The notes beneath the pieces are model-generated. The model did not search any database and had not been told where the DNA came from. It saw nothing but the letters and a program-made list of their open reading frames with translations. Below are positions 1-64,000 of a stretch of 64,000 nucleotides of DNA, piece after piece. Numbering within the stretch: position 1 is the first letter of the stretch; every line of letters begins with the position of its first letter. The position numbers were made by a program, and so were the translations under genes. This DNA comes from Candidatus Altiarchaeota archaeon (GTDB lineage Archaea; Altiarchaeota; Altiarchaeia; IMC4; SCGC-AAA252-I15), in the NCBI GenBank assembly GCA_043800705.1, contig JAZDMS010000023.1, forward strand, positions 32,001 through 96,000. The letters run 5' to 3'.

Positions 1-90
1 GTGCGTTCCGGCAGAAACGACCTTATCAGGGAGAGACAGCGGGTGGAGGAGCTCTACCTCAGGCAGAAGATACCGAAAGACCTCCTCTGA
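1..90 (+). CDS. 3' end of an upstream CDS (partial, hypothetical)
   Basis: Frame 1 is open from the window edge (VRSGRNDLIRERQRVEELYLRQKIPKDLL) to TGA at 88-90, followed by TTTAAG ~30 nt before the next ATG. Confidence 0.5.
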   Translation: MRSGRNDLIRERQRVEELYLRQKIPKDLL

Positions 91-123
91 TGATTTAAGC
101 AGGCCGCTCCCAGTATCTTATCG

Positions 124-912
124 ATGGCGATGAGGCAGAGGGAGCAGGTCCCCGATCCCGGGCTTTTAGAAGAGCTGGATCAAATGACCCGGCGGAATTT
201 CATCATCGGAGCTTCCGCCGCCATAATAGGCCTCTTCGGAGGGGAATCCTCTGCACAACAAGGAGAAAAACAAAAATACGTCGGATTCGTCCCGAATGAT
301 TTTGACGCTCAAAAAGAGTACCCTCTGCTTTTCTGCCTCCACCCGGACGGTGATGGAATGCAGTATCTGCAGGCCCTGAGGCCATTGCAGGCCAAGGCGC
401 AAGTTATCGTAGCAGCCTCCAATACATACGAAAACGGGCAGAAGTTCGCCGATTTCCTACCAGAGATCAAGGCGGCTGTGGATGCGATAAAGAAAAAATT
501 CAAGGTGAGCAAGGTATACCTGTGCGGCCTATCCGGCGGAGGCCAGGCTGCCTATGTCGCAGACCATGAATTTGATTGGGTCGACGGCATCATAATCAAC
601 AACGGTTCGCTTCATCCGCGCATCTTCGACAAGAAGCCCCTCGGGATCAAGAATGCTGTCCTAATAGCGGGGGGGCGGGACAGGCGGATAACGCCGAAGA
701 ACATGGAAGACGACGAAGCAATCCTAAAAAAAAATGGGGTGAATACCCAGCTCATCAGAATACAATCGTTGGGGCACACCTTCGCGCCGGCGGCCACCTA
801 CATTAGGGCGATACAGTGGCTGGAATCCGTCAAGCCAGAAGAGCCTACTTCTTCTTCGAAGACTCCTCCACCTCCGCCCAGAACTTCTCCTTCACCTCAT
901 AGTATACGGTGA
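124..912 (+). CDS. Tat-exported alpha/beta-hydrolase (esterase/phospholipase-like)
   Basis: Twin-arginine motif MTRRNFIIGASAA; nucleophile elbow GLSGGG; Asp in GGRD and His in GHTF. Confidence 0.75.
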   Translation: MAMRQREQVPDPGLLEELDQMTRRNFIIGASAAIIGLFGGESSAQQGEKQKYVGFVPNDFDAQKEYPLLFCLHPDGDGMQYLQALRPLQAKAQVIVAASNTYENGQKFADFLPEIKAAVDAIKKKFKVSKVYLCGLSGGGQAAYVADHEFDWVDGIIINNGSLHPRIFDKKPLGIKNAVLIAGGRDRRITPKNMEDDEAILKKNGVNTQLIRIQSLGHTFAPAATYIRAIQWLESVKPEEPTSSSKTPPPPPRTSPSPHSIR

Positions 913-1096
913 TCGACGGCAGGATGGCGAGTATGCCAAGAAGCCAGGCCATGGGGAATGGCACGAGTATCGCGTTGAACGGGTAGAATATCCCGATGAC
1001 CATCATGATGAGGGCGAAGAACACGCCCATCATGCTCAGCTTGAACAGCACCGCATTCCTTGAACAATAACATCCTCTACCGCAACACATAATCAA
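845..1096 (-). CDS. Small two-TM membrane protein (start uncertain, possibly GTG near 1051)
   Basis: Two hydrophobic helices and a charged tail; abuts 1097..2008. Confidence 0.55.
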   Translation of the reverse strand: MIMCCGRGCYCSRNAVLFKLSMMGVFFALIMMVIGIFYPFNAILVPFPMAWLLGILAILPSITVYYEVKEKFWAEVEESSKKK

Positions 1097-2008
1097 TCAC
1101 CTCATCTTTTTTCTTATGTCATCCAGCTGGTCCGTCATCTTCCTGAGGTACGGGGCCTGGACATACGACCTCAACAGAACGGAAACCATCTCCTGCACCC
1201 TCTCCGGATCCTCGACGCCGAAGAGTCCATACATGCTCCTGATCCTCGGGATCTGGACGGCCCTGCCGCCCGTCACCTGAGCGCTGAGGGGGATCCCTGC
1301 GACACTGCCCTGCGACCCCATCGAGACAGAGGAGAAGTCGCTGCCCATCCCGAGGCCGGACGCCGTCACCGGTATGATCGTCCCGAAATTGAAGAGGCTG
1401 CCGATGAGGCCCTGTTCGAGGACGACGTTGTTTATCTTGTCATACGACAGCTCGTTGCGTTTGACGCCTCCGAACCTGACCTCGGTCACTATCCTCTGGT
1501 CGGTTATGTAAAATATGTGGCTTCTGCGGTATGCGTCGACGACCCCGAAGCCCACCAGCGACAAGAGCATCCCGAAGTTGTATGCGCTTTCGGCGGGCAT
1601 GCGCCAGTATGCGCTGAGGCCGACGCTCGCGAGGCCGACGCCAGCCATAAACCAGACCCACTTGAACTCGATCCTCACGACCGAGACGGCCACGGAGCTC
1701 AGCAAAAGCGCCGCGATCCAGGCCGCGACCGGAGTGTACGTCCTGGTGAACCATTCCCCCCAATTAGCGGCGTCGGATACGGGCCTGAGGAATCCCGGCA
1801 GGATGGAGCCCACATGCCGGACGGTCCCCGCCGCCGCAACCAGCGGCCCGCCGGCGATATATTCGAACTCCTGGCCGTACATCAGGAATGCGAAGCTGAG
1901 GACGATCACCCAGACCCAGGCGGCGTACATGTCCCAGAATGAGAGGGGATGGGGTCTGGCCTCCAAAAGGAGCTTCTCGCCGTCGGACAATTTCAGCAGA
2001 CCCATCAA
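1097..2008 (-). CDS. Membrane protein with bacterial PH-like (bPH_2) domain
   Basis: N-terminal LSDGEKLLLEARPH, several TM helices, then FYITDQRIV...LSYDKINNVVLEQGLIGSLFNFGTI signature. Confidence 0.75.
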   Translation of the reverse strand: MMGLLKLSDGEKLLLEARPHPLSFWDMYAAWVWVIVLSFAFLMYGQEFEYIAGGPLVAAAGTVRHVGSILPGFLRPVSDAANWGEWFTRTYTPVAAWIAALLLSSVAVSVVRIEFKWVWFMAGVGLASVGLSAYWRMPAESAYNFGMLLSLVGFGVVDAYRRSHIFYITDQRIVTEVRFGGVKRNELSYDKINNVVLEQGLIGSLFNFGTIIPVTASGLGMGSDFSSVSMGSQGSVAGIPLSAQVTGGRAVQIPRIRSMYGLFGVEDPERVQEMVSVLLRSYVQAPYLRKMTDQLDDIRKKMR

Positions 2009-2046
2009 TATATTTTAGTCGTCTGGAAAGATAAAAGCGGCCTAGT

Positions 2047-2135
2047 GTTTGCAGTCTTCGGTCCTCTGTCCCCGGTCTTCGGTCTTGTTATTCTTGGCGT
2101 GGCTGAGGACAGTAGACCAGAGACTGCAGACTTCA
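2047..2135. repeat. Heptamer-periodic imperfect inverted repeat (GTCYYCG-like units), copy 1
   Basis: gtttgca gtcttcg gtcctct gtccccg gtcttcg gtcttgt; right arm reverse-complements to gtctgca gtctctg gtctact gtcctca. Confidence 0.75.
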
Positions 2136-2137
2136 GT

Positions 2138-2200
2138 TCATCAGCACTCATAAGCCTCATCATCGCCTTTCGGCTCAGCCATCTTGAGTCATCACGTGAT
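2138..2200 (-). ncRNA. Box C/D guide sRNA, predicted tRNA-Met(CAU) Cm34 guide (sR-tMet/sR49-like)
   Basis: Minus strand: AUCAC-GUGAUGA(C)-CUCAAGAUGG-CUGA(D')-GCC GAAA GGC-G-AUGAUGA(C')-GGCUUAUGAGUG-CUGA(D)-UGAAC; all four boxes perfect, guides 10 and 12 nt, intergenic. Confidence 0.9.
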
Positions 2201-2496
2201 CTATTGTTTGACGAGGCGGTTATATGCATAAGGGCAAGACACCCTTCGGGTTTCTCGCCCTTATCAACCCTACTCTTCCGACATGCCATCGCGGATGGCA
2301 TCGTTCACTAATGTGTTTTTCTATTGTTTGACGAGGCGGTTATATGCATAGGGGCAGGCACCTTTCAGGTTCCCGCCCCTATCACCCCTACCCTCCGGTA
2401 TGGTGCCTTCGGCACCATGAAAAAATCCCGTAGACGTATGCATCGGCAGAAGGACAGGCGCCCTCGGGTTCATTGTTTGACGAGGCGGTTATATGC
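2201..2496. repeat. Three perfect copies of 25-bp ATTGTTTGACGAGGCGGTTATATGC (2203, 2323, 2472) separating two homologous double-hairpin units
   Basis: Direct reading; the third copy is the last codons (AYNRLVKQ) of ORF 2470..2871; units carry covarying stems. Confidence 0.9.
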
Positions 2497-2871
2497 GTGC
2501 AGGACGAGGACGGCCTCTTCGAGTTGGGCGATGTTTACGGTCGTCGTCTTCTGTTCTATCGCCGGCTCAAGGAGCCTGTGCTGGACGCGGAACGGGCTCG
2601 TGCCGTCCTTGATCGTGTTCAGATTGTGGGTGCTGGTGATCTGGTTCAGCCTGTCCTTCGGCGCCTTCTGGAGGTATTGGACTGCCTCCTGTAGGTTGAT
2701 GAGGTGCTGGAGCATCTCCTCCTCGCCGCCGAATGCGGTCGCCAGCTCAAGCTGCGAGTTTGTGGTCAGCCTCCTGAGCTTCATCGAGACCAGCAGGTCC
2801 TGGAACGCAATCAATGTGTCCTTCACCGAGCATTCGGCCTCTTTTCGAGGCTTGGGTTTTCCCTCATCCAT
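2470..2871 (-). CDS. Hypothetical helical protein (133 aa)
   Basis: ORF 10 nt downstream of the PMM/PGM stop, preceded by GAGGGTG; no recognisable motif. Confidence 0.6.
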   Translation of the reverse strand: MDEGKPKPRKEAECSVKDTLIAFQDLLVSMKLRRLTTNSQLELATAFGGEEEMLQHLINLQEAVQYLQKAPKDRLNQITSTHNLNTIKDGTSPFRVQHRLLEPAIEQKTTTVNIAQLEEAVLVLHAYNRLVKQ

Positions 2872-2881
2872 AATGCACCCC

Positions 2882-4228
2882 TCAGATCTTACCCTTCAAT
2901 TCCGGATTCCTGTCGAAGACTTCCCTGAATACGGCCTTCATCTCCTCCAGTTTCTTCGGGGTCTTCCCCTCGAAGCGCAGCACCAGGTGAGGGCCCGTGT
3001 TCGAAGCCCTCATCAGGCCCCATCCGTCCTTTGCCTGGACCCTGACCCCGTCCACGGTAATCAGCTCGTATTTTCCTTCGAACGCCTTCCTGACCTCGTC
3101 GACGAGGGCGAACTTCTTCTCCTCGGGGACCGTGGCCCTTATCTCAGGAGTCGAATAATATTTCGGGATGGTGTCGACTATCTCGCTCATCCTCTTTTTG
3201 GTCTTCGACAGCGTCTGGACCATCCTCGCGGTCGCATATATGCCGTCGTCGAATCCTGGGTAGTCGTCTGCGAAGAAGAAGTGGCCGCTCATCTCGCCAG
3301 CCAGGAAGGCGTGTTCCTCCTTGATCTTCTTCTTGATGAAGCTGTGGCCTGTGCGGTACATTATCGGCCTGCCGCCGTGGGCTTCTATGTCCTCCGTGAG
3401 CGCCATGCTGCACTTGACTTCGAAGATAATGGATGCGCCCTTGTTTTTCGCGAGTATTTCCCTGCTGAAGAGTGCTAGGGCCTGGTCTCCGCGGATTATC
3501 CCGCCGTTTTCGTCGACGAAGCCGGCCCTGTCGGAGTCGCCGTCGTATGCGAGGCCTATGTCGGCCTTTTCTTCCTTTACCTTCGCTATCAGGTCTTTGA
3601 GGTTGGAGTCGACCGTCGGGTCCGCGGGGTGGTTCGGGAAGTTTCCGTCAGGCTCGGAGAAGAGCTCTATGACTTCGCATCCAAGGTCGCGGAAGAGCTT
3701 CGGCGCGACAGCGCCCGCCGTCCCGTTGGCGCAGTCGAGCACGACCTTCAGCTTCCTTTTGAGTTTTATCCTGTCACTCATGTATTTGGAGTATTCCGGG
3801 AGTATGTCGCGCGCTTCGATGCTGCCCTGTCCGCTCCTGAATTTGCCCGCGTCGACTGCGGCGCCTACGGCGGTTATCTCGTCCCCGTACAGGGTCATTC
3901 CGCCTTTAATGCAGAGCTTGAATCCGTTGTATTCCGGCGGGTTGTGGGATGCGGTAAGCATGATTCCGCCGTCGAGTTTCAGGATGTAGATCGCGAAGTA
4001 CAGTGCGGGGGTCGGGACGCACCCGACGTCTATGACCTTCAGCCCCGTGGATTTCAACCCCTCTATCAGCGCCTTTGACAGCGTCGGGCTGCTTTTTCTG
4101 ACATCGCATCCGACTGCGACGGTGCCTGTGACCGTGGAGCCGAATGCCTTGCCTATCTTTAGGGCGATCTCCTCGGTGACCTCCGTGCCGTATAATCCTC
4201 TGATGTCGTAGGCACGGTAGATGCTCAT
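2882..4228 (-). CDS. Phosphomannomutase/phosphoglucomutase
   Basis: AYDIRG N-terminus, TASHNP phosphoserine loop, DGDSDR metal loop, GEMSGH, RASNT. Confidence 0.95.
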   Translation of the reverse strand: MSIYRAYDIRGLYGTEVTEEIALKIGKAFGSTVTGTVAVGCDVRKSSPTLSKALIEGLKSTGLKVIDVGCVPTPALYFAIYILKLDGGIMLTASHNPPEYNGFKLCIKGGMTLYGDEITAVGAAVDAGKFRSGQGSIEARDILPEYSKYMSDRIKLKRKLKVVLDCANGTAGAVAPKLFRDLGCEVIELFSEPDGNFPNHPADPTVDSNLKDLIAKVKEEKADIGLAYDGDSDRAGFVDENGGIIRGDQALALFSREILAKNKGASIIFEVKCSMALTEDIEAHGGRPIMYRTGHSFIKKKIKEEHAFLAGEMSGHFFFADDYPGFDDGIYATARMVQTLSKTKKRMSEIVDTIPKYYSTPEIRATVPEEKKFALVDEVRKAFEGKYELITVDGVRVQAKDGWGLMRASNTGPHLVLRFEGKTPKKLEEMKAVFREVFDRNPELKGKI

Positions 4229-5074
4229 TCAGATACCCTTCCAGTTTTTTATGGCGCGCTCGTAGGCTTCGGGGGTGCCGGTGTCGAACCATTGGCCGTC
4301 GAACGGATAACCGAAAAGTTTCCCCTCTTCTGCGAGCTTGGGGAATACGTCCCTTTCGAGCATGGATTTGCCCTTCGGTATGTATCCGAGTATCTCGGGC
4401 TGCAGGACGTAGACGCCGGCGTTTATTAGCCTGCCGTCTTCGCCGCCCTTAGGCTTCTCGATGAAGCCAATTATCCTGTGTCCTTTGAGGCGTGCGACGC
4501 CGAACGACGACGTGTCTTCGACCTGTGTCAGGGCGATTGTCGCAAGGGCGTTCTGTTCCGAGTGGAACCCTATGATGTCGGTGAGGTCTATGTTCGACAG
4601 GACGTCGCCGTTGAACATAAGGAATGGGCTGTTCAAATGCTGTTTGGCCAGAAGGAGCGGTCCCGCGGTTCCCATCTCCTCCTTCTCTTCGACGTATTTT
4701 ATGTTGACGCCGAGGTGGCTGCCGTCGCCGAAGTGGTCCCTGATCTTGTCTCCCATGTAGCCGATCGAAAGTATGATCTCCCTGATCTCGTATTTTCTGC
4801 AGAGCTCGATTATGTGCTGGATGAGGGGCTTGCCCTTTAGGGGGATCATCGGCTTCGGCATCTCGTAGGTGAGCGGCCTCATCCTGGTCCCCTTGCCTCC
4901 GGCGAGGATTATCGCCTTCTTCACCTTCCCAGATTCGAGGACCTTCGACAGGAGGACTTCGATGGCGTGGCTGCGGTTCCTTACTTTTATTCCGTCCACG
5001 CGGCTGTCAAGTTCGGTCAAGAGGTCTTTTCGCAGGGTGATGGTGAGTCGTTCGCGATTCGCTTCAGATGCCAT
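4229..5074 (-). CDS. Ribbon-helix-helix domain fused to sugar-phosphate nucleotidyltransferase
   Basis: N-terminal RERLTITLRKDLL...NRSHAIE (CopG/NikR-like) then ILAGGKGTRMRPLT...PKPM, NGD, INAGVY, WFDTGT. Confidence 0.85.
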   Translation of the reverse strand: MASEANRERLTITLRKDLLTELDSRVDGIKVRNRSHAIEVLLSKVLESGKVKKAIILAGGKGTRMRPLTYEMPKPMIPLKGKPLIQHIIELCRKYEIREIILSIGYMGDKIRDHFGDGSHLGVNIKYVEEKEEMGTAGPLLLAKQHLNSPFLMFNGDVLSNIDLTDIIGFHSEQNALATIALTQVEDTSSFGVARLKGHRIIGFIEKPKGGEDGRLINAGVYVLQPEILGYIPKGKSMLERDVFPKLAEEGKLFGYPFDGQWFDTGTPEAYERAIKNWKGI

Positions 5075-5098
5075 TTTCAGGAATTGGAGATACTACAT

Positions 5099-5119
5099 TA
5101 TGAGAAAACTCATATAAAT
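5099..5119. promoter_or_regulatory. Inverted repeat TATGAG-N4-CTCATA overlapping a TATA box (candidate operator)
   Basis: Perfect 6-bp IR at 5099-5114 overlapping TATAAAT in the divergent intergenic region upstream of the RHH-NTase. Confidence 0.45.
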
Positions 5120-5154
5120 GGGATCTTTTATGCTTCGGGAGCGAATATCCGATT

Positions 5155-6054
5155 ATGCCATCCGATGAGGAGTTTAGCGAGCGGGCGAAGACTGTTGTCG
5201 GGCTGGCTGGCAGGCTGGGGCGCGCCCTCTTGGAAGGAACGGTCCCTGCCAGGAAGTCGGAGGAGTATCAGGAGCTCCTTCATGAAAGAGTAGCCTCGCT
5301 CAAAAGGCTGGAATTGGAGTCCCTCGACGACAAAATATTGGGCTTTTCGGTTTCCAGGGACGAACTGGACAATCAGAGGACTTCGGGCAACATCAGCGAT
5401 GACGCATATCTCACACTTGCCGATGGATTGAACCGGCAGAAGCAGGAGTTGGATTCACAGAAGAAGGCCGTTGCCGGATTGGGGGAAAAGGACTATCTTG
5501 CGCGGATCATGTCACGCTACACCCCCCCTGAAGAGACGGAACAGAAGAAGCGGGTCTCGAAACCCGATAAGGCCGATGAAGCGCCTGCCAAGCCGTCGCC
5601 TGTGTCTGCCATCATGAACCGGGAGAAAATCGGCGATGAGCTCGCATACGTGGTTTTGGCGCTGATCGTGATCGCGGGATTGAAATATGCCCTCTCATCC
5701 GGTCTCTTTCCTAAAAATACGATCCCTTATGCGGTATCCGGGCTGTCTATCGTAACTGGAATACTCTGCCTTTACGCATCGACTTCGGTCATGCACGTGG
5801 GGCGCGCATCCATGAAGAACGCGTTCTTTGCATTTTTTGCCATCTTCCTGCTTTCGTCGGTCGCCGGCTTCGCGGCATCGGGAACCAAGCATGCGTCGAC
5901 GGTCATGTTCCTTGCGTACATCGTGTCGTCGGTGATCATACTAGGCAGGGTCTATTTTCTTCCCTTTACGGAGTCGTTAACCGTCGCGATGGCATACTTC
6001 ATCCCGTACCTGATCGTATTGTGGGCGCTGGGAATCTCGTCGTCCCCTATCTGA
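5155..6054 (+). CDS. Hypothetical protein: N-terminal coiled coil plus ~5 C-terminal TM helices
   Basis: ORF fills the gap between operon genes; charged N-half, hydrophobic C-half. Confidence 0.65.
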   Translation: MPSDEEFSERAKTVVGLAGRLGRALLEGTVPARKSEEYQELLHERVASLKRLELESLDDKILGFSVSRDELDNQRTSGNISDDAYLTLADGLNRQKQELDSQKKAVAGLGEKDYLARIMSRYTPPEETEQKKRVSKPDKADEAPAKPSPVSAIMNREKIGDELAYVVLALIVIAGLKYALSSGLFPKNTIPYAVSGLSIVTGILCLYASTSVMHVGRASMKNAFFAFFAIFLLSSVAGFAASGTKHASTVMFLAYIVSSVIILGRVYFLPFTESLTVAMAYFIPYLIVLWALGISSSPI

Positions 6055-6058
6055 GAAC

Positions 6059-7003
6059 TCAGTTCTTACCCTTCACCGCATCCTTTGCGGCTTTGAATAT
6101 GTCCGCTGCCGTGAGGTTGAATCTTACAAGCAGGTCTCTACTGTCCCCTGATTTGCCGAAGCGGTCCCTGATGCCGATCCTGCGAAGAGGCGCGGGATAT
6201 TCCTCTGCAAGGACTTCCGAGACCGCGCTTCCGAGACCTCCGATGATGCTGTGCTCTTCTACAGTCACGATGGCACCAGTGTCCTTGGCTGCCTTGACGA
6301 CGGTCTTGACATCCATGGGCTTTATTGTGTGCATGTCGACGATCCTGGCGTTTAACCCCTCATTCTTCAGCTCTTGCCAGGCCCTGATGCATTCCTGAAG
6401 CAGGTAGCCGCATCCGATGATCGTAACGTCGGAGCCGTCCTGGAGCGTGATCGGCTCGTCTGTGTCATGGTCGAAGGTCTCGTAGATGGTTGGGCTCTTC
6501 TCCCTTGTAAGCCTGATATAGACCGGGCCCTTATACCTGGCCGCAGCCCTTATGAGCGCCCTTGTCTCGTTCGCGTCCGAGGGGACCTGCACCTTCATCC
6601 CCGGAATCACCCTCATCAGGGCGAGGTCCTCTATTATCTGGTGCGATGCGCCGTCCTTCCCGACAGTTATTCCCGCATGCGTGAGCACGATCTTGACGTT
6701 GAGGCTGTCGTACGCTATCGTGTTCCTGATCTGCTCCCATGCGCGGCCCGCCCCGAACATGGCGAACGCGCTTGCAAACACGGTCTTCCCCGAGAGTGCC
6801 AATCCGGCGGACATCCCCATGAGGTTCTGCTCCGCGACCCCGACGTTGAAGAACCTGTCCGGGAATTGTTTTGCGAACATGCACGTCTGCGTCGACGAGC
6901 TGAGGTCCGCATCTAGGACGACGATGTTCGCGTCCTCTTTCCCGAGCTCTACGAGCGTCTTCCCGTAGGCCTCCCTCGTGTGTTCCGGCTTTCCTAGGTT
7001 CAT
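6059..7003 (-). CDS. Transketolase, C-terminal (pyrimidine-binding) subunit
   Basis: LDADLSSST, NVGVAEQN, DGASHQ, TVEEHS; start MNLGKP at 7003 overlaps the upstream stop. Confidence 0.95.
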   Translation of the reverse strand: MNLGKPEHTREAYGKTLVELGKEDANIVVLDADLSSSTQTCMFAKQFPDRFFNVGVAEQNLMGMSAGLALSGKTVFASAFAMFGAGRAWEQIRNTIAYDSLNVKIVLTHAGITVGKDGASHQIIEDLALMRVIPGMKVQVPSDANETRALIRAAARYKGPVYIRLTREKSPTIYETFDHDTDEPITLQDGSDVTIIGCGYLLQECIRAWQELKNEGLNARIVDMHTIKPMDVKTVVKAAKDTGAIVTVEEHSIIGGLGSAVSEVLAEEYPAPLRRIGIRDRFGKSGDSRDLLVRFNLTAADIFKAAKDAVKGKN

Positions 7004-7824
7004 GTCAGCTCCTTGAGTGCCGCGCATAGCTGCTCCTTGGTGAGCGGCTTGCCGTGGAATTCGCAGACGTTCTCCATGAAGGAGACGCCTTTGCCCTTGG
7101 TCGTCAGCGCGATTATTGCTGTCGGGGCGCCCTTGAGCATCTGCGCCTGGTCGAGGGCGTTCATTATCTCCCTTATCTGGTGGCCGTTGATGGTCAGTAC
7201 GTTGAATCCGAAACTCGCCCACTTATCCGCTATCGGCTCGATGGACATGACCTCCTCGGTCGAGCCGTCTATCTGGAGGCTGTTTCTGTCCACGATCACG
7301 CAGAGGTTGTCGAGCTTGTAATGGGACGCGGCCATCGCGGCCTCCCACACCTGCCCCTCCTGGCATTCGCCGTCTCCTAGGAGTGCGTACACCCTGTGGT
7401 CCTTCTTGTCGAGCTTCCCCGCCGCGGCGATCCCGCATGCGATGCTCAGTCCCTGGCCCAGGGACCCCGTCGATGCGTCCGCGCCCGGCACGCTCTTGTG
7501 GCTGGGGTGGCCTTCGAGGAAGCTGTTGACGTTCCTGAATTTGTTCAGCTCGGATTTGGGGAAGTAGCCGCACTCCGCCAATACGCTGTAGAGGGCCGGC
7601 GACGCATGGCCTTTCGACAGTATGAACCTGTCCCTGTCCGGCCAGTCGGGCTCGATTGGGCGGTGGCGCATCTTGTAGAAGTAGAGCGTGACGATGATGT
7701 CGAGGGCTGACATGCTGCCGCCCGGGTGCCCCGAACCGGCTTCGGTCGTCATCTCGAGGATGTGCTTCTTCACCTGCTTCGACTTGGACCTCAATGTCTC
7801 GACGATATCTCCCATGCCAACCAC
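7000..7824 (-). CDS. Transketolase, N-terminal (TPP-binding) subunit
   Basis: SGHPGGSMS, DRFILSKGH, STGSLGQG, GDGECQEG TPP motif. Confidence 0.95.
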   Translation of the reverse strand: MVGMGDIVETLRSKSKQVKKHILEMTTEAGSGHPGGSMSALDIIVTLYFYKMRHRPIEPDWPDRDRFILSKGHASPALYSVLAECGYFPKSELNKFRNVNSFLEGHPSHKSVPGADASTGSLGQGLSIACGIAAAGKLDKKDHRVYALLGDGECQEGQVWEAAMAASHYKLDNLCVIVDRNSLQIDGSTEEVMSIEPIADKWASFGFNVLTINGHQIREIMNALDQAQMLKGAPTAIIALTTKGKGVSFMENVCEFHGKPLTKEQLCAALKELT

Positions 7825-7908
7825 GACGATAATATACCGAAAGAGGCGATAAAAGCCTTCAAAACAGGCAACCCCTCGTAATCAAAGGTATGATACCGTA
7901 TGAGCGGT

Positions 7909-8565
7909 TCAGATTATTCCCCGAAGTTCAGTTACTGCGGCTTTGAGCCCTTTCGGGTGCCTGAACAGGTATGAGCCTGCAACGAAGACGTCGCATCCCG
8001 CCTCGGATATTGCATTCGCGGTCTTGTCGTTGACTCCGCCGTCGACTTCTATGAGGGTTTTCAGTTTTCGGTTTTCAGTTTCCCTCTTCGCCTTCCTGAT
8101 TTTGTCGAGGACTTTCAGGTCGAATTTCTGTCCGCCGAAACCGGGGTTGACCCCCATTACCAGGACGAGGTCTAGTTGCGGCAGAAGCGGCAGAATTTTT
8201 TCGATTGGTGTTTCAGGGTTGATTGAGACACCGGCTTTGGCCCCTGCCTTTTTTATCTCATCGATGCATGCCTGTAGGTCGGTGCATGCTTCGCTGTGGA
8301 CGGTTATCAGGTCCGCCCCCGCCTTCTTGAACGCTTTGATGTAGCGGATGGGGTCGAGTACCATCAGGTGGACGTCGAAGAGGAGGTCCGATGCGGGCCT
8401 AATGGATTCGAGGACCGGTATTCCGAAGCTGATGTTAGGGACGAAGCACCCGTCCATTACGTCGAAGTGTATCCACTCTACGCCGGCAGACTTCGCGGAT
8501 TTCAGCTCCTCCCCGAGCCTTGCGAAGTCCGCGGACAGTATCGAAGCCGCCACGATCTTATCCAT
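7909..8565 (-). CDS. rpe: Ribulose-phosphate 3-epimerase
   Basis: SILSADF, HFDVMDG, DVHLM, MGVNPGFGGQ, EVDGG. Confidence 0.95.
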   Translation of the reverse strand: MDKIVAASILSADFARLGEELKSAKSAGVEWIHFDVMDGCFVPNISFGIPVLESIRPASDLLFDVHLMVLDPIRYIKAFKKAGADLITVHSEACTDLQACIDEIKKAGAKAGVSINPETPIEKILPLLPQLDLVLVMGVNPGFGGQKFDLKVLDKIRKAKRETENRKLKTLIEVDGGVNDKTANAISEAGCDVFVAGSYLFRHPKGLKAAVTELRGII

Positions 8566-9481
8566 TCCTCACCCATTCCACGGTCTTCCCTATCCCCTCC
8601 TTGAGGGAAGTTTTCGGCCTCCACTTCAGCTCCTTCTTTGCGAGGCCGATGTCGAGGTATATGTTCCTGACCTCTCCGGGGACTGCGGCGGCGTTCTTCG
8701 GTTTCACGTTCGCCCCCGTAGCTTCGATGAGCCTCCTCGTTATCTCGTTGACGGATGTCTCCCTGCCTGACCCGATGTTGTATGCATTCGCATTCCCCTT
8801 CCTTTTCAGGGCTGCGAGGTTCGCCTTTGCGACGTCGCCCACGTAGCAGAAGTCCCGTGTCTGCCTTCCGTCGCCCCATATGACCGGCTGGCGGCCTTCT
8901 GACAGGAGTCCGGTGAATATCGCGACGACTCCCGCCTCTCCGAGGGGGTCCTGCCTTGGGCCGTATACGTTGCCGTATCTGACGATGTTGTGGTCGAGTC
9001 CGTAGAGGTTGCCGTACATCTGGACGTATTTCTCGACCGCGTACTTGGATGCGCCGTAGGGGCACAGGGGGCTTACCGGGTGTTCCTCGTCGCATGGGAG
9101 ATACTTCGGCTCACCGTATATCGCGCCGCCTGATGAGGCGTAGACTAACTTCCCGATCCCGTGTTTCCTGCATGATTCGAGGAGGTTGATGGACCCAAGG
9201 ACGTTGACTGAGGCGTCGTATCCGGGCTCCCTTATGCTCCTTCGGACGTCTATCTGCGCCGCAAGGTGGATGACGCTGTCGGGCTTCTCCTTCCTGAAGA
9301 GCGCGTCCAGCTTCGGGGAGCATAAGTCGACCCTGTGGAATGCGGCGGCTTTGTTGATGTTCCCCCTTTTTCCTGTGGAGAGGTTGTCGGCGACTGCGAC
9401 GTCGAATCCCTCTTCTAACAGCAGGTCCACGGTGTTGGAGCCTATGAATCCCGCACCGCCCGTCACCAGGGCCTTCGTCAC
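8558..9481 (-). CDS. NAD-dependent UDP-sugar 4-epimerase (GalE-like)
   Basis: GGAGFIG, YGASK catalytic motif, NVYGPRQ, QTRDF; GTG start at 9481 coupled to the upstream stop. Confidence 0.9.
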
Positions 9482-10413
9482 ACTCCGACCTCCTTGAAGT
9501 ACTCTATGGTCCTCTTCAGTCCTTCCTTCAGCTTCACCTTCGGCTCCCATTTGAGGAGTTTTTTCGCGAGCGTGATGTCGGGGCAGCGTTGTTTTGGGTC
9601 GTCCTTCGGCAGGGCCTTGTATGCGATCTTCGACTTCGAACCCGTCAGCTCGAGGACGAGGTCCGCAAGTTCGAGCATGTTGAATTCGCCGGGGTTGCCG
9701 ACGTTGACGGGCTCATGGTAGTCGCTTTTCATGAGCCTCCATATCCCTTCGACCTCGTCTTCGATGTAGCAGAAGCTCCTCGTCTGGCGTCCGTCGCCGA
9801 ACACCGTCAGGTCCTCCCCGCGGAGGGCCTCCGAAATGAATGCCGGCACGACCCTCCCGTCTTTGGCCCTCATCCTCGGGCCGTAGGTGTTGAATATCCG
9901 GACGATCCTCGTGTCGATCCCGTGCGTGCGGTGGTAGGCCATTACGAGGGCCTCGCTGAACCTCTTCGCCTCGTCGTAGACGCTTCTTGGGCCAATGGGG
10001 TTGACGTTGCCCCAGTAGGATTCCGGCTGCGGGTGCACGTGTGGGTCTCCGTAGACCTCCGACGTCGACGCCTGCAGGTATTTCGCCCCTTTGGCCTTCG
10101 CGAGGCCGAGGGTGTTCAGCGTCCCGAGGGAGTCGACCTTCAATGTCTGTATGGGAAGCTGGAGATAGTCTATGGGGCTTGCGGGGCACGCGAAGTGGAG
10201 TATGCAGTCCAACTCGCCTTCGAGGCTGATGTGCCTGCTGACGTCGTGGTTGATGAACAGGAACCTGTCGTTCCCCTCGAGGTGCCGGATGTTCCTCATG
10301 TTGCCTGTGATGAGGTTGTCCATGCAGACGACCTCGAAGCCTTCCGACAACAACCGGTCGCACAGGTGCGAACCGAGGAATCCCGCGCCGCCGGTTACCA
10401 GTGCGCGCTTCAT
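9478..10413 (-). CDS. UDP-glucuronate decarboxylase (UDP-xylose synthase)
   Basis: [47 protein letters not shown]. Confidence 0.92.
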
Positions 10414-11288
10414 CTGAACTTCGCCTCGATGGCCTTCAGGTCCAGGCTGGAGAGGTATTCCTTGAGCTTCTGCCCTATCTCGGGGTGTATGGTCCCGTAC
10501 TCTATAGCGGCCTTCATGTACTCGTACTTGTTTCCGAGATCGTACCTGACGCCTTCGAACTCCCAGCCGTACATCGCCTGCTCCCTGTTCAACAGCCTCA
10601 GGCCGTCTGTGAGCTGTATCTCCCCACCGGCGCCCTTCCTAGTCTTCTTGAGCTTCTCGAAGATGTCAGCGGTGAGCACGTATCTGCCGATTATGCCAAG
10701 GTCGCTTGGCGCCTTGTCGGCATCGGGCTTTTCGACGAGGTCCCTTATCCTGTGCAGGCCCCTCACGTTGTCGGCGGGGTCTATGACTCCGTAGCTCGAT
10801 ATCCTCGTCTTCGGGACCTTCTCCACCGCGATGATGGAGCCCTTGTACTCATCGTACATGTCGAAAAGCTGCTTCGTGCACGGAGTCTTAGAAAACACTA
10901 TGTCGTCTCCGAGGAGGACTGCGAAAGCCTCGTCGCCTACGTGTTTTTCCGCCCTAAGGATGGCGTGGCCGAGGCCCAACGCCTCCTTCTGCCTAATGTA
11001 ATGGAGGTCGACCATGTCCGCGATGCCCTCCATCTGCCTCTTTAGGTCCTCCTTGCCGCTCTTCTCCAGGGCCTCCTCCAACTCGTGGCTCCTGTCAAAA
11101 TGGTCCTCGATGGCCCTTTTCCCGCGGCCTGTGATTATCAGTATGTCGTCTATGCCAGATGCGACGCATTCCTCCACGACGAACTGGATGCTGGGTTTGT
11201 CCACAAGCGGCAGCATCTCCTTCGGCTGGCTCTTCGTCGCAGGCAGAAATCGGGTTCCAAGGCCTGCTGCAGGGATTACGGCTTTCAT
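10410..11288 (-). CDS. galU: UTP--glucose-1-phosphate uridylyltransferase
   Basis: [41 protein letters not shown]. Confidence 0.95.
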
Positions 11289-11424
11289 GGGGATAACATA
11301 TACCCCCCCACTTTTTAAATACTCCACTGCCTTGGCGGATTCCGAAACAGGGTCCAGGACCGCCCCCATGGGTTACCGCAGGGAAACCGACGCGGATTAT
11401 AATATGTTACTCCAAGTTACTAAC

Positions 11425-12000
11425 ATGGGTGTCGTAATGGTCGGGATAGACTTCGACGGGACCATCTGCGACACCGGCTTTCTGAAGCGCGAATACGTCC
11501 TGGAAAAGAAGGGCATCAGTATAGAATCCTGGGAGGCCAACAGGACAGTCCTGACGGAGGATAGAAAGATCCTCACCGAAGCGGAATACGACCTGATGAT
11601 CCAGGAGGTCTGCAGCAGGGAATGCACCCTATCCGCAGGACCAGTCGACGGCGCCAAGGAATCCATCACGCTGCTTTCCAAAGACTACTCCCTCTACGTC
11701 GTAACGGAAAGAAGCGGCCCGATGCTATCCGCAGCCGTCGAATGGATGCATAAAAACGGCATGTCCGGCTTCGTTAGCGGATACGTTTCCTCAAAGATGC
11801 AGAATGCATCAAAGGTCGAACTTTGCCGGCAGATGTGCATAAGCCACCTCATCGAAGATGACCCCGGCCACTTCCGCAAAAGCGACGACTCCGTGACGGG
11901 GATACTCCTGAAAGGCGGGGGGGAGGAAATCAGCCCCGACCCTTCCCTGAGGCATGCCAAGGACTGGAACGAGGCTGTAGGGCATTTGCTGCGGGAATAG
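11425..12000 (+). CDS. HAD-superfamily phosphatase (5'(3')-deoxyribonucleotidase-like)
   Basis: Motif I IDFDGT, motif II VVT, motif III/IV K...LIEDD. Confidence 0.75.
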   Translation: MGVVMVGIDFDGTICDTGFLKREYVLEKKGISIESWEANRTVLTEDRKILTEAEYDLMIQEVCSRECTLSAGPVDGAKESITLLSKDYSLYVVTERSGPMLSAAVEWMHKNGMSGFVSGYVSSKMQNASKVELCRQMCISHLIEDDPGHFRKSDDSVTGILLKGGGEEISPDPSLRHAKDWNEAVGHLLRE

Positions 12001-12098
12001 ACCCCCCGATCCGGTACCTCCAGTTCATGTTCCGCAATCCTCCTCACCTATTTATTCACATACCTCAGAGATGTTTATGGAGATAACATACGTCTGCA

Positions 12099-15000
12099 AT
12101 GCCATCCAATGCTGAGAAGACCATCCAGAGTAGGCAGAATGCGGAAATGCTCGAAAGAAGCTTAGCCGATCTGTCCCAAGAGCTGATGCAGAAGGGATAC
12201 TTCGACAACCTAAAGGTCAGGGTGCCTGCGAGGGAGTTTTTCAGGAAATACGGTCGTCCTGAGACATATGGCCGTGTGGCCGAGGACCTCAGGGAGAACG
12301 GAATCGACATAGAGTCCGCGGAAGTGAACTTCCTTGACACGATAGCGCCGATCCTCAAGCCCGGGGAATTCGAGTCCCTGAGCAAGTCGAAGCGTGTGAC
12401 GCATGCGATCAACGTCTACCGCCCTGGGGAACAGGCTCCATGCAGGCAGTACTATACCAAGATACCCAATACCGCGGAAGAGCCACAACGGAGCCTGATA
12501 GCGATGGATGCAGGCCTTGGGCCGAAGGTCCTCCTTGCCGAATCCATCCCCTTCGGGGGGGACGAGGACAAGCCGGCTGGCATGATAATAGAGGAGCGGA
12601 TGGAGCGGGGCGGCAGCCTCATGGACCGGGGCAGATACCTCGACCAGGGGCTAATGGATGAGCAAAGACAGTCCCTATTCGGGAAATCAGAGGTCGAGAT
12701 ACTTGGCGAGAGGCTCGCGGAAAAGGTCGACACGATGGTGAATGTAGGCCTGCTCTACGATTTCTCCCACAACCCGGACACTCACATCAGATTGAAGGGC
12801 AGGGGGGCCAAAATGGACCTCGTGTTGTTGGATTGGAGCAACTCCCGCAAGATAGACGTCTCCACGATGGACTACGAGACAGCCAAGGAGATGCTGGCAT
12901 CCCAGATAAAATATCTCATCCGACTATTCCACACGAAGCCTCCGCACTCGAAAAACCACCTGGCTCTTAGGGCGTTCGACAGGAGGCTGAGGGAGCTTGG
13001 AAACCAGACCACAGGCACTGTCAGGCTGGGCGGCCAGACCGCCTCAATAAAGAAGACGCTATACGACGAGGCGCTCGATCGGACCCGGGCCATGCTCGTG
13101 ACAGGAACCGACGTCAGCCACAGGACGCACATGCGAAGGCTTTACGATTATGCCGAAGGTAAGCTCACGCCAGACAAGACGGATTATACGGAGCGGGAGG
13201 CCGCGATACACGACAAGACCCAGCTCATATACCAGAGGCTCGAGGAGTCTGGCGTCCCGTGGGTGCGGGACGAGTCCATGGCACGGGCCATAGCGCAGAA
13301 CATCCTGGACCGCACGAACCTCGACGAGTTCAGGGCATATGACTTCAAAACATACCATAGCCAGTCAAACCAGCAGGTATACCTCAAGGTTCACTCGAGG
13401 GAGAAGGAATGGCTCACGGACCCGCCACTCGGATTGCAAAGCTGGGGCGAATATGCCCACCGCAGGGGGGGCCTCCAATACCGCATGAGGGTATGCAAAA
13501 GCGAACGGGAGGCCGAGAACCTCACGTTCGCAGGTGCGCAGGGCCTCAGCCCATGCATTATGCGGATCGAAAAGGACGAGAAGAGGGTGCTTGCTGAGGT
13601 ATTGGACCATGACACGAGCATCGACCTATGCGGGCCCCTGCTGAGCCGCGTCGAATCCGCAAAAGTCGGAACACGGTTGGCGATGAAGCTGGCGATGATG
13701 ACGCGCGAGGGGGAACGCCTCCCCTACTGCCCCAGGGACTACCCGAAACAATTACTACTGCCAATAGACCAACGGGGAATCGACGTCCTGTTCGCGCCCT
13801 GGGTCAAGACTAGCGATTCCTCGGATCCGAAATGGCATGACCAGGTTGTCGGCCATATCCGGGGCATAGCATCCGTTTGCAGGCAGAATATCGCCCACGG
13901 GGACATAGCGTGGAAGAGGTTCGAGACATGCCTGAGGGAGGAAGCCCCCATCGAGGCCCCCCGGATGGATTTTTTCTCAAATGCCATCGACCAAGCAAAG
14001 CAATCCCTCACCTCAGGCGGCCAGGAAAATGACGAATGGGCGGCCTTCTTCGAAAAGGCGAAGACCGCCACATATCTGAAGCCCAAAAGGAGAAAGCAGC
14101 AGACGACCTGGATAGAGCTTCTGGAACGGGACAACCTGTCAAGATGCGTCCCGACAACGTACTCGACGGCGACATTGAAGAAGGCCAAGGGGTTGGACAA
14201 GCTCATAACCCTGGCGGTAGAGCACCTGGTCAAATCCGGCAAAGTCGACGACGTGCAGGCCGACGCATCCCATGTGCACGTGTTCATACCGGATGAAAGG
14301 GATGCCGAGCTCAGGGTCAAGCTGGGGCTTGAAGACCTACGGGCGGGATACATAGTCTTCGACCTCTATCAGGTCTCCCGCAGGAAGTCCACCCGCCCGT
14401 TCAAGGCGGCGGCATTCCGCTTCTCCTCGAAGACAGTTCTGGGCGAAGTGGGATATTTTCAGACGATGGCCGACTTCAGGGCAGAGCATCGGGACCTCGT
14501 CGATCCTCCTGCGCTCAGGGGATACATCGTGGACGGGACGACGAGGCGGATCGGGGGCGAGTCGGTGGGGGTATGGTGGGACAGGACATACTTCGGTCAG
14601 ATGCCAGCGTCGATGGCGGTCAAGAGAGTAGCCGACCTCCAAGCCGACGATGCCAACCACCTGAAGAGGGAATTGGAGATGGAGCGCGCATGGATGAGGT
14701 TCCTGACGATCACCAGGGACTCGTACACCAACTGGCACACCATCATATCCCGGTGCAAGAAGGCCGTGGATGACCAGAACCCAGGCGCGGAGCCGGGAAT
14801 AACCGAGGCCCAGTACAACCTTGTCGTGGGTTTGGAGAGGGATACCCGGAAGAACCGCCCGTTCGGCCTCACCGCCATAGCGGACCCCAACTGCGAGCGG
14901 ATAGTGGACTTCTCGCCTCAGGAGCCGGGCCCGGGGTTCGGGTTCTACAAGCAGTACGGACTTGAGGAGCTATTGGACAAGACAATCGAAAACTGCAATC

Positions 15001-16763
15001 CAGACTTCACAACTAACATCAAGAAGATGCTTCGCGCCCAGGAAGTCATGGACAAGGTCAGGGCAGCTGAGATCGAGGCGGGAAAACCCCTCGATGACCG
15101 GGCCGTGGAAGAGATCGCGAAGCAGGTGAACGAGCCGCAGCTTGCCGGGAATAAGCCGAGCGATTACATAACGAACGTCGTCTTCATGCAAAACGGCAGC
15201 AACTACGTTGTCGAGATGGAGGTGATGCTGAAGGACGGGCAGAAGCGGAAGCTGATAGTCAAACACACGGACATATTGGCGGAAGCCTACATGTCCATCC
15301 TCGGAGCCCACTGCGGCATCCGCACGCCATTCGTCAGGCAATGCGACCAGAACTACGGACTGCAGTCCATCTGTCCCGGTACCAGGTTCGCAGACCTAAC
15401 TCCGGAGACGGTCCAAACCTACGCGCAGGACATCTACCACATTCTCGGCCACAATTTTGGGGTAAGCGGCATATTCGGCGACGGCCACGATAAAAACACC
15501 TTCCTCGTCACCGGCGATATTGCTGCGAACTGGAGGGGATACAGGATAGACACCGAACACAGGACATGCTGCTTCGACATCGGCGAAGCCGGATACCTAT
15601 ACGAGGCCAACAACGCGGAGAATACCCTGAAAGGCCTGTGGATGGACCCTCTGCAGAGGTTCAAACACTGGCCGTTCTTCCAGGACGGGATCCTTTCACT
15701 GTCGACAATCCTCCACAGCAACGGCGGCATGCAGAAGGCCCTGGAAGTCCTTGAGGAGATGAGGAAGGACCCGCGTATCATGATCCCCGAGGGCACGCCG
15801 GAGGCCGACCTGCAAAAGACGAAGCGGCACCAATACCAGCCGGAGGAGATAGACGAATACAAAAGGAGGCTTCAGCTCACGCCGGACCAGCTGGAAGGTA
15901 GGTTCAACCGGGTCGCGGTAGCGGTCGAGGACATACAGATGGCAAGCTATCCGGACCAGAAAAACCTCCTACCAAGGCACCACCTGATCCACATCAACAC
16001 CCTACTGGAACAGATCCTTCCGGAAAACGGGCAGATCAAGCCCGAGGAGATCCTCTCGACGAGCAACAAGCGGACCAACTCCATCAAGGCATACCTCCTT
16101 GGGATGACCTATGCGGTAGAGACGCTCCTCGGGGATGTCGATGTCACATACGAGGGCGAGATAGGGTCACTAAGCCCCGGCGTCCGTGCGGCAGTCAGAC
16201 GACTGTCCATGTTCGGTCTTCCTGAAAAGATGCAGAAGAACCGAGCAGAGAACTGGGTAAAACAATACGTGATCAGCCGGGAACTGATGGACAAGGCGGC
16301 AGAGGAGAGGAGTCAGGACACGACTCCCGCCAGGGGAAGGATAATGGCGCAGATAAAGAAAATGACTGGGGAGCGGGCGTCGCTGTGGGAGGTGAACGAC
16401 ATGATCGGGGCATATGCCGGATCCAGGTCCGCTGGCGAGAACGACCTTCGTGACTTCATCGACGGCGCCAACCTCGTCATGGGATGGGTCAGGGAGAGCG
16501 TAAACAGCGTCGCGAAGAACGCCCGCCGTGTCGGCATAGACGACGCCAATGCGATGAGGGAGAGGATAAAGGAGCCGGTAGAGGATAACCTGAGGGAGGC
16601 GCTCGAATTCATGCGCGAAAACGCCCTCGACTTCAGGCGTGTGCACCCATACGAGCAGCTCGTGTTCAAACCCGCCGGATATTACCTGCTCAAATGCTCC
16701 TCGGCCGAAAGGGCTGAGGTCGCTCCCTACATGAGGGAGCTGAAGGAGGTGTGCAGGCGATGA
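12099..16763 (+). CDS. Large hypothetical protein (1554 aa) with up to three kinase-like domains
   Basis: Long ORF with host-like codon usage; motifs YYTK..GLGPKV..LVLLDW, a degenerate repeat GLSPCI, and LIVK..E..GDGHDKNTFL..YRIDTE. Confidence 0.7.
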   Translation: MPSNAEKTIQSRQNAEMLERSLADLSQELMQKGYFDNLKVRVPAREFFRKYGRPETYGRVAEDLRENGIDIESAEVNFLDTIAPILKPGEFESLSKSKRVTHAINVYRPGEQAPCRQYYTKIPNTAEEPQRSLIAMDAGLGPKVLLAESIPFGGDEDKPAGMIIEERMERGGSLMDRGRYLDQGLMDEQRQSLFGKSEVEILGERLAEKVDTMVNVGLLYDFSHNPDTHIRLKGRGAKMDLVLLDWSNSRKIDVSTMDYETAKEMLASQIKYLIRLFHTKPPHSKNHLALRAFDRRLRELGNQTTGTVRLGGQTASIKKTLYDEALDRTRAMLVTGTDVSHRTHMRRLYDYAEGKLTPDKTDYTEREAAIHDKTQLIYQRLEESGVPWVRDESMARAIAQNILDRTNLDEFRAYDFKTYHSQSNQQVYLKVHSREKEWLTDPPLGLQSWGEYAHRRGGLQYRMRVCKSEREAENLTFAGAQGLSPCIMRIEKDEKRVLAEVLDHDTSIDLCGPLLSRVESAKVGTRLAMKLAMMTREGERLPYCPRDYPKQLLLPIDQRGIDVLFAPWVKTSDSSDPKWHDQVVGHIRGIASVCRQNIAHGDIAWKRFETCLREEAPIEAPRMDFFSNAIDQAKQSLTSGGQENDEWAAFFEKAKTATYLKPKRRKQQTTWIELLERDNLSRCVPTTYSTATLKKAKGLDKLITLAVEHLVKSGKVDDVQADASHVHVFIPDERDAELRVKLGLEDLRAGYIVFDLYQVSRRKSTRPFKAAAFRFSSKTVLGEVGYFQTMADFRAEHRDLVDPPALRGYIVDGTTRRIGGESVGVWWDRTYFGQMPASMAVKRVADLQADDANHLKRELEMERAWMRFLTITRDSYTNWHTIISRCKKAVDDQNPGAEPGITEAQYNLVVGLERDTRKNRPFGLTAIADPNCERIVDFSPQEPGPGFGFYKQYGLEELLDKTIENCNPDFTTNIKKMLRAQEVMDKVRAAEIEAGKPLDDRAVEEIAKQVNEPQLAGNKPSDYITNVVFMQNGSNYVVEMEVMLKDGQKRKLIVKHTDILAEAYMSILGAHCGIRTPFVRQCDQNYGLQSICPGTRFADLTPETVQTYAQDIYHILGHNFGVSGIFGDGHDKNTFLVTGDIAANWRGYRIDTEHRTCCFDIGEAGYLYEANNAENTLKGLWMDPLQRFKHWPFFQDGILSLSTILHSNGGMQKALEVLEEMRKDPRIMIPEGTPEADLQKTKRHQYQPEEIDEYKRRLQLTPDQLEGRFNRVAVAVEDIQMASYPDQKNLLPRHHLIHINTLLEQILPENGQIKPEEILSTSNKRTNSIKAYLLGMTYAVETLLGDVDVTYEGEIGSLSPGVRAAVRRLSMFGLPEKMQKNRAENWVKQYVISRELMDKAAEERSQDTTPARGRIMAQIKKMTGERASLWEVNDMIGAYAGSRSAGENDLRDFIDGANLVMGWVRESVNSVAKNARRVGIDDANAMRERIKEPVEDNLREALEFMRENALDFRRVHPYEQLVFKPAGYYLLKCSSAERAEVAPYMRELKEVCRR

Positions 16764-17125
16764 ACCGCCAGGCGGAAAAGCCGGAAGAAGCGCTGAAGAT
16801 CGCCGAAAAGATGATAAAGGACGCGTCAGAGGCAATATCATCGGCGGACACGGACGGCCCCTCGGACTACGTCCTTGTGGAATTCGCATATGAGAAGAAA
16901 AAGCCGCAATTCGATGAGGCCGTACAGAGAGCCCTCGAGGGAACGAGCATCCTCAGGAACATGAGGCACGGCAACCACAGCTTCGGCATAGTCGAGCTAT
17001 CGGACGGGAAATCCCCCGAAGTACTATCCTCCTTTCTGAGGTCAATCATGGAGTCCCACCGGCGGGTCTACGTCTTTGTGGGTGATGACAGCCTTTTGTT
17101 CACGGAGGGAGCATCATTAGATTAG
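16760..17125 (+). CDS. Hypothetical protein coupled to the kinase-like gene
   Basis: ATGA overlap at 16760-16763 preceded by GGAGGTG. Confidence 0.6.
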   Translation: MNRQAEKPEEALKIAEKMIKDASEAISSADTDGPSDYVLVEFAYEKKKPQFDEAVQRALEGTSILRNMRHGNHSFGIVELSDGKSPEVLSSFLRSIMESHRRVYVFVGDDSLLFTEGASLD

Positions 17126-17149
17126 GCCCGAACGCGCACTGCGCCCAGC

Positions 17150-18439
17150 TCACCAGCAGAGTCCCTCGTATTCCACGCCCTTAGGCAGGAGATCCCTGTT
17201 TACGATGTGCCGTGAGTCGAAGACCCTCTTATGCCTCATGTTCGACACGTCCAGGGTCTTGAACTCGTCCCACTCGGTCATGACGACGGCCAGGTCGGCG
17301 TCCTTCAACGCCTCCTTCATAGAATGGCAGTAATGTATCCCAGCCCCAAAGACCTTCCTCGCGTTCTCGGCGGCCTTGGGGTCGTATGCCGCGACCTTCG
17401 CGCCCTCCCCCAGGAGGCTTTCGACTATCGGTATCGCCGGGCTTTCGCGCATGTCGTCGGTGTTCGCCTTGAAGGCGAGGCCGAGGACCGCGACCTTCGC
17501 GCCCTTGAGCCTATACCTCTCCCTGAGCATGTCCATCATGACCTTCGGCTGCAGCTCGTTGACTTTGAGGACGCTGTCCAGGAGGATGGTCTCCACGCCC
17601 ACGTCGCAGGCCTTGTGGACGAGTGCCTTCACGTCCTTGGGGAAGCAGCTGCCCCCGAAGCCGGGGCCTGCAGAGATGAAATGGGGGCCGATGCGGTGGT
17701 CGAGGCCTATTCCCCTGGAGACGTCGTATACGTCGACTCCGAGCTTTTTGCAGATGTTGCCGACTTCGTTGATGAACGAGATCTTCGTTGCTAGCATGCT
17801 GTTGGCGGTGTATTTTATCATCTCCGCGGTCTTCAGGTTGACTCTCAGCACCGGCGCCTTGAACTTGTAGTAGAGCCCTTCGACCGCGTCGCCGGATTTC
17901 TCGTCGATGGAGCCGATGACTATCCTGTCGGGGTTCATGAAGTCCTCGATGGCGACTCCCTCCCTCAGGAATTCGGGGTTCATGACGACCCCGAAGTCTT
18001 TGCCCGCCTTTTTTCCGGATTCCTTCTCGAGTGCGGGGATGACGTGGTCCTCAGTGGACCCGGGTATGATGGTGCTTTTCACGACTACCACATGGTAGTC
18101 TTTTTTCTTTTTGAGTATTTTCCCGAGCTGGGCGCTCACTTCCTTGACATATCTCAGGTTGATGCTGCCGTCGTCGTCGGACGGGGTTCCGACGCAGATG
18201 AACGTGATGTCAGTCTTCAGGACGCTCCCCTCAAGGTCCAACGTGGCCTTCAGGGATCCGGGGACGACGTGGTCGAGTATCTCCTTCAGCCCCTTCTCGT
18301 ATATGGGCGGCTTCTTGGTGTTTATCATGTCGACTTTGTCCTTGTCTATGTCGACGCACAGGACCTCGTAGCCCTTTTCTGCGAAGCCAGCAGCGGTTAT
18401 AAGGCCCACGTAGCCGGAACCCACGACCGATATCCTCAT
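17150..18439 (-). CDS. ugd: UDP-glucose 6-dehydrogenase
   Basis: GSGYVG, CVGTP, KST, NPEFLREG, GFGGSCFPKD, DDMRESP. Confidence 0.95.
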   Translation of the reverse strand: MRISVVGSGYVGLITAAGFAEKGYEVLCVDIDKDKVDMINTKKPPIYEKGLKEILDHVVPGSLKATLDLEGSVLKTDITFICVGTPSDDDGSINLRYVKEVSAQLGKILKKKKDYHVVVVKSTIIPGSTEDHVIPALEKESGKKAGKDFGVVMNPEFLREGVAIEDFMNPDRIVIGSIDEKSGDAVEGLYYKFKAPVLRVNLKTAEMIKYTANSMLATKISFINEVGNICKKLGVDVYDVSRGIGLDHRIGPHFISAGPGFGGSCFPKDVKALVHKACDVGVETILLDSVLKVNELQPKVMMDMLRERYRLKGAKVAVLGLAFKANTDDMRESPAIPIVESLLGEGAKVAAYDPKAAENARKVFGAGIHYCHSMKEALKDADLAVVMTEWDEFKTLDVSNMRHKRVFDSRHIVNRDLLPKGVEYEGLCW

Positions 18440-18507
18440 GGAGTAGACTATTGGGTGAAAGGTTAAAAACGTGGTTTTTTTAGTACAGAAACGGATATCC
18501 TAAGGCC

Positions 18508-18960
18508 ATGACAAAGATTGACGATGTCGATTTGAGGCTTCTTAAGGAGCTGCAGAAGGACGGCAGAAAGAGCTTCCGCGAGATTGCGGAAAAGCTCGAC
18601 GTGGCCGAAGGCACGGTCTACAACCGCGTCAACAAACTCAAGGAGGAGGGCGTCATAAAGAACTTCATAGTCGACATCGACTATTCCAAGCTCGGATACG
18701 ACCTCACGACCGTGATAGGGGTGAGGGTCAGGGGCGGGCATCTGCCGGAGATAGAGGAGAAGATCGCGAAGGAGAAGTGCGTCACCGCAGTCTACGACAT
18801 CACAGGCGAATACGACGCCATCGTTGTCGCGAAGTTCCCCGGCCGCGACGAGCTCAACAAGCTCGTGAAGAAGATCAACTCCATCGACAACGTGGAGCGG
18901 ACCTATACGATGGTCGTCCTCAACGTGCTGAAAGAGCAGCACGGCGTCGAACTCAACTGA
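18508..18960 (+). CDS. Lrp/AsnC family transcriptional regulator
   Basis: IDDVDLRLLKELQKDGRKSFREIAEKL HTH; ITGEYD RAM domain. Confidence 0.95.
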   Translation: MTKIDDVDLRLLKELQKDGRKSFREIAEKLDVAEGTVYNRVNKLKEEGVIKNFIVDIDYSKLGYDLTTVIGVRVRGGHLPEIEEKIAKEKCVTAVYDITGEYDAIVVAKFPGRDELNKLVKKINSIDNVERTYTMVVLNVLKEQHGVELN

Positions 18961-19011
18961 ACCTCATGGACTTCCGGGCTAGTTCTTATTGACGCAGATA
19001 TATTGGTTAAC

Positions 19012-19380
19012 ATGGCTTCTTACGGGGCGCTGCCCCTCAAATGGGGGCTGGCATTGGGCCTTCTGGTGTTGTTGGCGGTTTTAGCCTACCAGTCATTCTA
19101 TAAGGATGACAACCCTCATCCCTGCACTTTGGACTCCGACTGCATGATGACGCGTTTCAACTGCAAAAGCAGGACGGAGAACTATTTGGAGACGAGGATA
19201 GTCTACAGCAACGGCTTCTCGAATCCGGTCTGCAAATGCATCCAGCGCGAATGCCTTACGTTATCGTTGGACAAGGAAGGGAAATACGGGGTACGTGTGG
19301 ATAAGGGCCATATGGAGTATGTCGAGGCGGGGCGGCTTCAGTCCGTCATGAACAGGACAGTGATGGATCTGAACAGGTGA
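19012..19380 (+). CDS. Small membrane-anchored Cys-rich hypothetical protein
   Basis: N-terminal TM, CTLDSDC and CKCIQREC motifs. Confidence 0.6.
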   Translation: MASYGALPLKWGLALGLLVLLAVLAYQSFYKDDNPHPCTLDSDCMMTRFNCKSRTENYLETRIVYSNGFSNPVCKCIQRECLTLSLDKEGKYGVRVDKGHMEYVEAGRLQSVMNRTVMDLNR

Positions 19381-19481
19381 CTCATCACGCGCTGGCGGAT
19401 TCCCAAAACGAATCTAGTCGGGCGAATTACTACTTTTGACTAGACTCCTTTTTATCCCACCTTTATCCTGTCCTTTTTAGG

Positions 19482-19715
19482 ATGGTCGAGACGTTCGCGA
19501 CTTCGCAGTACGAGGAGAAGTTTTTTGGGAACCTCACGCTCGCCCAGAGCCTGATGATGCTGGCTCTGTCAGTCCCCGGGGTCTTCATGGCTGCCAAAGG
19601 ATTCTCCGCCCCCATCATACTCGGCTACGGCGGATTCTGCGTCGTTGCATATGCGAGGCTGATTACCTTCGGCGAGGACCGAAGACGCAAGTCTTTCTAT
19701 TGGCCAGTGGGTTAG
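19482..19715 (+). pseudogene. Truncated duplicate of the 5' end of the PrgI-VirB4 gene
   Basis: 19482-19654 matches 22498-22670 with 9 mismatches in 173 nt (counted by eye), then diverges and stops. Confidence 0.85.
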
Positions 19716-19786
19716 TCGGGGGCACAAAACCCTCAAACAGCCGCATTGGATAAGACAAGGTCCCGGCCTGTGGGGAGACAGAATAC

Positions 19787-20206
19787 TCACTTGAATATGT
19801 CCCGCCCGCTCTTCAAATATCTCTCTTTCTGTATTACGTCCTTCACCCTGTTCACGAGGTCGTCGTTGTCATACGGCTTTGTAATGTAGTCTTCTGAGCC
19901 TATCGCCCCCATCTTCTGGCTTAAGTCGTCAGTTTTGGCGGTTAAATAGACTATCGGTATACCCTTCATTACAGGGTCTTCCTTCATCTTAGACGCTACT
20001 GTCCACCCGTCCATCTCAGGCATCATAACATCCAATAATACGATGTCCGGCGGTGACTCAAGCATCGCCTCCAGCGCCTTTTTACCGGACGTCAATCCAA
20101 TCACTTCAAGTTTAGGCTCCCTTTTTTTAAAGGCTGACTTAACACTCGCGACTATGTCCTCGTTGTCGTCCACAACCATAACCTTACCGTCCATAAAATC
20201 CACCAT
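19787..20206 (-). CDS. Single-domain response regulator (CheY-like)
   Basis: VMVVDDN, DIVLLDVMMPEMDG, LTAK, ITKPY. Confidence 0.95.
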   Translation of the reverse strand: MVDFMDGKVMVVDDNEDIVASVKSAFKKREPKLEVIGLTSGKKALEAMLESPPDIVLLDVMMPEMDGWTVASKMKEDPVMKGIPIVYLTAKTDDLSQKMGAIGSEDYITKPYDNDDLVNRVKDVIQKERYLKSGRDIFK

Positions 20207-20242
20207 TCAATGCTATTATCAATTTAATTATACCCCTATATA

Positions 20243-22195
20243 TCACATGGGAAGTGTGAATTTAACAGTAAGGCCCTTCCCAAGGCCATCGCTTTCAACC
20301 CAAATCATCCCTCCGTGTTTTTCTATGATGCGCTTGCATATGGCCAAGCCGAGTCCTGCCGAATGATTATGTCTGCTTGAGTCGACCTGGTAGAATTCGC
20401 TGAAAAGGAATTTAATTTTGTCTTTTTCGACACCTATCCCCCCATCCGACACGCTCACCTCGACTTTTCCCTCTCTCACAACCGCCTGGAAGCTTATGTT
20501 CCCGCCTTCCGGCATGAATTTCAGGGAGTTATTTACAATGTTGTTGAACACCTCGACAATCCTTAGCCTGTCGGCCACAACGGCAGGTATGCCCTCTGGG
20601 ATTCTGTCAACGAATCTTATGTTGGTGTCCCTGAACGCTTTTTCATTGTTTGTTATCACCTCCTCGACCACTTCGCGAAGACTCATGGGTCTCATATTGA
20701 ATTTCACAGAACCCGAGTCGAGCCTGGCTAAATCAAGGGTGCTCACCACCAGGTCCCTCATGTAGTAGATGTTCTTCATCGCAATCTCGAATAGCCTCCT
20801 ATCCTCCTCGCCATCCAGTTTCGTCTTCAGGTCCGGGAGAATCGATATCAGCGGGGTCAACGGCGTCCGCAGGTCGTGGCTCAGCTGGTTAACGAACTGG
20901 GTCTTCGTGTCCAAGAGTTCCTGAACCCGGTTCTTCTCCACCTCAAGCTGTTTGGTGCGTTCAACAACCCTCTCCTCGAGTTTTTCCGTATACTCCTGTA
21001 TCTTATCCTCCTTCTCCCTCAGTTCGGTGAAGTCCTCTATCGTCTCGATTACCGCCATCAACCCATCCTGGGGATCCCGTATGGGCGCAGCCGTGAATGA
21101 CAGATACTTTGCCCCCTTCATCCTCCAGCCTTCGGCGTGGTATGCCCCCTGGATGAGCTTTGATTTACTGTGGTTCTCATACAACGCAGGTATCCTCCCC
21201 ACATCACCGTCTACTAACACGTCAGCCAAGGTCGGGTGATATTCCCCATAGAAGGGCATCCAATGGTTGCATGTGCCGATTATGTCTCCCTTCTTCAAAC
21301 CGGTTAACTCCTCCATGGCATTGTTCCAGAACATCACCCTATGCCTCCCATCTATGACGAACAAGGGGATGCTTGAGCAATTAATCACCATCCTGGTCAG
21401 CTCCTCCGCAGCCTTCCTCTCCGTTATATCCTGCACTAGCCCGTCATAGGATATGATATTCCCCCCGCCGTCAAGGTGTTGTACCGCCGTGTTCCTAATC
21501 CATCTGATTCTCCCATCTTTTCGCACGATGCGGTGTTCCAAGGGCTTAACTATCTCCCCCGATACAATCCGGCTACTGTATTCCCTCACACTCTCCCTTT
21601 CCTCCTCAGGCACCATCTGTATCCAAAGGTACGGGTTCTCCATGAACTCGTCGGCCGTATAACCCGTGACTGCGACCGAGGCGTGGCCATGGATTGTCTC
21701 AACCGGCCTGCCCCCTTCAACAACCACGGTGTATATGTAGTCTGTAACTGACTCTATGATGTGCCTGTATCTCTCCTCGCTTTCTTGGATTTCCCTGCTC
21801 AATACACCCTCGACGTCCCTCTGGGTTATGATTCCGGCAATCCTCCCGTCTTCGACTATGGGCAGCCTCCTGAAACCCCCCTCAGACATTATCCTGGATG
21901 CTTCGCTGATTGTGGTATCCGGGTTGACTGTCACCACCGGAGACTTCATCACATCCCCTGCCTTCACCTCGGACGGATTTTTGTTCTCCGCGACTATTTT
22001 ATCTGAAAGGTCCCTCTCAGTCAATATCCCCAAAATCCTCCCGCCTGAGGCGACGATGACAGACCCGATGTTTTTATCAGACATCAGTTTCGCAGCTTCC
22101 TGGACGCAGGATCCAGACTCGACAGTGTAGACATTATGCGACATAATGTCCCCAACGACCTTAAAAAACCCCGCCCTTTTACTGATACTGTCCAA
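20243..22195 (-). CDS. Sensor histidine kinase CBS-CBS-PAS-PAS-HisKA-HATPase
   Basis: CBS pair (GILTERD, GIITQRD), PAS/PAC, H-box SHDLRTPL, N-box NNSLKF, G boxes DGGIG and GLGLAI. Confidence 0.92.
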   Translation of the reverse strand: MDSISKRAGFFKVVGDIMSHNVYTVESGSCVQEAAKLMSDKNIGSVIVASGGRILGILTERDLSDKIVAENKNPSEVKAGDVMKSPVVTVNPDTTISEASRIMSEGGFRRLPIVEDGRIAGIITQRDVEGVLSREIQESEERYRHIIESVTDYIYTVVVEGGRPVETIHGHASVAVTGYTADEFMENPYLWIQMVPEEERESVREYSSRIVSGEIVKPLEHRIVRKDGRIRWIRNTAVQHLDGGGNIISYDGLVQDITERKAAEELTRMVINCSSIPLFVIDGRHRVMFWNNAMEELTGLKKGDIIGTCNHWMPFYGEYHPTLADVLVDGDVGRIPALYENHSKSKLIQGAYHAEGWRMKGAKYLSFTAAPIRDPQDGLMAVIETIEDFTELREKEDKIQEYTEKLEERVVERTKQLEVEKNRVQELLDTKTQFVNQLSHDLRTPLTPLISILPDLKTKLDGEEDRRLFEIAMKNIYYMRDLVVSTLDLARLDSGSVKFNMRPMSLREVVEEVITNNEKAFRDTNIRFVDRIPEGIPAVVADRLRIVEVFNNIVNNSLKFMPEGGNISFQAVVREGKVEVSVSDGGIGVEKDKIKFLFSEFYQVDSSRHNHSAGLGLAICKRIIEKHGGMIWVESDGLGKGLTVKFTLPM

Positions 22196-22497
22196 GCAGA
22201 CCCCCTATGGATAATAATCAACGGTGAGTGATAAAAACCAAAATACTCCGACATGCCCTCACTTGTAACGTGCATAACCTGGCCCTGCTGAAGTCTAGAC
22301 CATGAATATAGCCCCGCCTTTCTTCTTCAAGCCGTCGACGGTTACAGTACGGGCTAAATCATCCCTACTTTTGGCCGCAGTATCTGATTTTTTCCCATAT
22401 TCCTGTAAAAGAATAATGCCGTGCGGTGTCCGCTCTATTACTACCTTTTACTGCACCTTTTTTTAACCTATTGGGCAGGTATCCTCTTGGGATCGGG

Positions 22498-25400
22498 ATG
22501 GTTGAGACGTTCGCGACTTCGCAATACACGGAGAAGTTTTTTGGGAACCTCACGCTCGCCCAGAGCCTGATGATGCTGGTTCTGGCCGTCCCCGGGGTCT
22601 TCATGGCAGCCAAGGGATTCTCCGCCCCCATCATACTCGGCTACGGCGGATTCTGCGTCGTTGCATACGCCGGCATCGCATTCTACGGCCTCGACGAGCA
22701 GGCGCTGCTTTGGCTCGGGTTCGCCTCGTCGAGGAGGAGGCTCCTTTGGAAGACGAAGGAGATGGAGGAGTTCATCGGCGTACAGGACATAGACACAAAC
22801 GTGGTGTTCACTAGGGACGGCCGGCTCCTATCTGTCGTGAAGGTTCTGCCGAAGGATCTCGGAGGCCTCGGGGAATCCGACATAGAGCGCGTTCTTGCGG
22901 GATATGGCGTGTTCCTCAACGAATTGAGCACGAACATCCAGATCATCATGTCCTCGACGGAGATAGACGTCGAAGGCTACCTCCAGAGGCTGAAGGAGAA
23001 GGTGCTCCTTTGCGGGAAGCCTCAGCGGCTTGCGTACTTCGAGCACTTCGCATCCTTCATGCGCGCCGTGGTGGAGTGCAAGACCGTCACCGACAGGGAC
23101 TATTACATTGTCGTCACCCAGCCTGAAGCCCGCGATCGGAGACGGGCGCTGGAGGACCTGGACACGAAGACCCGCAACATCGTCGCATCACTGGCGGATG
23201 CGGGCATCGACTGCGAAAGGCTCGAAACCGAAGCCCTCATCAGCTTCTTCACCAACTTCTACACCCCGAGATTCAGCCTCATTGGCGACCCATGGACTGC
23301 AGTGACCTTCCACGACAATGTCCGGGGGATGCTGGAGGCGGAGTCGTACCTGGAGCCGTTCAAGGCAGGGCGGCGTTTTACGCGCGGCGGCAGGGACTTT
23401 ACCCGAACGCCGAGGGAGCGGAGGACATCCGTGATCGAGGAGCTGATGCCCTCGTCTGTCGACATATTCAAGGACCATGCCGAGGTGGAGAAGTTCCACA
23501 GAGTCCTCTTCACTGTCCGGTTCCCAGCCTCAGTCCACCCGGGCTGGCTGACGAAACTCATACGGCAGCCCATAGACTTCGACATAGTCTTCCACATACA
23601 CCCCCTCAGCCAGAAGACCAGCGTCGACTACCTCCAGCACGAGATAACGAAGCTGGAGACGGACGTCACCACCAAGGAAAGGGAGGGCCTCATCGTCGCC
23701 GAGCGCGACAGGGTCAACCTGCAGCGGGTGAGGGACCTCCTCGGCAGGGTGTCGCGCGACGAGGAGAAATGCTTCGACGTCGCCCTCTACGTCAACGTCA
23801 AGGCCTACACGCTCAAGGAGTTGGACCTTGCGGTGATGCGGATCAAGGACGTCATCGAGGGGATGAACGCCCATGTGAAGGTGGCCAACTGGGAGATGGC
23901 GGACGCGCTCAGAAGCTGCTTCCCCCTGGCCGAGGACAGGCTCGGCGAACGCAGGGACAAGCTTTTTCCATCCAGCGCCGTAAGGGACTCCTATCCGTTC
24001 ATCCTCTCCAGCCTCGAAGACCGGGGACATGGAGCGGTCGTCGCGGGATACAACCAACTCAACGGGATACCCGTTCTCCTTGACATTTTCCGGCAGCCGA
24101 ATCCACACGTCCTGGTCCTCGGAAGCTCGGGCAGCGGCAAGTCCTTCCTAGTGAAGAAGCTAGTCCTGGCCGAGGCGATGCAGGACGTCGACATATTCGT
24201 CATCGACCCCCAGGGCGAATACGAGAAGGCGATATCGGCGATGGGCGGCCACGTCATACGCCTGGCCCAAGACTCCCCCTCAGTCATCAACCTCTTCGAC
24301 ATAATGGGGGGGACATACGACGAGCGCAAAGGCAGCATAAAGGCGTTCTTCAACATCATCCGCCAGGACATGGATGATAATCTGGCGGGATCTGCGGTCG
24401 GGATAGTCGACAAGATGATAGACAACGCCTACCGGAAGGCGGGGATATACGCCGACGACCCGTCGACGTGGGATCGGCCTGCGCCCACTTTCAGCGACGC
24501 ATACCAGGCCCTAAGCCAGTTCGCTTCGGAGTCGAGCTCGAACGCGGAAAAGTGGAAGAAGACCGCTGCGGAGGCGCTCCTTTCGCATCTGAGTCCGTTC
24601 GTCCATGGAGACCTCCGCTACCTCGACCGGGCAACGAGCGTCGATCTGAGGGGGAAAAACATCATCTCCTTCGACATTTCACAGGCCAGCCCGTTCAAGC
24701 CCCGCGAGAGGGCTCTTGCGCTCTTCATAGTATTCGACCACATATATTCCCACGTCAGAAGGCAGGAGAGGCTAAGGAGGAAGATGGTAGTCGTCGACGA
24801 GGCGTGGAGCGTCTTCGAAAACAACCAGGACGACCTCGGCCCGATAGTCCGCACAGGCCGCAAAGACAACCTGTCCGTCGTGATGATAGACCAGAACGTC
24901 GAAGACCTGCTCACAAAGGACGGGGACGGACGGGCCAGGGGGCACGTCATCCTCAACAACACCTCGACGAAGTTTATCCTCCGGCAGGAGGCTGCATGCC
25001 TGACGCTCGTGTCCGAGAAGTTCGCGCTGACGGAGAGCCAGAAGGCGTTCATCCAGACTGCAGGCCCGGGCGACGTGCTCCTGCTGACGCCTTCCGTGAA
25101 GCTCCCCCTGTTTGTGCTCGCCAGCCAGGAGGAGAAGAAGATGCTGTCCACAAGCCCGGAAGAGCACGCCAAGCAGCATGCGCCGAAGGAGTTGTCCGAA
25201 TTCGACAAGTCGAAGGACCTGGTCCTGCCGCAGCGCATCCTCTCAAACGAGGAGATGCGGCGGCTCAGGGCTGAAGGATACGTCCAGGTCGCAGACGCAG
25301 GCCTTGGCGTTGAGCCTTCCGTATACTTCGTCAAGGGGCAGGAGGGCGAGAATCCCCTCCATGCCCTGCGGAAAATACTGATATTCAAGGAGATCGAACG

Positions 25401-25740
25401 CCTGAGGAAACTGACGGGAATCCCGTCAGAAGAGCTGAACCTGAGGATGCACTCCCGGCTCATGCCGGACCTCACAGTCTGCCTCCCCGGCGGCTTTGCC
25501 GCCGCGATAGAGGTACTTGAGGCCGATGACTTCGAAACAGGGAACGCCGACTCGGACAACAAGATAAGACGGCTGGGAAACTACTCCAAAACCGTGCTTA
25601 TAGCCTTGGACGAAGATGTCAAGGCGGCGGCGGCATCAAGGGGGTATGGGGACGTCATTTTGTCTCATCAGGCGGTATCCGCCTTGGAGGACCTGTTCGG
25701 GGTGGGGAAAGCGCATGGAACCAGAGAAGCTACTGGATGA
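22498..25740 (+). CDS. PrgI-like membrane domain fused to VirB4/TraE-like ATPase
   Basis: N-terminal YTEKFFGNLTLAQ plus two TM (PrgI-like); Walker A GSSGSGKS, IDPQGEY, Walker B VVVDEAW, GRKDN, ILNN. Confidence 0.8.
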   Translation: MVETFATSQYTEKFFGNLTLAQSLMMLVLAVPGVFMAAKGFSAPIILGYGGFCVVAYAGIAFYGLDEQALLWLGFASSRRRLLWKTKEMEEFIGVQDIDTNVVFTRDGRLLSVVKVLPKDLGGLGESDIERVLAGYGVFLNELSTNIQIIMSSTEIDVEGYLQRLKEKVLLCGKPQRLAYFEHFASFMRAVVECKTVTDRDYYIVVTQPEARDRRRALEDLDTKTRNIVASLADAGIDCERLETEALISFFTNFYTPRFSLIGDPWTAVTFHDNVRGMLEAESYLEPFKAGRRFTRGGRDFTRTPRERRTSVIEELMPSSVDIFKDHAEVEKFHRVLFTVRFPASVHPGWLTKLIRQPIDFDIVFHIHPLSQKTSVDYLQHEITKLETDVTTKEREGLIVAERDRVNLQRVRDLLGRVSRDEEKCFDVALYVNVKAYTLKELDLAVMRIKDVIEGMNAHVKVANWEMADALRSCFPLAEDRLGERRDKLFPSSAVRDSYPFILSSLEDRGHGAVVAGYNQLNGIPVLLDIFRQPNPHVLVLGSSGSGKSFLVKKLVLAEAMQDVDIFVIDPQGEYEKAISAMGGHVIRLAQDSPSVINLFDIMGGTYDERKGSIKAFFNIIRQDMDDNLAGSAVGIVDKMIDNAYRKAGIYADDPSTWDRPAPTFSDAYQALSQFASESSSNAEKWKKTAAEALLSHLSPFVHGDLRYLDRATSVDLRGKNIISFDISQASPFKPRERALALFIVFDHIYSHVRRQERLRRKMVVVDEAWSVFENNQDDLGPIVRTGRKDNLSVVMIDQNVEDLLTKDGDGRARGHVILNNTSTKFILRQEAACLTLVSEKFALTESQKAFIQTAGPGDVLLLTPSVKLPLFVLASQEEKKMLSTSPEEHAKQHAPKELSEFDKSKDLVLPQRILSNEEMRRLRAEGYVQVADAGLGVEPSVYFVKGQEGENPLHALRKILIFKEIERLRKLTGIPSEELNLRMHSRLMPDLTVCLPGGFAAAIEVLEADDFETGNADSDNKIRRLGNYSKTVLIALDEDVKAAAASRGYGDVILSHQAVSALEDLFGVGKAHGTREATG

Positions 25741-26509
25741 ACTGTCGGCCTACTATTTCGGCCTCGGAAAGGAGGGACGGGGAGTCCTGAAGACGTTCGC
25801 ATGGATGATGTTCCTCGCCCTTCTGACCAACCTGGCCTCCCGCCTGCCCGCTAAAAAAGACGAGGACCACCTCAAGGTCGTCCTTGCGGAACCAGTCGGC
25901 GTCTGGGCCGACAGGCAGCGTATGAAGACTGTGACGCAACCGCAGGTGAAGACTGAGCCGCGCACACGGTCAGAGAAACTTACACTCTCCGCTTCCAAGG
26001 CTTTAAGAAAACTCAGCATCCCCCCCTTTAAGGTGAAAATTCCCGTCCGGCTGAAGACCGCGACCGCATATCCTCCGCCGATTGGTCAAAAGACGCCGGA
26101 TATGTCCAAATCCACACTGGGCGGACGCAACGGCGCATCGGAAACGGAACCGTTCGATCACCCCCCGTGCATGCCGGCGAATGCCGTCGCGGAGATCGAC
26201 TTCATACGGGCCGCAGAAAGGCGCGACATCATCGCATTGAAGGCCGCATTCGGGACCGTGCACGTCCCGTCGGATTCATATGATGAATCGGCGCGTCTCT
26301 TGGAAGCGCTGGGGCTGGAAGCCGCCGACTATCTGGCGCGGGTCCCACCCGGTGCGGACGGGTCGCCGTATCCGAGCGTCGACGCCGCTAAACGCCTCAG
26401 GGCGGTCGTCCTGTCTGACTCGCCGAACCTCGGGAGGATATGCGAAGCCGGCGGGATCGCAACATGGACCTCCCGGCAATGGAGGCTTCTGGCCCCGAAG
26501 CCATGCTAG
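25715..26509 (+). CDS. Hypothetical membrane-anchored protein, C-terminus possibly a degenerate PIN-like fold
   Basis: Overlaps the VirB4 stop; one TM; VHVPSDSYDE...VVLSDSPNLGRICEAGGI. Confidence 0.55.
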   Translation: MEPEKLLDELSAYYFGLGKEGRGVLKTFAWMMFLALLTNLASRLPAKKDEDHLKVVLAEPVGVWADRQRMKTVTQPQVKTEPRTRSEKLTLSASKALRKLSIPPFKVKIPVRLKTATAYPPPIGQKTPDMSKSTLGGRNGASETEPFDHPPCMPANAVAEIDFIRAAERRDIIALKAAFGTVHVPSDSYDESARLLEALGLEAADYLARVPPGADGSPYPSVDAAKRLRAVVLSDSPNLGRICEAGGIATWTSRQWRLLAPKPC

Positions 26510-26512
26510 ACA

Positions 26513-27436
26513 ATGGACCCAACGTTGAGGCAGCTCAGAGGACAGATCGGCTCGAGGATAGTCGGCAACGAAGAGGCCATAGAACACATCCTCATATGCC
26601 TCATCGCCCGCGGCCACCTGCTCCTGGAAAGCCCCCCGGGCCTCGGGAAAACGGAGATCTGCAAAAGCCTGGCTGAATCAGTGGATATGGGGTTCAAGAG
26701 GATACAGTGCACCCCGGACCTGACCCCGCAGGACATCATCGGGCAATCCCGCACAGACACGGAGACCGGCATGAGGACGCTGGACAAGGGCCCCCTTTTC
26801 ACCAACATCCTCCTGGTCGACGAGATCAACAGGGCCCAGCCGAAGACGCAGTCCGCATTCCTCGAGGCGATGGCTGAGGAGACTGTGACCAGCTACGGCA
26901 GATCATATCGGCTGCCGGAGCCCTTCATGGTCCTTGCCACCCAGAACCCTGTCGAATATGACGGGACATACCGCCTCCCCGAAGCGCAACAGGACAGGTT
27001 CCTGCTAAAATCCCACATGACCTATCTGGAAGGCGAGGACGAGAAGTCCGCGATCAAGGCGTCCATGTCCCGGCGGAAGGTGAAGCGGCTCTGCACCTCC
27101 CAGGACGTCATCGCTATGCAAAGGCATGCGGCGGAAACCGTGTCGGTGGAAGACCGTACCATGGACTACATAATCTCATTGGTCTCAGCGACGAGACACA
27201 GGAATGAGGTGATGGTGGGCGCAAGCACGAGGGCCGCCGTCTTGTACACGCAGGCTGCGAAGGCCCGCGCCTACATGGCGGGAAGGACGGAGGCCTGCTC
27301 AGACGACGTGAAGGCGCTGGCCCATCCGGTCCTTCGCCACAGGCTCCTCATGAACCCGGACGCAAAAAACTTCGGATACACGTCCGACGACCTCATAGAC
27401 GACATACTCCGAAAGACGAAATCCGGGGGTGAATAG
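26513..27436 (+). CDS. MoxR family AAA+ ATPase
   Basis: HLLLESPPGLGKT, RIQCTPDL, DEINRA, ATQNPVEYDGTYRLPEAQQDRF. Confidence 0.95.
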   Translation: MDPTLRQLRGQIGSRIVGNEEAIEHILICLIARGHLLLESPPGLGKTEICKSLAESVDMGFKRIQCTPDLTPQDIIGQSRTDTETGMRTLDKGPLFTNILLVDEINRAQPKTQSAFLEAMAEETVTSYGRSYRLPEPFMVLATQNPVEYDGTYRLPEAQQDRFLLKSHMTYLEGEDEKSAIKASMSRRKVKRLCTSQDVIAMQRHAAETVSVEDRTMDYIISLVSATRHRNEVMVGASTRAAVLYTQAAKARAYMAGRTEACSDDVKALAHPVLRHRLLMNPDAKNFGYTSDDLIDDILRKTKSGGE

Positions 27437-28678
27437 TCACTCCAGCTCCAGAGCCAATCCCTTCAAGGACTCCTTCAGCGATGCAAGCCCGCAGCCCGCA
27501 TCCTCAGAATAATGGCTCGCCTTTTCATTCGCCTCTTTCGCGCCGGCTTCGCTTCTTGCCGCCTTCTCCTTGGCGGATCCGATCTCCCTCCCTAAGGCAT
27601 CCTCCTTCGCGGCCTCCGGCATCGACTGCACGCTCATCCGCTGCTTCATAAGCTCGTCCCTAAGCGAGAAATATTCCCTCCTTAAACCATCGTCGAGCTC
27701 CTTCCTTGCGGACTCCACCTTTCTCAGGGTCTTCTCCGAGTCTTTGAGGCTGACCGAGCCTTTTGAAACTGCTTGGACGAATCCCTCCAACAGCGCCTCG
27801 ACGGCGCCGTCCTGGGCGGAAAAATAGGCATCCGCCGGATTCTCCTGAAGGCCCGCCGTTAGCTTCGCCTGCGCCTTGTCGAGAAGGAGCTTCTCGTATT
27901 TCCTCAGCCCCGACCTGAGGGGGCTAAGCGCCATATGGGCCTTAGAATCCATGGCCGATACCCTCCCCTCCAAGACCGACAACCCCCCCCTTGCCTCCAT
28001 CATGGTCGCATACTGCGGGCTGCCCCTCAGCGCCTGAAGCTCGGACTCCAGGGAAGCGGCTGTCTTCCTGGCGGATTCGGCCTCCAGACGGAGCCTTTCG
28101 GACTCTTCCGTCAACGCCTTGGATTTACCGACAAGCTCCAGGTAACGGTTCAACCTTTCCTTGACTTCCGACAGCTTAGCGGATTCCGTGTCAGATATCA
28201 AAATACCCTGCAGCTTCTCCCTCGCGTCAAGGAGCTTCCTGCAGTCGCCCTGAACTCTGCCCATCTCCTTTCGGAACGCGAACGTGAGGAATTTCCCGTC
28301 CCCGAAACTCACTTTTCCCATCGTGTCCAGGGCTTCGCCGAGTCTCGCCTCGTATGCCCGAAGGTCATCCAGTCCGCCTATCGGGGCGGCCAGACCCTCG
28401 GCGGCCAGAAGCATCGACTTCACGTATGCAGGCTTCGCGGTCCTCACGATCTTGTCGTATCTGGGATCGATGTCGTTGAAGCCGGAGGCATCAAGGCCCG
28501 CAAGATCCTCGCGCAGCCTCGCGACAAGCTCGCCCGCGGATGCGGCCACCGGTCCGGCATCTTCTGCCATCGCGTCTGCGTCGGACCTCAGCCTGTCCTC
28601 TATCCATCCATCAAGCCTGGCAAGCGGGATCCTCTTTGGCTTAGAGCCGCCGCCGAAGAGGCCGTCGAAGAATCCCAT
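27437..28678 (-). CDS. Hypothetical coiled-coil protein
   Basis: 413-aa helical, charged ORF starting MGFFDGLFG. Confidence 0.7.
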   Translation of the reverse strand: MGFFDGLFGGGSKPKRIPLARLDGWIEDRLRSDADAMAEDAGPVAASAGELVARLREDLAGLDASGFNDIDPRYDKIVRTAKPAYVKSMLLAAEGLAAPIGGLDDLRAYEARLGEALDTMGKVSFGDGKFLTFAFRKEMGRVQGDCRKLLDAREKLQGILISDTESAKLSEVKERLNRYLELVGKSKALTEESERLRLEAESARKTAASLESELQALRGSPQYATMMEARGGLSVLEGRVSAMDSKAHMALSPLRSGLRKYEKLLLDKAQAKLTAGLQENPADAYFSAQDGAVEALLEGFVQAVSKGSVSLKDSEKTLRKVESARKELDDGLRREYFSLRDELMKQRMSVQSMPEAAKEDALGREIGSAKEKAARSEAGAKEANEKASHYSEDAGCGLASLKESLKGLALELE

Positions 28679-28821
28679 GGAAAATGAATTGGACGCTCCG
28701 GATAAATATCGACTTCTAAGATGCTGTAGCGTGCTTTCTTGGGCCTTCCCATAATCTATGCACCACCCGGGCTTCTTCCTTTGCTCCCTGGAGCCTTATA
28801 TGCCCCCTACTAATAACTCAT

Positions 28822-30576
28822 ATGCTCGACAGCCCCTCCGTCGACGGTGACGCCTCCAAGGGTAAGACCCTATATGACAGAATATACGACTTTGCAGTAC
28901 AAGCCGAGAAGCCGATAAACATCAAGGACATCCAAGACAATTTCCAGCTTGACGAGATGGCTTTCAGGAATGTCATCAGCACATTCACAAACGCCCACGT
29001 CTTCGAAGTCAAAGAGAACAGGATAATGCAGGTCAATCCCCCATTCGGCCTCGTCCGGTACGAGAACGTCGAACCGATCAAGGTGCTCAGGGAGGAACAG
29101 GTAGAGTGGCGGGGTCTGGCATTCCATGTGCAGGTGGTTGAGGCGAAAAACGAGGCCGTGCCGGTCTACTACATCCCGCCTTTGAAAATCGGAAACGGTG
29201 TGAGGATCCGCCTCAAATGCATATTCAACAGCCTCTCAAGCGCCCACGGAAAGAAGCCCCAGATGGACGGGGAATTCGAACACCCGACGGACTCATCCAG
29301 GCACCTGGCCCAGAAAGCCATAGAGGACGAATTTAACGTCCGCCCAGACATGTCGGACAGGCTATCCGACGCGCTCATATACGAATTCGCAGAAGTGGGC
29401 TGCCTGAGCATATTCCTCGCAGACCGGGACATAGAGGAGATAGTATTCAACGGAACATCAGCGGCGTCGCTGTACAGCTGCACCCACGGCTGGCTGAAAA
29501 CAAATGTCTATCCCACACGGGAGGAGTCGCTCTTCGAGATAGCGACCCGGATGGCACGCGTTGTCCAGAAGGAGATAAATTTCAGCAACCCGATAGTCGA
29601 GACGAGGCTCCAAAGCGGCGACAGGGTAAGCACGCTCCTGAACGCGGTCGCTCCCCAAGGCACGATAATAACCATACGGAAATTCTTCCGCAACCCCACA
29701 ACCATAGTGGGGCTGATTAAAGAACTCAATAGCGTAAGCATAGACATCGCAGCCCTGCTCTGGTTCGCCGTGGAATACGAACTTAACATACTCGTGGCCG
29801 GCGGCTCGGGCTCTGGCAAGACCACGCTCCTGAATGCCGTCTGCAACCTCATACCATCGTCAGTCCACGTCCTCAGCATAGAAAGCCTGAGGGAAATACA
29901 CATCCCCGAATCTAGGTCCTGGAACTGGCTCTCCCTCCAAACAAGGGAAGACCCTAACGTGGAACCGATCACTAGCTCAGACCTCATGGCAGTCAGCCTC
30001 AAGATGCGGCCGGAACGGATAATACTCGGCGAAGCCGTCCGACCGGAAGACATAAGGAGCCTCTTCCAGGCCATGCAGGTCGGCCACCCCGTCTTCTCAA
30101 CCATCCACGCCACCACGTCCAACGAGCTCATACGCAGGGTGATGGACCCGGCATATGGCATCCCCAAGACGGATATCAGCTCAATCGACCTGGTCGTGGT
30201 GATGTACCATGACGTGAGGGAGAGAACTCGTAAAATACTCGAGGTCTCGGAGATAAGATACGAAAGCAACCTGTCAGAAGCAGAGGCCATATCGCACATA
30301 TACCGGTACTCCCAAAAATCGAAGACATACCTGAACATTTCCAAACCGAGGAAGATATTCGAAAAAGTCTCTATGAAGACCGGGATGACCGCGGAGGAGA
30401 TGGAGACGGACATAGGAGAGAAGAAGAAAGTCATACAGTGGGCCATCGACAGGCACATCACCCAGGTTAAAAACTTCGAGATGCTTGTTCAGGAGTACTA
30501 TAGCAACCGAAAAGCTCTGATGGCGCAAATCCAGGCGGAAAATCCCGGCAAAGAGCAAGACGCCCCCCAAACTTAA
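28822..30576 (+). CDS. Type II/IV secretion / pilus assembly ATPase (VirB11/FlaI family)
   Basis: DIEEI, ITIRKF, Walker A GGSGSGKTT, KMRPERIILGE, STIHA. Confidence 0.9.
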   Translation: MLDSPSVDGDASKGKTLYDRIYDFAVQAEKPINIKDIQDNFQLDEMAFRNVISTFTNAHVFEVKENRIMQVNPPFGLVRYENVEPIKVLREEQVEWRGLAFHVQVVEAKNEAVPVYYIPPLKIGNGVRIRLKCIFNSLSSAHGKKPQMDGEFEHPTDSSRHLAQKAIEDEFNVRPDMSDRLSDALIYEFAEVGCLSIFLADRDIEEIVFNGTSAASLYSCTHGWLKTNVYPTREESLFEIATRMARVVQKEINFSNPIVETRLQSGDRVSTLLNAVAPQGTIITIRKFFRNPTTIVGLIKELNSVSIDIAALLWFAVEYELNILVAGGSGSGKTTLLNAVCNLIPSSVHVLSIESLREIHIPESRSWNWLSLQTREDPNVEPITSSDLMAVSLKMRPERIILGEAVRPEDIRSLFQAMQVGHPVFSTIHATTSNELIRRVMDPAYGIPKTDISSIDLVVVMYHDVRERTRKILEVSEIRYESNLSEAEAISHIYRYSQKSKTYLNISKPRKIFEKVSMKTGMTAEEMETDIGEKKKVIQWAIDRHITQVKNFEMLVQEYYSNRKALMAQIQAENPGKEQDAPQT

Positions 30577-30583
30577 TCGGGGG

Positions 30584-31243
30584 CTATAAGCAGGCCAACA
30601 GCGCCTCAAGCTCGGCTGCGTTGACTACCGGCCTGTTGTACTCGTCGCCTTCGATCCTCGGGCAGGCGGTGTTTACCCAGCAGTCGACCTTGAACGGTAT
30701 GAGGTTGTTCGGACTCAGCTCCTCGGCGGCGAAGATGCAGGCCTTCTTTCCTTTTGCCTCTAACCTCCTCTTCAACACAAAGGCCCTCTTAAGGTCGAAC
30801 TGGCCGTCTTTCGTCGACACCATTATGCCGAACGTCTTGGACTCCAAAGCCCTGGCAATGGCGCCCTTTCGCTTTCCGATCCAGCGCCTCTTCTCCGCAT
30901 CGGTGATCCTGTCAAGGACGCCAGATATAGGATTGAGGATGAACACCGGCTTCTCAGTCTTCAGCGCGATGCCAAGGGGATGGAACCTGCCTGAGCCGAC
31001 GTAGATGAAGCAGTCGACGTCCAGCTTCAGCGCGTTCTCCTGCCTGCAGCCCAGAATCTGCCCGCCTACTGAGGCCTTCTTGCCCCTGGCTTCCAGGCAT
31101 GCCTTAAGCTGGTCGAGCATGTTAAGGTGCTGGGCGGTCCCTACGATTCCGATGAATGCGTAGGATTCGAGGACCTCCATGTTCTCCTCCAAAACGGGAA
31201 TCGGGTCGGCGGTAGAATAACAGGGGACGTGGACGATCTTCAT
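30584..31243 (-). CDS. dph2: Diphthamide synthesis Dph2-like protein (short, lacks N-terminal domain)
   Basis: TAQH, GQILGC, GSGRFH, STKDGQ, NTACPRI. Confidence 0.85.
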   Translation of the reverse strand: MKIVHVPCYSTADPIPVLEENMEVLESYAFIGIVGTAQHLNMLDQLKACLEARGKKASVGGQILGCRQENALKLDVDCFIYVGSGRFHPLGIALKTEKPVFILNPISGVLDRITDAEKRRWIGKRKGAIARALESKTFGIMVSTKDGQFDLKRAFVLKRRLEAKGKKACIFAAEELSPNNLIPFKVDCWVNTACPRIEGDEYNRPVVNAAELEALLACL

Positions 31244-31306
31244 GGATAATAAGAAGGCCGTTGACGAAATATAAGGGCGCGGTCACGGCCTGCCGGGAGA
31301 AGCGGA

Positions 31307-32011
31307 CTATTCCTTCTTCTCCTCTTTCTTCTCAGCCTTTTTATCCTCTTTCTTCTGGTTCTCCCACGTCTCCTGGTAGGTGACGTCCGTCAGCTGCAGG
31401 AACTTGAAGGTTTCGGCGCTGAAGGATGCCTTCCTCGCAAGCAGGTTGCGGTCGTGGAATGCGGCCTTGGGAAGGCTCAGCGTGAGCTTTTTGCCTGCGA
31501 GCTTGTGCTCGAATCCGGCGGTGCTTTCGAAGTTGCGCTCGATTATGTAGTCTACTTTTTCCTCGTCGGATTTGGCCTTGTCCGCGACTTGTACGTCGAA
31601 TACGAGCGTCTTCCCGGCGAGCTCGTGGTTGAAGTCGACGCGAACCCTGCCGCCGGCGACCGTCTGCACCCTTCCGCGCATGTTGTCTATCTCGACAGGC
31701 ATGCCGGGGATAGGGTTCATCTTCTCCTGCTTGAAGAGCTTCAATGGGACCAGTTTGACCATGGCGGCGCTCTTCTGGCCGTAGCCCTTCTCAGGCGGGA
31801 TCTCGACGGTCTTCTTGTCGCCGACCTTCATATGCGCCAGCTCCTCGTCGAGGCCTTTTATGACCTGTCCCTCTCCGACCGCTACGTTCAGGGGCTTGTA
31901 GATCCTCTGGTTGTTGTAGATGTTCTCCTTCTTCGCGAGCTGCTCGTCTGTGGTGTCGAATATCTGGCCGTCTTTTATGCGTCCCGTATAGTTTATTTTG
32001 ATAAAATCCAT
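31307..32011 (-). CDS. Long-type FKBP peptidyl-prolyl isomerase (SlyD-like)
   Basis: INYTG..FDTT, VIKGLDE, IPPEKGYG, DFNHELAGKTL. Confidence 0.93.
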   Translation of the reverse strand: MDFIKINYTGRIKDGQIFDTTDEQLAKKENIYNNQRIYKPLNVAVGEGQVIKGLDEELAHMKVGDKKTVEIPPEKGYGQKSAAMVKLVPLKLFKQEKMNPIPGMPVEIDNMRGRVQTVAGGRVRVDFNHELAGKTLVFDVQVADKAKSDEEKVDYIIERNFESTAGFEHKLAGKKLTLSLPKAAFHDRNLLARKASFSAETFKFLQLTDVTYQETWENQKKEDKKAEKKEEKKE

Positions 32012-32081
32012 TTTAGTCTGACACGATGATGGCATTTTTAAGATTACCACATCCTATTATAAATACTCTAATACAGGCAAA

Positions 32082-33116
32082 ATGGCAGGTTTTCAGGCGA
32101 AGAAAGGCTCGGGAGGCGGCGGGTCACGGAAAAATTGGAAGAAATACGGGATGATACTGGTCGGTTTGACCATGGTGCTTTCTGGGATAGAATTCGGCCT
32201 CAACAGGGACATCCCGGCCCCGGGGCAGGAGGACGCGTCCGCGAACTGGACGGTTTTGACCTATCAGGCCGCCAACATAGGCACCGAGACGGCCGTGACC
32301 CGGATAACCGAGGCAACGGACACCTACGAGATAAAACCCAACCAGGTCGCTAGATTGGGCCGCAGGGACATAACTGACCTTTTCGAAAGCAACGTGACCG
32401 GCGTGACCGGCATAGTGTTCGAGAACGCTCCGGGGGCGGAGATGTTCCGCCTGGACACATTGGGGGGGAACATCTCCGATGAGATACGCAAGAGGATCAG
32501 GCTCCCGGGCGGATACAACCTGTACCGCGTCTACAGGGGGACGACCCCGTACGGCCAGATCAACGTGATAGGCGACAACCTCCAGGTCGGAGACTATGTC
32601 AGCGTCTACCTGATGCAGCGGGTCCGCGAAGGCTCGACAGAGACTATGGGGTTCATGAAGATGAATGTCCCCACCGGGCCCGTCGTCAACGCCACGGTCC
32701 TCGGAGAATTCAGCGGATACAACTTCGCAGCGCTTCTGCAAAAGAACGTCTCAGCCCTGGAACTTTCCATCGGAAACTCGACGGAATTCGACATCGCGCC
32801 GCTTAACGACACCGGATCTAATGGCACATTATGGGCTGCGTCGTTCAACCTGCCTGAAGGCGCCGACATCGCCCAAGTCAGGGACGCCCTTGTGGCATTC
32901 AACGCGTCGAACGTCACAGTCAGCAGGTTCGGGTACGTCAGGAGCCCACCGGAGATGATGGTCGAAGGCAGGCCGGTGGCGATAATGAACCCGGACAGGG
33001 TCCAGACGGTGATGAAGGACGGACTCAAGGAGAACGACACCGTCGAAGTGAGGATCTACATGCTGAACATCAACAACCAGTCATACCCCTACGCGAGGCA
33101 GATGCTCGCTGGTTGA
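32082..33116 (+). CDS. Membrane-anchored surface glycoprotein (hypothetical)
   Basis: Basic N-terminus plus TM; 12 N-x-S/T sequons counted in 344 aa. Confidence 0.7.
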   Translation: MAGFQAKKGSGGGGSRKNWKKYGMILVGLTMVLSGIEFGLNRDIPAPGQEDASANWTVLTYQAANIGTETAVTRITEATDTYEIKPNQVARLGRRDITDLFESNVTGVTGIVFENAPGAEMFRLDTLGGNISDEIRKRIRLPGGYNLYRVYRGTTPYGQINVIGDNLQVGDYVSVYLMQRVREGSTETMGFMKMNVPTGPVVNATVLGEFSGYNFAALLQKNVSALELSIGNSTEFDIAPLNDTGSNGTLWAASFNLPEGADIAQVRDALVAFNASNVTVSRFGYVRSPPEMMVEGRPVAIMNPDRVQTVMKDGLKENDTVEVRIYMLNINNQSYPYARQMLAG

Positions 33117-33131
33117 GAAAAACAAGAGAGA

Positions 33132-33686
33132 TCACTCGTCCGCCTTGCGCAGGAACCGGCACAAGAGCTCCGTGGATTTCCTCCTGTGGGAGGCCTCGTT
33201 CTTGTGCTTGATGTCCTCTGCGAACGTCTTCGTAGAGTCTTTTGGCATGAATATGGGATCGTACCCGAATCCGTGCCTGCCGCGCTCCTCAAAGGTGATG
33301 TATCCGTCGACTACGCCCTCAAAGACCTCCACCTTGTCCTTGTCGCAGTAGCCTATCGCAGAGATGAACTGGGCCTTCCTGTCTTCGAGCCCGTCCAAGA
33401 GCTTTAGGATGCCGGCATTTCCTATCTTGTGCTGGACGAAGGAGCTGAAAGGCCCGGGGAACCCGTTCAAGGACTCGATGAAGAGTCCGGAGTCCTCGAC
33501 GATGATGGGCCTCTTGATCTGCGCGTACACGTACCTCGCCCCCTCTTCCGCGACCGCCCCGACGGACTCGGCCCTGACTTCGGGGTACATGACGTTGATC
33601 TGGGTGAAGCTCACCTGGTATTCGGAGCCGACCTTGTTAGACTCCAGAACCTTGTTCTTGTTCGACGTCGCAAAGAGCACTTCCAT
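33132..33686 (-). CDS. rdgB: XTP/dITP diphosphatase (Ham1/RdgB)
   Basis: FATSNKNK, EDSGL, GFPGP, FGYDPIF, SHR. Confidence 0.95.
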   Translation of the reverse strand: MEVLFATSNKNKVLESNKVGSEYQVSFTQINVMYPEVRAESVGAVAEEGARYVYAQIKRPIIVEDSGLFIESLNGFPGPFSSFVQHKIGNAGILKLLDGLEDRKAQFISAIGYCDKDKVEVFEGVVDGYITFEERGRHGFGYDPIFMPKDSTKTFAEDIKHKNEASHRRKSTELLCRFLRKADE

Positions 33687-33724
33687 GTAATGGATTTAAC
33701 GGACGCAACCTTAATAAGTATCCC

Positions 33725-34834
33725 ATGAGGCCCAACGCCATATTCTTCCTGTCCACTGCGGCCACCAGCATGAGCGTGCTGTTCATACCCGTCATTGCGC
33801 AGAACATGGGGGCCTCGAACCTCATGATCGGCCTGATAGTCTCCATGTACGGCTTCATGTCCCTCCTGTCCATGTACTTCTTCGGATGGGTCTCGGACGA
33901 GAAGGGCCGCCTGGCGCTGATACGCGCTGGCATGCTGTTCGCGGCTTTCGCATTCCTCATGCAGTCCTTCGCGGACACAGAGGCGAAGCTCCTTGCGGCC
34001 CGCTCCCTTTGCGGCCTGTCTATAGGGGTCTTCTATTCGAGCCTGGTCATGTACGGGGTCGAGGCCGGGAAGAAGCTCGGCAAGTTCACCTCCTATGAGA
34101 GCCTCGGATGGGGCGCAGGCAACCTCGTCGCGGGGCTCATGATCGGCGCATCGCTTTTCGGCCTCGTCGCCGGATACGCGGACATATTCACGGTGTCGGC
34201 CCTCGTATTCTTCGCATGCTTCATCCTGAGCATGCGGCTTCGGGATGTCAAGGCCGCCAGGATCCGTTCGCCGCTTCTGCCAATCGGCTTGATAAGGAAG
34301 AACGCCAACATCTACTTCCCGTTCCTCCTTCGGGACATCGGGGCCTTCTGCGCATGGACTTTCTTCCCCCTTTATCTCATAGACCTCGGAGCGAACGACA
34401 TGTGGATCGGGATCCTCATATTCCTCAACAGCGGCCTCCAGTTCCCAATGAAGCAGATAGTGGACCGCTACGACTTCGAGAAGCTGTTCACCTGGGGCCT
34501 TGCGATATCGGCGGTCGCCCTCTACGCATACGTGCTGCCCCGGAACTACATCGAGGTAATACCCGTCCAACTCCTCATCGCCATCGCCTGGACTACCCTC
34601 AGCGTCGGCGCCATGGGCCTCCTTACGCAGAGGAACCAAGAGAAGGCGACGGTGATAGGCCTCTTCAGCTCGACGAGGGGGGTAGCGCAGATCATCGCCC
34701 CCCTCGTCGGGGGCGTCATAGCCGAGTATTGGGGATACAAGGCCCTGATGTTCTTTTCGGGTTCTATTACGACCCTGGGACTGGCATTCCATCTGAGCCT
34801 CAAGGAAAGGCGGATCAAAAGTCAGAGAGTTTAG
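33725..34834 (+). CDS. MFS transporter
   Basis: About 12 TM; motif A GWVSDEKGR. Confidence 0.9.
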   Translation: MRPNAIFFLSTAATSMSVLFIPVIAQNMGASNLMIGLIVSMYGFMSLLSMYFFGWVSDEKGRLALIRAGMLFAAFAFLMQSFADTEAKLLAARSLCGLSIGVFYSSLVMYGVEAGKKLGKFTSYESLGWGAGNLVAGLMIGASLFGLVAGYADIFTVSALVFFACFILSMRLRDVKAARIRSPLLPIGLIRKNANIYFPFLLRDIGAFCAWTFFPLYLIDLGANDMWIGILIFLNSGLQFPMKQIVDRYDFEKLFTWGLAISAVALYAYVLPRNYIEVIPVQLLIAIAWTTLSVGAMGLLTQRNQEKATVIGLFSSTRGVAQIIAPLVGGVIAEYWGYKALMFFSGSITTLGLAFHLSLKERRIKSQRV

Positions 34835-35360
34835 GTTGTTTTATATCCAGTTTTTCAGTGATCTGAGGCCTTGTAATCCTCCTTAATCTGGGTCTGCCCC
34901 ACCCTGTAATCATTACCACGGCATTGGCGAATACGAATCCCCAAAACAGGGGCTTTAGCGGAAACTCGGGCGCGGGTTCCTGCTTGAATATCATTGCGAC
35001 AGAGAAGCCCAGGACACACCCTGCGGCGGACACCGCGGCAAAGTGGACGGTTTCGAGCACAAACTGGGTGAACCCTGCGAAGACATTGGAGGATATCGAT
35101 CCGTCCGCCGTTTCAACATCAGCCATGTTCTTCTTGCCGGTCGCCGCAGAATAGACCACGAATATCAAAAGATATCCGATGACCAGTCCGAAAAGCCACC
35201 TCAGCTGGGTCGGAAAAAAGTCGAGCGGGCTGCCTGCGATCGCCACGGCTGCCGACCACAGCCAAGGCCCGAACGAGTCGGGGATCGGGCCTCGGGGGAG
35301 AAGGAGCTCCAGAAGGCTCACGGCCGCGACTACGTAAGCCAAGTTTTTGACAACTGCCAC
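34815..35360 (-). CDS. Hypothetical multi-TM membrane protein (start uncertain)
   Basis: About 5 hydrophobic helices; GTG start proposed at 35360. Confidence 0.55.
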   Translation of the reverse strand: MAVVKNLAYVVAAVSLLELLLPRGPIPDSFGPWLWSAAVAIAGSPLDFFPTQLRWLFGLVIGYLLIFVVYSAATGKKNMADVETADGSISSNVFAGFTQFVLETVHFAAVSAAGCVLGFSVAMIFKQEPAPEFPLKPLFWGFVFANAVVMITGWGRPRLRRITRPQITEKLDIKQPKLSDF

Positions 35361-35496
35361 AATACTATGATTCTTGGGCAGAATAAAAATGGCTGCCTCC
35401 CGACGGCATGGGCCGCCGACCCGCCTACATATCATATGTACGCAGGGTTTATGCGCATCGGACCCTGTTTTTATCTGGCGATATGTTATATTTACG

Positions 35497-38400
35497 ATGG
35501 TTCTGGATTTCCGCGCCCTCAAGGCCAGGATGAAGCCGGAATTCCACGCGAATTTCGAGAAATACTACCCTGCCAAGAGCCTGGCATCCGTCGGGTTCAA
35601 GCGGAAGGTCTGCAAAAACTGCGGCAGGGGCTTCTGGAGCGCCGCGGAGCGGGACGTCTGCGACGAGCCGGTATGCTCCGGCGGCTACAGGTTCATCGGC
35701 GAAAAGCTGACGAGGAAGAGGTTCGCATACAAGGAGGCCTGGGACGAGTACGTCAAGGTCTTCGGCAAATGGGGCTACGTCCCCATCGAACGCTACCCCG
35801 TCGTATGCAGGTGGTACGAGGACCTTTACTTCGTCAACGCCGGCGTCAACGACTTCCAGCCGTACGTCATATCCGGCGAGGTCGAGCCGCCGGCTCCGGC
35901 CGTCCTAGAGCCGCAGTTCTGCCTCCGCTTCCAGGACATAGACTCGGTCGGAATCACCGGCCGCCACTATAGCGGATTCATCATGGTCGGCCAGCACACG
36001 TTCAACACAGCCAAGCGGCACGTGTTCTTCAAGGACGAGGGCATACTCCAGATACACGAATTCCTCACGAAAGGCCTCGGCATCAAGGCCGAGGAGGTCG
36101 TCTACCACGAGGACGTCTGGGCCGGAGGCGGCAACTTCGGCCCAAGCATGGAGTTCTTCTGCCGCGGCCTCGAGCTGGGGAACCAGGTCTACATGCAGTA
36201 CAAGGTCCTTCCTGACGGCACGAGCCAGGAGCTGAAGACGCGGGTCATCGACATGGGCGCCGGCCTCGAGCGGTGGAGCTGGTTCAGCCAGGGGAATCCG
36301 ATGAGCTACGACAGCACCTTCCCCCAGGTGATGAAGCACCTGTATAAGGTATCGGGCGTCAAACCCGACGAGAAGCTGATGCTGAAGTTCGGAAACTATG
36401 CGGGGCTCCTGAGCATCGACGACGTCGACGACATCAACTCCGTATGGGGCAGGATATCGAAGGAGCTCGGCATCGACATGGCAAAGCTGAAGGATGAGGT
36501 CTACCGGATGCGCGCCCTCTACGCGATAGCGGACCATACCCGGAGCCTCCTTGTAGCCATACACGACGGCGCATTGCCCTCCAACGTCGGGGGCGGATAC
36601 AACCTCAGGACTCTCCTGAGAAGGTGCTGGAGCCTCAACGACGAATTCGGCCTCGATATCGAGGTGGAGAAGGTCTTCGAGGAGCACATCGGCGAGTTCG
36701 GGAAGTGGTACACGGACCTGAAGGAGACAGGCAGCCTCTTCGACATCGTCGCAGTGGAGCGGGAAAGGTACAAGGAGAACCAGGCCAAGGGCCGCAAGCT
36801 CATCGAGAAGGAGAAGGACATGACGGTGGCGAAGATGGTGGAGCTCTACGACAGTCATGGCATAGCCCCCGACGTCATGCAGAAGATAACAGGCATCCAA
36901 ATCCCGGACGACTTCTACAAGAAAGTGGAGGAACGCCACGAGAAACAAGTAAAAACAGATGAGGTCAAAGAAGAAAAAGATTTAACGGGGATTCCTTTGA
37001 CAAAACTATTATATTATGAAGATTCTGAAAAACTCGATTTTGAGGCGGAATTATTATCTATGTCGGGGGGCTTAGGGGGGGATGAAGGTCATGTAATTCT
37101 GGACAAGACATTATTCTATCCTGGGGGTGGAGGCCAGGAGACAGACAAAGGCCACCTTCAGATTGGATCTAATAGATATGACGTAGTAAGTGTGGAAAAG
37201 AAAAAAGGGGGAATAATAGCGCATAAGATTAATAATTTTTCTCGATTATGGGGAGACGATAGTAGGGTCGATGACAAAGTAAAGGGGTATGTAGATAAGA
37301 GACGTCGCTTACAGCTCGTGCAGCATCATACTGCGACGCACATAGTCAACGCATCAGCGAGGACTGTTCTTGGACCCCACATATGGCAGGCGGGAGCCCA
37401 TAAGAGCGAGAAGTTTTCCCGGCTGGATATCACGCACTATAAGGCGGTGTCGCAGGAGGAGCTTAAAAAGATCGAGGAGAGGGCGAACGAGATTGTCCGG
37501 GAGGCTCACCCTGTCGAAATCAATTGGATGAGGCGCAACGATGCGGAAGGGAAGTATGGGATGCGGCTCTATCAGGGTGGTGCGGTCCCCGGGACGAAGC
37601 TGCGGATCGTGAGCATCCCCGGCATTGACACGGAAGCCTGCGGCGGAACCCACCTGAAAAACACCAAGGAAGCTGGCCGCATAAAGCTCCTGTCCGCGAA
37701 GAGGATACAGGACGGCGTAGTCAGGCTCGAATTCACGGCAGGCGAGGCATCAGAGAGGGAAATACGAGAGGATGCAGAAAAATTTATTCTAGTGAAAATC
37801 CATTTAGATGAGTTTTTGCAACAACAGATAAGAATCCAAAAAAAACTACAGAGAGATTTAGAACCTTTTATGCAAATGCAGAGACGGATGGCAGAAATCA
37901 TGGGCCCAGCCATGCAAATGCAGAAGCGGTTAGCGGAAAGTTTGGAACCCGTGGAAAGGATGCAGGAACAACTTCGCCAGAATCTTGAACCCTTAGAAAC
38001 ATCATTTAAAATAATAGCTGAAAAAGTTGCACCTCAAATGGAAGAGTCTGCAAGAATATTTTCCGTCCCAAAGGAAAAACTCGGAGAAACAATTAATAGA
38101 TTTACAACTGAAATCAATCAGATGGAAGAGAAGATAATGGGGCTGGGCGGAGAACCTCCATCAGATATTGACCTAGATGATACCCCTGCGTTAGGAATTA
38201 GTGGAACATCAAGATACCTCTTTGATAGATGGAAGGAGGATAGAAAGATTTTAGAGAAATTACAAGCCGAAGCATCAGGAGACCTAGTCAGCGACATCGA
38301 AGCCAAGTTCACAGAATCCAACGTCGTAAAGCACGTGACAAGCGGCCTCATGGTGAAGGCTTTGACTGAAGCCGCGAATGCCGCGGTATCGAAGCCCGGC

Positions 38401-38598
38401 CGTCTGTTGATATTGGTCAACATGGCCGGTGACAAGGTCAACGTCGTCGTCGCATCCAGCGGCAAGGCGAACGCCGGAGACGTGTGCAAGAGGCTGTGCG
38501 CCCTCCTTGGCGGCGGAGGCGGTGGGAAGCAGGCGCTGGCGATGGGCGGCGGCAACGCGAAGGACGCTGAACGGATACTGGAAGAATTAAATTATTAA
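35497..38598 (+). CDS. alaS: Alanine--tRNA ligase (archaeal type) with internal repeat insertion
   Basis: CKNC zinc knuckle, RYPVVCRW, GITGRH, DMGAGLER, ADHTR, editing HHTATH and ACGGTH, C-Ala GGGGGG. Confidence 0.95.
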   Translation: MVLDFRALKARMKPEFHANFEKYYPAKSLASVGFKRKVCKNCGRGFWSAAERDVCDEPVCSGGYRFIGEKLTRKRFAYKEAWDEYVKVFGKWGYVPIERYPVVCRWYEDLYFVNAGVNDFQPYVISGEVEPPAPAVLEPQFCLRFQDIDSVGITGRHYSGFIMVGQHTFNTAKRHVFFKDEGILQIHEFLTKGLGIKAEEVVYHEDVWAGGGNFGPSMEFFCRGLELGNQVYMQYKVLPDGTSQELKTRVIDMGAGLERWSWFSQGNPMSYDSTFPQVMKHLYKVSGVKPDEKLMLKFGNYAGLLSIDDVDDINSVWGRISKELGIDMAKLKDEVYRMRALYAIADHTRSLLVAIHDGALPSNVGGGYNLRTLLRRCWSLNDEFGLDIEVEKVFEEHIGEFGKWYTDLKETGSLFDIVAVERERYKENQAKGRKLIEKEKDMTVAKMVELYDSHGIAPDVMQKITGIQIPDDFYKKVEERHEKQVKTDEVKEEKDLTGIPLTKLLYYEDSEKLDFEAELLSMSGGLGGDEGHVILDKTLFYPGGGGQETDKGHLQIGSNRYDVVSVEKKKGGIIAHKINNFSRLWGDDSRVDDKVKGYVDKRRRLQLVQHHTATHIVNASARTVLGPHIWQAGAHKSEKFSRLDITHYKAVSQEELKKIEERANEIVREAHPVEINWMRRNDAEGKYGMRLYQGGAVPGTKLRIVSIPGIDTEACGGTHLKNTKEAGRIKLLSAKRIQDGVVRLEFTAGEASEREIREDAEKFILVKIHLDEFLQQQIRIQKKLQRDLEPFMQMQRRMAEIMGPAMQMQKRLAESLEPVERMQEQLRQNLEPLETSFKIIAEKVAPQMEESARIFSVPKEKLGETINRFTTEINQMEEKIMGLGGEPPSDIDLDDTPALGISGTSRYLFDRWKEDRKILEKLQAEASGDLVSDIEAKFTESNVVKHVTSGLMVKALTEAANAAVSKPGRLLILVNMAGDKVNVVVASSGKANAGDVCKRLCALLGGGGGGKQALAMGGGNAKDAERILEELNY
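37816..38067 (+). repeat. 42-bp (14-aa) degenerate tandem repeat inside alaS
   Basis: Units start at 37858 LEP, 37900 MGP, 37942 LEP, 37984 LEP, 38026 VAP. Confidence 0.8.
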
Positions 38599-38650
38599 TA
38601 CATTGCACTACCCTAATAATTTATATATTAGTACATCGTAATGTACTAAT

Positions 38651-39934
38651 GTGGATATCTCTCGGTTGGAGTTGTTCAACGAATGGTGGACTACGGGATC
38701 GGTGCGTAAGGAGCTCACAAAAGAGTATAGGCGGCCATTATTTGACGAGGTTTTGAAATACCTGAACGACCGGCAGATCATCCTCATATACGGTCTTAGG
38801 AGGGTGGGAAAGTCCACACTCATGTATCAGATAATACAGCATCTCCTAAAGCAGGGAATTGGAGCGGATAGGATATTCCGGTTCTCATTCGACGACACAG
38901 AGGCCCAACTGGATGAGGTCCTGAGGGTTTTTGAGCGGGAGAAGCTAAGGAAGAACTTCGAGCAAGCCGATAGAGTATACGTCTTCTTCGACGAGATCCA
39001 GAAGACCGCGGACTGGCAGAACAAGCTCAAGATATTCTACGACCTCTACCCCAACATAAAATTTTTCATCTGCGGCTCAGCATCCATCAGCATACAGAAG
39101 AAGGCTAAGGAAAGCCTGGCTGGACGGACATACGACTTCCATATGAAGCCGCTCACTTTTGCTGAATTCCTCAAACTCAAAGGCATAGATGCGAAGTTCG
39201 ACCACTGGAAGACCTACAAACGGACTGTAGCCCCATCATTCTACGACCACCTGCGAAAAGGCGGCTTCCCGGAATTGACAGACGAAACAGACGAGGAAAA
39301 GATAAGAAGCTACGTGAAAAACAACGTGATAGACAGGATACTGTACGTTGACCTGCCGGCCGAGTTCGGCCTCAAGGATCCCCAGCTGCTCAAGACCATA
39401 GTCGAGTTGACGGCAGACCATCCGGGCATGATAGTCAACTACGACGCCCTGAAGAACGACCTGAAAAGGAACAAGCAGACCATTATGAGCTACTTCACGT
39501 ACCTGGAGTACGCCCTCATACTCAAGCTTGTGGCCAACATACGGCCCGGCTTCCTGTCGACGTCACGGAAGATGAGGAAGGCGTATCACACCAGCACTGC
39601 GTTCCCGCTCTCTATTGCAAGAAACCCGGACGACACGCTCATGGGCAGAGTCGTGGAAAACCTGATGGTTCAGGAGCTTGATGCGGAATATTACTTCCGC
39701 GACAAAGGCTTTGAAATAGACTTCATAATAAAAAAGGGCGGGAAGACCATCCCCATAGAGATAAAATACGGCAAACCGGACGCCTCAAAGTTTGCCAAAG
39801 CGCTGGCGAGAATTCAACTGGACAATGGGATAATCGTCACAAAAGACCAGGACCAAGAAACGGAAGTAGACGGCAGAAAAATCAAAATGATCCCGGCCTG
39901 GGCGTTCATACTCTTCAAGGAAAAATTCATCTGA
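38651..39934 (+). CDS. AAA_14 + DUF4143-type ATP-binding protein
   Basis: GLRRVGKST, FFDEIQ, CGS, ESLAGR, GGFPE, EIDF..PIEIK nuclease-like C-terminus. Confidence 0.92.
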   Translation: MDISRLELFNEWWTTGSVRKELTKEYRRPLFDEVLKYLNDRQIILIYGLRRVGKSTLMYQIIQHLLKQGIGADRIFRFSFDDTEAQLDEVLRVFEREKLRKNFEQADRVYVFFDEIQKTADWQNKLKIFYDLYPNIKFFICGSASISIQKKAKESLAGRTYDFHMKPLTFAEFLKLKGIDAKFDHWKTYKRTVAPSFYDHLRKGGFPELTDETDEEKIRSYVKNNVIDRILYVDLPAEFGLKDPQLLKTIVELTADHPGMIVNYDALKNDLKRNKQTIMSYFTYLEYALILKLVANIRPGFLSTSRKMRKAYHTSTAFPLSIARNPDDTLMGRVVENLMVQELDAEYYFRDKGFEIDFIIKKGGKTIPIEIKYGKPDASKFAKALARIQLDNGIIVTKDQDQETEVDGRKIKMIPAWAFILFKEKFI

Positions 39935-40003
39935 ACAGGCGATCGGCCCTTTCTTCAGCACACGATGCTCTCCGCAAAATGGATACAGAGCGGCGTCGTT
40001 AGG

Positions 40004-40046
40004 CGCGAAGGACGCTGAAAGGGTTCTGGGCGAGTTCAAGCCTTGA
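40004..40046 (+). pseudogene. Displaced second copy of the alaS 3' end
   Basis: CGCGAAGGACGCTGAA identical to 38556-38571; continues RVLGEFKP* versus RILEELNY* in alaS (same length). Confidence 0.8.
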
Positions 40047-40047
40047 A

Positions 40048-40395
40048 TTATTGCTCCGCCTCATTACCGTCAATCATGTTCATGGCCATGCCGACCCCCA
40101 CATTTCCGGCATCCTGGAAGAGAAAGTTGCCGGCGGTTTTCATAAGATCCATGACTAAACTAATCCCCGTCATTATGGGATTTTTATTAAATTGCGTCAT
40201 CATCTGGTTGGCAAATTCCTCGGCCTGGTGCGTCTGGTCCCCTTCCCCTGGCATAAAGGAAGAGCCGACTATCGGCCCCCTGCCCCTCATGAAGGAATTG
40301 CCCAACAATCCGGTGAGCGTCGCCAACGGCGACTGCTGCTCCATCTGGGGCGACGCAGCTTCCCTGGGTTCAATCATCCTTTGGGCCATTCTCAC
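40048..40395 (-). CDS. Hypothetical Met-rich protein
   Basis: ORF abuts 40396..40704 on the same strand. Confidence 0.5.
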   Translation of the reverse strand: MRMAQRMIEPREAASPQMEQQSPLATLTGLLGNSFMRGRGPIVGSSFMPGEGDQTHQAEEFANQMMTQFNKNPIMTGISLVMDLMKTAGNFLFQDAGNVGVGMAMNMIDGNEAEQ

Positions 40396-40704
40396 CTATC
40401 CGACGCCATCCAGCGTCCTCTCATATATGGTCTTCAGCCTCATCAGGAACTTCAGCTTCTGTTCCTCGTCGATCTTTATTATGCCCGCATCCACTATGCT
40501 GATGTCCTTTCCGTTGGAGAAAACCGCGAGTTTTGAGGACACGGGGCTGCCGAATATTGCGGCCAAATCCTTGTCGGCATTCAACTCGTCGGTCAACCTG
40601 TAAAGGAGGTCGAGGCGCACGCCTATGCCGGCCTCTCCCTCAACCTTCATCCTGCGTTTTGCCTCGAGAGCTTCGGCCTTCTTAGCGAGCGATGTCGCAT
40701 CCAT
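40396..40704 (-). CDS. Hypothetical protein
   Basis: Host-like codon usage; TATAAA on the minus strand ~25 nt upstream. Confidence 0.65.
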   Translation of the reverse strand: MDATSLAKKAEALEAKRRMKVEGEAGIGVRLDLLYRLTDELNADKDLAAIFGSPVSSKLAVFSNGKDISIVDAGIIKIDEEQKLKFLMRLKTIYERTLDGVG

Positions 40705-40767
40705 GGTAAATTACGTGCATTATGAGTTTATATCCGCCTATGTCCCGTGGATGCATTTTTTCGGATA

Positions 40768-40866
40768 TCACGGCAGCTGTATCCTCCCCAGGTAGAGCGT
40801 CAACAGCATGAGCAGAAGGAGGGCGAACAGGAGGCCGCCTATCACCTCGAATATGGGGTTCTTCAC
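40768..40866 (-). CDS. Putative small single-TM peptide
   Basis: VKNPIFEVIGGLLFALLLLMLLTLYLGRIQLP; start uncertain. Confidence 0.35.
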   Translation of the reverse strand: MKNPIFEVIGGLLFALLLLMLLTLYLGRIQLP

Positions 40867-40918
40867 GTTATCAATTCCCCGGACACGTATATATTCCGCT
40901 CTTTCTTGTACTTGGTAC

Positions 40919-41548
40919 ATGTCACCCCAATTGGACGGGCTCATCGGCCTCACCCTCTATATGGTGGCCTTGATAAACCCCATCAGCAAGGTATTCATAC
41001 TCTCCACGATGGCAAAGCGCGGCTGCCTGAGGGAGGTCTTCATGGTCTCCGTCAAGTCGACGCTCGTGGCTTTCGCGATACTCATGGCATCCGCATTAGC
41101 CGGCAACTTCATACTCCACGAGGTATTCCACGTGGAGGTGTATTCCCTGAAGGTGGCGGGCGGAATCGTCATATTCTACATGGGTTTCAGGGCATTGACG
41201 AAGGGGGTCTTCTTCGAGGCGAAGGAGAACGGCTCCATCGCCGACATGTCGATCGTCCCCCTCGCGTCGCCGCTCATCGCGGGGCCTGCGACCATAACGG
41301 CGGCGATTTCGATGCCGGCAGAATACGGCATAGCCGCGACCTCGCTCGCGATAATTCTCGGCCTATCCATCAACCTCGCGATCATGTCCTTTTCGAAGAC
41401 CATCGGCAAATTCCTTAACGTCCACAACTTCATGGGCGCCCTCATCAGGATAACGGGCCTGATTGTCGCGACAATCGCCGTCCAGATGGTTCTCGGCGGG
41501 CTTGAATCCTGGATAAAGCTCATACTACAGGCTATTTTATCCGATTAA
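40919..41548 (+). CDS. MarC family membrane protein
   Basis: INPISK, KVAGGI, VPLASPLIAGPATI, RITGLIVATIAVQM. Confidence 0.92.
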   Translation: MSPQLDGLIGLTLYMVALINPISKVFILSTMAKRGCLREVFMVSVKSTLVAFAILMASALAGNFILHEVFHVEVYSLKVAGGIVIFYMGFRALTKGVFFEAKENGSIADMSIVPLASPLIAGPATITAAISMPAEYGIAATSLAIILGLSINLAIMSFSKTIGKFLNVHNFMGALIRITGLIVATIAVQMVLGGLESWIKLILQAILSD

Positions 41549-41665
41549 GCGCAGAAGACTGCGGCATTGATGGCGCAGATGAATGCGCAGAGGGTGCGCT
41601 TAATGGATAAATACCGCGGCCTTTAGGCCGCAGATATTTATTGTCTGCGTCAGATATCTAATGGG

Positions 41666-43219
41666 ATGTACGAAGAGCCTGACGACGATCCGGGAAGCCT
41701 CATACACGGCAGCAGGGAACTGCAGATACAGATAGTGCTGTCCGGAGTGGTCGTATTGGTCTTTGCACTGGTCGTCGTCATACTCCCCCTGCTTTTCACC
41801 CCGCCTGACCCGATAATCGCACTCATATTCTCGCTCCTTCTTGCAGCGGGCGGTGCGTTCCTCGGAGGCTCCCTCATATTTGGCTACTTCAAGGTGCGGG
41901 TCGGAGCCGAAGCCAGAAGGTACGCGCAGGAGATGTTCGAAAAGGCGTTCGAAGACGGGCATGCGAGGAAGAGCATGGAGGAGTTGTTCCTTGACGAGAA
42001 GGAGCGTCTCGTCGCAGAGCTGGAAGAGCAAAAGCGGCAGTACTTCGACGAATTGCAGGGAGAATTCAATAAACGGCTGGACGAGGAGGAGAACGCCCTG
42101 ATGAACGACGTCCGCAGGGAGTTCGAGAAGCAGATGGAGGCCGAGAAGCAGCTTTACCTCACCAAGGTCGACGAAGACATCCGGGGCCAGGTCACTGAGG
42201 AACATAAGGCATACCAGGACTCCGTCAAGTCGGAATACACAAAAAGGCTCGAAGACGAGAAGAAAGCCTATCAGAAGGCCATCCGGGAGGAGTTCGAAAA
42301 AAGGCTCCAAGAGGAGAAGAAGGCCAATGAGGCCAGGATTGCCGAACACGACGCAGAGCTGCAGGCGCAGAAGAGGAAGTTCTCCGAGCAGGTCGCGGAC
42401 CTGGAGGGCAAAAGAAGGAAAGACGTCGAGGAAAACGAGGCCAAGCAGGCCGTGTTCGACGAGCACATACAGTCCGAGAAGAAGATATTCTCCGACCAGC
42501 TGGCGGAGACGGAGAAACACTACCAGGCGGAGAAGAAGGCCCTCGAGGAGGCTCTCCGCGTCGAATTCGAGCGGAAGGCCGATGTAGAAAAGCAGGCCTA
42601 CACGGACATCATCAGGAAGGATTTCGAGTACTGGAAGAAGGAGTTCACGGACGCGTTTAGAAAGGAGATAATGCGGGACGTGCCGCCCGAGAAGCCGCCG
42701 GAGCCTCCGAAGCCGGAGCCTTCGCCGCCGTGGGTCAAGACGGAGGAGCCCGCTGCCCCCAAGGCGAAGGAGGACCTCAGCGACATATTCCCTAAGGAGA
42801 AGATAGCGGCGGAGCCTGCGTCAGCGGAAGAGGAGGTTCACCGTTCGTTCGATTTCAAGAGCATGGGCCCGCGAGAGCAGGTGGGCTCCGCGGTCGAACT
42901 CCTCCTTAGCGCGGGAGGAAAGGGAGTCAGCCTCACCTTCAGGAACTCTAAGACCCGCAGGCAGGTCGAGCTGAAGGCCAGGGGGAAGGACATCCTGTTC
43001 GAAGCGGCGGTCGACGAGATAAGCATCAAGTCGAGGCTGATGCTGAGGGAGTTCGCGGCACAGAACAAGCTTCCCATGGAAAAGAACGACGATTACATCC
43101 GCATCTCATTCGGCTCCGACGAAAGAGCAGTCAAGGACCGGCTGAAGGAGGCCCTGGAGACGGCATTCGCCACCCCGATAGAGAACCTGGCGTTCGACGT
43201 GAAAACGGCAGAGAACTGA
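41666..43219 (+). CDS. Membrane-anchored long coiled-coil protein with 19-aa repeats
   Basis: Two N-terminal TM; repeats EFNKRLDEEEN.. / EFEKQMEAEKQ.. / EYTKRLEDEKK.. / EFEKRLQEEKK..; Pro-rich linker; globular C-terminus. Confidence 0.75.
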   Translation: MYEEPDDDPGSLIHGSRELQIQIVLSGVVVLVFALVVVILPLLFTPPDPIIALIFSLLLAAGGAFLGGSLIFGYFKVRVGAEARRYAQEMFEKAFEDGHARKSMEELFLDEKERLVAELEEQKRQYFDELQGEFNKRLDEEENALMNDVRREFEKQMEAEKQLYLTKVDEDIRGQVTEEHKAYQDSVKSEYTKRLEDEKKAYQKAIREEFEKRLQEEKKANEARIAEHDAELQAQKRKFSEQVADLEGKRRKDVEENEAKQAVFDEHIQSEKKIFSDQLAETEKHYQAEKKALEEALRVEFERKADVEKQAYTDIIRKDFEYWKKEFTDAFRKEIMRDVPPEKPPEPPKPEPSPPWVKTEEPAAPKAKEDLSDIFPKEKIAAEPASAEEEVHRSFDFKSMGPREQVGSAVELLLSAGGKGVSLTFRNSKTRRQVELKARGKDILFEAAVDEISIKSRLMLREFAAQNKLPMEKNDDYIRISFGSDERAVKDRLKEALETAFATPIENLAFDVKTAEN

Positions 43220-43241
43220 TGTTTCGGCCGCGACCGAAACA
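43220..43241. promoter_or_regulatory. Inverted repeat TGTTTCGG-N6-CCGAAACA (operator or terminator)
   Basis: Perfect 8-bp IR right after a stop codon and just upstream of the TATA-like CTTTATTA of the wHTH gene. Confidence 0.4.
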
Positions 43242-43295
43242 AACATCGATGGTCTTTATTATGCAGTTACCTTATATGCATTTGGAAGGGCTTAT

Positions 43296-44165
43296 ATGGG
43301 CGATAAGATAACACTCGACCGGGAGACGTTCAAGGCGCTGGCAGCCGATACGAGGGTCGACATGCTCAAAAGGCTCGGGGAACATAAGCTCACCCTCACG
43401 GACCTGGCCCAGCAGATGGGCATGAGTCCGTCGACGATAAAAGAACACCTGGAAAAGCTGGTCGAAGTCGGCCTCATCGAACAGGAAGATAAGGGGATGA
43501 AGTGGAAGTATTACCGGCTCACCGACAAGGGGAAGAACATCGTCAGCCCGTATGAGACGAAGGTGTGGATACTCCTTGGAACATCGCTCCTGGTTCTGAT
43601 GGGCAGCGCCCTCTCGCTGGCAGGCAGGCTTGCCGCGATCGCGGGTTTCCAGTACTCTTCGAAGATGGATGCGCCGGCCCCGGATCTCCTGATGGCAGGT
43701 GCCAGGCAGGGATTGGGGGAATCCGCTGTCACGACTGCGTCCTCGGTCACGACAACCACTATCGACCTAGTCCAGTCGACGCTGAGCACCCTGGCTTCGG
43801 CCGCGGACGGCGGCGTGAGGATGTTGGCGAAAAGCGCGCCCTCCGTCAACGGGACCATAGGTGCGGCGCAGGGGGAGGGATTGAAGGCAGCCCACGACAG
43901 CCTTCTCATGTCGGCGGAGAATGCGGTAGCCGACGGGATTTCGACCACGTCCACTACACTGATGCAGGCCGCATCCACCACCCTGCAGGCGGCGTCGACG
44001 ACGCTGCGGCATGTTACGGCCGCAGCGGCTGCGCAGATTTCAGAAACCGTCAAGCCGGCACCGGCGGACATGCCTTACCTGGAATTCGCGCTCATCGGCC
44101 TGTCGCTGATAGTGGCCGGATCATGCACGGGGCATCTGATAAAAAGAAGGATACGGCTTGGATGA
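43296..44165 (+). CDS. ArsR-like winged-HTH regulator with two TM helices and a Ser/Thr/Ala-rich loop
   Basis: FKALAADTRVDML, SPSTIKEHLEKL, KWKYYRLTDKG, then TM - low-complexity loop - TM. Confidence 0.85.
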   Translation: MGDKITLDRETFKALAADTRVDMLKRLGEHKLTLTDLAQQMGMSPSTIKEHLEKLVEVGLIEQEDKGMKWKYYRLTDKGKNIVSPYETKVWILLGTSLLVLMGSALSLAGRLAAIAGFQYSSKMDAPAPDLLMAGARQGLGESAVTTASSVTTTTIDLVQSTLSTLASAADGGVRMLAKSAPSVNGTIGAAQGEGLKAAHDSLLMSAENAVADGISTTSTTLMQAASTTLQAASTTLRHVTAAAAAQISETVKPAPADMPYLEFALIGLSLIVAGSCTGHLIKRRIRLG

Positions 44166-44169
44166 CCCC

Positions 44170-44538
44170 TCATTTGAAAGAGATCCTGTCACCTACGGCC
44201 GTGTCTTTGATACCCCCTTTCCCAAATTCTATCACGTATTTCGCAGGTGACTTCGGCGCATACATCCTCCACGTAATCGGCCGAAGGATCCTTGACGGCG
44301 GCAGTCCCCTTCTTACGTCGACGGCCTCCATCCTGCCGTTTACCCAGACCACGTCTATGGGGTACCTCATGCCGAACATGTGAATCATCGGCAATATCCT
44401 CGAATCCCATGCGACCTTGAGGACAACGTCCATCCTCTCCGACCCCATGAGGCCCTTCCTTCGGCCTTCGGGGGTGTCCCTCATCTGCGCATCAGCGCTA
44501 ATGACGAACCCTCTGGTCTCGTTGACTATCTCCACCAT
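44170..44538 (-). CDS. DUF192 family protein
   Basis: RRKGLM, IHMFGMRYPIDVVW, AKYVIE. Confidence 0.85.
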   Translation of the reverse strand: MVEIVNETRGFVISADAQMRDTPEGRRKGLMGSERMDVVLKVAWDSRILPMIHMFGMRYPIDVVWVNGRMEAVDVRRGLPPSRILRPITWRMYAPKSPAKYVIEFGKGGIKDTAVGDRISFK

Positions 44539-44564
44539 TTAACTATGTAATCCATCTGTATTTT

Positions 44565-45230
44565 ATGCCATACGTCTGCGTCACGATGACAGAGAAAGAC
44601 GTGAAATCGACGCTCAAGGCCGCGAAGGGCCTGAGGTGCGACATAATCGAGGTCAGGTTGGACCATATGTCGGACACTAGGGACCTGGCACCCCTTGCGA
44701 AGCTCAAACAGAAGGTGATGGTGACCTGCATGCCCCTCTGGGAGGGGGGGAAGTTCAGGGGGCCTGAGGGCGCACGGGTCAGGCTCCTCATGGATGCGAT
44801 GGTCCACGCGGACTATGTCAGCATAGAATTGAAGACCTACTCCGGCCTGCGGGATGAGCTGGTTCTTGCCGCCCAAAAAGCCAAGGCGAAGGCGATAATC
44901 GCATACCACGACTTCAAGTCGACTCCGCCGTTGGAGGAGATCATAAAGGTGCTCAAGGCAGAGGCGCGGGCAGGGGCCGACATAGCCAAGGTCGCGTACA
45001 TGCCGAGGACGGCAGCCGACGTGACCGCAGTCCTCATGGCCCAGGCCTCATGCGGCCTTCGGATCCCCGTCATCGCATTGAGCATGGGGGAAAAAGGTTC
45101 GCCGTCGCGGATAGCGGCGCCGATGCTCGGAGGATACCTGACCTTTGCGGCGCCGTCTGCGGGGAAGAAGGCGGCCGCGGGACAGTACACCCTTGACGAG
45201 ATGAATACGGTAAAGTTCCTCTTCCGATGA
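44565..45230 (+). CDS. aroD: Type I 3-dehydroquinate dehydratase
   Basis: IEVRLD, YHDFKSTP, DIAKVA, MGEKG..SR, AAGQ. Confidence 0.9.
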   Translation: MPYVCVTMTEKDVKSTLKAAKGLRCDIIEVRLDHMSDTRDLAPLAKLKQKVMVTCMPLWEGGKFRGPEGARVRLLMDAMVHADYVSIELKTYSGLRDELVLAAQKAKAKAIIAYHDFKSTPPLEEIIKVLKAEARAGADIAKVAYMPRTAADVTAVLMAQASCGLRIPVIALSMGEKGSPSRIAAPMLGGYLTFAAPSAGKKAAAGQYTLDEMNTVKFLFR

Positions 45231-45880
45231 AAATAGTAGAGCCCGACTTCGATAGGATGAGCCGCTGCGGGATACCGGAGGTCGTATACGGCCGGGGGAA
45301 ATCCAGGAAGCAGCTTCTGGAGGTCGCGGCAAGATTCATAGAACACACCGGCCGCGTCATCGTCACGAAGGTCGATCCTGTTGGGGCGCGGGCGGTCATA
45401 GAGGCGCATCCCGGCCTGGAATCCGAATACGGCGAGGAATCCGGGACGCTCGTGGTCAGGAAAAAGGGCGCCAAGGCAAAGATGGCAGGCAAGGTCGGCA
45501 TCATCACCGCAGGGACGTCTGACATACCGGTCGCCGAGGAGGCTAGGGCCATACTCGGCGAGCTCGGATGCTCGACCGTCGCATCCTATGACATAGGCGT
45601 CGCCGGAGTACACCGGCTATTTCCGGCGCTGAAGACCATGTCCGACGCGAAGGCCCTGATTGTCGTCGCCGGGATGGAGGGTGCGCTGCCGTCGGTCGTG
45701 TCGGGCCTCGTCGACGTCCCCGTCATCGGGGTTCCGACGTCGGTCGGCTACGGCGTCGGGAAAGGCGGCCTCACGGCGTTGAATTCGATGCTCGCATCCT
45801 GCGCGCCGGTGGCTGTCGTGAACATAGACAACGGCTATGGCGCCGCCGTGCTAGCATACCAGATCGCGAGGACAAAATGA
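45227..45880 (+). CDS. larB: Nickel-pincer cofactor biosynthesis carboxylase LarB
   Basis: GIPEVVYGRGK, AGTSDIPVAEEA, DIGVAGVHR, AGMEGALPS, VPTSVGYG, NIDNGYGA. Confidence 0.93.
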   Translation: MKIVEPDFDRMSRCGIPEVVYGRGKSRKQLLEVAARFIEHTGRVIVTKVDPVGARAVIEAHPGLESEYGEESGTLVVRKKGAKAKMAGKVGIITAGTSDIPVAEEARAILGELGCSTVASYDIGVAGVHRLFPALKTMSDAKALIVVAGMEGALPSVVSGLVDVPVIGVPTSVGYGVGKGGLTALNSMLASCAPVAVVNIDNGYGAAVLAYQIARTK

Positions 45881-46359
45881 AAGTTGACGATGTCATAGCG
45901 CTCCTTAAGCAGGCAAAGGTGGAGGAGGCGCTCGAAGCCATCGAAAAGGTCGATGACAGGAAGGAGATGGCGCACAAGCTGACGGAGTTCGCTGCTGCCC
46001 TCAACTACCTAAAAGGCCTGCCGCAGCTGTCCGAGGCGCTCCTGAGGAGGTCCATCCGACTCGATACAGACAACCCCCACACATACTTCAACCTCGGCGT
46101 GCTATACACGAACATCGACGCCCCTGACAAAGGCGGAAGGAATGCCGAACTATCTGAACGGGCTTATAAGAAGGCGTTAAGCCTCAAAAGTGACTTCCAC
46201 GAGGCAAGGTACAACCTTGCGCTCATATACTATTTCACTGACAGAATCGACGACGCAAGGAGGGAATACGGGCTCATCCAGGAAGCCATCGGAGACGACC
46301 CCGGCTTCAGAGACCTAGGCATCATGCTCCTCGAAGAAGACCGTCTGGCTGCGATATGA
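45877..46359 (+). CDS. TPR-repeat protein
   Basis: TYFNLGVLY, YKKAL, ARYNLALIY. Confidence 0.85.
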   Translation: MKVDDVIALLKQAKVEEALEAIEKVDDRKEMAHKLTEFAAALNYLKGLPQLSEALLRRSIRLDTDNPHTYFNLGVLYTNIDAPDKGGRNAELSERAYKKALSLKSDFHEARYNLALIYYFTDRIDDARREYGLIQEAIGDDPGFRDLGIMLLEEDRLAAI

Positions 46360-47423
46360 TATACCTCGACTGTTCCTCTGGAATGTCAGGCGACATGTTC
46401 GCCGCGGCCCTAGCGGGCCTAGGCGCCAAAAAGGGAGAAGTCATCTCCGCGCTGAAGCCCATCGCCAGGGTCGGATATAGGCGGGTAAAGAAAAAAGGGA
46501 CCGCCGCCGTCAAATTCGACGCAACATTCCAACCCGACTCCCACGACTACGTCGACCTCGTAAAATCCGTGAAACGCCTCCGGCTTAAGCCGAAGGCGCA
46601 AAGCCTCGCCTTGCGCATCCTCAGCATCCTCGCGGAGGCGGAGAGCAAGGCCCACGATATTCCCGTAAACAAGGTGCACCTTCACGAGGCCGCAGACTGC
46701 GCGGTCGACGCCGTCGCTGCGGCAGTCTCCCTGGAAGGCCTCGGCCTGATCGATGAGCCGGTAGCTTCCTCCGTCATCTCCTGCGGCATGATAGCGCCCG
46801 CCACAAGGCTGATACTCGAAGAATACGGGATACCTGTCAGGTTCGTATCCGAAAGGGAGATCCTCACGCCGACGGGGGCCGCCATACTCGCGTCCCTCGA
46901 TTGCGAATTCGGCGAGATGGGATATACGGATCCCGGGGTCGGAGCAGGCTCGATGGAGCTTCCCTGGCCGAACATACTTCGGGTCTCGATAGTCCTACCG
47001 AAGGTCGTCTTGGAGTCGAACATCGACGACTGCACACCGGAACACATATCCCACCTGGGCTCTTCGCTCATGGATCTGGGCGCATTGGACGTGCACGTCA
47101 TCCCCTGCATGATGAAGAAGGGACGCATAGGGTTCCTCGTGAGGGTGCTGACAGACGACCCCGAAGCTCATGCCGCCACGATAATGGCAGAGACCGGCTC
47201 ACTGGGGGTCAGGGTCCACCCCCTGGAGTCGAGGTATGAGCTGCCAAGAAGGTCGGAGACCGTAAATGTAAAGCTTGGAGGCTTCGCCGAAAAGGTGCGG
47301 GTCAAATTCAGCCCCCTCGGATACAAGCCGGAATTTGACGACGTATCTGCATTAGCTAAAAAACGGGGCCTTACGTTCAGCCAGGTCCGAGAGGCCGTTT
47401 CTTCGGCTCTTTCTCGGGGCTAG
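46356..47423 (+). CDS. larC: LarC family nickel insertion protein
   Basis: YLDCSSGMSGDM, VHLHE, LTPTGAA, ESNIDD, MKKGR, ETGSLGVR, KPEFDD. Confidence 0.9.
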   Translation: MIYLDCSSGMSGDMFAAALAGLGAKKGEVISALKPIARVGYRRVKKKGTAAVKFDATFQPDSHDYVDLVKSVKRLRLKPKAQSLALRILSILAEAESKAHDIPVNKVHLHEAADCAVDAVAAAVSLEGLGLIDEPVASSVISCGMIAPATRLILEEYGIPVRFVSEREILTPTGAAILASLDCEFGEMGYTDPGVGAGSMELPWPNILRVSIVLPKVVLESNIDDCTPEHISHLGSSLMDLGALDVHVIPCMMKKGRIGFLVRVLTDDPEAHAATIMAETGSLGVRVHPLESRYELPRRSETVNVKLGGFAEKVRVKFSPLGYKPEFDDVSALAKKRGLTFSQVREAVSSALSRG

Positions 47424-48243
47424 GCTGCTTCGGCTTCTTCAGCTCCTCCAAGACGGCCTCCCTCCTCGCCTCTATCGGCGGCTCAACGTCGAGCCAGATG
47501 CGGAGCGCCTCGGCCCCCTGGTGCACGAGCATGCCGGTGCCGTCGACGGTCTTGCAACCCAAATGTTTGGCCTGTAGCAGGAGCCTGGTGTTTTGGGGAT
47601 TGTAGACTATATCGACGACTGTGATTGCCGGATGAAGAAACTTCTTTCGGACCGGGGTCTCGTCGACTTTGGGTTCCATCCCGACAGACGTGGCGTTAAC
47701 GAGGACATCCACATCCTTCATCACAGAGGCGATATCGTCAACGGGCTCGACTCGCACGCTCAGCCTGGTCATGACGTCTTTAGAAAGTTCCAAGGCCTTC
47801 TTCGCGTCCCGGTTGTGGACGTAGACCCTCGCCTTCTCCATCGCAAGCTTGAACACGATGCTGCGGCCCGCACCCCCCGCACCCAAAACGAGGAAGGTCG
47901 CGTCGTCGACGCCCACGTCCGCTTCCTCAAGGGCCCTTATGAATCCGATTCCGTCCGTGTTGTGGCCGATGCGTCCGTCCGCGAACTCTATCGTGTTGAC
48001 CGCGCCTATCACGGCTGCGTCGTTGCTGAGCTCCCTCATGTGCTTCGCGGCCGCCACCTTCAGGGGGACGGTGACGTTCAGGCCCCTGAAGTCGGCGTTC
48101 TCTATGAACAGGCCCAGCTCCCCCTCCGTAACGTCAAACAGGCTGTACGTGTATTCGAGGCCGAGCTCCCGGAACGCCGCCTCGTGCATGACCTTGCTCA
48201 TGCTGTGCGCCACCGGATGCCCTATGAGCCCGAAGTCGGTCAT
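47377..48243 (-). CDS. aroE: Shikimate dehydrogenase
   Basis: GHPVAHSMS, NVTVPLK, GAVNT, NTDG, GAGGAG, DIVYNP, MLVHQG. Confidence 0.95.
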   Translation of the reverse strand: MTDFGLIGHPVAHSMSKVMHEAAFRELGLEYTYSLFDVTEGELGLFIENADFRGLNVTVPLKVAAAKHMRELSNDAAVIGAVNTIEFADGRIGHNTDGIGFIRALEEADVGVDDATFLVLGAGGAGRSIVFKLAMEKARVYVHNRDAKKALELSKDVMTRLSVRVEPVDDIASVMKDVDVLVNATSVGMEPKVDETPVRKKFLHPAITVVDIVYNPQNTRLLLQAKHLGCKTVDGTGMLVHQGAEALRIWLDVEPPIEARREAVLEELKKPKQPSPEKEPKKRPLGPG

Positions 48244-48303
48244 AGATGGTATATGGATTTATGACAAATATATCCTATGCAGGCAATCCATGGTTCCAAT
48301 GGA

Positions 48304-48420
48304 GTCTCCGGTTTGAAGTCCCCGGCCTGCAGTCTCCGGTCTACAGTCTTCGATCTTGAAGTCCTGCGAGAATCGAGGACCGGAGACTGAGGGCCCAAGA
48401 CTGAAGATCGAGGGCCGATT
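48304..48420. repeat. Heptamer-periodic imperfect inverted repeat, copy 2
   Basis: gtctccg gtttgaa gtccccg gcctgca gtctccg gtctaca gtcttcg; right arm reverse-complements to gccctcg atcttca gtcttgg gccctca gtctccg gtcctcg. Confidence 0.8.
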
Positions 48421-48449
48421 AGCGGCTGCCGTAAATCGCCGGGCATTTA

Positions 48450-49856
48450 TTGTTTGCTGTCCCCATCATAACTGTGACGAGCACGGTTAGTTCCTCCCAG
48501 GGGGATAGTGACAGGCCCAAGAGGATAGAGCCGATGCCAGACCCCATGGCTGCAAGGACTGCGGAAGGTATGGGCGCCATTTTTGAGGGGCATCCATTCC
48601 GGAACGACTTGATGTGCGTACTTGAGGGACGGACCCAGGTGGGCGCCCAGATAAACACTCTCGCACTTGACCTCCTAAAATTTCCCGAGATCCGGGAGGC
48701 TACCCCCTTCTCAGGAGAGGCTCATCTGTCGCCCCGGGTCTTCGACCGTGTTTGGGATTTTACAGAAGGAAGAGACTTCTCCTGGTTCGACCCCAAGCGG
48801 GAGGATATGCTCTTCATCCTCTCCACAGGCGCAGGCGACGCGATGAGGCGGGCTCTCATAGTCTCGGCATTCCATCAGTCGATCGAGAAGGAAATCAAAA
48901 CCACGAATCCGCTACAGGAGTCGCAGAAAAAGGCGTTGATTGATATGTTCAAGGCCTATGTGTGGGGGCCGTATTTGAGAAACAGGGAGACAAAGGCGCA
49001 TATCATGTATTCATCTAATCCAGGGCTCGTTGATTTGGCGTCTAAAATACACACGCTCAACATCCTGATGGACGGCGTAGAACCCGCACGATTTGGCAGC
49101 CAAACGTCCTACGATATTATGCGCCAGGGGCGACATGACCCGGCGGGGGCCTTTGACGCGGTGTTGGTCGTCGACATCGCAAACAGGGACGACGATGCCA
49201 AATCCCTCTTCGTCGGCCTCTTGGAGAGCATCCGGAACAAAGTCTGCGGGAGGTTCGAACATTTCAAAGAATTGCTGCCTGGCGTGGCTACGGCGAAATC
49301 CCCCTTCTTTACAGACATAGGCCACTCATTCAAGATAGCGACAACAATTTGGGGCATACAGGCGCATATGAATATGGGCTTGAAGCCGTTGGAGCTCAAC
49401 CGCGAATGCAGTCTGCTGGTTGCGGAAAACGACCCATTGGATGCGGCCCTCTTCGCGATGATATGGCACAACAAAGTGAAGAACCTCTCAATGTATGAAA
49501 TATATGACGAATCCCCAGACTCCCCCTACGAAGAGAACGGCATCGTCGCAACCAAAAGGCGTTTCCTAGAGGTGGTAGCCGGGTATACGACCGGAAGCGG
49601 AAAACTCCCGGACCTGGTGATGCTTGACGTGGAGCTCGACGACGGCGCTGATGCAGGCCTTGAACTGGCTAGGGAGCTTAAGGCAAAGTACGGCCGCGGG
49701 ATCAGAATCTGCATGATGTACTCCAGCAACCCGGAGAAGGTGAGGGAGATACAGAAACTCCATGAAGATGGCATCGTGGACCTATTCTGGCACAAGCGGG
49801 ACTTCACGCTGGAGAAGATGGTCGTAGAACTCAACAAGCTGCTCCCGAAGGAATAG
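48450..49856 (+). CDS. Hypothetical protein with C-terminal receiver domain (start uncertain)
   Basis: LLVAEND...PDLVMLDVEL..GLELAREL..ICMMYSS..HKRDF. Confidence 0.7.
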   Translation: MFAVPIITVTSTVSSSQGDSDRPKRIEPMPDPMAARTAEGMGAIFEGHPFRNDLMCVLEGRTQVGAQINTLALDLLKFPEIREATPFSGEAHLSPRVFDRVWDFTEGRDFSWFDPKREDMLFILSTGAGDAMRRALIVSAFHQSIEKEIKTTNPLQESQKKALIDMFKAYVWGPYLRNRETKAHIMYSSNPGLVDLASKIHTLNILMDGVEPARFGSQTSYDIMRQGRHDPAGAFDAVLVVDIANRDDDAKSLFVGLLESIRNKVCGRFEHFKELLPGVATAKSPFFTDIGHSFKIATTIWGIQAHMNMGLKPLELNRECSLLVAENDPLDAALFAMIWHNKVKNLSMYEIYDESPDSPYEENGIVATKRRFLEVVAGYTTGSGKLPDLVMLDVELDDGADAGLELARELKAKYGRGIRICMMYSSNPEKVREIQKLHEDGIVDLFWHKRDFTLEKMVVELNKLLPKE

Positions 49857-49877
49857 GCAATTGCCCCCGGGGCCGCA

Positions 49878-51071
49878 TTATCCTCCTGCGACGAGTGTCG
49901 CCAGGTACATGAGGCCCACTATGTTGCCTACGGTGGCGGTTACGTTCGTGAACGCGACGACGAATAGCAGGCGTACGACCCTGTTTCTGAAGTAGTCGGC
50001 GGTGGTCTTCAGCATCATCAGGTTCTTGAAGTCGACGACCCTCGGCTTACGCATCTTCAATTCGATGAAGCCCGCTATCCAGCCTGTCGCAATGGTCGGG
50101 TGCAGGAACTTCAGGGGGGCGGACACGAACGCGGCGAGCACCGAAAACGGGTGGCCCATGGCCAAGATAGGCCCAACAGCGGATATAGCCCCCGTTAGCA
50201 CGAACCATTTCACGAGCATGTCAGCGGTCATCGTGCCGCCGTTCTGCCTGAGGCCGGCTATCAGCAGGGCTGCGAAGGCCAGGATTATAGCCAAAGACAG
50301 GACGCTTATCCTCTTTTTCTTCTTCGGCTGGACTAGGGTCTGCCCTCCTAGCGTCATCGAGTGGCTGACCAGAACCTTCCCGTCCAGTTCGGCGAGGTTC
50401 CTCTTTATCCCTGCCATATGGCCGGCCCCGACCACGGCAACGACGGTCTTGGCGTCCGTTATATGGAGTATGTGGGCGATGTATTCGTCGCGTTCGTCGA
50501 CGAGCACCTTCTTTATGGACGGCGTCTCCACCGCAAGATCCTCCATGAGCTCGGTGAGTACGTCCTTCTCCTTGAGCCTCTCTATGAGCTCCTTGTCTAT
50601 ATCCTCCCCTTGGACGAAGCCGGAGACGAACCCCCAGAAGAGTTTGGCCTTCTCCTTTAGGCTCATCATGTCCATTGCCCTCTTCAGGGTGACCTTTATG
50701 TCGCGGTCGGCGAGGATCACATTGACTTTCTCCCGCTCGGCTATCTCCACGGCCTTCAGCATCTCAGCACCAGGCTTGACCCCGACGTTTTCCCCTATCT
50801 TTCGCTGGAAATTGGCAAGCAGTATCTGCAGCAGGAACAGGTGGATGCGGTCGGACGATATCACCTCGAGTATGTCGGTCTCCTCCCAGCGCTTCTCCTC
50901 CTTCAGGGCCTGATAGCGCTGCCGGCACAGTTCGACCGCGACAGCGTCGGGCTTGTATTTCGATATCGCCTCCTCGACGGCCCTGACGCTCTCGTCCGAG
51001 ACGTGGGCTGTGCCCACGATTATTATGGTCTTGTCCCTGAAAACTAGCTCCTCGGTCGGCATTCTAGACAC
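49878..51071 (-). CDS. TraB/PrgY (pheromone shutdown) family protein
   Basis: GTAHVS, VAVELC, PGAEM, LADRDI, ERD, VGAGH, C-terminal TMs. Confidence 0.92.
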   Translation of the reverse strand: MSRMPTEELVFRDKTIIIVGTAHVSDESVRAVEEAISKYKPDAVAVELCRQRYQALKEEKRWEETDILEVISSDRIHLFLLQILLANFQRKIGENVGVKPGAEMLKAVEIAEREKVNVILADRDIKVTLKRAMDMMSLKEKAKLFWGFVSGFVQGEDIDKELIERLKEKDVLTELMEDLAVETPSIKKVLVDERDEYIAHILHITDAKTVVAVVGAGHMAGIKRNLAELDGKVLVSHSMTLGGQTLVQPKKKKRISVLSLAIILAFAALLIAGLRQNGGTMTADMLVKWFVLTGAISAVGPILAMGHPFSVLAAFVSAPLKFLHPTIATGWIAGFIELKMRKPRVVDFKNLMMLKTTADYFRNRVVRLLFVVAFTNVTATVGNIVGLMYLATLVAGG

Positions 51072-51720
51072 ACTTCTTTGCGAAGCCGGACATCTGCGAG
51101 GATACGGAGGCCGACGCCTGGCCGCTCAGAATCTTGTATTCTCCGGTCTTCGGGCAGAACAGCATCGGGCACTGGCCGAATGCCGGATTCGACGGGCTGT
51201 ATGTTCCGTAGAAGCATTCGAGGAATCTCATCCCAGGCTCGTCGGACCGTATGGCAAGGTTGAACGGCTGGATGTCGACGCCGGTCCGGATCGAGACCAT
51301 GGATGCGTCGGACTTGAACTTCATCCCGCAGTCGGGGCTGTAGCCGTAATAGGCCTTGTCGGGATCGAATCCGGCAGTCCTCACGCACTCGTATGTCCCG
51401 CTTCTGGGCTTGACGGTCGTAGTCACAGCCGGCTGCGTCGTGACGGTGGCCTGTGTGATCGTGGTCTCTGTGGATTCCCCGTACGATTCGAGGGTTGTCG
51501 TAGTCTCCTCCTCTACGTCTGCCGGTTGTTCCTCGGCGTTTACCTCGTCTGCCTGAACGTCGTCATATCCTCCCCCCTCGTCTGTGTTGGAGATGTCTTC
51601 GACGCCTACATCGTCGGCTGTTGATTTCCCGCCCGTGATGTCCGAGAAGTCCTTCCCCCCGCAACATATGCAGCCGGAGAACATGAGCACGATAGCGAGT
51701 ATGGCGAGCCCTTTCATCAC
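51064..51720 (-). CDS. Secreted/lipoprotein-like hypothetical protein
   Basis: Signal peptide ending SGCICC, acidic Thr-rich linker, Cys-rich C-terminal domain. Confidence 0.7.
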   Translation of the reverse strand: MMKGLAILAIVLMFSGCICCGGKDFSDITGGKSTADDVGVEDISNTDEGGGYDDVQADEVNAEEQPADVEEETTTTLESYGESTETTITQATVTTQPAVTTTVKPRSGTYECVRTAGFDPDKAYYGYSPDCGMKFKSDASMVSIRTGVDIQPFNLAIRSDEPGMRFLECFYGTYSPSNPAFGQCPMLFCPKTGEYKILSGQASASVSSQMSGFAKKCV

Positions 51721-52793
51721 AATTCCCTCACGATACTTACAGTGTCTTTGTCTTTAAGAATATGGCCGAGGCCGACCCGCTGGCCGTCGTGTTTCACAGA
51801 CGCACCCCATACGAGGGCATACCTGAACTTGGCGAGGAAGTCCTTGTGGAGCCTGCCGCACATGTCCCTGATGGTGGAGCCCTCCTTGAGGATCATCGGC
51901 TCTCCGTAGTCGGCCTTCCCCCCCTGGGGCTTCAGGTAGACGCGTATGAACCTGAGCTTGCGGAATATCTCCTCCCTGAGCCTGTCGAGGTTGGTCTTGT
52001 TTGCAGCGGAGATGGGAAGATAATCCCTCGGCAGCCTCATGTCCCCTGCGATGTCCATCTTGTTCACCACGACGACGGACGGGATATACACCCGGTTGCC
52101 CCGGACGGCGTCGACCAGCTCCTCGGCGGTGAGCTCCTGCCTGACGATCACGTCCGCGTTGAGTATGCCGTTTGATACTATCAGCGCCTTCATCTCCTCC
52201 TCGGTCAGCCTCGTCTGCTTGAGCGTGGAATTGATCTTGAGGCCGCCCTTGTCCCTCTTCTTGATCACCACCTCCGGCGGCTTCTTGTCGAGCCTGACGC
52301 CCACGCCCTCCAGCTCATTCTTTATCTCCACCCCGGTCGGTATCCGGTTCGGGTCCAGGACGATGAGGGCGAGCTCGGCGTTCCTGACCATGGACAGGAT
52401 TTCGCGGCCACGGCCCTTCCCCCCCGCAGCACCGGTGATGAGTCCCGGTACGTCCAGGAGCTGGATGCTGACTCCCCCATAGTTCATCATCCCCGGGACG
52501 ACGTCGAGGGTTGTGAACTCGTATGCGGCGACCTTGCTCGTGGCGTTGGTGAGGGCGTTGATGAGCGTGGATTTGCCGACGGAGGGCAGGCCGACGAACA
52601 CAACCGTAGCATGCCCTGTCTTTTTGACACCGAATCCGAGGCCCTTACTCTTCCCTCTCTTGAGTGTGACGTCGCGCTCCTTGAGTTCGGCGATCCTGGC
52701 CTTCAGGAGTCCGATGTGCATCTCGGTGGCCTTGTTCTTCTTGGTCCGGGTTATCTCATCCTCCAGCTCCTTAATCTTCTCCTCATAGGCCAT
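51717..52793 (-). CDS. DRG/Rbg family GTP-binding protein
   Basis: NKATEMH, GLPSVGKST, YEFTT, DVPG, NKMD, C-terminal TGS domain. Confidence 0.95.
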   Translation of the reverse strand: MAYEEKIKELEDEITRTKKNKATEMHIGLLKARIAELKERDVTLKRGKSKGLGFGVKKTGHATVVFVGLPSVGKSTLINALTNATSKVAAYEFTTLDVVPGMMNYGGVSIQLLDVPGLITGAAGGKGRGREILSMVRNAELALIVLDPNRIPTGVEIKNELEGVGVRLDKKPPEVVIKKRDKGGLKINSTLKQTRLTEEEMKALIVSNGILNADVIVRQELTAEELVDAVRGNRVYIPSVVVVNKMDIAGDMRLPRDYLPISAANKTNLDRLREEIFRKLRFIRVYLKPQGGKADYGEPMILKEGSTIRDMCGRLHKDFLAKFRYALVWGASVKHDGQRVGLGHILKDKDTVSIVREL

Positions 52794-52888
52794 GTAAACA
52801 ACTAGAATAAGGAGAAACGGCTAAAAAACGGGAAGATATGGGAATACCATCCTTTAGGTTAAAAGGTGCCGACGTCTTATAATTGCTC

Positions 52889-53935
52889 ATGGGCTGGTTC
52901 GGGTCTAGGCTGCTGACTGCTGTCGGATTCATGGCCTTTTCCGCTTTGCTTTGGCATCTGCTTGCAGGCTTCAGTTACAGGCTCATGTTCGCGGCAGTGC
53001 CTGTCCTTTTCGCGGTGCAGATTACGCTATGCGACGCACTGGAGGGGATCGTCATGTCCAAGGTGGGCTGGCGGACCAAATGGTTCACTCTCATCATCGC
53101 TCCGGGGACCATACTCCACGAACTCTGCCACCTCTTTGCGGCGCTGGCGACAGGCTGCACGGTGACGAAGGCCGCCCTCTTCCGGCCCAATCCCTCCACC
53201 GGGGTCCTGGGATACGTCGCATACACCCAACCCGACGACCGCCTCGTCGTCTTCAGGGAGTTCCTCGTCGGCTTCGCCCCGTTCTTCGGCTGCGGGCTTC
53301 TCCTGGTCGCAGTCGGCGGAATGTCCGGATTCGACGCCCTCTCGTTCATGGACGCGGCGCCGATCCCCGACGTCGGAGGATTCGCGGACATGGCGCAGAG
53401 GATGGCCTCATCGGCGACATCATCACTTTCCGGCCTAGACCTGTCGAAGCCTTCGGTGTGGTTCCTCATCTATCTGCAGATGTGTTTCACGTTCGGGGCC
53501 GCGCCCAGCACCGTGGATTTCAAGGGCGCATTATCTTCGCTGTACCGGCACATCGTCAGCGCGGCCGTCTTCCTGGCGTTTGCCGCATTCGTCGTCCTGG
53601 CTTCGCAGAATCGGCTGGGCCTCGGGGGGTACGAGGATTTCGTCCAGTCCGCCATAGGAGCCTTCCTGGGGTTCACGCTCGTCGTCATGACGTTGTCCTG
53701 CCTCCTTATGGCGGCGATCCTTCCCGTGCTGTATTTCGCGGTGAAGGTCCTGGAGCTGGAGGGAACGAGCAAGACAATACCCCTCACCGCCGGCTTCCTC
53801 GCCTGCTACTACGGAAATATGGAGTACGGACGGGATGCGGGACTCGCAGCTGCAGCATGCGTTTCGGTCGTGGCGTACCTACTCCTCAGATGGACGAACA
53901 AGCCCGCCACAAGGAAAGGCCGGGGGAAATCCTAG
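52889..53935 (+). CDS. Membrane metallopeptidase-like protein (M50-like HExxH)
   Basis: PGTILHELCH, GYV, FAP, APSTVD in a multi-TM protein. Confidence 0.7.
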   Translation: MGWFGSRLLTAVGFMAFSALLWHLLAGFSYRLMFAAVPVLFAVQITLCDALEGIVMSKVGWRTKWFTLIIAPGTILHELCHLFAALATGCTVTKAALFRPNPSTGVLGYVAYTQPDDRLVVFREFLVGFAPFFGCGLLLVAVGGMSGFDALSFMDAAPIPDVGGFADMAQRMASSATSSLSGLDLSKPSVWFLIYLQMCFTFGAAPSTVDFKGALSSLYRHIVSAAVFLAFAAFVVLASQNRLGLGGYEDFVQSAIGAFLGFTLVVMTLSCLLMAAILPVLYFAVKVLELEGTSKTIPLTAGFLACYYGNMEYGRDAGLAAAACVSVVAYLLLRWTNKPATRKGRGKS

Positions 53936-55869
53936 CCGGTTCTTTTACGTTTTGGATCCCTCAAGACGATTGCTGCCGCGCCCGCCAGAGCTATCATTGC
54001 CGGGATCTTCAGGGCGATGCTTCCGTCCTCCAACCTCTCCAGTTCGGCTAAAACGTCCTTTCCGGAACGGCATACGGCGCCGAACATGGGCGGCGAGTAT
54101 CCTCCCCTCCCGTCTTTGAACAGGTTCCTTTCGAACGTGTCCTTCAGCGTGTTGGTCGCCACGAATTCGTCCAGGCTGCAGACCCTGTCGAAGACGGATT
54201 CGATATATGCCTTCGCGTCTTGCCCCAGCTGTATGCAGTATTTCGGGTTCCTGAAATAGAACGTCGTCACCTGGTTGCCTATCCTCATCCTGCTGAACTT
54301 CGGCAGGTATACCGTGCAGCCTTCGCTCATCTTGTCCTTGTCGGCTTTGGCAAGCACGCGCCAGAGGTGGGTCTTCGTCTGCGAGGGGCCTATGTACGTC
54401 CCGAAGTACCTGTCGGCTTCGATTCCCTGGGCGAGGGCGGTCTCCCTGTCGTTCAACGTGTACGGGAGGTTGCGGTTGTCGACCATCCCGTATTCCAGCA
54501 GGGCGGGCGTGAAATAGTCCATGGACAGGTCGATCTGGGGGGCGCTCGTCCAGTCCACCTGCGCCATGTCGGTTTTCGTGTCGGCGTCGCGGAGTATGTT
54601 GTACATTCCCCAGTCCGCCAGCACAGGGCCGTCGTTTTTCGGCAGAAGCCTGTACACTCCGTCGACGAGGCTCCTCAGTTCCTCCACATCGTTCAGCAGG
54701 TTCCCTTTACCGTTCAGCTGGATATACGACCACTCCCTGAATGTCGTTCCCTGATGGGGCTTCAATCCCCCGAAGAACAATGCGGCCACGACGATGATGG
54801 CGCACATCGCCGTCATCTTGCGCTCCGGCAGCCTGCATGCCGCCCTGCCGACGATTATGAAGAGGAAAAAAACGGGGAAGATGACATAGTAGGATTCCAA
54901 TGTGCTGTCCATGAAGTAGCCGTACATAGTGCCCCTCGTTATCGTGCCCATGAAGGACGAGACCGCATACGCAGCTGCAACCTCGTCGCCGGTGCGGATG
55001 TAGTATGCGACCGCGGCTGCAAGAAGGAGATAGAATATCAGGATGTCCGGGTTACCGACCGGATTTGTAGTCACGACGACAAAAAGTGTCTGCAGGAACG
55101 TCGAATGCGCGGGCTTGATCTGCGAGAATATCGTGTAGACCAGTATGTTCGGAAATATCAGAACCATGATTCCCACACCGATGGCTATCGGCGCCGCAAA
55201 TGTTGCCCCAGCTTTGACGAGCGGCCCCCACAAGATCCGCCTCTTTTTCGGGTCGTATGCCTTTTTTCCGACAATCAGCATAAGGGCGATAAAAAGGCCA
55301 GCGACCGCCGACAAGACGCTTGCCTTGGATGCTAGGGCGAGAAGCAGCATCGTCGAAGATGCCGCGACGGCCTTCAATCCACTGTGGGTGAAGAGGATAT
55401 ACGTCCCGATCATCATGAAGAAGCATGCGAGCATAGTGGCGAGGTCCCCTCTGGAGCTGCCCCAATCAATCTGCTGGGGGGTCAGTATCAGGGCATAGGC
55501 CGCAGCCAACGCGATGGCGAGGGACGGCCTCTTCGGTTTGACGAGGCGCAGGATCAGGAACAGGCAGCAGGTATGCAGGATCATTGTCAGGATGTACGCG
55601 AACATCTGCATCTTCCCCACGTCTGCCAGCCTGAAGGCGAGACCGACGAGGTACGTCATCGGAGGCTGTATGCATTCGGACCTGCCGCCTCCGTAGAGGG
55701 TGCCTTTCTGCAGGAATTCGGTGCACTGGTACCAGCGGACCTGATAGGCCTGCGACCTGAATTCGGTCATATAATAGTAGCTGGAAAACACGAACAGGAT
55801 AGAGACGATCGCCCAAAGGCGCATATCGATCGCCGGGTTATTGGCGGACTTTTTTTGCCTGGCCATCAT
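53932..55869 (-). CDS. Polytopic membrane protein, GT-C glycosyltransferase-like
   Basis: QPP motif after TM1, RGD, ASK, ~11 TM plus extracellular domain and C-terminal anchor. Confidence 0.6.
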   Translation of the reverse strand: MMARQKKSANNPAIDMRLWAIVSILFVFSSYYYMTEFRSQAYQVRWYQCTEFLQKGTLYGGGRSECIQPPMTYLVGLAFRLADVGKMQMFAYILTMILHTCCLFLILRLVKPKRPSLAIALAAAYALILTPQQIDWGSSRGDLATMLACFFMMIGTYILFTHSGLKAVAASSTMLLLALASKASVLSAVAGLFIALMLIVGKKAYDPKKRRILWGPLVKAGATFAAPIAIGVGIMVLIFPNILVYTIFSQIKPAHSTFLQTLFVVVTTNPVGNPDILIFYLLLAAAVAYYIRTGDEVAAAYAVSSFMGTITRGTMYGYFMDSTLESYYVIFPVFFLFIIVGRAACRLPERKMTAMCAIIVVAALFFGGLKPHQGTTFREWSYIQLNGKGNLLNDVEELRSLVDGVYRLLPKNDGPVLADWGMYNILRDADTKTDMAQVDWTSAPQIDLSMDYFTPALLEYGMVDNRNLPYTLNDRETALAQGIEADRYFGTYIGPSQTKTHLWRVLAKADKDKMSEGCTVYLPKFSRMRIGNQVTTFYFRNPKYCIQLGQDAKAYIESVFDRVCSLDEFVATNTLKDTFERNLFKDGRGGYSPPMFGAVCRSGKDVLAELERLEDGSIALKIPAMIALAGAAAIVLRDPKRKRTG

Positions 55870-55901
55870 TATACCCATATAACCATAATCTAAATTCCTG
55901 C

Positions 55902-56669
55902 TCAGACAATCCTCCCCTCGCCCGGGGGCATCATCCTCTGTATGTCGTCTAGTTCCGCCTCCATGAGTTTCAGCTTTATCTTCTTCGCCAATGCGCCCTG
56001 CGGGACGTCTCCGACTCCCAATATCACGTATTCCTTCGTCTTGGCTGCTATGGCCTCCTTCGGGCCTCCGATGACCTGTCCGCCGACTAACCCCACAGCG
56101 GCCTCTAACCTGACTCCCTTGTGCCATGTCTTTTCGCCGTATACCATGAAGGCGCCTTTGGGCAGGTATTCGCCGGCTGGCGGGCTCTTTGATATCTGTT
56201 CCGGCCTGACGCTGTAAACGTCTGCGGCTCCGCGACCGCTCGCCCATGCCTTACTGTATGAGGCTGACGCGGTCGCCGCCTGCTCGACCGTCGCCTGCGG
56301 CACCTCCTTGCCTTCGGGGTTCTTGACGACGAAAAACGGCGCGCCCTGCACGTTGGCGTGGAATACACTGTCCCTGGGCTCCAGGTGCTTCTTGATGAGT
56401 ATCTCGTTGGATGTGGCGTCTTTGCCGCCTATCACGAGAAATCCGTCCGACGAGTCGAACCAGCGGAACTTCTCATACCACCTCCTCTCAACCCTCTTCC
56501 TCATCTTCGGCTGCTCGTGGACCTCTTCGGCGACGGACTCCAGCTTCCTCTTCGAGTCCGCTATCGCCTTCTGCATCCCCTCTAGTTTGCCCCTGTATTT
56601 CTTCGCCTGATCGTAGCACTCCTTGGCGTTGTCTGGGACGCTTTTCCGAAGGTCTATGACGACTTCCAT
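55902..56669 (-). CDS. NFACT RNA-binding domain protein (short Rqc2-like)
   Basis: NAKECYDQAKK, WYEKFRWF, GGKDATSNE, FHANVQGAP, GEYLPKGAFMVYG. Confidence 0.9.
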   Translation of the reverse strand: MEVVIDLRKSVPDNAKECYDQAKKYRGKLEGMQKAIADSKRKLESVAEEVHEQPKMRKRVERRWYEKFRWFDSSDGFLVIGGKDATSNEILIKKHLEPRDSVFHANVQGAPFFVVKNPEGKEVPQATVEQAATASASYSKAWASGRGAADVYSVRPEQISKSPPAGEYLPKGAFMVYGEKTWHKGVRLEAAVGLVGGQVIGGPKEAIAAKTKEYVILGVGDVPQGALAKKIKLKLMEAELDDIQRMMPPGEGRIV

Positions 56670-56707
56670 GGTATAGGATAAATACGGGCCCGGCAATATA
56701 TTCCCCC

Positions 56708-56989
56708 ATGGGGAAGAATCCTTGGATCGCTGCGGGCCTGAGCCTGTTGTTTGGCGGACTCGGCCAGTTCTACGTCGGCGACTGGCTGAAGGGGCTGGCG
56801 TTTCTGGTCATGGATTTTGCGACAGGATACGTCTACCTCCATGTGAACGCCGAGCTCGGGGCGGCGGCAAATATCGTTGTCGGGGTGGTCGCAATAACCG
56901 ACGCATACAACGGTGCGAAGAGGAAGAATGCAGGCGCTCCGGCTCCGAAGGCAGCGGAGCATGTACACCCCCCGCTCAGGGTCTTTTAG
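56708..56989 (+). CDS. Small membrane protein (TM2-like motif)
   Basis: KNPWIAAGLSLLFGGLGQFYVG...DAY. Confidence 0.75.
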   Translation: MGKNPWIAAGLSLLFGGLGQFYVGDWLKGLAFLVMDFATGYVYLHVNAELGAAANIVVGVVAITDAYNGAKRKNAGAPAPKAAEHVHPPLRVF

Positions 56990-57617
56990 CCTTTCTGTGG
57001 TTCATGAATTCCATGAACGGCGGGATGAGGGATACGAATATTATCGCGAATATCACGAGCGTGAAGTTGTCCCTGACGACCGGCATGTTCCCGAAGAAGT
57101 ATCCCGCGAATATGAATATGGCGTTCCAGAGTATTCCGCCGACAAGGTTGTAGGTCAGGAAGACCGGATACCTCATGCTCCCTATGCCCGCCACGAACGG
57201 TGCGAAAGTCCTGATAATGGGCACGAACCTTGCGAGGATTATGGTCTTGCCCCCGTGCCTCTCGTAGAACCTCTCCGTCCTCTCGAGGTACTCCTTGTTT
57301 ATCAGGCGCCTGCCCTCCCACTTCAGGTTGGGGCCGACGTATTTCCCGGCCCAGTAGTTGACGGTGTCGCCGATAATGGATGCGACCGTCAAGACGATGA
57401 ACAGCCAGAACACGTTGAAGGAGCCCGTTGCCGCGAACGCCCCAGCCGTGAAAAGGAGCGAGTCACCGGGCAGGAAAGGCATTATCACGAGCCCAGTCTC
57501 ACAGAAGATGATAAGAAATAGGATGATGTATGTCCAGGCACCAAACTCCTGTATCAGCTGCCCGAGATGCCTGTCCAGGTGGATTATGAAATCCACGAAC
57601 CAGGACAGGATATCCAT
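56976..57617 (-). CDS. dedA: DedA family membrane protein
   Basis: ETGLVIMPFLPGDSLLF, GDTVNY, ARFVPIIRTFAPFVAG. Confidence 0.95.
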   Translation of the reverse strand: MDILSWFVDFIIHLDRHLGQLIQEFGAWTYIILFLIIFCETGLVIMPFLPGDSLLFTAGAFAATGSFNVFWLFIVLTVASIIGDTVNYWAGKYVGPNLKWEGRRLINKEYLERTERFYERHGGKTIILARFVPIIRTFAPFVAGIGSMRYPVFLTYNLVGGILWNAIFIFAGYFFGNMPVVRDNFTLVIFAIIFVSLIPPFMEFMNHRKAKRP

Positions 57618-57620
57618 GGC

Positions 57621-58478
57621 CTACTCCTTCTTGTCAAGTTCGGCCTGCAGTTCAGGAGGCAGGACGCTCTTCACAGACTTCGCCGCCGCGTCGGCCCTGG
57701 CGAGGTAGATCCCGATGGTCTCCTTGTTGACGATCTTCGCGTTGATCATCAGGTTCCTCGTCTTGACCACTGCGTCGGCTATCATGTACGGCATCACCGC
57801 CTTGCTGTAGACCTTTGCGTTGACTGCGAGGTTCAGCGCCTTCAGGTGGGCGTCAGCGATCTTAGCCTTAGTCTCCTCCTCGTCTGTGTGGAGGATGTCT
57901 CCGGAGTATACCATCTCGCCATCGTATGCGGCGGCTACTTTGAGGATTATCTCCATCGGCTCTACGCCGAGCCTTGCGAGGACCGCAGACACCTTGTCGT
58001 TGACTACCTGGCCCTGCTTGACAAGGAGCGAATCCTCCGTGACCGTGATCTTGCCGGACTGTATCTTCGCCTTGACGCCCGCCCCTTGCAGGTCGCCGAT
58101 TATAGGTCCTGCAGGCAGTCCGGTGTCGCCTGCGGGGACTATGAGGTCGAAGGGCGCGATGCTTCCCGGCTTTGCGGGGGCCCTCGTCTTGCAGCCGTAT
58201 ATCATCTTCTCCAGCTGGAACGGGTTCAGGTCGGAGAATACGATGCCTGAGGGGCCTGCGACGTACTCGTCCATGCCCTTTATCCCGGCCTTGCCGAGCG
58301 CCTTCTTTATGAGGGTGGAGCGTGCTACGAATATGTCAGCCTTCCCCTTGAATTGCCTCTTCATGTTCTGCATCTGCTTCGAAGGGACGCTCTTGATGCT
58401 TACGATGCCCACCGTCTTGTGGGCCTTGATCTTCTTAGAGAACCGGTCGACCGTGTCCTTCTTCCACGTCGCTACCAT
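57621..58478 (-). CDS. rplP0: 50S ribosomal protein uL10/P0 (C-terminally short)
   Basis: WKK, QMQ, NPFQL, APAKPG, GDTGLPAGPII. Confidence 0.92.
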   Translation of the reverse strand: MVATWKKDTVDRFSKKIKAHKTVGIVSIKSVPSKQMQNMKRQFKGKADIFVARSTLIKKALGKAGIKGMDEYVAGPSGIVFSDLNPFQLEKMIYGCKTRAPAKPGSIAPFDLIVPAGDTGLPAGPIIGDLQGAGVKAKIQSGKITVTEDSLLVKQGQVVNDKVSAVLARLGVEPMEIILKVAAAYDGEMVYSGDILHTDEEETKAKIADAHLKALNLAVNAKVYSKAVMPYMIADAVVKTRNLMINAKIVNKETIGIYLARADAAAKSVKSVLPPELQAELDKKE

Positions 58479-59101
58479 ATCCTCACCGCCTCGCCCATGG
58501 TCGTCTTCACGAAAAGCGACTTGATGTTGTCCTTGGGTATGACACGCTCTATCGCGGTGTAGACGGCGAGCACGTTCTCTGCGATATCCGCAGCCTGCAT
58601 CTCATCTGAGCCCACTGGTATCTGTATCATGGGTAGCTTCTTCGTCTTGATCCTGACGGTGTTCTTGGCACGCTTGATGAGCTCTTCGATCGGCGCGTTG
58701 CCGGGGACCGGCTGCGGCATCTTACCGCGGGGACCCAATACGATACCCCACGACTTCCCGATCTGGCCCATCATGTCCGCCTGAGCGAGGAAACTGTAGC
58801 ACTGGCCGGCGTAGACGCGCATCTTCCTCTTGTTAGAGGAGTACTCCTCCATCTCCGCCTTGCTCATGACGTGCTTCGAAGCCTGCTTCGCGCGGACGTT
58901 CATGTCGCCGTCGCCGAAGACGCCGACCTCGATGTCTTTGCCCCTGCCTTTGGGCAGGTTGACGTTGAGGTTCAGCTTATGGGCGCCCTCTATCTCGACG
59001 CCCTGGAAGTTGAACATGACATCCACTGTCTGCTTGAACTTTCGCTCCGTCTTCTTAGACAAAGCCTCCTCGATCTTGGGTACGAATTCGCTTGCTTCCA
59101 T
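58472..59101 (-). other. rpl1: 50S ribosomal protein uL1
   Basis: RKFKQTVD, LGPRGKMP, KTTMG. Confidence 0.95.
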
Positions 59102-59114
59102 TATCTTAGCCCTC

Positions 59115-59134
59115 CTAGCCGAAAAGTCGGCTAG
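59115..59134 (-). promoter_or_regulatory. Leader hairpin of rpl1 (CUAGCCGA-CUUU-UCGGCUAG) between a TTTAAA box and the SD GGAGG
   Basis: Perfect 8-bp stem abutting the SD sequence. Confidence 0.45.
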
Positions 59135-59241
59135 TACAACGGGTTTTAAAGAATAAGCAATACTCCTATAAAAGCGCGCATTATCCCCGTGTAATCAACG
59201 ATTTAAGCTCGCAACGCCATATTACTATACAAGGTATATTC

Positions 59242-59850
59242 ATGAGTCCGACGACAAACGAGATCGTCCAGGCCATTCGCGACCCCGCACTTCTGGAACA
59301 GGTGAAGCAGGTCGAGATCGACCAGCTCAGGAAATTGAAGACCGGCGGGGAAGGCCGGCAGACGACGGAACCCACGAACCTGAACGACTTCCTCATGGAC
59401 CTCCATGGCGGGGGGATGGCCAAGGAGCTTAACCAATTCTTCGTGAGGATGACCGATGCCCAGGGTTCATTGCAGAAGCTGGCCAAGCGCCTGAGGGGTC
59501 CTCTCAAGGAGCAGGCAAACAAAGGCATCGAGATGTTCTCGCCGGAAGTGGTGGCCCGGACGGATAGCGGCATCATCATAAAGTTGACGGCTCAACGCGG
59601 GAAGCTGGAGACGTCCTCCAATTTCCACCCGAAAGAGGGATTCGCAGCCGGAAATGCATTGACGCCCATCGGAAAAAACGAGCGGGTCATGTGGTCTTTG
59701 GCTGTCCAAAAAAGCGAGATGATGACGCTCGACGGAGTGAAGGAGAAGGTATTGGCGGGCATAACCGGATACAAGGAGAATGCCCTTGCCGGGTTGATGT
59801 TGGTTTCAGAGGCGTTGGAGGGGCGGATCTGCCCCCCGCAGAAAAAATGA
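59242..59850 (+). CDS. Hypothetical protein
   Basis: 202-aa ORF with upstream AT-rich promoter-like region. Confidence 0.65.
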   Translation: MSPTTNEIVQAIRDPALLEQVKQVEIDQLRKLKTGGEGRQTTEPTNLNDFLMDLHGGGMAKELNQFFVRMTDAQGSLQKLAKRLRGPLKEQANKGIEMFSPEVVARTDSGIIIKLTAQRGKLETSSNFHPKEGFAAGNALTPIGKNERVMWSLAVQKSEMMTLDGVKEKVLAGITGYKENALAGLMLVSEALEGRICPPQKK

Positions 59851-59948
59851 ACGAAAAGGACGAACTCAAGCGGATAAAGGCCGAAGTATTGGAGACCCTG
59901 AAGCTGGCGGACGCGTTCGTCGAGAAACACTGCAAAAAGGGGAAATAG
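59847..59948 (+). CDS. Putative 33-aa peptide
   Basis: ATGA overlap with the upstream stop; MNEKDELKRIKAEVLETLKLADAFVEKHCKKGK. Confidence 0.4.
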   Translation: MNEKDELKRIKAEVLETLKLADAFVEKHCKKGK

Positions 59949-60001
59949 GTCCTATGCCCGGAAGTAGAGCACCGTCAGCCTTTCCCTTCCCCTGTGATAT
60001 G

Positions 60002-60358
60002 TCACGGCAGCCAGGAGTTCGCCGTCTCGTGGACCTGGCCGATCTCCAGCGGGAATCCCCCGAAGGTCGGTTCATCGGGGTTGACGACCTGTATCTTGGC
60101 GGGTTTCCCCACGTTGTTGGGTTCAGTACTAACGCCGCAGTCGACTCCAGCAGCCCTGACTTTTTTCCAGTCCTCCTCCGACGGCACCTTGTCGGCAGGC
60201 AATGCCGCCTTCGGCAGGGGGACGTCCCTCATACCTGCCCTAGACAAAGCCGTCTTGAGAGCCTTCAGCTCCGGGCCCAGGCTGGCGTCTGCTACCTTAA
60301 CTGGCGGTACCGAAGGATTCGACCCTAAATTTGCTTCCCTCTCGACCATATCAATCAA
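60002..60358 (-). CDS. Hypothetical protein
   Basis: 118-aa ORF, no motif. Confidence 0.45.
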   Translation of the reverse strand: MIDMVEREANLGSNPSVPPVKVADASLGPELKALKTALSRAGMRDVPLPKAALPADKVPSEEDWKKVRAAGVDCGVSTEPNNVGKPAKIQVVNPDEPTFGGFPLEIGQVHETANSWLP

Positions 60359-60397
60359 TGGGGAGCATCCGAATACATCCTAAAGCCTGAGTCGGGA

Positions 60398-60471
60398 TTG
60401 TCGCTTTCCCGCTGTGGGTGCCTAGCCTTTCGCTACAGCCTTCTCCCCCTTGATCTCTTCAATGTGGCCGA
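60398..60471 (-). pseudogene. Degenerate duplicate of the rpl11 3' tail
   Basis: Reads GHIEEIK-GEKAVA--KG*APTAG versus rpl11 GHIEEAKKEEKAPAAAEGAAPAAE; TCGGCCACATYGAAGAG 16/17 identical. Confidence 0.75.
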
Positions 60472-60477
60472 TGGGAT

Positions 60478-61590
60478 TCACTTCTTCTTTTTCAGAAGGA
60501 GCATTAGCTGGCCGTCAAGGTTGTCGCCGGCGTATGATTTGCCGGTCAGATGCCCCCTGTTCAGCCCGTATCTCATTATCTCGAATCCGAGGTCCTCGAT
60601 CTCGTCCCTTGCCGGCATCTCCCTCATATGCAGTAGCAGGTCTATGGACATTCCGTACATAATCGCCGGTTCGATTACGCAGAAGCCGCCCACTTTGAGT
60701 ATCTCGTGGGCGTTCGCCAGAGCCATCCTCGCCTGGCCTTCCCGGACCTGCACAGTCGCGCCTCCCGGGCTCCCGATGAATCCCTTCATACTGACTGCGG
60801 AGGACTTCATTTTGCCGAATTCGGAGCGGAACCTTTCAGGGAACGCCTCTTTGGTGGGATCGGCGTCTAGGACCCTCACACCCTCCCCATTTGCATAGGC
60901 CAGCAGCCTCGCGTTCACGTCGACGCCGATGCCCTCCGCACCTATCCCTTCGCCGCTTATGTAATTCACATATGAGGCTATGTTGCAGCCGAAGTCCACT
61001 ATCCTCTCCCCCCGGAGGGATCCCATGGCTCCTACCAGGACCCGATGTATGAGTTCATACGACGGGGCTGAATTGCAGTCCTCCCCAGTACGATCCTTGA
61101 ATAGTTCTCTGGCCCTCCTGGAATAATCGTCTTCAAGGGGTATCATTCTCCTATCCCAAGCCGGGAAGTGGATGGGTTCAGGCAGCAGCCGGTAATTTTC
61201 CGGCTGGGGCCCATCTGCAAGCCGGTCAAAATAGGCTCCTGCGCGTCCGATGAAATTGCTTCTGTCAGGGGCATATCCCCCCCTGCCATTGACCTCCAAT
61301 GTGCGAGCGAAGCTTTCAGGAAAATTCTCCGTGTTTGCGAGCGAAAAGGCCCCCCCGGAGAAAAGCTCCCTCGCCCCGGCTAGGTTGTCAGGGCTAAGCT
61401 GCCTTGAAAGGGCATACAGGCAAAACAGTTTTTCCCCTGGGGACTTCCTACCGAATCCCTTATATGACGGCGGACCGGTTGATTTGACCGGTTGAGCCGG
61501 CATCAGAGCTGAAAATGGAGCATGTTGTAGTCCCTGCGGATAGTGCTCTTTCCTCTTATGGGCCCATTCTGGCATAAACAATACCCGCAT
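60478..61590 (-). CDS. Class I SAM-dependent methyltransferase-like protein (start uncertain)
   Basis: IVDFGC, IGVDVN, HEILKVGG. Confidence 0.7.
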   Translation of the reverse strand: MRVLFMPEWAHKRKEHYPQGLQHAPFSALMPAQPVKSTGPPSYKGFGRKSPGEKLFCLYALSRQLSPDNLAGARELFSGGAFSLANTENFPESFARTLEVNGRGGYAPDRSNFIGRAGAYFDRLADGPQPENYRLLPEPIHFPAWDRRMIPLEDDYSRRARELFKDRTGEDCNSAPSYELIHRVLVGAMGSLRGERIVDFGCNIASYVNYISGEGIGAEGIGVDVNARLLAYANGEGVRVLDADPTKEAFPERFRSEFGKMKSSAVSMKGFIGSPGGATVQVREGQARMALANAHEILKVGGFCVIEPAIMYGMSIDLLLHMREMPARDEIEDLGFEIMRYGLNRGHLTGKSYAGDNLDGQLMLLLKKKK

Positions 61591-61658
61591 CCGCGATTAA
61601 AATACGAAACCCACGGTGCGGGAAAAATAACGGGAAAAAATCGAAGAAGGGAAGAGCA

Positions 61659-62339
61659 TTACTTCTTCTCCTTCTTGCCTTCCGGCTTCTTATCCGCGGC
61701 TGGCTTCTTGTCGCCTTCGGCCTTCTTCTCGCCTTCCGCCGCGGGTGCCGCGCCTTCTGCTGCCGCTGGAGCCTTCTCCTCCTTCTTGGCCTCTTCGATG
61801 TGGCCGAGGAGCTTCACGGTCTTGGCTTCCTTGTGGACCAGCTTCGGCATCGTCTGCGTCTTGCCGGATATGTAGTCGTCTAGTATGTTCGTCCTCAGCG
61901 CCTCCTGCATCTCCTTTGGTGTGAGGCCGTTTATGGAAATCCTCAGGCTCTGGCAGCTTCCCACCACTTCCTTAACCGCGCCTTTGAGGTCTTTTGCGAG
62001 TGTGGATCCCATCTTGCTCTTGGCGACTTCCAGTACCTGGTTGAAGCCGAGGTCTCCGATGAGCTCCTTTCCGCCGCCTCCCTTCTCGGCTCCCAGCGCC
62101 TTGACTATAAGAGCCGATGTCGGGGGGCTGCCGACTATGATATCGAACTTCTTCGTCTCGGGATCGACTTGGACTTCGACCGGGACCTTCATACCCCGAA
62201 ACGATGCCGTCATCTTGTTGATCTCTTCGACCACTTTTCCTGCGTTGACGCCAAGCGGACCCAATGCGGGACCGAGCGGCGGACCCGGCGTCGCTGCGCC
62301 GCCTTCGACCATTACCTTGACTGAAGCCTTCTTACTCAT
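61659..62339 (-). CDS. rpl11: 50S ribosomal protein uL11 with long charged C-terminal tail
   Basis: GGAATPGPPLGPALGPLG, GMKVPV, SPPTSALI, KEVVGSC. Confidence 0.95.
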   Translation of the reverse strand: MSKKASVKVMVEGGAATPGPPLGPALGPLGVNAGKVVEEINKMTASFRGMKVPVEVQVDPETKKFDIIVGSPPTSALIVKALGAEKGGGGKELIGDLGFNQVLEVAKSKMGSTLAKDLKGAVKEVVGSCQSLRISINGLTPKEMQEALRTNILDDYISGKTQTMPKLVHKEAKTVKLLGHIEEAKKEEKAPAAAEGAAPAAEGEKKAEGDKKPAADKKPEGKKEKK

Positions 62340-62844
62340 CCTTATCCCTCGTGATGACCTTGATGTCGTCGCCGCTGACTACGACCGGAATCGGCACCGC
62401 GGCCTCTATGAGTTCGACCGTGATCTCGTTCTTGTCCTTGTCGATCTTGGCGACCCTCGCCTTCTCGCCCTTGAACGGGCCGGCTATGAGTTCTATCATA
62501 TCCCCCCTGTTGACTTCCATGACCACCGACTTCGGCTTAAGCGTCTTTTCGAGGTCGGATATCGGGATGACGCCTGCGCTTTCCAGGTTTCCCTTCTCCT
62601 TCAGGAGCAGTCCGCGGGTCTTGGGGACGTCCCTTGCAAGGTCTTCAACGACTCCCGGGCTGTTCGCCTCAACGAGGACGTAGCCTTTCAGGCCTGTCGT
62701 GTAAAGGACGCTATAGATCTTTCCGCCTTCGGATTCGATGAGGGCCTTCTTGTTCTTGGCCTCCCTGTACAGGAGTTCCGCGACTACCCTCTCCTGGCCC
62801 GCCGTCGCCTTCACTGCGTAAATCTTTGGTGTGTCCTCTGACAT
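62332..62844 (-). CDS. spt5: Transcription elongation factor Spt5 (NusG family)
   Basis: TAGQE, LKGYVLVEA, KOW GPFKGEKARV, AVPIPV. Confidence 0.95.
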   Translation of the reverse strand: MSEDTPKIYAVKATAGQERVVAELLYREAKNKKALIESEGGKIYSVLYTTGLKGYVLVEANSPGVVEDLARDVPKTRGLLLKEKGNLESAGVIPISDLEKTLKPKSVVMEVNRGDMIELIAGPFKGEKARVAKIDKDKNEITVELIEAAVPIPVVVSGDDIKVITRDKDE

Positions 62845-62848
62845 TTTA

Positions 62849-63040
62849 TCACATCGCCCACTGGAAATACTGGAATATCAGGAATATTATAAACCCAATC
62901 GTGCCTGTTATCAGTATCCCGGCGCCGCATATCTTGACCGATTCCGTATACTCGGACCTCTTCGGCTTCCTCGTCAGCCTCAGTATCCTGCGGGTCTCGC
63001 TGATGGCCCTAGCCGCCGGGCTGAAAACGTTAGCTATCAT
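62849..63040 (-). CDS. secE: Protein translocase SecE/Sec61-gamma
   Basis: RILRLTRKPKRSEY...GTIGFII; ftsZ-secE-spt5-rpl11 order; TTATAAA ~30 nt upstream. Confidence 0.92.
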   Translation of the reverse strand: MIANVFSPAARAISETRRILRLTRKPKRSEYTESVKICGAGILITGTIGFIIFLIFQYFQWAM

Positions 63041-63077
63041 GATATGGCTCCAAGTATAAGGGATTACCCCTTTATAA

Positions 63078-63136
63078 GTTGAGGACATAACTCTTCGGAG
63101 TACGCGTGCATCCTCTGGAGGGCCGCCGTCCTCAAC
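63078..63136. other. Structured three-way-junction element between ftsZ and secE (candidate ncRNA or terminator)
   Basis: Closing stem GTTGAGGAC/GTCCTCAAC, ACTC-TTCG-GAGT hairpin, GCG..GC..CCT/AGG..GC-CGC hairpin. Confidence 0.5.
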
Positions 63137-63189
63137 ATACAACCGAGAGCCGGGTTCGAGTCAAAATGCATACGCTCCCGATTAAAAGC

Positions 63190-64000
63190 CTACAGGCTCT
63201 TGAGGCCTATGTCCCCTCCCCGTTGCTCTCCGTGGCTGACTTTGTCCTCCAGGGCCTCCTCGTACCCCGGCACGCTGACGCCGGATAGTATCAGGAGGGT
63301 CTTTATGACGTTCCTGTCGAGGTTGTCCTCAATCTGGGCTCCCCAGATTATCTCGGCTTCGGGGCTAATCCTCTCCGAGACGACCCTCACTATCTCTTCC
63401 GCCTCTTCGAGTGTCATGTCCCTGGAGCCGATGATGTTGATGAGGGCGCCTGTGGCGTTGCTTATGTCGGTGTCAAGAAGCGGCGACGTTAGCGCCTTTT
63501 CCACGGACTCCCTTGAGCGCTGCTCCATCGGTGTGTCCTTCGCCGAGGATCCGAGGCCTATCATCGCCGTGCCGCCGTCCTTCATGATGGCGCGGACGTC
63601 CGCGAAGTCCAGGTTGACTAGCCCCGGCTTCGTAACCATCTCGGTGATTCCCTTGACGCTGTTGGAAAGGAGCTCGTCCGCGACCTTGAACGCGGCATTA
63701 AGCGGCAGGTTAGGGGCGATGTCCAAAAGCCTGTCGTTGGGGATGACTATTACTGTATCAGCGTATTTTCTGAGCTTCTTCAGCCCTCTCAGGGCGTTTT
63801 CGGCCCTGACGCGGCCTTCGACGCTGAACGGCAGCGTGACGATGGCGATCGTGAGCGCCTGCAGCTCCTTCGCGACTTCCGCGACGACCGGCGCGCTTCC
63901 GGTCCCGGTTCCGCCGCCGAGGCCGCATGTTATGAATACTAGGTCTGCGCCTTGGAGGGCCCCGGATATTTTGTCCACGTCGGCTTCGGCGCATTGTTCC
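63190..64000 (-). CDS. ftsZ: Cell division protein FtsZ (5' end outside the window)
   Basis: GLGGGTGTG tubulin signature, [20 protein letters not shown]. Confidence 0.97.

Follow-up and report, generated by a model that had tools for sequence, protein, structure and literature searches.

A conserved box C/D guide RNA gene of an Altiarchaeota archaeon and its predicted target, the wobble cytidine of unspliced elongator pre-tRNA-Met

On the minus strand of the window, the whole 64-kb stretch of DNA analysed here, the element at 2200-2138 is, as far as its sequence tells, a conserved archaeal box C/D guide RNA gene. We consider it very likely that its product acts in trans to guide 2′-O-methylation at the wobble cytidine (Cm34) on elongator pre-tRNA-Met that still carries its intron, and it is a further case of the Cm34 guide type that is in print for Pyrococcus and Haloferax. 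An earlier note on this DNA had called the sRNA unannotated, which is plausible because no Rfam family reached its gathering threshold anywhere in the window. In a permissive mode several box C/D families match the stretch, the best of them sR41 (RF01126; 30.5 bits, E = 3e-5, against a gathering score of 54), and sR-tMet (RF02163) reaches 17 bits (E = 3.5) against a gathering score of 50. The sRNA is an annotation that the usual Rfam thresholds overlook.

Architecture and conservation of the gene

Read along the minus strand from 2200 to 2138, the element opens with a 5′ flank, ATCAC (2196-2200), whose TCA is complementary to the TGA that follows the D box (3′ flank UGA, 2138-2140), for a terminal stem of at most 3 bp; the ends are paired in the minimum-free-energy fold of the sRNA. 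The core, from C box through D box, spans 2195-2141. It runs from a C box, GUGAUGA (2189-2195), through a 10-nt D′ guide, CTCAAGATGG (RNA CUCAAGAUGG; 2179-2188), to a D′ box, CUGA (2175-2178), and a 12-nt spacer, GCCGAAAGGCGA (2163-2174), that forms a GCC-GAAA-GGC hairpin closing the C′/D′ motif. The C′ box, UGAUGA (2157-2162), is followed by a 12-nt D guide, GGCTTATGAGTG (RNA GGCUUAUGAGUG; 2145-2156), and the D box, CUGA (2141-2144). The earlier description of perfect C, D′, C′ and D boxes, a GAAA-loop hairpin between D′ and C′ and guides of 10 and 12 nt thus holds in each part, with all four boxes at consensus. A RUGAUGA near the 5′ end, a CUGA near the 3′ end, internal D′ and C′ boxes and guide spacers of these lengths are the marks of a C/D sRNA. 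A strict regular expression for the four-box architecture matches at three places in the 2.0-Mb genome and nowhere in five of five shuffled genomes, which is more than chance would give.

BLAST and pattern matching recovered the same architecture in relatives. A covariance model, R1, has matches at E ≤ 0.001 in 38 of the order's 49 genomes (Altiarchaeota-like), in most cases a single match each; its training rows match by construction, and 19 of the 38 matched genomes contributed no such row. The 11 genomes of the order in which R1 found no match are 67-93% complete. Throughout an alignment of 20 homologues the boxes are conserved, the D guide keeps the consensus xGCUUAUGAG(U/C)G and the D′ guide varies. 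The UGAUGA of the C box and the whole D box are invariant in all 20, the D′ box reads CUGA or CCGA, and the C′ box reads UGAUGA or UGACGA.

The hairpin between D′ and C′ differs among the homologues in length and sequence, with its pairing kept: 79.5% of cells are paired versus 56.9% in shuffles, all five pairs have changed on both sides, and none of 500 shuffles reaches the observed covariation score. When the partner strand is slid by 1-3 columns as a control, the paired share is 29.5-54.5%.

The sRNA is probably transcribed from its own TATA-type promoter, to judge from the composition of the upstream DNA. A TATA-like box, ATATAA (2220-2225, minus strand), lies 24 nt upstream of the C box and is the presumed promoter. 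In the DNA upstream of 22 homologous sRNAs, the highest A+T fractions (0.77-0.95) lie between -30 and -27, with a drop to 0.32-0.36 at -24/-23, and a TATA-like pentamer starts between -36 and -26 in 16 of the 22. Among public sequencing runs, the single run listed for the stretch is a DNA run (0.06 share of words), and no RNA run is listed.

The DNA around the gene contains duplicated segments and hairpins. A 37-nt segment is present in three direct copies that are 78-100% identical (2200-2236, 2320-2356 and 2469-2505). The first ends at the 5′ flank of the sRNA and carries its TATA-like box, and the third overlaps the final codons and stop of a 133-amino-acid open reading frame (2473-2871) for which no Pfam match was found. 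We considered a decayed sRNA paralogue behind the two extra promoter-like copies and rejected it: run without filters, R1 picks out nothing in the window but the sRNA, and the next-best match scores 10.2 bits (E = 1.4). Between the repeat copies lie two minus-strand hairpins of the same shape (2237-2272 and 2357-2392; -28.1 and -32.0 kcal/mol, z = -4.5 and -3.6), whose sequence differences are compensating changes; insert, terminator and small RNA are all conceivable roles. The sRNA is immediately followed downstream by a long, near-perfect hairpin (2045-2133, minus strand; -36.6 kcal/mol, z = -4.1, a stability that none of 200 shuffles reaches) with a T-rich run after it; this hairpin could belong to the primary transcript or be one more hairpin insert. 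A further hairpin motif, GGTG-Y-TTCA-Y-CCCCAAA, stands downstream of the sRNA gene in one relative (L023), inside the tRNA-Met intron of six others (L032, L036, L037, L038, L043 and L046) and at the locus of an intron-bearing Ile2-like CAU tRNA gene (L055). In its strict form it is absent from the genome analysed here (G000). The element resembles a mobile hairpin insert for which tRNA introns are tolerated, or exploited, sites.

Pairing of the two guides

We compared the guides with a stable-RNA set of 35 sequences (7,367 nt) drawn from the assembly (43 contigs, 2.0 Mb, 87.55% complete). The set holds 33 tRNA genes, that is, 35 ARAGORN predictions minus 3 with implausible introns above 1 kb plus 1 gene from the Rfam tRNA model, together with the 16S rRNA and a partial 23S rRNA that stops with its contig at model position 2662 of 2987. 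ARAGORN found no tRNA in the 64-kb window, and the target of the D guide is on a different contig. Introns of 16-148 nt occur in 13 of the 32 retained ARAGORN genes. Several expected isoacceptors (including Ser-UGA, His, Trp and Glu) had no detected gene; gaps in the assembly or genes of unusual structure may be the cause.

The earlier note had proposed that the D guide is complementary to tRNA-Met(CAU), that the fifth base upstream of the D box lands on C34 and that the trailing AGCC begins an intron at 37/38, and it had suggested a search of the tRNA genes. That search bears out all three proposals. Only one tRNA gene, the elongator tRNA-Met(CAU) at G000:C18:126-282, contains the D guide's reverse complement, with a single mismatch at the position beside the D box. 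This gene has an 82-nt intron after position 37 and reads GACTCATA|AGCC at the exon-intron junction, AGCC being the first four intron bases. The duplex crosses the 37/38 junction, starting at position 31 and ending at intron base 4 with 11 contiguous Watson-Crick pairs, and the fifth D-guide base upstream of the D box faces C34. Eleven is also the longest Watson-Crick run of the D guide in the whole stable-RNA set, a length that only 2 of 1,000 shuffled D guides reach. With a pairing to a stable RNA above the roughly 9 bp expected of a guide, the target base at the fifth guide position, a duplex spanning the exon-intron junction and a guide gene outside the intron (C14 versus C18), the sRNA falls in the tRNA-Met Cm34 guide class; the D′ guide has no such pairing.

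Two further genes have a CAU anticodon. The first (C23) is of initiator type, with A1-U72 and three G-C pairs at the bottom of the anticodon stem, and offers the D guide 9 Watson-Crick pairs, 1 G-U pair and 2 mismatches. The second (C42) we read as tRNA-Ile2 because it shares 57 of 75 positions with tRNA-Ile(GAU) and has the same anticodon-stem sequence; it offers 9 Watson-Crick pairs with 3 mismatches. The genome also encodes TiaS. A second, intron-less elongator tRNA-Met gene could lie in the part missing from an assembly that is 87.55% complete.

The only two other canonical four-box C/D sRNAs found in the genome served as a positive control. Both match 23S rRNA over 11-12 bp in the same scan, which indicates that the scan is able to find true targets. 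These two genes (G000:C14:108722-108771 and G000:C25:43078-43126, both on the minus strand) lie outside the window, and the matches of their individual guides to 23S rRNA measure 10-12 bp. The C14 sRNA has adjacent matches for its two guides close to the 3′ end of the 23S rRNA as assembled; the C25 sRNA lies about 0.9 kb from the Nop5 gene.

An intron-bearing tRNA-Met gene was found across the order, with introns of about 60-190 nt as estimated from gene lengths. In all 16 genomes from which both genes were fetched, a duplex of 9-11 contiguous Watson-Crick pairs is kept from position 31 into the intron, and the guide gene lies outside the intron that it pairs with. Position 31 is paired in 15 of the 16, the exception being a C-A mismatch in G022; tRNAs with G31 (G024 and G028) face a guide C and those with A31 face a U. 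The outermost D-guide base is paired in 4 of the 16 genomes, with a G-U pair in 1 more.

For the D′ guide the earlier note had favoured Cm32 of tRNA-Ser(UGA), with tRNA-Leu(GAG) or rRNA as alternatives, and none of these gained support. Against the 33 tRNA genes, the 16S and the partial 23S rRNA, its best pairing is 6 Watson-Crick pairs (7 with G-U), which 993 of 1,000 shuffled D′ guides equal or exceed. No tRNA-Ser(UGA) gene was found in the 87.55%-complete assembly, tRNA-Leu(GAG) gave no match in the tested set, and neither the 16S nor the partial 23S rRNA offers a credible pairing. Genome-wide, its exact 10-mer occurs three times, in the sRNA gene and at C26:68666 and C31:18503, and neither of the latter is inside a tRNA or rRNA gene found in the genome. 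With G-U pairs allowed, full pairing is available at 159 places, none obviously tRNA-like.

The relatives give a similar picture. The D′ guides of 15 genomes show no consistent match to the cognate pre-tRNA-Met: 13 do no better than shuffled guides, and those of G010 and G022 beat the shuffles at places that differ from each other, in over-long tRNA stretches. The D′ guide sequence differs even inside a genus, which argues against a conserved target. According to passages of PMC7994747, one guide of a tRNA-directed sRNA targets the tRNA and the other commonly has no target. Given that statement and the lack of a match in our searches, we read the D′ guide as an orphan. It probably serves only as a spacer, although a target could lie in the missing part of the assembly, tRNA-Ser(UGA) included.

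Timing of methylation and competing readings

In archaeal C/D ribonucleoproteins, L7Ae binds the kink-turns formed by the C/D and C′/D′ motifs, and a Nop5 dimer and two fibrillarins join. The genome encodes all three proteins above the Pfam cut-offs (fibrillarin, PF01269, 260.1 bits; Nop5, PF01798, 219.1 bits; L7Ae, PF01248, 95.7 bits), as well as a tRNA splicing endonuclease. In the mechanism that we propose, an sRNA of about 60 nt would be transcribed from the minus strand and assemble with L7Ae, Nop5 and fibrillarin, the small covarying hairpin closing the C′/D′ kink-turn. The D guide would then pair with positions 31-37 of unspliced pre-tRNA-Met (the last of them A37) and with the 3-4 intron bases that come next, and fibrillarin would methylate the wobble C34 opposite the fifth guide position to give Cm34.

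The splice motif, derived by hand from the sequence, bears on the order of events. The central helix of the bulge-helix-bulge has 4 bp, between C32-A35 (CUCA) and a UGAG near the 3′ end of the intron, and is flanked by 3-nt bulges, UA^A and UU^A, that hold the splice sites; the intron bases GC pair with a GC immediately upstream of UGAG. The guide and the intron UGAG need the same bases, C32-A35, so guide binding excludes formation of the splice site, and this competition for the anticodon loop means that methylation should precede splicing. The long introns of relatives (L030-L046) also have a conserved 3′ part: their last 40-70 nt are conserved across the family (BLAST identity 79-90%, query 75-163) and hold a module GGCGC...CTTGGAGCTT...GCTGAGTT, of which the splice motif explains only the final GCUGAGUU.

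That the guide depends on the precursor is plausible from the pairing alone, yet the same ribonucleoprotein might act on spliced tRNA-Met (possibly also on tRNA-Ile2 or the initiator), with the intron pairing incidental. The spliced tRNA still offers 8 contiguous Watson-Crick pairs at positions 31-38, to which the intron adds only 2-3, and the outer helix of the splice motif is another explanation for the conserved intron start AGC. Eight pairs are, however, fewer than the 11-12 used by the genome's two rRNA-directed sRNAs, and the site in mature tRNA sits inside a closed anticodon stem-loop. Passages of PMC2584109 have part of the intron pairing with the sRNA that guides Cm34 of pre-tRNA-Met. 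Guide positions 2-3, which face the intron, would mismatch mature tRNA-Met, in which U39 faces a guide C, and their G and C are near-invariant in the 20 homologues. We judge action on the spliced tRNA improbable.

Still less probable, in our view, is an sRNA whose main role is to chaperone splicing or set its timing by shielding the anticodon loop from the intron UGAG, with methylation secondary or absent. The overlap of guide binding and central helix at C32-A35 is what such a role would use. A perfect D box and the exact fifth-base register fit catalysis instead, that register falls on the cytidine that passages of PMC6601510 give as Cm34 in archaeal elongator tRNA-Met, and fibrillarin is encoded, whereas nothing was found that points to a role in splicing. 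A chance array of short boxes, or a dead and unexpressed relic, is hardly credible: the repeat- and hairpin-rich surroundings and the lack of a public RNA run containing the stretch are outweighed by the absence of such arrangements from five shuffled genomes, mostly single-copy conservation in 38 of 49 genomes with invariant C and D boxes and D guide, covariation in the hairpin and a positioned A+T-rich box upstream of 16 of 22 homologues.

Guidance of Cm34 on the unspliced precursor, the reading that we prefer, raises the question of what the intron pairs contribute. Mature elongator tRNA-Met and the tRNA-Ile2-like CAU tRNA are identical at positions 30-40 (GACUCAUAAUC), so a guide directed against the mature loop could not distinguish the two. 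The C34 of tRNA-Ile2 must become agmatidine. Pairing with the intron gives 10-11 bp on tRNA-Met versus 8 on tRNA-Ile2. It is therefore conceivable, though we hold it only tentatively and on balance doubt it, that the intron base pairs act as a discriminator that restricts Cm34 to tRNA-Met and spares tRNA-Ile2.

Relation to known guides

Pyrococcus sR49 and Haloferax sR-tMet, which the earlier note cited as precedents, are both in print (PMC2584109; PMC4033218). Passages of PMC2584109 describe sR49 as a trans-acting C/D sRNA predicted to guide Cm34 of elongator pre-tRNA-Met and report 18 sRNA candidates for Cm34 of tRNA-Met. The sRNA described here resembles sR49 and Rfam sR41 (two names that we do not equate) in being a trans-acting double-box C/D sRNA whose other guide has no role on tRNA-Met, and it shares with the sR41 consensus a D guide core, UAUGAG, that faces C32-A37 of tRNA-Met(CAU). 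It differs in the intron-facing guide bases, GCUU here versus CCCU in the sR41 consensus, which fits the different intron start (AGC here), and in the hairpin between D′ and C′, which recurs in the order.

The four boxes with a UAUGAG D guide form a pattern found in at least 119 stretches of species-representative genomes. Among the 80 matches listed, 79 carry archaeal titles, and their lineages include Methanosarcinales, Methanomassiliicoccales, Thermoplasmata, Altiarchaeota, Nitrososphaerales, Bathyarchaeota, Thermoprotei and Thermococci. One listed match (L116) is titled Bacteroides; since contigs with the title Methanomassiliicoccaceae or Methanomethylophilaceae carry nearly the same sRNA, its contig is probably mis-binned. 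The intron-facing part of the guide is, on the evidence of the matches listed, lineage-specific: CCCU in most other lineages, GAUU in Nitrososphaerales and GCUU here.

Haloferax volcanii sR-tMet (RF02163; Joardar et al. 2011) guides Cm34 of intron-containing pre-tRNA-Met, and PMC4033218 and PMC6601510 present it as a trans guide of the elongator precursor that works with aFib, Nop5 and L7Ae, as we propose here. The two sRNAs have no detectable sequence-family membership in common at the Rfam score given above, and the one described here is a canonical four-box sRNA. The title of the 2011 report mentions 'unique features'. The archaeal pre-tRNA-Trp guide (Cm34 and Um39) likewise addresses C34 of an intron-containing pre-tRNA with intron bases taking part in the pairing, according to passages of PMC2584109 and PMC7994747, but it is encoded within the very intron of the tRNA that it targets and works with both guides, whereas the gene here is separate, on another contig, and uses one. 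Human SNORD97 and SCARNA97, given in passages of PMC6601510 as box C/D RNAs that direct 2′-O-methylation of C34 in elongator tRNA-Met(CAT), are likened to it by function only, being eukaryotic, encoded in introns and paired with their target without a tRNA intron. In the literature searched, neither the C/D guides of Altiarchaeota nor the tRNA introns of this group were the subject of a relevant paper.

The gene indicates that Altiarchaeota-like archaea keep an ancient link between the tRNA-Met intron and the guidance of Cm34. With apparently just three canonical C/D guides, this genome of an uncultivated organism offers a compact case for asking which 2′-O-methylations a mesophilic archaeon needs. 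If the intron pairs do serve as a discriminator, that role would give a selective reason for the retention of the tRNA-Met intron and its first bases across archaeal phyla.

Follow-up and report, generated by a model that had tools for sequence, protein, structure and literature searches.

How did the end of one gene come to be present three times in succession, with a structured unit between each copy and the next? The window (the whole stretch of 64,000 nucleotides that was analysed) contains three exact copies of the 25-mer ATTGTTTGACGAGGCGGTTATATGC, at 2203-2227, 2323-2347 and 2472-2496, where 0 are expected. No further copy with up to 3 mismatches was found in the whole window, and 0 of 100 shuffles gave a match. 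The third copy, on the minus strand, supplies the last 8 codons (AYNRLVKQ) and the first base of the stop codon of an intact ORF of 133 amino acids (2470-2871, minus strand), as an earlier inspection of the letters without database searches (hereafter the sequence-only reading) had noted. Copies 1 and 2, which have 28 bp in common, are orphan copies of this gene end. The ORF, which we regard as the target gene, matched no Pfam family and has orthologues in the genomes of two relatives, G007 (39% identity) and G019 (26%). Our answer to the question is that the units between the repeat copies are probably a non-autonomous, protein-less mobile hairpin element that was inserted twice in tandem.

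On the far side of repeat copy 1 lies a C/D box sRNA (2139-2197, minus strand), in which each of the four boxes can be recognised (C, 2195-2189; D', 2178-2175; C', 2164-2157; D, 2144-2141), with guides of 10-12 nt. Compared with the Rfam family sR41 it scores 30.5 bits (E 3.3e-05), which is under the gathering score of 54. This sRNA is a native neighbour of the gene end and is outside the inserted units. Read on the minus strand, the 25-mer is GCATATAAC and lies some 27-33 nt ahead of the sRNA C box; repeat copy 1 reads GCATATAACC... on that strand. The TATA box of the sRNA promoter is probably within repeat copy 1, minus strand, and thus in sequence that elsewhere encodes the last codons of the gene, since the gene end natively abuts the sRNA and the same A/T-rich-box geometry is seen in G019. 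ARAGORN called no tRNA in the window, and a scan of 1950-2600 for bacterial-type promoters and terminators, with a tool that models no archaeal promoters, returned nothing relevant.

The two units between the repeat copies measure about 95 and 124 bp, and both fold as double hairpins. In unit 1 the first hairpin, which is long and imperfect in both units (2228-2264; covariance model E 3.1e-15) has the outer stem ATAAGGGC / GCCCTTAT and a covarying inner stem. It is followed by a pyrimidine tail, CAACCCTACTCTTCC (2265-2279, delimited by alignment of family copies), by a second hairpin, ATGCCATC-GCG-GATGGCAT (2283-2301), and then by T5 at 2316-2320. Unit 2 repeats this order, with a first hairpin ATAGGGGC / GCCCCTAT (2348-2382; E 3.6e-15) in which an A-U to G-C change is compensated (alignment pair 6-38), a tail CACCCCTACCCTCC (2383-2396, from the sequence and the family alignment) and a second hairpin ATGGTGCC-TTC-GGCACCAT (2400-2418), its stem 8 bp long as in unit 1. 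Within the tail, CAACCC is invariant in the family alignment, except for CACCCC in unit 2. The A6 run at 2420-2425, which is T6 when the minus strand is read (2425-2420), is likely to be the terminator of the 133-aa ORF. We refer to the first hairpin together with its tail, ATAAGGGC-variable stem-GCCCTTAT-CAACCC, as H.

The claim that both units keep the same double-hairpin structure proved correct, with folds as described in the sequence-only reading. RNA fold z-scores for units 1 and 2 are -4.6 and -1.9 on the plus strand and -5.5 and -3.2 on the minus strand. RNA folding energies are -36.9 and -57.6 kcal/mol on the minus strand versus -33.3 and -45.7 kcal/mol on the plus strand, and the DNA folding energies show the same order (-13.5 and -15.9 versus -10.9 and -12.2). 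Compensatory changes had been claimed for three stems; the first hairpin bears this out by covariation at the level of the family, whereas the evidence for the second hairpin is weaker. Stems of at least 8 pairs follow the tail at 27 of 140 sites, as against 5 of 141 places picked at random and 17 of 136 left-hand flanks, and the second hairpin is thus a feature of a subset of family members. That of unit 1 is homologous to the second hairpin of a copy at a tRNA-Ile locus on contig C22 of the same genome (G000), which, read by eye, resembles the tRNA-Ile 3' end and its complement. A coding function was also considered for an ORF of 50 amino acids (2321-2473, minus strand) that runs through unit 2 in frame with the repeat, and was rejected because the frame is interrupted by stops in unit 1 and is not the one used by other copies.

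H is not confined to this locus. The genome to which the window belongs (2.0 Mb in 43 contigs, 87.6% complete) has partial unit copies on six other contigs by DNA search, and a motif search returned 53 loose matches, 9 of them with the complete ATAAGGGC...GCCCTTATCAACCC hairpin (one each on C19, C22, C29, C36 and C37, and two each in the window and on C39). Of the 21 genomes of the family, 5 contain the exact pattern and 0 its reversed control. When 11 copies were aligned, 93% of cells were paired, five pairs changed on both sides and none on one side only; the covariation score was reached by 0 of 500 shuffles, and slid partners paired at 33-55%. A covariance model (R1) built from this alignment found matches with E no higher than 0.01 in 25 of the order's 49 genomes, many matches being within 300 nt of a contig end.

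Beyond the order, the exact pattern is present at no fewer than 115 named loci of a collection of species-representative genomes, mostly in DPANN lineages. Among the matches listed, 44 belong by title to Woesearchaeota, 14 to Aenigmatarchaeota, 12 to Altiarchaeota/Altiarchaeales, 10 to 'uncultured Methanosarcinales', 8 to one Methanobacteriota MAG, 6 to Nanoarchaeota, 3 to Micrarchaeota/Anstonellales, 3 to Pyrohabitans, 2 to Thermoplasmata and 1 each to Hydrothermarchaeota, Iainarchaeum and Bacillota, with 10 from unlabelled archaea. The 22 defining bases of H are identical across phyla. T-runs are more frequent than A-runs within 40 nt after the tail (26 versus 17 of 141 sites), a difference too weak to fix a transcribed strand.

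Across the whole window no Rfam 15 family reached its gathering score, and with E up to 10 over 1950-2600 the units received matches at chance level alone (E 2.7-6.8). Viral contigs of IMG/VR contain 0 exact matches to the H pattern. A full-text literature search for H motif strings retrieved unrelated primers only. In the parts of the literature covered on tRNA-intron mobility, DPANN introns and hairpins, and MITE/tRNA/TSD there was no matching description; the family could be among the supplementary data of a MITE census (PMC11602168). As far as these searches of Rfam and of main-text literature reach, the H family is undescribed. Both the covariance-model search of related genomes and the Rfam search had been suggested by the sequence-only reading, and their outcome, a recurrent structure that matches no family, is in line with it.

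Comparison with orthologous loci shows that the units are newcomers. In G019 some 30 nt separate the stop codon of the gene from a C/D sRNA whose D guide is similar; the gene for the bPH_2 membrane protein comes next, as it does here, and the unit is absent. Since this orthologous locus carries 0 units, a comparison also foreseen by the sequence-only reading, those at the window locus are insertions. A glutaredoxin-like gene on contig C37 likewise carries one H unit, and 0 of its 4 closest orthologues have H downstream. At the tRNA-Ile locus on C22, the flank beyond the orphan tRNA fragment aligns between G000 and G007, so that the orphan and its flank are native and the segment proximal to the tRNA is the newcomer. 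Near-identical cores are found at unrelated targets. H and tail are identical over 46 nt between the C37 protein gene and a tRNA-Leu of the genome G008, at which repeats and spacers differ, and unit 1 is 88% identical over 74 nt, second hairpin included, to the tRNA-Ile copy on C22. The C37 locus has a further peculiarity, in that beyond its 58-bp repeat lies a gene end that is homologous yet has diverged. The DEEAL codons of the two versions all differ at the third base, and the C-termini read GKALRRQ and NYALKK. The incoming DNA at C37 seems, from this comparison, to have brought with it a foreign version of the gene end. Neither an excised form, nor an empty allele from the same population, nor a polymorphism in reads was seen.

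The tandem arrangement of two units in the window rests on a single assembly. In one public DNA run (share 0.06), contigs cover 1700-2095 and 2888-2975, with nothing across 2096-2887. Concatenation of two strain variants with a single unit each could in principle have produced the array as an artefact: the assembly is a draft in 43 contigs, and 3 of its 9 H sites are within 300 nt of a contig end, so that such sites do disturb assembly. However, the joining repeat is just 25-28 bp long. Usual assembly words are longer than this, so that the junction of unit 1, repeat and unit 2 should exist in reads. Other assemblies, too, contain tandem doublets at a single junction (L008, L026, L057, L078 and L103, in addition to the window). 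We therefore regard an artefact of assembly as extremely improbable.

Well-resolved copies have a common architecture. In the orientation of the window plus strand, an orphan gene end is followed by ATAAGGGC-hairpin-GCCCTTAT with the CAACCC tail, by a spacer, and by the same gene end together with the intact gene. The junction is exactly at the blunt base of the hairpin, and the intact gene is on the tail side. With a 16-mer and at most one mismatch as the criterion, the left-flank repeat was found again to the right at 43 of 141 distinct sites, and no repeat was found under this criterion at the remaining 98. Two tandem artefacts aside, the repeats have a median length of 25 bp and a range of mostly 17-59 bp. 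Spacers range from 3 to 574 nt, and an element of kilobase size is present at none of the 43 repeat-flanked sites. Small indels are frequent in the orphan copies, no more than about 10 nt from the junction. A logo of the left flanks is weak, and what signal it has comes mainly from T-loop targets.

The duplicated gene ends are frequently those of tRNA genes. ARAGORN placed a tRNA at the right-hand copy of 23 repeat sites. At 18 of these the repeat is an antisense tRNA 3' part, which spans the T-loop, variable or anticodon region to the tRNA 3' end plus 0-8 nt. Among the 5 remaining sites, all sense calls, three duplicate the 5' part of tRNA-Ser (L056, L065 and L153) and one has its repeat upstream of tRNA-Arg (L057); the last (L060) looks like two neighbouring paralogous tRNAs with no true repeat. 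Ends of protein genes are targets as well, in the window, on C37 and at several other loci. Of the tRNAs that ARAGORN called within 250 nt of H, 3 overlap it and 9 are at its blunt side, and the tail side has 40, of which 31 are antisense and 9 sense. These context classes come from a minority of sites, no tRNA being called near 92 of the 141. Family members occur in both orientations relative to host genes, and also inside tRNA genes.

A different hairpin (A-run, GC stem, T-run) precedes orphan tRNA ends at the tRNA-Ile locus of G007, at the same T-loop position. Because of this case, the layout of hairpin plus orphan may come partly from a general recombination process and not be specific to H. 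The sequence-only reading had offered successive insertion of miniature hairpins, with duplication of the target, as one of two explanations. It is supported by the dispersed family, by the unit-free orthologous locus and by the recurrence of the duplicated gene end and hairpin, tandem doublets included, at 43 of 141 sites.

In other lineages H is found inside tRNA genes in the sense orientation, with its blunt end 0-1 nt after the 5' splice site. At the tRNA-Arg locus L166 the flanks CTTC/GG.U ... GAAG.AA/A, read by eye, form a canonical bulge-helix-bulge at 37/38. A sense-type T-loop motif adjoins the blunt end at 23 sites, of which 3 are antisense repeat-type sites that match only through the palindromic T-loop motif, and 10 have a T-stem partner, a 4-bp central helix and a 3-nt bulge. 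These 10 T-loop introns are 41-57 nt long and located at position 59/60, with the central helix TTCG/CGAA or similar; tRNA introns at 59/60 are known in ultrasmall (DPANN) archaea, according to the part of PMC3239211 consulted. After removal of the insert, ARAGORN called a normal tRNA at L054, L079, L139, L161, L165 and L087. Such deletion gave solutions at 14 of the 141 sites in all, several of them spurious, a low number because many of these tRNAs carry further introns. At four Woesearchaeota-type loci (L061, L092, L095 and L120) H is 1 nt upstream of the mature tRNA 5' end. The bulge-helix-bulge arrangement of the 10 loci is absent from the window units, which are downstream of, and antisense to, a protein gene.

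Mismatches in the hairpin are distributed unevenly between the strands. In the inner stems of 81 distinct sequences, taken in the window plus orientation and paired naively, there are 54 A.C and 7 G.T mismatches; the first inner pair is A.C in 37 cases, A-T in 26, G-C in 9 and G.T in 2. A.C on the plus strand corresponds to G.U or G.T wobbles on the complementary strand. This asymmetry points to a single-stranded form of the hairpin, since a double-stranded palindrome would carry no such bias. The bias belongs to the gene-end class, as the intron subfamilies have perfect stems.

A single strand could be RNA, and the other explanation put forward by the sequence-only reading was an array of separately promoted ncRNA genes, in which each 25-mer serves as a minus-strand promoter and the array has grown by duplication of promoter and gene. 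The TATA-like reading of the 25-mer ahead of the sRNA C box, the compensatory changes that conserve structure, and the wobble asymmetry, which favours the minus strand as do the z-scores of -5.5 and -3.2, are all consistent with such genes. Elsewhere, however, the repeat consists of the 3' end of a tRNA or the end of some other gene and has no TATA motif. The TATA-like motif is specific to the window locus and is probably that of the sRNA, which directly follows the gene end in G019 as well. Nor do the units behave like old duplicates, as they have diverged while the 25-mers are 100% identical, and the repeats number one more than the units, as with insertions. A transcript of unit 2 on the minus strand would meet the T6 run about 45 nt past its putative start. 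The presence of the family in both orientations relative to host genes and in tRNA genes, and its absence from Rfam, also argue against ncRNA genes, which we consider quite unlikely.

A further alternative is that H is a cis-acting signal for host RNA machinery, either a processing mark for the splicing endonuclease or a 3'-end stabiliser, that its usefulness drives its spread, and that the duplications are by-products. This would account for a blunt end 0-1 nt from the 5' splice site with H as the intron-side helix, for the four loci with H 1 nt from the mature 5' end, and for 22 bases that are identical across phyla; the wobble asymmetry would fit RNA. It leaves the duplicated gene ends and tandem arrays unexplained. 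On the strand of the host gene, both in the window and on C37, H is separated from that gene by terminator-like T runs and may thus not be co-transcribed with it, and the parts of the literature consulted present the splicing endonuclease as not known to require a specific sequence. A signal of this kind is an unlikely explanation for the family, and we return to the reading of H as a mobile element.

Among 2359 ORFs around H loci no element-borne protein is recurrent beside H. The largest shared clusters span 7 loci and, judged from the locus list alone, look like conserved neighbourhood. The window's own genome (87.6% complete) contains no Y1 transposase and no RVT_1 reverse transcriptase; a search with Pfam Phage_integrase found one tyrosine recombinase, on another contig. 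In the 49 genomes of the order, 17 of which have a Y1 transposase, the presence of this enzyme is unrelated to H (both present in 8, H alone in 17, Y1 alone in 9, neither in 15). Two specific origins were considered. Reverse transcription is not supported by repeats that take in genomic flank and lack an added CCA, nor by the search for RVT_1 in this genome; the 11-6-11 architecture of a Xer/dif site does not suit a hairpin of variable length.

The same searches bear on the idea that the units are scars of a larger integrated virus or plasmid, of which attL, a stub with a terminal hairpin, and attR were left after deletion. A hallmark of archaeal integrative elements is that they duplicate the 3' end of a tRNA or other gene and so restore the gene, and the diverged gene end at C37 is what an incoming attP would bring. 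Tandem integration of such elements is known (PMC8371274, a review seen in part), and one published model ties their integration to tRNA disruption (PMC3293823, likewise in part). Yet 0 of the 43 repeat-flanked copies exceed about 0.6 kb, neither an integrase nor any other recurrent gene is found beside H, exact matches in IMG/VR are 0, and near-identical cores occur at unrelated targets with repeats that are specific to each target. Scars of this type are thus very unlikely.

The mobile hairpin element that we favour would have as its core a hairpin, with an 8-bp base (ATAAGGGC/GCCCTTAT) that is invariant and a top that varies and covaries, together with a pyrimidine tail. This core is often followed by a second hairpin. 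In the window, two different members would have landed in succession at one point of the 133-aa ORF, 25 bp before its end, and each insertion would have left another copy of the 25-28 bp. Because this stretch is recopied at each event, the ORF would keep its last codons and the downstream sRNA the promoter within them. The element presumably acts as a folded single strand, with the wobble pairs on the complement of the window plus strand, and might be moved by an enzyme supplied in trans.

How the gene end is copied can be proposed only tentatively. Copying or excision might begin at the blunt base of the hairpin and continue through the tail into the neighbouring gene end, and the small product could then re-enter a homologous gene end by recombination inside the short stretch. 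This route, the one we slightly prefer, would explain why the polarity is constant and the repeats vary in length, and also the tandem arrays and the foreign gene end seen at C37. Transposition by a staggered cut that produces a long target duplication would be the better fit to target-specific repeats of near-identical cores, but repeats of 17-59 bp are unlike those of a fixed stagger, and a simple target duplication does not predict that the C37 repeat leads into a diverged homologous gene end; we find this alternative doubtful. Whichever way the mobile hairpin is copied, H is possibly, though by no means assuredly, a DNA-level mobile element of DPANN-type archaea with two outcomes. Landing in the sense orientation in a tRNA loop, the hairpin would become the intron-side helix of a bulge-helix-bulge and the insert would survive as an intron; landing near a gene end, it would survive through duplication of the terminal 17-59 bp.

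For the window, this means that the 25-bp repeat marks no new RNA genes and would have preserved the ORF end and the sRNA promoter through two insertions. For annotation, H can explain orphan tRNA 3' and 5' fragments, spurious short ORFs such as 2321-2473 (minus strand) and contig breaks. The family is present in numerous lineages whose genomes are small and have few known transposases. If the proposal is true, it provides a concrete route to archaeal tRNA introns, to orphan tRNA fragments and perhaps to split tRNA genes, as well as a case of hairpin-directed insertion or recombination beyond any known transposase family. A 2026 preprint on Asgard tRNA genes states, in the part seen, that the route of tRNA intron arrival 'remains open', and a defined substrate of 40-75 nt together with empty and filled sites makes this question testable.

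Several known systems resemble H in part. MITEs, REP elements and palindromic derivatives of IS200/IS605 are likewise small, protein-less and dispersed, often downstream of genes, and share a hairpin with a conserved base, a variable top and strand-asymmetric mismatches. H differs from them in having no terminal inverted repeats beyond the hairpin and in duplications of 17-59 bp, not 2-10 bp or none. As judged against MITEs, it has one defined end, the blunt hairpin base, and one that is variable; as judged against IS200/IS605, it has no Y1 association, leaves duplications and inserts at no fixed tetra- or pentanucleotide, the left-flank logo being weak. The attC sites of integrons share with H an imperfect hairpin with a conserved base and a variable top, the favouring of one strand, head-to-tail units and a junction at the base, but H units have no cassette genes, and the attC consensus motifs presumably differ from those of H.

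The target duplications of casposons are 14-15 bp. Like H, casposons, as described in the part of PMC5137440 consulted, insert site-specifically at the 3' end of a gene, duplicate a comparatively long target and form tandem arrays; they differ in being large and in carrying Cas1 and terminal inverted repeats. Archaeal tyrosine-recombinase elements (PMC8371274 and PMC3293823, both in part) have in common with H a gene-end repeat that keeps the gene intact, tandem occupancy, and junctions in the T-loop and anticodon region. The direct repeats of the units correspond to the target gene end, as att repeats do, but the insert is only some 50-250 bp, there is no integrase, and near-identical cores have many targets.

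Archaeal bulge-helix-bulge introns are the system in which the H module itself takes part, as it forms the intron-side helix in 10 loci that also have the T-stem, the central helix and 3-nt bulges; the window units differ in lying outside a spliced gene, antisense to the host ORF and with a 25-bp duplication. To our knowledge, the archaeal tRNA introns described so far do not have one conserved hairpin in common across phyla. With H, a single conserved module appears in two settings, as an intron that can be spliced and as an insertion outside genes beside which a gene end has been duplicated.

The window has two units of H, the conserved hairpin with its pyrimidine tail; the hairpin itself lies at 2228-2264 in the first and at 2348-2382 in the second. 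The second unit is traversed by a 50-aa ORF (2321-2473, minus strand), whose C-terminus, AYNRLVKQ, is that of the 25-mer repeat ending the 133-aa ORF (2470-2871, minus strand). Most probably this short ORF arose as a side effect of the gene-end duplication; it might wrongly be annotated as a gene. A further inverted repeat (2047-2131), with arms of 25 nt that are 80% complementary and 35 nt apart, sits between the gene for a bPH_2 membrane protein and the C/D sRNA (2139-2197, minus strand). It includes two occurrences of GTCTTCGGTC, and is not a copy of H.

Elsewhere in the same genome (G000), tandem units of approximately 217 bp each are found on contig C39 (8100-8647; L008, L021 and L022). 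Each contains H and an orphan 3' end of tRNA-Thr with approximately 50 nt of flanking sequence, and the array, which adjoins an intron-containing tRNA-Thr, extends into the contig end. At four loci in Woesearchaeota-type records (L061, L092, L095 and L120), H is located 1 nt 5' of the mature tRNA 5' end, oriented such that a GGGTTG-hairpin is placed in the tRNA leader; at L095 three hairpins form an array with spacers of 19 nt. Some of the copies in which H directly follows GCA, such as L119, may lie inside open reading frames. Hairpin lengths of 30 and 33 nt are divisible by three.

Among the matches listed, the exact H pattern is found in a single bacterial record, from a Bacillota MAG (L124). 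In this record the inner part is 28 nt long and AT-rich and does not have the appearance of a hairpin; the match may be due to chance, or the contig may be mis-binned. Matches to Y1 (IS200/IS605) transposases are numerous in three genomes of the same order as the window's genome (17 in G029, 10 in G023 and 9 in G012), and no match to H was found in these three genomes.

Units consisting of a hairpin plus an orphan are not confined to the H family, since a tRNA-Ile locus in another genome of the order (L189; G007, contig C7) has a different hairpin, made up of AAAAAG, a GC stem and CTTTTTTG, followed by an orphan 3' fragment of tRNA-Ile. This arrangement is present twice, at the position in the T-loop that H occupies in G000. 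In G000, palindromes of the type TTTCTTTCTTT...AAAGAAAGAAAG recur 3' of tRNA genes (C22, 58860-58950; C29, 31480-31540 and 31740-31780). Hairpins of the form GYGGGGTC-GNA-GACCCCRC are also recurrent downstream of tRNA genes in these regions and look like an acceptor stem fused to its own complement.

Follow-up and report, generated by a model that had tools for sequence, protein, structure and literature searches.

The window analysed here, a stretch of 64,000 nucleotides from a Candidatus Altiarchaeota archaeon (genome G000, contig JAZDMS010000023.1, positions 32,001 to 96,000), includes ORF133, a VirB4-like gene, alaS and the gene for ribosomal protein L11, and a terminus of each recurs in DNA nearby (Table 1). 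The terminus that belongs to the intact gene is referred to as the live end, its copy as the scar, and genes lying between them as cargo. Window alignments show the duplication to be real at all four loci, far above chance expectation, and the alignments, local E values and shuffles (Smith-Waterman scores against 2000 shuffles per scar) place each one where the original prediction had put it; none of the 2000 shuffles reached the score of the alaS scar, nor that of the ORF133 scar. The four repeats have no sequence in common, as had been claimed, and the target genes likewise have none.

ORF133, which has no Pfam match, has a homologue of 38% identity in G001 at the same place after the PGM gene. 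Its last 8 codons and stop are present three times (2469-2505, 2320-2356 and 2200-2236), two successive scars being stacked behind the live gene. Copies 2 and 3 are 87% identical over 77 nt (local E 7.9e-16) and a 25-nt exact match links a scar to the live end (E 1.8e-4). These copies had been thought to surround accessory DNA; however, they enclose no gene, only two hairpin modules of family E2, the module at 2226..2290 showing compensatory changes with respect to the second. The same hairpin family is found at C37, C36, C29 and C22 of G000.

The VirB4-like protein (Pfam TraG P-loop, AAA_10 and DUF87; PDB match to the VirB4-like 4ag5, E 3.5e-17) has orthologues of 51-65% identity in genus relatives. 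Segments 19426-19654 and 22437-22670 align over 234 nt at 85% identity (E 1.8e-66), with a core of 175 nt at 94% and an exact run of 2 nt from the inner breakpoint. Identity within the block is uneven: 163/175 coding positions are identical (93%) as against 36/60 in the upstream/promoter part (60%; Fisher p 1.3e-8), and promoter motifs are common to copy A, copy B and G001. Copy A is probably the displaced native 5' end. It remains an intact 77-codon ORF with its own promoter motifs, so that the loss of function ascribed to all such copies cannot be asserted in this case. The regulator/kinase pair between the copies has a GC3 of 0.61-0.66, compared to 0.80-0.83 in the flanking genes. It is absent from the VirB4 site in 4/4 genus relatives, and in G003 the site is empty, with Lrp 84 nt from VirB4.

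The alaS scar, directly after the AAA_14/DUF4143 ATPase gene, consists of two collinear pieces, 39968-40009 matching 37690-37731 (79%, E 5e-4) and 40004-40054 matching 38556-38606 (73%, E 2e-3, stop codon in register), which meet at a short CGAA identity (microhomology). The scar ends in EFKP followed by the stop, like genus relatives, whereas live alaS ends in ELNY; its last residues are closer to the genus consensus than those of the live end. The locus lacks conserved synteny among relatives. The mosaic structure proposed for alaS is not supported, in that its identity profile against relatives resembles the profile among the relatives themselves, and no crossover point in the anchor gene can be demonstrated from this comparison.

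L11 is matched over its full length in 4/4 genus relatives, in three of which (G002, G003 and G004) it is directly followed by L1. The L11 scar (60398-60480 versus 61726-61816) has a Smith-Waterman score of 34, whereas the best of 2000 shuffles scored 16. It had been taken as the far edge of the cargo but lies mid-way in a 2.45-kb insert: the block at 59176..60397 is also missing in those three genomes, and the spacer beyond it aligns by eye with the one right after their L11 stop. The cargo gene orf370 (GC3 0.64) had been labelled a methyltransferase, a label that rests on sub-threshold Pfam matches (E 0.17-0.19).

Table 1. Coordinates of the duplicated gene ends and associated features in the window
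Feature	Position	Strand	Evidence or remark
Outermost ORF133 3'-end scar (last 8 codons and TAG stop)	2200..2236	-	97% identical to 2320-2356
Hairpin module, family E2; stem end abuts inner edge of scar 2200-2236	2226..2290	.	Fold -20.5 kcal/mol
Middle ORF133 3'-end scar	2320..2356	-	Alignment
Second E2 hairpin module, abuts scar 2320-2356	2346..2410	.	Fold -28.6 kcal/mol; three-tier stem like first module
ORF133, resident gene of unknown family, 3' end triplicated	2470..2871	-	ORF list
Copy A: promoter region and first 58 codons of VirB4-like gene, continuing as 77-codon ORF (19482..19715)	19426..19656	+	
Cargo: response regulator (19787..20206) and CBS-PAS histidine kinase (20243..22195)	19787..22195	-	Pfam
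Copy B (promoter and 5' end), continuous with intact VirB4-like ATPase gene (ATG 22498, 1080 aa)	22437..25740	+	
alaS, intact, true start uncertain	35374..38598	+	Pfam; live scar counterparts 37690-37731 and 38556-38606
Cargo: AAA_14/DUF4143 ATPase gene	38651..39934	+	Pfam E 2.8e-34 and 3.4e-19
alaS scar in two pieces: residues 771-786 joined, out of frame, to 1060-1074 and stop	39968..40054	+	
Native L11-L1 spacer (L1 leader with hairpin), kept beside L1	59102..59175	-	Aligned by eye
Further inserted block between scar and native L11-L1 spacer	59176..60397	.	ORFs 59242..59850 (+) and 60002..60358 (-), no family
Scar of the L11 tail (about codons 170-205) with two indels and an in-frame stop	60398..60480	-	Starts at orf370 stop codon
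Cargo: orf370, orphan, weak SAM-methyltransferase-like motif	60478..61590	-	Sub-threshold Pfam
Ribosomal protein L11 gene, genus-typical 90-residue Lys/Glu/Ala-rich tail	61659..62339	-	Pfam; live scar counterpart 61726-61816

A genome-wide comparison of gene ends with nearby intergenic DNA, the check suggested together with the original prediction, gave 28 direct pairs in 23 loci of G000 (2.0 Mb), a clear excess over the inverted control (1 pair) and the non-local control (2 matches in twice the search space). Scar loci recur in related genomes: 3 in 310 kb of G003, 10 in 375 kb of G024 and 14 in 400 kb of G026, which is closed. None was found in 400 kb of G016. The duplications measure 25-258 nt, different at every locus, and the inserts 60 nt to 3.6 kb. 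Besides 3' ends, 5' ends and tRNA genes are duplicated, with stacks of tRNA-end copies in G000. Inserts carry hairpin modules, two-component pairs, ATPases, toxin-antitoxin pairs and Fic genes, with a cargo GC3 of 0.61-0.69 versus 0.73-0.83 in adjoining genes. Empty sites in relatives, also suggested as a check, are those described above for the two-component pair and the L11-L1 insert.

Live ends and scars encode nearly the same residues and differ mainly at silent sites. Over the 18/24 loci readable in frame, a sample biased towards pairs that can still be aligned, Sd is 91.5 and Nd 60.5, giving pS 0.41, pN 0.069 and pN/pS 0.17; eight loci have pS 0.3-1.3 with pN no higher than 0.10, and several 5' copies differ by silent changes only. 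Together with the contrast between coding and promoter identity at VirB4, this ratio makes the copies resemble alleles whose divergence took place in separate lineages rather than fresh in-place duplications and implies, as far as the sequences tell, a related donor gene behind the difference between live end and scar. At alaS and L11 the scars are not enriched in silent differences (pN/pS 0.48 and about 2, respectively), and decay after an origin of any kind would fit them.

The junctions carry no att-like core, the exact match from the inner breakpoint being at most 10 nt in 13/16 diverged loci. A chimeric scar on contig C25 of G000 was joined at an ATCAAC microhomology. The foot of a hairpin abuts the scar in 6/18 short inserts and the live side in 0/18, against a background of 22/1168, and hairpins are absent from the junctions of 10/10 gene-sized inserts. 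The same hairpin families occur at unrelated targets, including tRNA genes, and related modules are common to several families of the archaeal order; they probably stop end-trimming or mark the site of a break. As predicted, the cargo is devoid of integrase and transposase: Pfam detected no recombinase among all cargo proteins of the window and 6 cargo proteins from elsewhere. G000 encodes one Xer-sized tyrosine recombinase and two DDE transposases, both of the latter outside cargo, and gave no matches to TnpB, Y1 transposases (including the RAYT type) or reverse transcriptase (RVT_1). G001 and G003 yielded no tyrosine recombinase. In G016 there are two larger tyrosine integrases (400 aa) and no scar in 400 kb. 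A transposon with target-site duplication was rejected because the lengths vary at every locus and the cargo has no transposase, and a diversity-generating retroelement because RVT_1 is unmatched in G000 and 5' ends and tRNA genes are duplicated too.

Insertions with empty sites in relatives, allele-like divergence of the copies, boundaries without a core and cargo free of recombinases are thus the observed characters of these loci. The explanation to which we incline, with the balance of probability slightly on its side, is anchor-dependent illegitimate recombination with relatives, which would bring in a replacement gene end and cargo and displace the native end. DNA of a diverged relative, having entered by a route that can only be surmised, would pair by homology with a conserved gene, the anchor. 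A homologous crossover is presumed to take place inside this gene, and the other end of the incoming DNA would be joined illegitimately, independently of an integrase, inside the recipient's copy of it. The incoming piece would consist of its own version of the gene terminus and adjoining DNA (a hairpin, toxin-antitoxin genes, an ATPase, a two-component pair); since it would supply its own terminus, the gene would remain whole. The live end would presumably be the foreign one, and the recipient's own terminus would be pushed past the insert and then decay. In short inserts the donor-side breakpoint would coincide with the foot of one of the conserved hairpin modules. Allele-like divergence of the duplicated ends is what recombination of this kind with a relative predicts. 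A search within the species for a genome of the donor type, or for one in the state before insertion, found none, and a metagenome scan gave 2 loci, both uninformative.

The recombination idea of the original prediction is therefore retained in part. The inserted DNA, the cargo without recombinase and the allele-like ends speak for it; the dedicated capture system, the role of VirB4 and relatives as the source of the cargo are not supported. The link to VirB4/VirB11-like machinery lacks support in that the VirB4-like gene is present in 40/41 genomes searched, whatever their scar load, including G016 with no scar in 400 kb. As to the source, orf370 has a homologue in 0/60 relatives and the best match of the kinase covers just the kinase core, at 51-52% identity. 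It has also been considered that the hairpin modules could act as the ends of cassettes of a new class that manage without an integrase, in which a copy of the host gene terminus would serve as homing anchor for host homologous recombination and the other side would be joined in a hairpin-dependent manner; this proposal seems rather improbable.

The geometry of the loci is also that of a target duplication. Insertion in place with a long and variable duplication, caused by staggered breaks, replication template switching or a mobile hairpin element, would yield copies identical at the outset, selection keeping only the events that span a gene terminus. The 100% identical copies at 3 loci elsewhere in the genome fit this account and are not explained by a diverged donor. 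Moreover, the live end and scar are mutually nearest in ABCE1 (93% identical, versus at most 75% to genus members) and in the C1 gene (87% versus at most 62%), which also fits in-place duplication, and the hairpin families recur at unrelated targets with their foot on the scar side only. However, a dead copy acquiring replacements at the silent rate should show a pN/pS of at least about 0.5, well above the observed 0.17; the eight loci of high pS and low pN, the poorly conserved VirB4 promoter beside a well-conserved coding part and the gene-sized inserts without junction hairpins also argue against it. No transposase family is known to make such duplications. In-place insertion is unlikely, although with an appreciable chance of being right. 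Decayed or satellite integrative elements, whose integrase was lost or lies elsewhere and whose att site carries a foreign gene-end copy, would account for replacement ends with mainly silent differences and for the stacked tRNA-end copies. Their probability is distinctly small in view of the cargo without integrase, the scarcity of recombinases, the two integrases of G016 beside no scar in 400 kb, the lack of an identical core in 13/16 diverged loci and targets without common sequence.

Retention of the copies for a present function, as leader ORFs, small membrane proteins or RNA decoys, would explain their conservation at the protein level, and VirB4 copy A, which retains promoter motifs, a start codon and 77 codons of open frame, as well as the silent-only divergence of several 5' copies, agrees with it. 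In contrast, a start codon and any link to a frame are missing from the 3' copies, an in-frame stop interrupts the L11 scar, which also contains indels, and the alaS scar has undergone a frameshift and an internal deletion, all of which makes this reading very unlikely. Strain variants placed in series during assembly can hardly be the cause. G000 is indeed a 43-contig MAG, and one match in G050 is a true scaffolding artefact beside a run of N; yet the pattern recurs in three relatives, among them a closed genome, which all but excludes an assembly artefact. The same architecture and related hairpins appear in four independent assemblies, including a one-contig genome, and the copies are diverged, some with indels, and set in unique sequence.

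Individual events of this type are already known, with parallels in e14/icd and rhs displacement; what is unusual is their frequency with no integrase in sight. The elements e14 and phage 21 integrate into the 3' end of E. coli icd and leave the icdC pseudogene, a silently differing replacement gene end being a known signature of such integration. The present loci resemble it in the silently diverged replacement end and the native end left as a remnant. However, e14/icd integration depends on an integrase and involves an identical core and an insert the size of a prophage, whereas here there is no integrase, no core and only 60 nt to 3.6 kb of DNA. REP/BIME-type intergenic hairpin repeats of E. 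coli are join-points of illegitimate recombination, and the low-copy intergenic hairpin families described here likewise lie exactly at rearrangement junctions. They differ in belonging to other sequence families, in the absence of a RAYT-type Y1 transposase match in G000 and in having modules common to families of the order.

Homology-facilitated illegitimate recombination (HFIR) is mostly accompanied by deletion of recipient DNA. In transformable bacteria, an illegitimate join combined with a single homologous anchor adds foreign DNA independently of any integrase (de Vries & Wackernagel 2002; Prudhomme et al. 2002; Meier & Wackernagel 2003, as cited in PMC5361080). The resemblance lies in foreign DNA at sites empty in relatives (VirB4 and L11-L1) and in microhomology joins in G000, the latter at secondary events only. 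Unlike in these bacterial experiments, the recipient gene end survives as a duplicate, and the host is an uncultivated archaeon in which DNA uptake is presumed. HFIR is the mechanism proposed in the same paper for C-terminal displacement at rhs, CDI and T6SS effector loci, where a new 3' end and a downstream gene displace the old 3' end, which remains, and repeated events build stacks (Jackson 2009; Kirchberger 2017, PMC5361080). The two successive displaced 3' ends behind ORF133 recall the stacks portrayed there. However, those loci are described as polymorphic toxin genes under diversifying selection, whereas here housekeeping genes such as alaS, L11 and ABCE1 serve as targets, promoter-bearing 5' ends are also affected and the copies encode nearly the same protein. 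A variable toxic tip with its cognate immunity gene, as in rhs and T6SS, is not seen at these loci, where the copies encode the same residues.

If anchor-dependent recombination is the correct reading, the scars would document how archaeal lineages that have diverged recombine in nature, several families of one order showing 10-35 detectable events per Mb, and would provide a countable marker of gene flow for unculturable organisms. Small accessory modules could then enter beside essential genes without an integrase, and the conserved hairpin modules would stand out as candidate break/join sites. Were the cassette proposal true, hairpins, toxin-antitoxin pairs and small operons would be spreading through several families of the order and possibly in other uncultivated lineages.

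All four gene-end duplications of the original prediction, at the 3' end of ORF133, the 5' end of the VirB4-like gene, the 3' end of alaS and the tail of L11, are recovered by self-comparison of the window, which covers positions 32001-96000 of contig C14 in a 2.0-Mb MAG of 43 contigs with 87.6% completeness. Local significance, taken from self-comparison of a 20-kb stretch, is E = 7.9e-16 and 1.8e-4 for the ORF133 copies, 1.8e-66 for the VirB4 repeat, 2e-3 and 5e-4 for the two collinear pieces of the alaS scar (the extra copy of the gene terminus lying beyond the insert, as opposed to the live end of the intact gene) and 5e-4 for the L11 scar. For each of L11, alaS and ORF133, none of 2000 shuffles reached the Smith-Waterman score of the scar. 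Across the whole window no Rfam family attained its gathering score, and ARAGORN found no tRNA.

The predicted recurrence of such events extends to the whole genome. Gene calling relied on a simple scorer of codon usage, which gave 1856 genes in this genome (87% coding). Self-comparison of each 20-kb stretch was by blastn (word 8, +1/-1 scoring, E <= 0.01), and direct pairs of a gene terminus and an intergenic copy were counted. The 2.0 Mb scanned here hold 23 loci (28 pairs; 11.5 per Mb) against one inverted pair, a count that leaves out copies themselves called as genes, such as the displaced VirB4 copy and the L11 scar. A non-local control with twice the search space, in which each stretch was set against a distant one, gave two such matches. 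Six genomes, all of one class, were scanned: the genus relative G003 has 3 loci in 310 kb, G016 of the same family none in 400 kb, G026 of another family, a one-contig genome, 14 in 400 kb, G024 of another family 10 in 375 kb, and G050 of another order 2 in 400 kb, one of them flanking a run of N. Inverted pairs number five in G026 and none in the other four relatives. Elsewhere in this genome the cargo includes DUF2283, a DUF3368/UPF0175 pair, a Fic gene and a DUF6498 membrane protein.

In-frame reading was possible at 18 of 24 loci, four gapped loci and two without a called gene being left out. Live end and scar show there 91.5 differences at 221 silent sites and 60.5 at 880 replacement sites (pS 0.41 and pN 0.069, ratio 0.17), in a sample biased to pairs still alignable. 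A dead copy decaying in place is expected to show a pN/pS of at least about 0.5. Eight loci combine a pS of 0.3-1.3 with a pN of at most 0.10. To judge from these substitutions, the copies look like two alleles that diverged under selection in separate lineages. The alaS scar (pN/pS 0.48) and the L11 scar (about 2) lack this allele-like signal and look simply decayed. At three loci live end and scar are identical, and for two genes they are each other's nearest sequences in a three-way comparison with genus orthologues that covered alaS and three other genes.

The VirB4 repeat takes in some 60 nt of promoter together with the 58 N-terminal codons of a VirB4-like ATPase of 1080 aa (Pfam TraG P-loop, AAA_10 and DUF87; PDB 4ag5, E = 3.5e-17). 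Its two copies bracket genes for a response regulator and, by Pfam, a CBS-PAS histidine kinase, both on the opposite strand. Identity is 163/175 in the coding part versus 36/60 in the promoter, which also carries a 5-nt indel (p = 1.3e-8), and 7 of the 12 coding differences fall at third codon positions. The upstream, displaced copy shares promoter motifs with the live gene and with the genus relative G001. It also has a start codon and an uninterrupted frame of 77 codons for the VirB4 N-terminal membrane segment, and could yield a small membrane protein. The gap between Lrp and VirB4 measures only 84 nt in G003 and ~290 nt in G002; in G001 and G004 it is occupied by other genes, and neither of these two spacers showed an end scar. 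The spot is thus variable, and the kinase pair is an insertion. When metagenomes were scanned with the first 400 aa of VirB4, two loci were returned, 65% and 95% identical, neither of which gives upstream context, the latter being cut at the contig start. The VirB4/VirB11-like machinery had been proposed as a possible feed for gene capture. This part of the prediction is not supported: a VirB4-like gene is present in 40 of 41 genomes irrespective of scar load, and nothing ties it, or the T2SSE-type ATPase of the window, to the scars.

L11 bears a 90-residue charged tail in all four genus relatives. The scar corresponds to about codons 170-205, contains an in-frame stop and two indels, and begins at the stop codon of the cargo gene orf370. 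L1 directly follows L11 in G002, G003 and G004, where the site is empty, and other DNA follows L11 in G001. The native L1 leader is kept beside L1, so the scar lies in the middle of a 2.45-kb insert and at least two events are recorded.

In the alaS scar, which follows an AAA_14/DUF4143 gene, residues 771-786 run out of frame into residues 1060-1074 and the stop codon, with a CGAA identity at the join. The site must therefore once have held 0.9 kb or more of the alaS 3' region, whose middle was lost later. The scar end (EFKP before the stop) resembles the ends in G001 (EFQP), G002 (NFKP) and G003 (RFNP); that of the live gene is ELNY. The alaS flanks show no synteny to G001 or G003, and the identity profile reveals no clear sign of the mosaic originally claimed for this gene. 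The 67-residue alaS insert of repeated Met/Gln/Arg-rich motifs is absent from all four genus relatives. The ORF133 locus has no cargo gene and comprises two units, each made of a spacer, a hairpin module of the low-copy E2 family and a duplicate of the gene's final 8 codons.

Between two genes that are adjacent in G001, G003 and G004 the window contains a further, probably lineage-specific insert some 5.5 kb long; no end scar was detected there at E <= 0.01.

Locations of inserts, hairpin modules and neighbouring features (G000, genome under study; window, positions in the 64-kb stretch)
Feature	Location	Remarks
Three tandem paralogous genes	window 8558-11369, minus strand	311-330 aa; account for direct repeats 8833/9756 and 9356/10288
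Putative lineage-specific insert	window 12099-17125	1554-aa and 124-aa ORFs between N-terminal 92 codons of gene at 11014 and UDP-glucose dehydrogenase gene
Displaced VirB4 5' end	window 19482-19715	
T2SSE-type ATPase	window 28822..30576	
alaS 67-residue insert	window 37780-38010	residues about 805-877; direct repeats at 37870-37939 fall within it
Native L1 leader	window 59102-59175	
Lrp-VirB4 spacer, G001	L016 6268-7081	methyltransferase-like ORF
Lrp-VirB4 spacer, G004	L017 3461-4586	Cys-rich secreted-looking ORF
Second VirB4-like locus	G000:C15:55206-58350	split into ~300 aa and ~770 aa, the form present in most relatives of the order
Chimeric scar	G000 C25:22060-22155	first 14 codons of gene at 25685 and last 20 codons of gene ending 21253, joined via shared ATCAAC; between two opposite-strand gene blocks
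Duplication around run of N	L105 (G050:C4) 17879-18088	exact 55 nt on both sides; scaffolding artefact, not a biological scar
ABCE1 orthologue	G003:C25:106977-107577	matches as two overlapping pieces in different frames; suggests frameshift or sequencing error near codon 40
tRNA-flanking hairpin modules	G000 C23:260-877	two tRNA-copy/hairpin units in tandem
tRNA-flanking hairpin modules	G000 C5:61012-61470	
tRNA-flanking hairpin modules	G000 C35:49905-50371	
tRNA-flanking hairpin modules	G000 C42:25268-25732	
tRNA-flanking hairpin modules	G000 C22:58733-59190	

The exact match from the inner breakpoint is at most 10 nt in 13 of 16 diverged loci, and there is thus no att-like core. In short inserts the scar-side end is a hairpin of one of a few low-copy families (E1-E4). 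Under a strict test (perfect stem of at least 6 bp within 3 nt of the scar) such a hairpin occurs on the scar side of 6/18 short inserts, on the live side of 0/18 and at 22/1168 random intergenic edges; by eye, 14/18 have one within 8 nt. None of ten gene-sized inserts, among them those at the VirB4-like gene, alaS and L11, has a junction hairpin. Related modules are present in G026 and G024. Modules also lie beside tRNA genes with a duplicated promoter and 5' end: E2/E3 modules flank these genes, and after each module the tRNA promoter and first 10-27 bases are repeated. A full-text literature search combining Altiarchaeota, hairpin and duplication found nothing relevant among the papers listed. 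Pyrobaculum C/D sRNA genes overlap gene ends and have MITE-like copies; the available part of that account does not describe gene-end duplications (PMC6009581).

Several other origins can be set aside. Tandem duplication followed by deletion is rejected, as no cargo has a second copy, and the 37-nt ORF133 repeat is not a mere repeated promoter, since on contig C37 the same hairpin family is found next to an unrelated gene-end copy of 92 nt. A diversity-generating retroelement is rejected for lack of a reverse transcriptase, and CRISPR-like or casposon-type integration because of the varying duplication lengths. The genome encodes one 283-aa tyrosine recombinase and, on other contigs, two DDE transposases; TnpB, Y1 transposase and reverse transcriptase were not found in it. 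No tyrosine recombinase was found in G001 or G003, and the scar-free G016 has two of about 400 aa. Ku was not found in any of five genomes, which leaves classical end-joining without a handle. Because MAGs often miss mobile elements, such absences are weak evidence.

Anchor-dependent illegitimate recombination with a diverged relative fits these data best. Incoming DNA would pair with the conserved gene body, the donor's diverged gene end and neighbouring DNA would enter as a non-homologous tail, and joining of this tail within the recipient gene would displace the native end. This model explains why the copies look like alleles, why their homology ends at the stop codon or fades within the promoter, why core and integrase are absent, and why copies are stacked at ORF133. 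It leaves the identical copies unexplained, and no donor has been sampled. Cargo GC3 is below that of neighbouring genes. Of the proposed capture of genes from relatives through gene anchors, the anchoring would fit the allele-like copies; relatives as the source of cargo are not supported: orf370 has a homologue in none of 60 relatives and the kinase no close homologue among the relatives searched.

The e14/icd case is among the closest parallels to the gene-end scars. So too are homology-facilitated illegitimate recombination and the C-terminal displacement described for rhs/T6SS loci (PMC5361080). In view of these parallels the type of event is known; what is new is the density of the scars, their integrase-free spread across several archaeal families and the marking of junctions by hairpins.

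Follow-up and report, generated by a model that had tools for sequence, protein, structure and literature searches.

In the genome of an uncultured archaeon, an intact two-component gene pair lies between two copies of the 5' end of a VirB4-like ATPase gene. We consider that the insertion and the duplication together are probably a one-off scar of homologous recombination. If so, it belongs among the ordinary scars that recombination leaves and is not a new kind of element. The host genome is a metagenome-assembled genome in 43 contigs that is 87.6% complete, and the window analyzed here is a stretch of 64,000 nucleotides from it, to which all coordinates refer. The features of the locus are as follows.

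18508-18960, plus strand: Lrp/AsnC-type regulator gene (Pfam AsnC_trans_reg, 4.7e-17; HTH_24, 1.6e-15)
19003-19380, plus strand: orphan 125-aa ORF with a hydrophobic helix at residues 7-25 and several Cys
19426-19481, plus strand: predicted promoter-like region, upstream copy, with the ATTACTAC motif and a T-rich TATA-like box
19480-19654, plus strand: upstream repeat copy, with the start codon and first 58 codons of the VirB4-like gene
19482-19715, plus strand: 77-aa ORF of 58 VirB4-derived codons and an unrelated tail of 19 codons
19663-19727, no strand assigned: segment of ~65 nt that directly follows the 3' end of the receiver gene and matches an intergenic sequence of the same genome (contig C19:6478-6544) at 78% identity
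19787-20206, minus strand: receiver-only (CheY-like) response regulator, 139 aa (Pfam PF00072 Response_reg, 3.1e-23)
20243-22195, minus strand: histidine kinase, CBS-CBS-PAS-PAS-HisKA-HATPase_c, 650 aa (Pfam)
22196-22436, no strand assigned: island-specific spacer from the kinase start to the downstream promoter copy, without similarity to the upstream regions of relatives
22437-22497, plus strand: predicted promoter-like region, downstream copy, recognized by alignment to the upstream copy
22496-22670, plus strand: downstream repeat copy, which runs on into the intact VirB4-like gene
22498-25740, plus strand: VirB4-like ATPase, 1080 aa (NCBIfam, Pfam, and PDB matches)
25616-27436, plus strand: conserved right flank, a 297-aa ORF followed by a MoxR AAA+ ATPase, syntenic in relatives
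26513-27436, plus strand: MoxR AAA+ ATPase (Pfam AAA_3, 2.2e-54)

The 5' end of the VirB4-like gene is present in two copies

Based on a repeat search and pairwise alignment, the two copies of a 175-nt direct repeat are 94% identical at a spacing of 3016 nt, and a search of the whole 2.0-Mb assembly returned these two copies only. The sequence-only reading had described a repeat of 173 bp with nine mismatches that begins almost at the start codon. The repeat and its starting point stand, with the 94%-identity zone opening 2 nt before the ATG, and the number of mismatches is corrected to 10 within 19482-19654 (11 across the first 58 codons). Gapped blastn lengthens the repeat upstream by ~55 nt of lower identity, to 19426 and 22437, respectively, for an overall 199/234 identities. 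The last 53 nt of the repeat form a perfect run, which we considered as a candidate crossover core or conversion tract and found not to be significant (P = 0.19).

The upstream extension corresponds to the two promoter-like regions, which are ~65% identical to each other in the gapped blastn alignment and differ by a 5-nt indel. The 8-mer ATTACTAC is followed by a T-rich TATA-like box, and the promoter-like region with its motif is also found at the orthologous loci of three relatives (G003, G001, and L030). It had been proposed that virB4 is placed behind a different promoter; this is not entirely accurate, since the promoter-like region was itself duplicated, in diverged form. With this arrangement, the ATPase gene would keep one copy of the promoter that belongs to it, the second copy may now drive the truncated ORF, and the kinase gene would be divergent from the ATPase gene. 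Likeness of the promoters did not decide which copy is native: the two copies resemble each other (score 15) no more than either resembles the promoters of congeners (5.5-16).

Past codon 58, the alignment score to orthologues is 52-56 for the downstream copy versus 7-8 for the upstream copy. These scores, together with the match of the tail to another intergenic stretch of the same genome, led us to reject leftover homology to VirB4 past +174 of the upstream copy. The tail of the upstream copy is antisense to the 3' flank of the receiver gene, and the junction at 19654/19655 is, therefore, a true breakpoint. These observations bear on an artefact of assembly, in which a chimera of two co-occurring strains would have been joined via words shared in the 5' region and the true genome would lack this order of the two copies. 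The draft state of the metagenome-assembled genome (43 contigs, 87.6% complete) is compatible with such a chimera, and the identical last 53 nt of the repeat could mislead a short-word assembler. However, the sequence after the upstream copy is not VirB4, so that a real molecule must join the 5' fragment to the receiver flank; moreover, the copies differ at 10 positions and hence were not collapsed, and there is no N in the window. We regard an artefact as highly improbable.

The cassette encodes an intact two-component pair

Pfam domains agree with the initial description of a CBS-PAS-PAS histidine kinase and a CheY-like regulator between the repeats. The HisKA and HATPase_c core of the kinase (9.9e-11 and 3.1e-24, respectively) adjoins the receiver-domain protein, as in a two-component system, and both ORFs are intact. 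Pfam recognizes no output domain in the 139-aa receiver protein. The kinase, which has 650 aa when counted from TTG and 633 aa in the gene call of the source, has no obvious hydrophobic helix in its translation and is predicted to be cytoplasmic.

A full-length orthologue of the kinase was not found in 40 relatives, and neither a kinase nor a regulator orthologue was found in four congeners. In a search of 5.8 billion proteins, the best match of the kinase covers 46% of the query at 59% identity. For the receiver, the best relatives are 45-49% identical and belong to other genera, whereas congeners only reach 35%; the best pairs for kinase plus regulator, at 45-52% identity, are likewise in other genera. 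The cassette had also been reported to have visibly more A/T. Its GC content is indeed lower, at 49.8% versus 55.4% for the genome, and the effect is mild: among 3-kb windows, the island ranks at the 7th percentile, and among 710 ORFs of at least 350 aa, the kinase gene ranks at the 7th percentile by GC and at the 24th by GC3. These percentiles fall within the range of native genes, and AT-richness is a weak sign of foreign origin.

The cassette occupies a variable spacer and is absent from relatives

To judge the locus in relatives, we used five related loci (G003, G001, G004 contig 33, G002, and metagenome contig L030). The order UGDH-Lrp-[gap]-VirB4-o297-MoxR, in which o297 is the 297-aa ORF without a family match, is kept at all five. 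On the left, the Lrp gene is a conserved flank that is syntenic and 72-78% identical at five related loci. The kinase, the regulator, and the second 5' copy are absent from 5/5 judgeable loci, each of which has a single 5' copy and represents an empty site. Because these loci have neither cassette nor second 5' copy, we take the cassette to be an insertion specific to this lineage, at a variable site. The gap between the Lrp and VirB4-like genes measures 84, 287, 814, 1126, and 1638 bp in the five relatives and 3537 bp here, and the contents of the relatives' gaps are unrelated. Since both lengths and contents differ, this spacer is a variable hot spot within the genus. The orphan 125-aa ORF in the gap matches nothing in Pfam or NCBIfam and is present in 0/40 relatives; a comparison with a Cys-rich ORF in the G004 gap gave no similarity.

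In a search for a same-species empty site or donor, a metagenome scan gave four loci, all at most 66% identical, and a scan of genome collections gave four loci, all at most 61% identical. We found no tRNA within the window and no inverted repeats flanking the island, and a scan of 25 ORFs from 8.5 to 39.9 kb detected neither an integrase nor a transposase domain.

Insertions bracketed by a duplicated gene end are known from Escherichia coli K-12, in which e14 in icd is flanked by a 163-bp direct gene-end duplication and Rac is inserted at the 5' end of ttcA, as given in the excerpted text of PMC6379469. As in that excerpt, direct repeats from an end of the target gene flank the insert here, the copies differ slightly, and one copy keeps the gene intact with the other being a pseudo-fragment. 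By this analogy with the pseudo-icd' duplication and with Rac, the island could be what is left of an integrative element that used the 5' end of the VirB4-like gene as its specific target site, supplied a replacement promoter and 5' end, and has since lost its integrase and most of its cargo. Such an element would fit direct repeats that are built from a gene end and differ at scattered, mostly silent positions, as well as an intact downstream gene. However, unlike in e14 and Rac, the duplicated end is a promoter plus 5' end, the insert of only 2.8 kb encodes a complete two-component pair and nothing else, and no integrase or att core is recognizable. Also against it, no integrase, excisionase, replication, or structural gene was found in the 2.8-kb island or nearby, the left junction lies inside coding sequence with no recognizable core, and repeated use of the site was not seen at six related loci. 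An integrative element is, in our view, very unlikely.

The 77-aa ORF combines VirB4-derived codons with an unrelated tail

The 77-aa two-transmembrane ORF that had been noted upstream exists and is intact, and the source's gene caller had predicted it as a protein. It matches the VirB4 N-terminus at 57/68 residues. Based on hydropathy only, it has transmembrane segments at 18-36 and 45-63 and has, thus, the two-helix hairpin expected of a short PrgI/VirB3-type ORF near VirB4. The upstream copy keeps the ATG, both helices, and the ATTACTAC motif, and the positively charged stretch after the second helix is intact. The hairpin agrees with the label PrgI-like, which has weak support from the family model, because the matches to Pfam PrgI PF12666 (cutoff 27 bits) are below the cutoff: 15.1 bits (E 0.035) for the 77-aa ORF and 17.8 bits (E 0.005) for the N-terminal 111 aa of the VirB4-like protein. 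The tail is supplied in antisense by the segment at 19663-19727, which was not found in 40 relatives; Rfam gave a single match at E 0.64, far under the gathering score. Weak matches of the tail on contig C35, considered as a spaced array, proved to be chance matches to a short tandem low-complexity repeat.

Between the two copies, differences are mostly at synonymous sites. Over 58 codons, Sd is 7, Nd is 4, dS is 0.19, dN is 0.03, and omega is 0.16; if omega were 1, so few non-synonymous changes would be expected with a probability of 0.006. The data do not reject a model in which one branch is neutral and the other constrained (P = 0.064). The low omega hints that the upstream copy is still selected as coding, if the duplication arose in place. 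Polarization against orthologues, which we used to look for the native copy, gave no decision, as two derived non-synonymous changes fall in either copy; for example, most orthologues have AAG at codon 11, where we find GAG upstream and ACG downstream.

In bacteria, VirB3 occurs free as well as fused to VirB4. The 77-aa ORF might, therefore, represent the birth of a gene by partial duplication, i.e., a functional stand-alone VirB3/PrgI-like membrane hairpin that is expressed from the retained ancestral promoter and joins the VirB4-like motor or competes with the fused hairpin; the duplication would then be older, with selection having kept both copies. The low omega and its small probability under neutrality, the intact start codon, helices, and charged stretch, and the retained promoter-like motif all argue for this, and a dS of 0.19 together with a promoter divergence of about 20-35% indicates that the copies are not brand new. 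By contrast, a stand-alone form occurs in no other genome searched: the search of 5.8 billion proteins returned no stand-alone homologue of 42-135 aa, and a search of 1.84 billion representatives returned two other matches only, of 638 and 1095 aa. Moreover, a low omega is equally expected from divergence between donor and recipient before insertion, the mixed neutral and constrained model survives, the tail is accidental antisense sequence, and, with two non-synonymous changes in each, neither copy appears better preserved. We consider gene birth unlikely. A still more ambitious version, in which the partial duplication split the membrane hairpin off a fused VirB3-VirB4-type motor as a selected 77-aa gene with a retained ancestral promoter, while a CBS-PAS kinase-receiver pair came to be placed divergent to the motor gene, strikes us as quite unlikely; if true, it would be gene fission by duplication caught in the act plus a sensor recruited to a tamed T4SS-derived machine in the Altiarchaeota.

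Recombination through the 5' region probably accounts for the arrangement

The reading that we favor is a recombination scar. A cassette of ~2.8 kb with an intact two-component pair would have inserted into the variable spacer that separates the Lrp gene from the VirB4-like gene, and the join would have duplicated the promoter-like region and first 58 codons of the ATPase gene. The downstream copy runs on without interruption into the complete gene of 1080 aa. The upstream copy breaks at 19654/19655, continues for 19 codons antisense to the receiver 3' flank, and then reaches a stop, such that the 77-aa ORF would arise as a by-product of the join.

Homologous recombination through the 5' region of the gene would leave such a geometry, and two routes, both deduced from the geometry alone, could lead to it. 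In a Campbell-type single crossover with a circle, the homologous segment becomes duplicated on both sides of the insert; here, the circular DNA would have carried a homologous promoter and 5' segment. In the second route, a homologous join on one side would be combined with an illegitimate join on the other. In homology-facilitated illegitimate recombination, one-sided homology is enough for foreign DNA to become inserted next to a conserved gene, as stated in the excerpted text of PMC3240628. Campbell-type and homology-facilitated cases are known from bacteria and laboratory constructs, whereas the host here is an uncultured archaeon, and, unlike in those cases, the donor and the intermediate are not seen: our searches found no donor sequence, circular form, or same-species empty-site allele. 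Excision of the cassette by recombination between the repeats is physically plausible, because they extend over 175 nt at 94% identity with a 53-nt perfect run. Nothing points to a programmed switch.

Duplications of this type are a common kind of genome scar. The locus provides a clean and dated example (dS about 0.19) of accessory genes entering a conserved archaeal operon boundary by recombination, and suggests that such an insertion can create a short membrane ORF from the start of a gene. Of wider biological interest is the VirB4-like system that adjoins the duplication, which is conserved and undescribed, rather than the duplication itself.

The adjoining VirB4-like gene is conserved in the order

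The ATPase consists of an N-terminal two-transmembrane hairpin (hydrophobic segments at 17-35 and 43-61, from hydropathy only), VirB4 N- and C-domains, and a C-terminal extension of ~200 aa. A Walker A motif (at 542) and a Walker B motif (at 763) identify the C-domain as a P-loop ATPase, with matches to the Pfam TraG P-loop (2.7e-22) and, over residues 512-880, to the solved VirB4 C-domain (PDB 4ag5, 3.5e-17). As in the VirB3-VirB4 and PrgI-PrgJ modules of T4SS and conjugation systems, the ATPase matches VirB4 models and the solved C-domain, and its N-terminus is a two-transmembrane hairpin with a weak PrgI match. Unlike in those modules, matches to the curated models are below their cutoffs (NCBIfam CD1110 VirB4-like, 2.1e-65, 221 bits versus a cutoff of 325; TIGR00929, 1.5e-32, 113 bits versus 643), as is the match to Pfam CagE_TrbE_VirB (0.004), and no T4SS partner genes are recognized: Pfam and NCBIfam scans of neighboring ORFs found no VirB6-like channel, VirD4/coupling protein, relaxase, or pilin gene. 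A literature search returned no paper naming both "Altiarchaeota" and "VirB4." The neighbors of the ATPase gene are the MoxR ATPase, ORFs without a family, and a FlaI-like ATPase. The VirB4-like gene is chromosomal and syntenic with housekeeping genes, and a search of 41 genomes from the order found it in 40.

The 5′ end of the VirB4-like gene is duplicated around a two-component gene pair

Genes in and around the island (window positions, strand, product and basis of the assignment)
17150-18439, minus strand: UDP-glucose dehydrogenase (profile match)
18508-18960, plus strand: Lrp/AsnC regulator (profile match)
19003-19380, plus strand: orphan 125-aa ORF (present in 0 of 40 relatives)
19482-19715, plus strand: 77-aa ORF (translation)
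19787-20206, minus strand: receiver-only response regulator (domain search)
20243-22195, minus strand: kinase, CBS-CBS-PAS-PAS-HisKA-HATPase_c (domain search)
22498-25740, plus strand: VirB4-like ATPase, 1,080 aa (VirB4-like models, 4ag5, Walker motifs)
25616-26509, plus strand: 297-aa ORF with no family match (domain search)
26513-27436, plus strand: MoxR ATPase (domain search)

Using a repeat search of the window, we identified a direct repeat of 175 nt (19480-19654 and 22496-22670; 94% identity; 3,016 nt from start to start), in agreement with a pairwise alignment; in the whole assembly (2.0 Mb, 43 contigs), these are the only two copies. The duplication described in the sequence-only reading is, therefore, real, although the 173-nt interval for which it counted 9 mismatches has 10; across the first 58 codons there are 11. 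That reading let the repeat start at about the start codon. The 94% zone does begin 2 nt ahead of the ATG, but weaker likeness (~65% identity with a 5-nt indel in gapped blastn) runs on to 19426 and 22437, giving 199/234 identities in the full gapped blastn alignment. Two features of this upstream part, the 8-mer ATTACTAC and a TATA-like box rich in T, also precede the orthologous gene in two related genomes (G003 and G001) and metagenome contig L030. Because the likeness extends past the ATG into this promoter-like part, the duplicated unit is ~230 bp and comprises a promoter-like region and 58 codons. Based on its position and conservation, the upstream part is a putative promoter.

The 77-aa ORF that the sequence-only reading predicted from the upstream copy is intact: it retains the ATG, both helices and the positively charged stretch following the second helix, and the gene caller of the source called it as a protein. 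Its proposed PrgI-like character holds for the two helices but not for the Pfam PrgI score, which is below the cutoff of 27 bits for this ORF (15.1) and also for the ATPase N-terminus (17.8). A search of 5.8 billion proteins returned no stand-alone homologue of 42-135 aa, and a search of 1.84 billion representatives returned only two other matches, both N-termini of long proteins (638 and 1,095 aa). The coding region of the ORF is present in exactly one copy in all six related loci.

The cassette is an island in a variable spacer

The gene order UDP-glucose dehydrogenase, Lrp, gap, VirB4-like ATPase, 297-aa ORF and MoxR is kept in five related loci (G003, G001, G004 contig 33, G002, and L030), all of which lack the kinase, the regulator, and a second 5′ copy; a sixth locus (G004 contig 26), which breaks off 431 bp upstream, was left out of this empty-site comparison. 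These data support that the cassette between the repeats is an island, as first proposed, and that the empty site carries a single 5′ copy. The gap between Lrp and the ATPase start measures 84, 287, 814, 1,126, and 1,638 bp across the five loci versus 3,537 bp here (18961-22497), and its contents are unrelated among the loci compared (L015, L016, L017, L019, L030, and the window). Because the gap varies in size and its contents are unrelated, the spacer between Lrp and the VirB4-like gene is a variable hot spot. Its cargo includes a Cys-rich ORF of 344 aa in G004, an ORF of 235 aa in G001 and in L030, and, here, the orphan 125-aa ORF with the two-component pair.

A full-length orthologue of the kinase was found in 0 of 40 relatives, and the best match among 5.8 billion proteins aligns to 46% of the query with 59% identity. 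The nearest relatives of the regulator (45-49% identical) are in other genera and share contigs with the best matches to the kinase C-terminus, while congeners reach 35% at most. Metagenome and genome-collection scans identified no same-species genome or donor. A GC and codon profile shows a composition shift that is real but mild: the GC content is 49.8% in the island versus 55.4% in the genome (7th percentile of 3-kb windows), so that the AT-richness noted earlier stands in this weaker form. Among 710 long ORFs, the kinase gene is at the 7th percentile for GC and the 24th for GC3, and native genes, e.g., that for alanyl-tRNA synthetase, have a similar GC3.

The left junction is sharp

Beyond codon 58, alignment scores to orthologues are 52-56 for the downstream copy and 7-8 for the upstream copy. 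The tail of the 77-aa ORF (19663-19727) is 78% identical over ~65 nt to an intergenic stretch of contig C19 of the same genome (6478-6544); this stretch was found in 0 of 40 relatives. In each place, it directly follows the 3′ end of a gene, and the relative orientation is the same. The tail is, therefore, chance antisense sequence from the flank 3′ of the receiver gene, and 19654/19655 is a true breakpoint. The stretch holds a short hairpin-forming inverted repeat.

As the genome is metagenome-assembled, the contig could be a chimeric join. We consider this very improbable because a real molecule must still join the VirB4 5′ fragment to the 3′ flank of the receiver gene.

We found no signs of a mobile element at the island: there is no tRNA gene in the window, no inverted repeats flank the island, Rfam gave no match of note, and none of 25 ORFs scanned (8.5-39.9 kb) encodes a recombinase.

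Divergence of the two copies

Over the 58 codons, the Nei-Gojobori method gave Sd 7 and Nd 4 (dS 0.19, dN 0.03, omega 0.16). A non-synonymous count this low is unlikely at omega = 1 (P = 0.006), while one neutral and one constrained branch is not rejected (P = 0.064). The non-coding upstream part diverged by ~20-35%, in keeping with the dS of ~0.19, and the whole 230-bp unit can, therefore, have one shared age. Each copy has two derived non-synonymous changes; codon 11, AAG in most orthologues, is GAG upstream and ACG downstream. The 53-nt perfect run at the repeat end is not significant (P = 0.19). The gene end may have been duplicated in place with both copies under selection, or the copies may be donor and recipient genes already diverged before insertion; the divergence data do not separate these histories.

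Possible recombination routes

The insert lies between duplicated promoter and 5′ segments, the gene downstream is intact, and the left junction is sharp and illegitimate. From this geometry, we infer two candidate routes. If a circular DNA carrying a homologous 5′ segment entered the chromosome by a single homologous crossover, precisely this arrangement would result; joining by homology on one side and illegitimately on the other would give the same outcome. Recombination between the repeats, putative but physically plausible, could delete the cassette.

The closest documented analogues are two prophages of E. coli: e14, which made a 163-bp pseudo-icd' duplication, and Rac, which sits at the ttcA 5′ end (PMC6379469); homology-facilitated illegitimate recombination, as outlined in PMC3240628, is another. 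Unlike the prophages, the island has no integrase or att core. On balance, we favor reading it as a further example of an already known type of recombination scar.

The VirB4-like ATPase and its neighborhood

The ATPase has strong matches to the VirB4-like models of NCBIfam, although these stay under the cutoffs (CD1110 family, 2.1e-65, 221 bits; cutoff 325). It also matches the solved VirB4 C-domain 4ag5 at 3.5e-17, and has Walker A and B motifs and two hydrophobic N-terminal helices. Of the 41 genomes searched from the order, 40 have this family, usually as a ~300-aa N-terminal gene and a ~770-aa ATPase gene; this genome has the fused copy in the window, which is syntenic with the MoxR ATPase in the genus, and a split copy at C15:55206-58347. 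No VirB6, VirD4 or relaxase was recognized near the VirB4-like and MoxR genes (22498-27436), and a literature search found no paper combining "Altiarchaeota" and "VirB4".

The window contains archaeal housekeeping genes, and the records of relatives are titled Candidatus Altiarchaeota archaeon. A 1,554-aa ORF (12099-16763, plus strand) has no Pfam/NCBIfam match or hydrophobic helix and is followed by a 124-aa ORF without a family. Downstream of the VirB4-like operon, at a distance of 3 kb, is a FlaI/VirB11-superfamily ATPase of 584 aa (28822-30576, plus strand; NCBIfam FlaI 1e-58, below cutoff). The ~200 aa of the VirB4-like ATPase past the VirB4 C-domain (25100-25740, residues ~880-1080) match no family. 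In several relatives from other genera (loci L008-L014), the alignment that matches the fused ATPase at full length runs through one in-frame stop (TAG or TAA), which means two adjacent same-frame genes, or a read-through or broken form.
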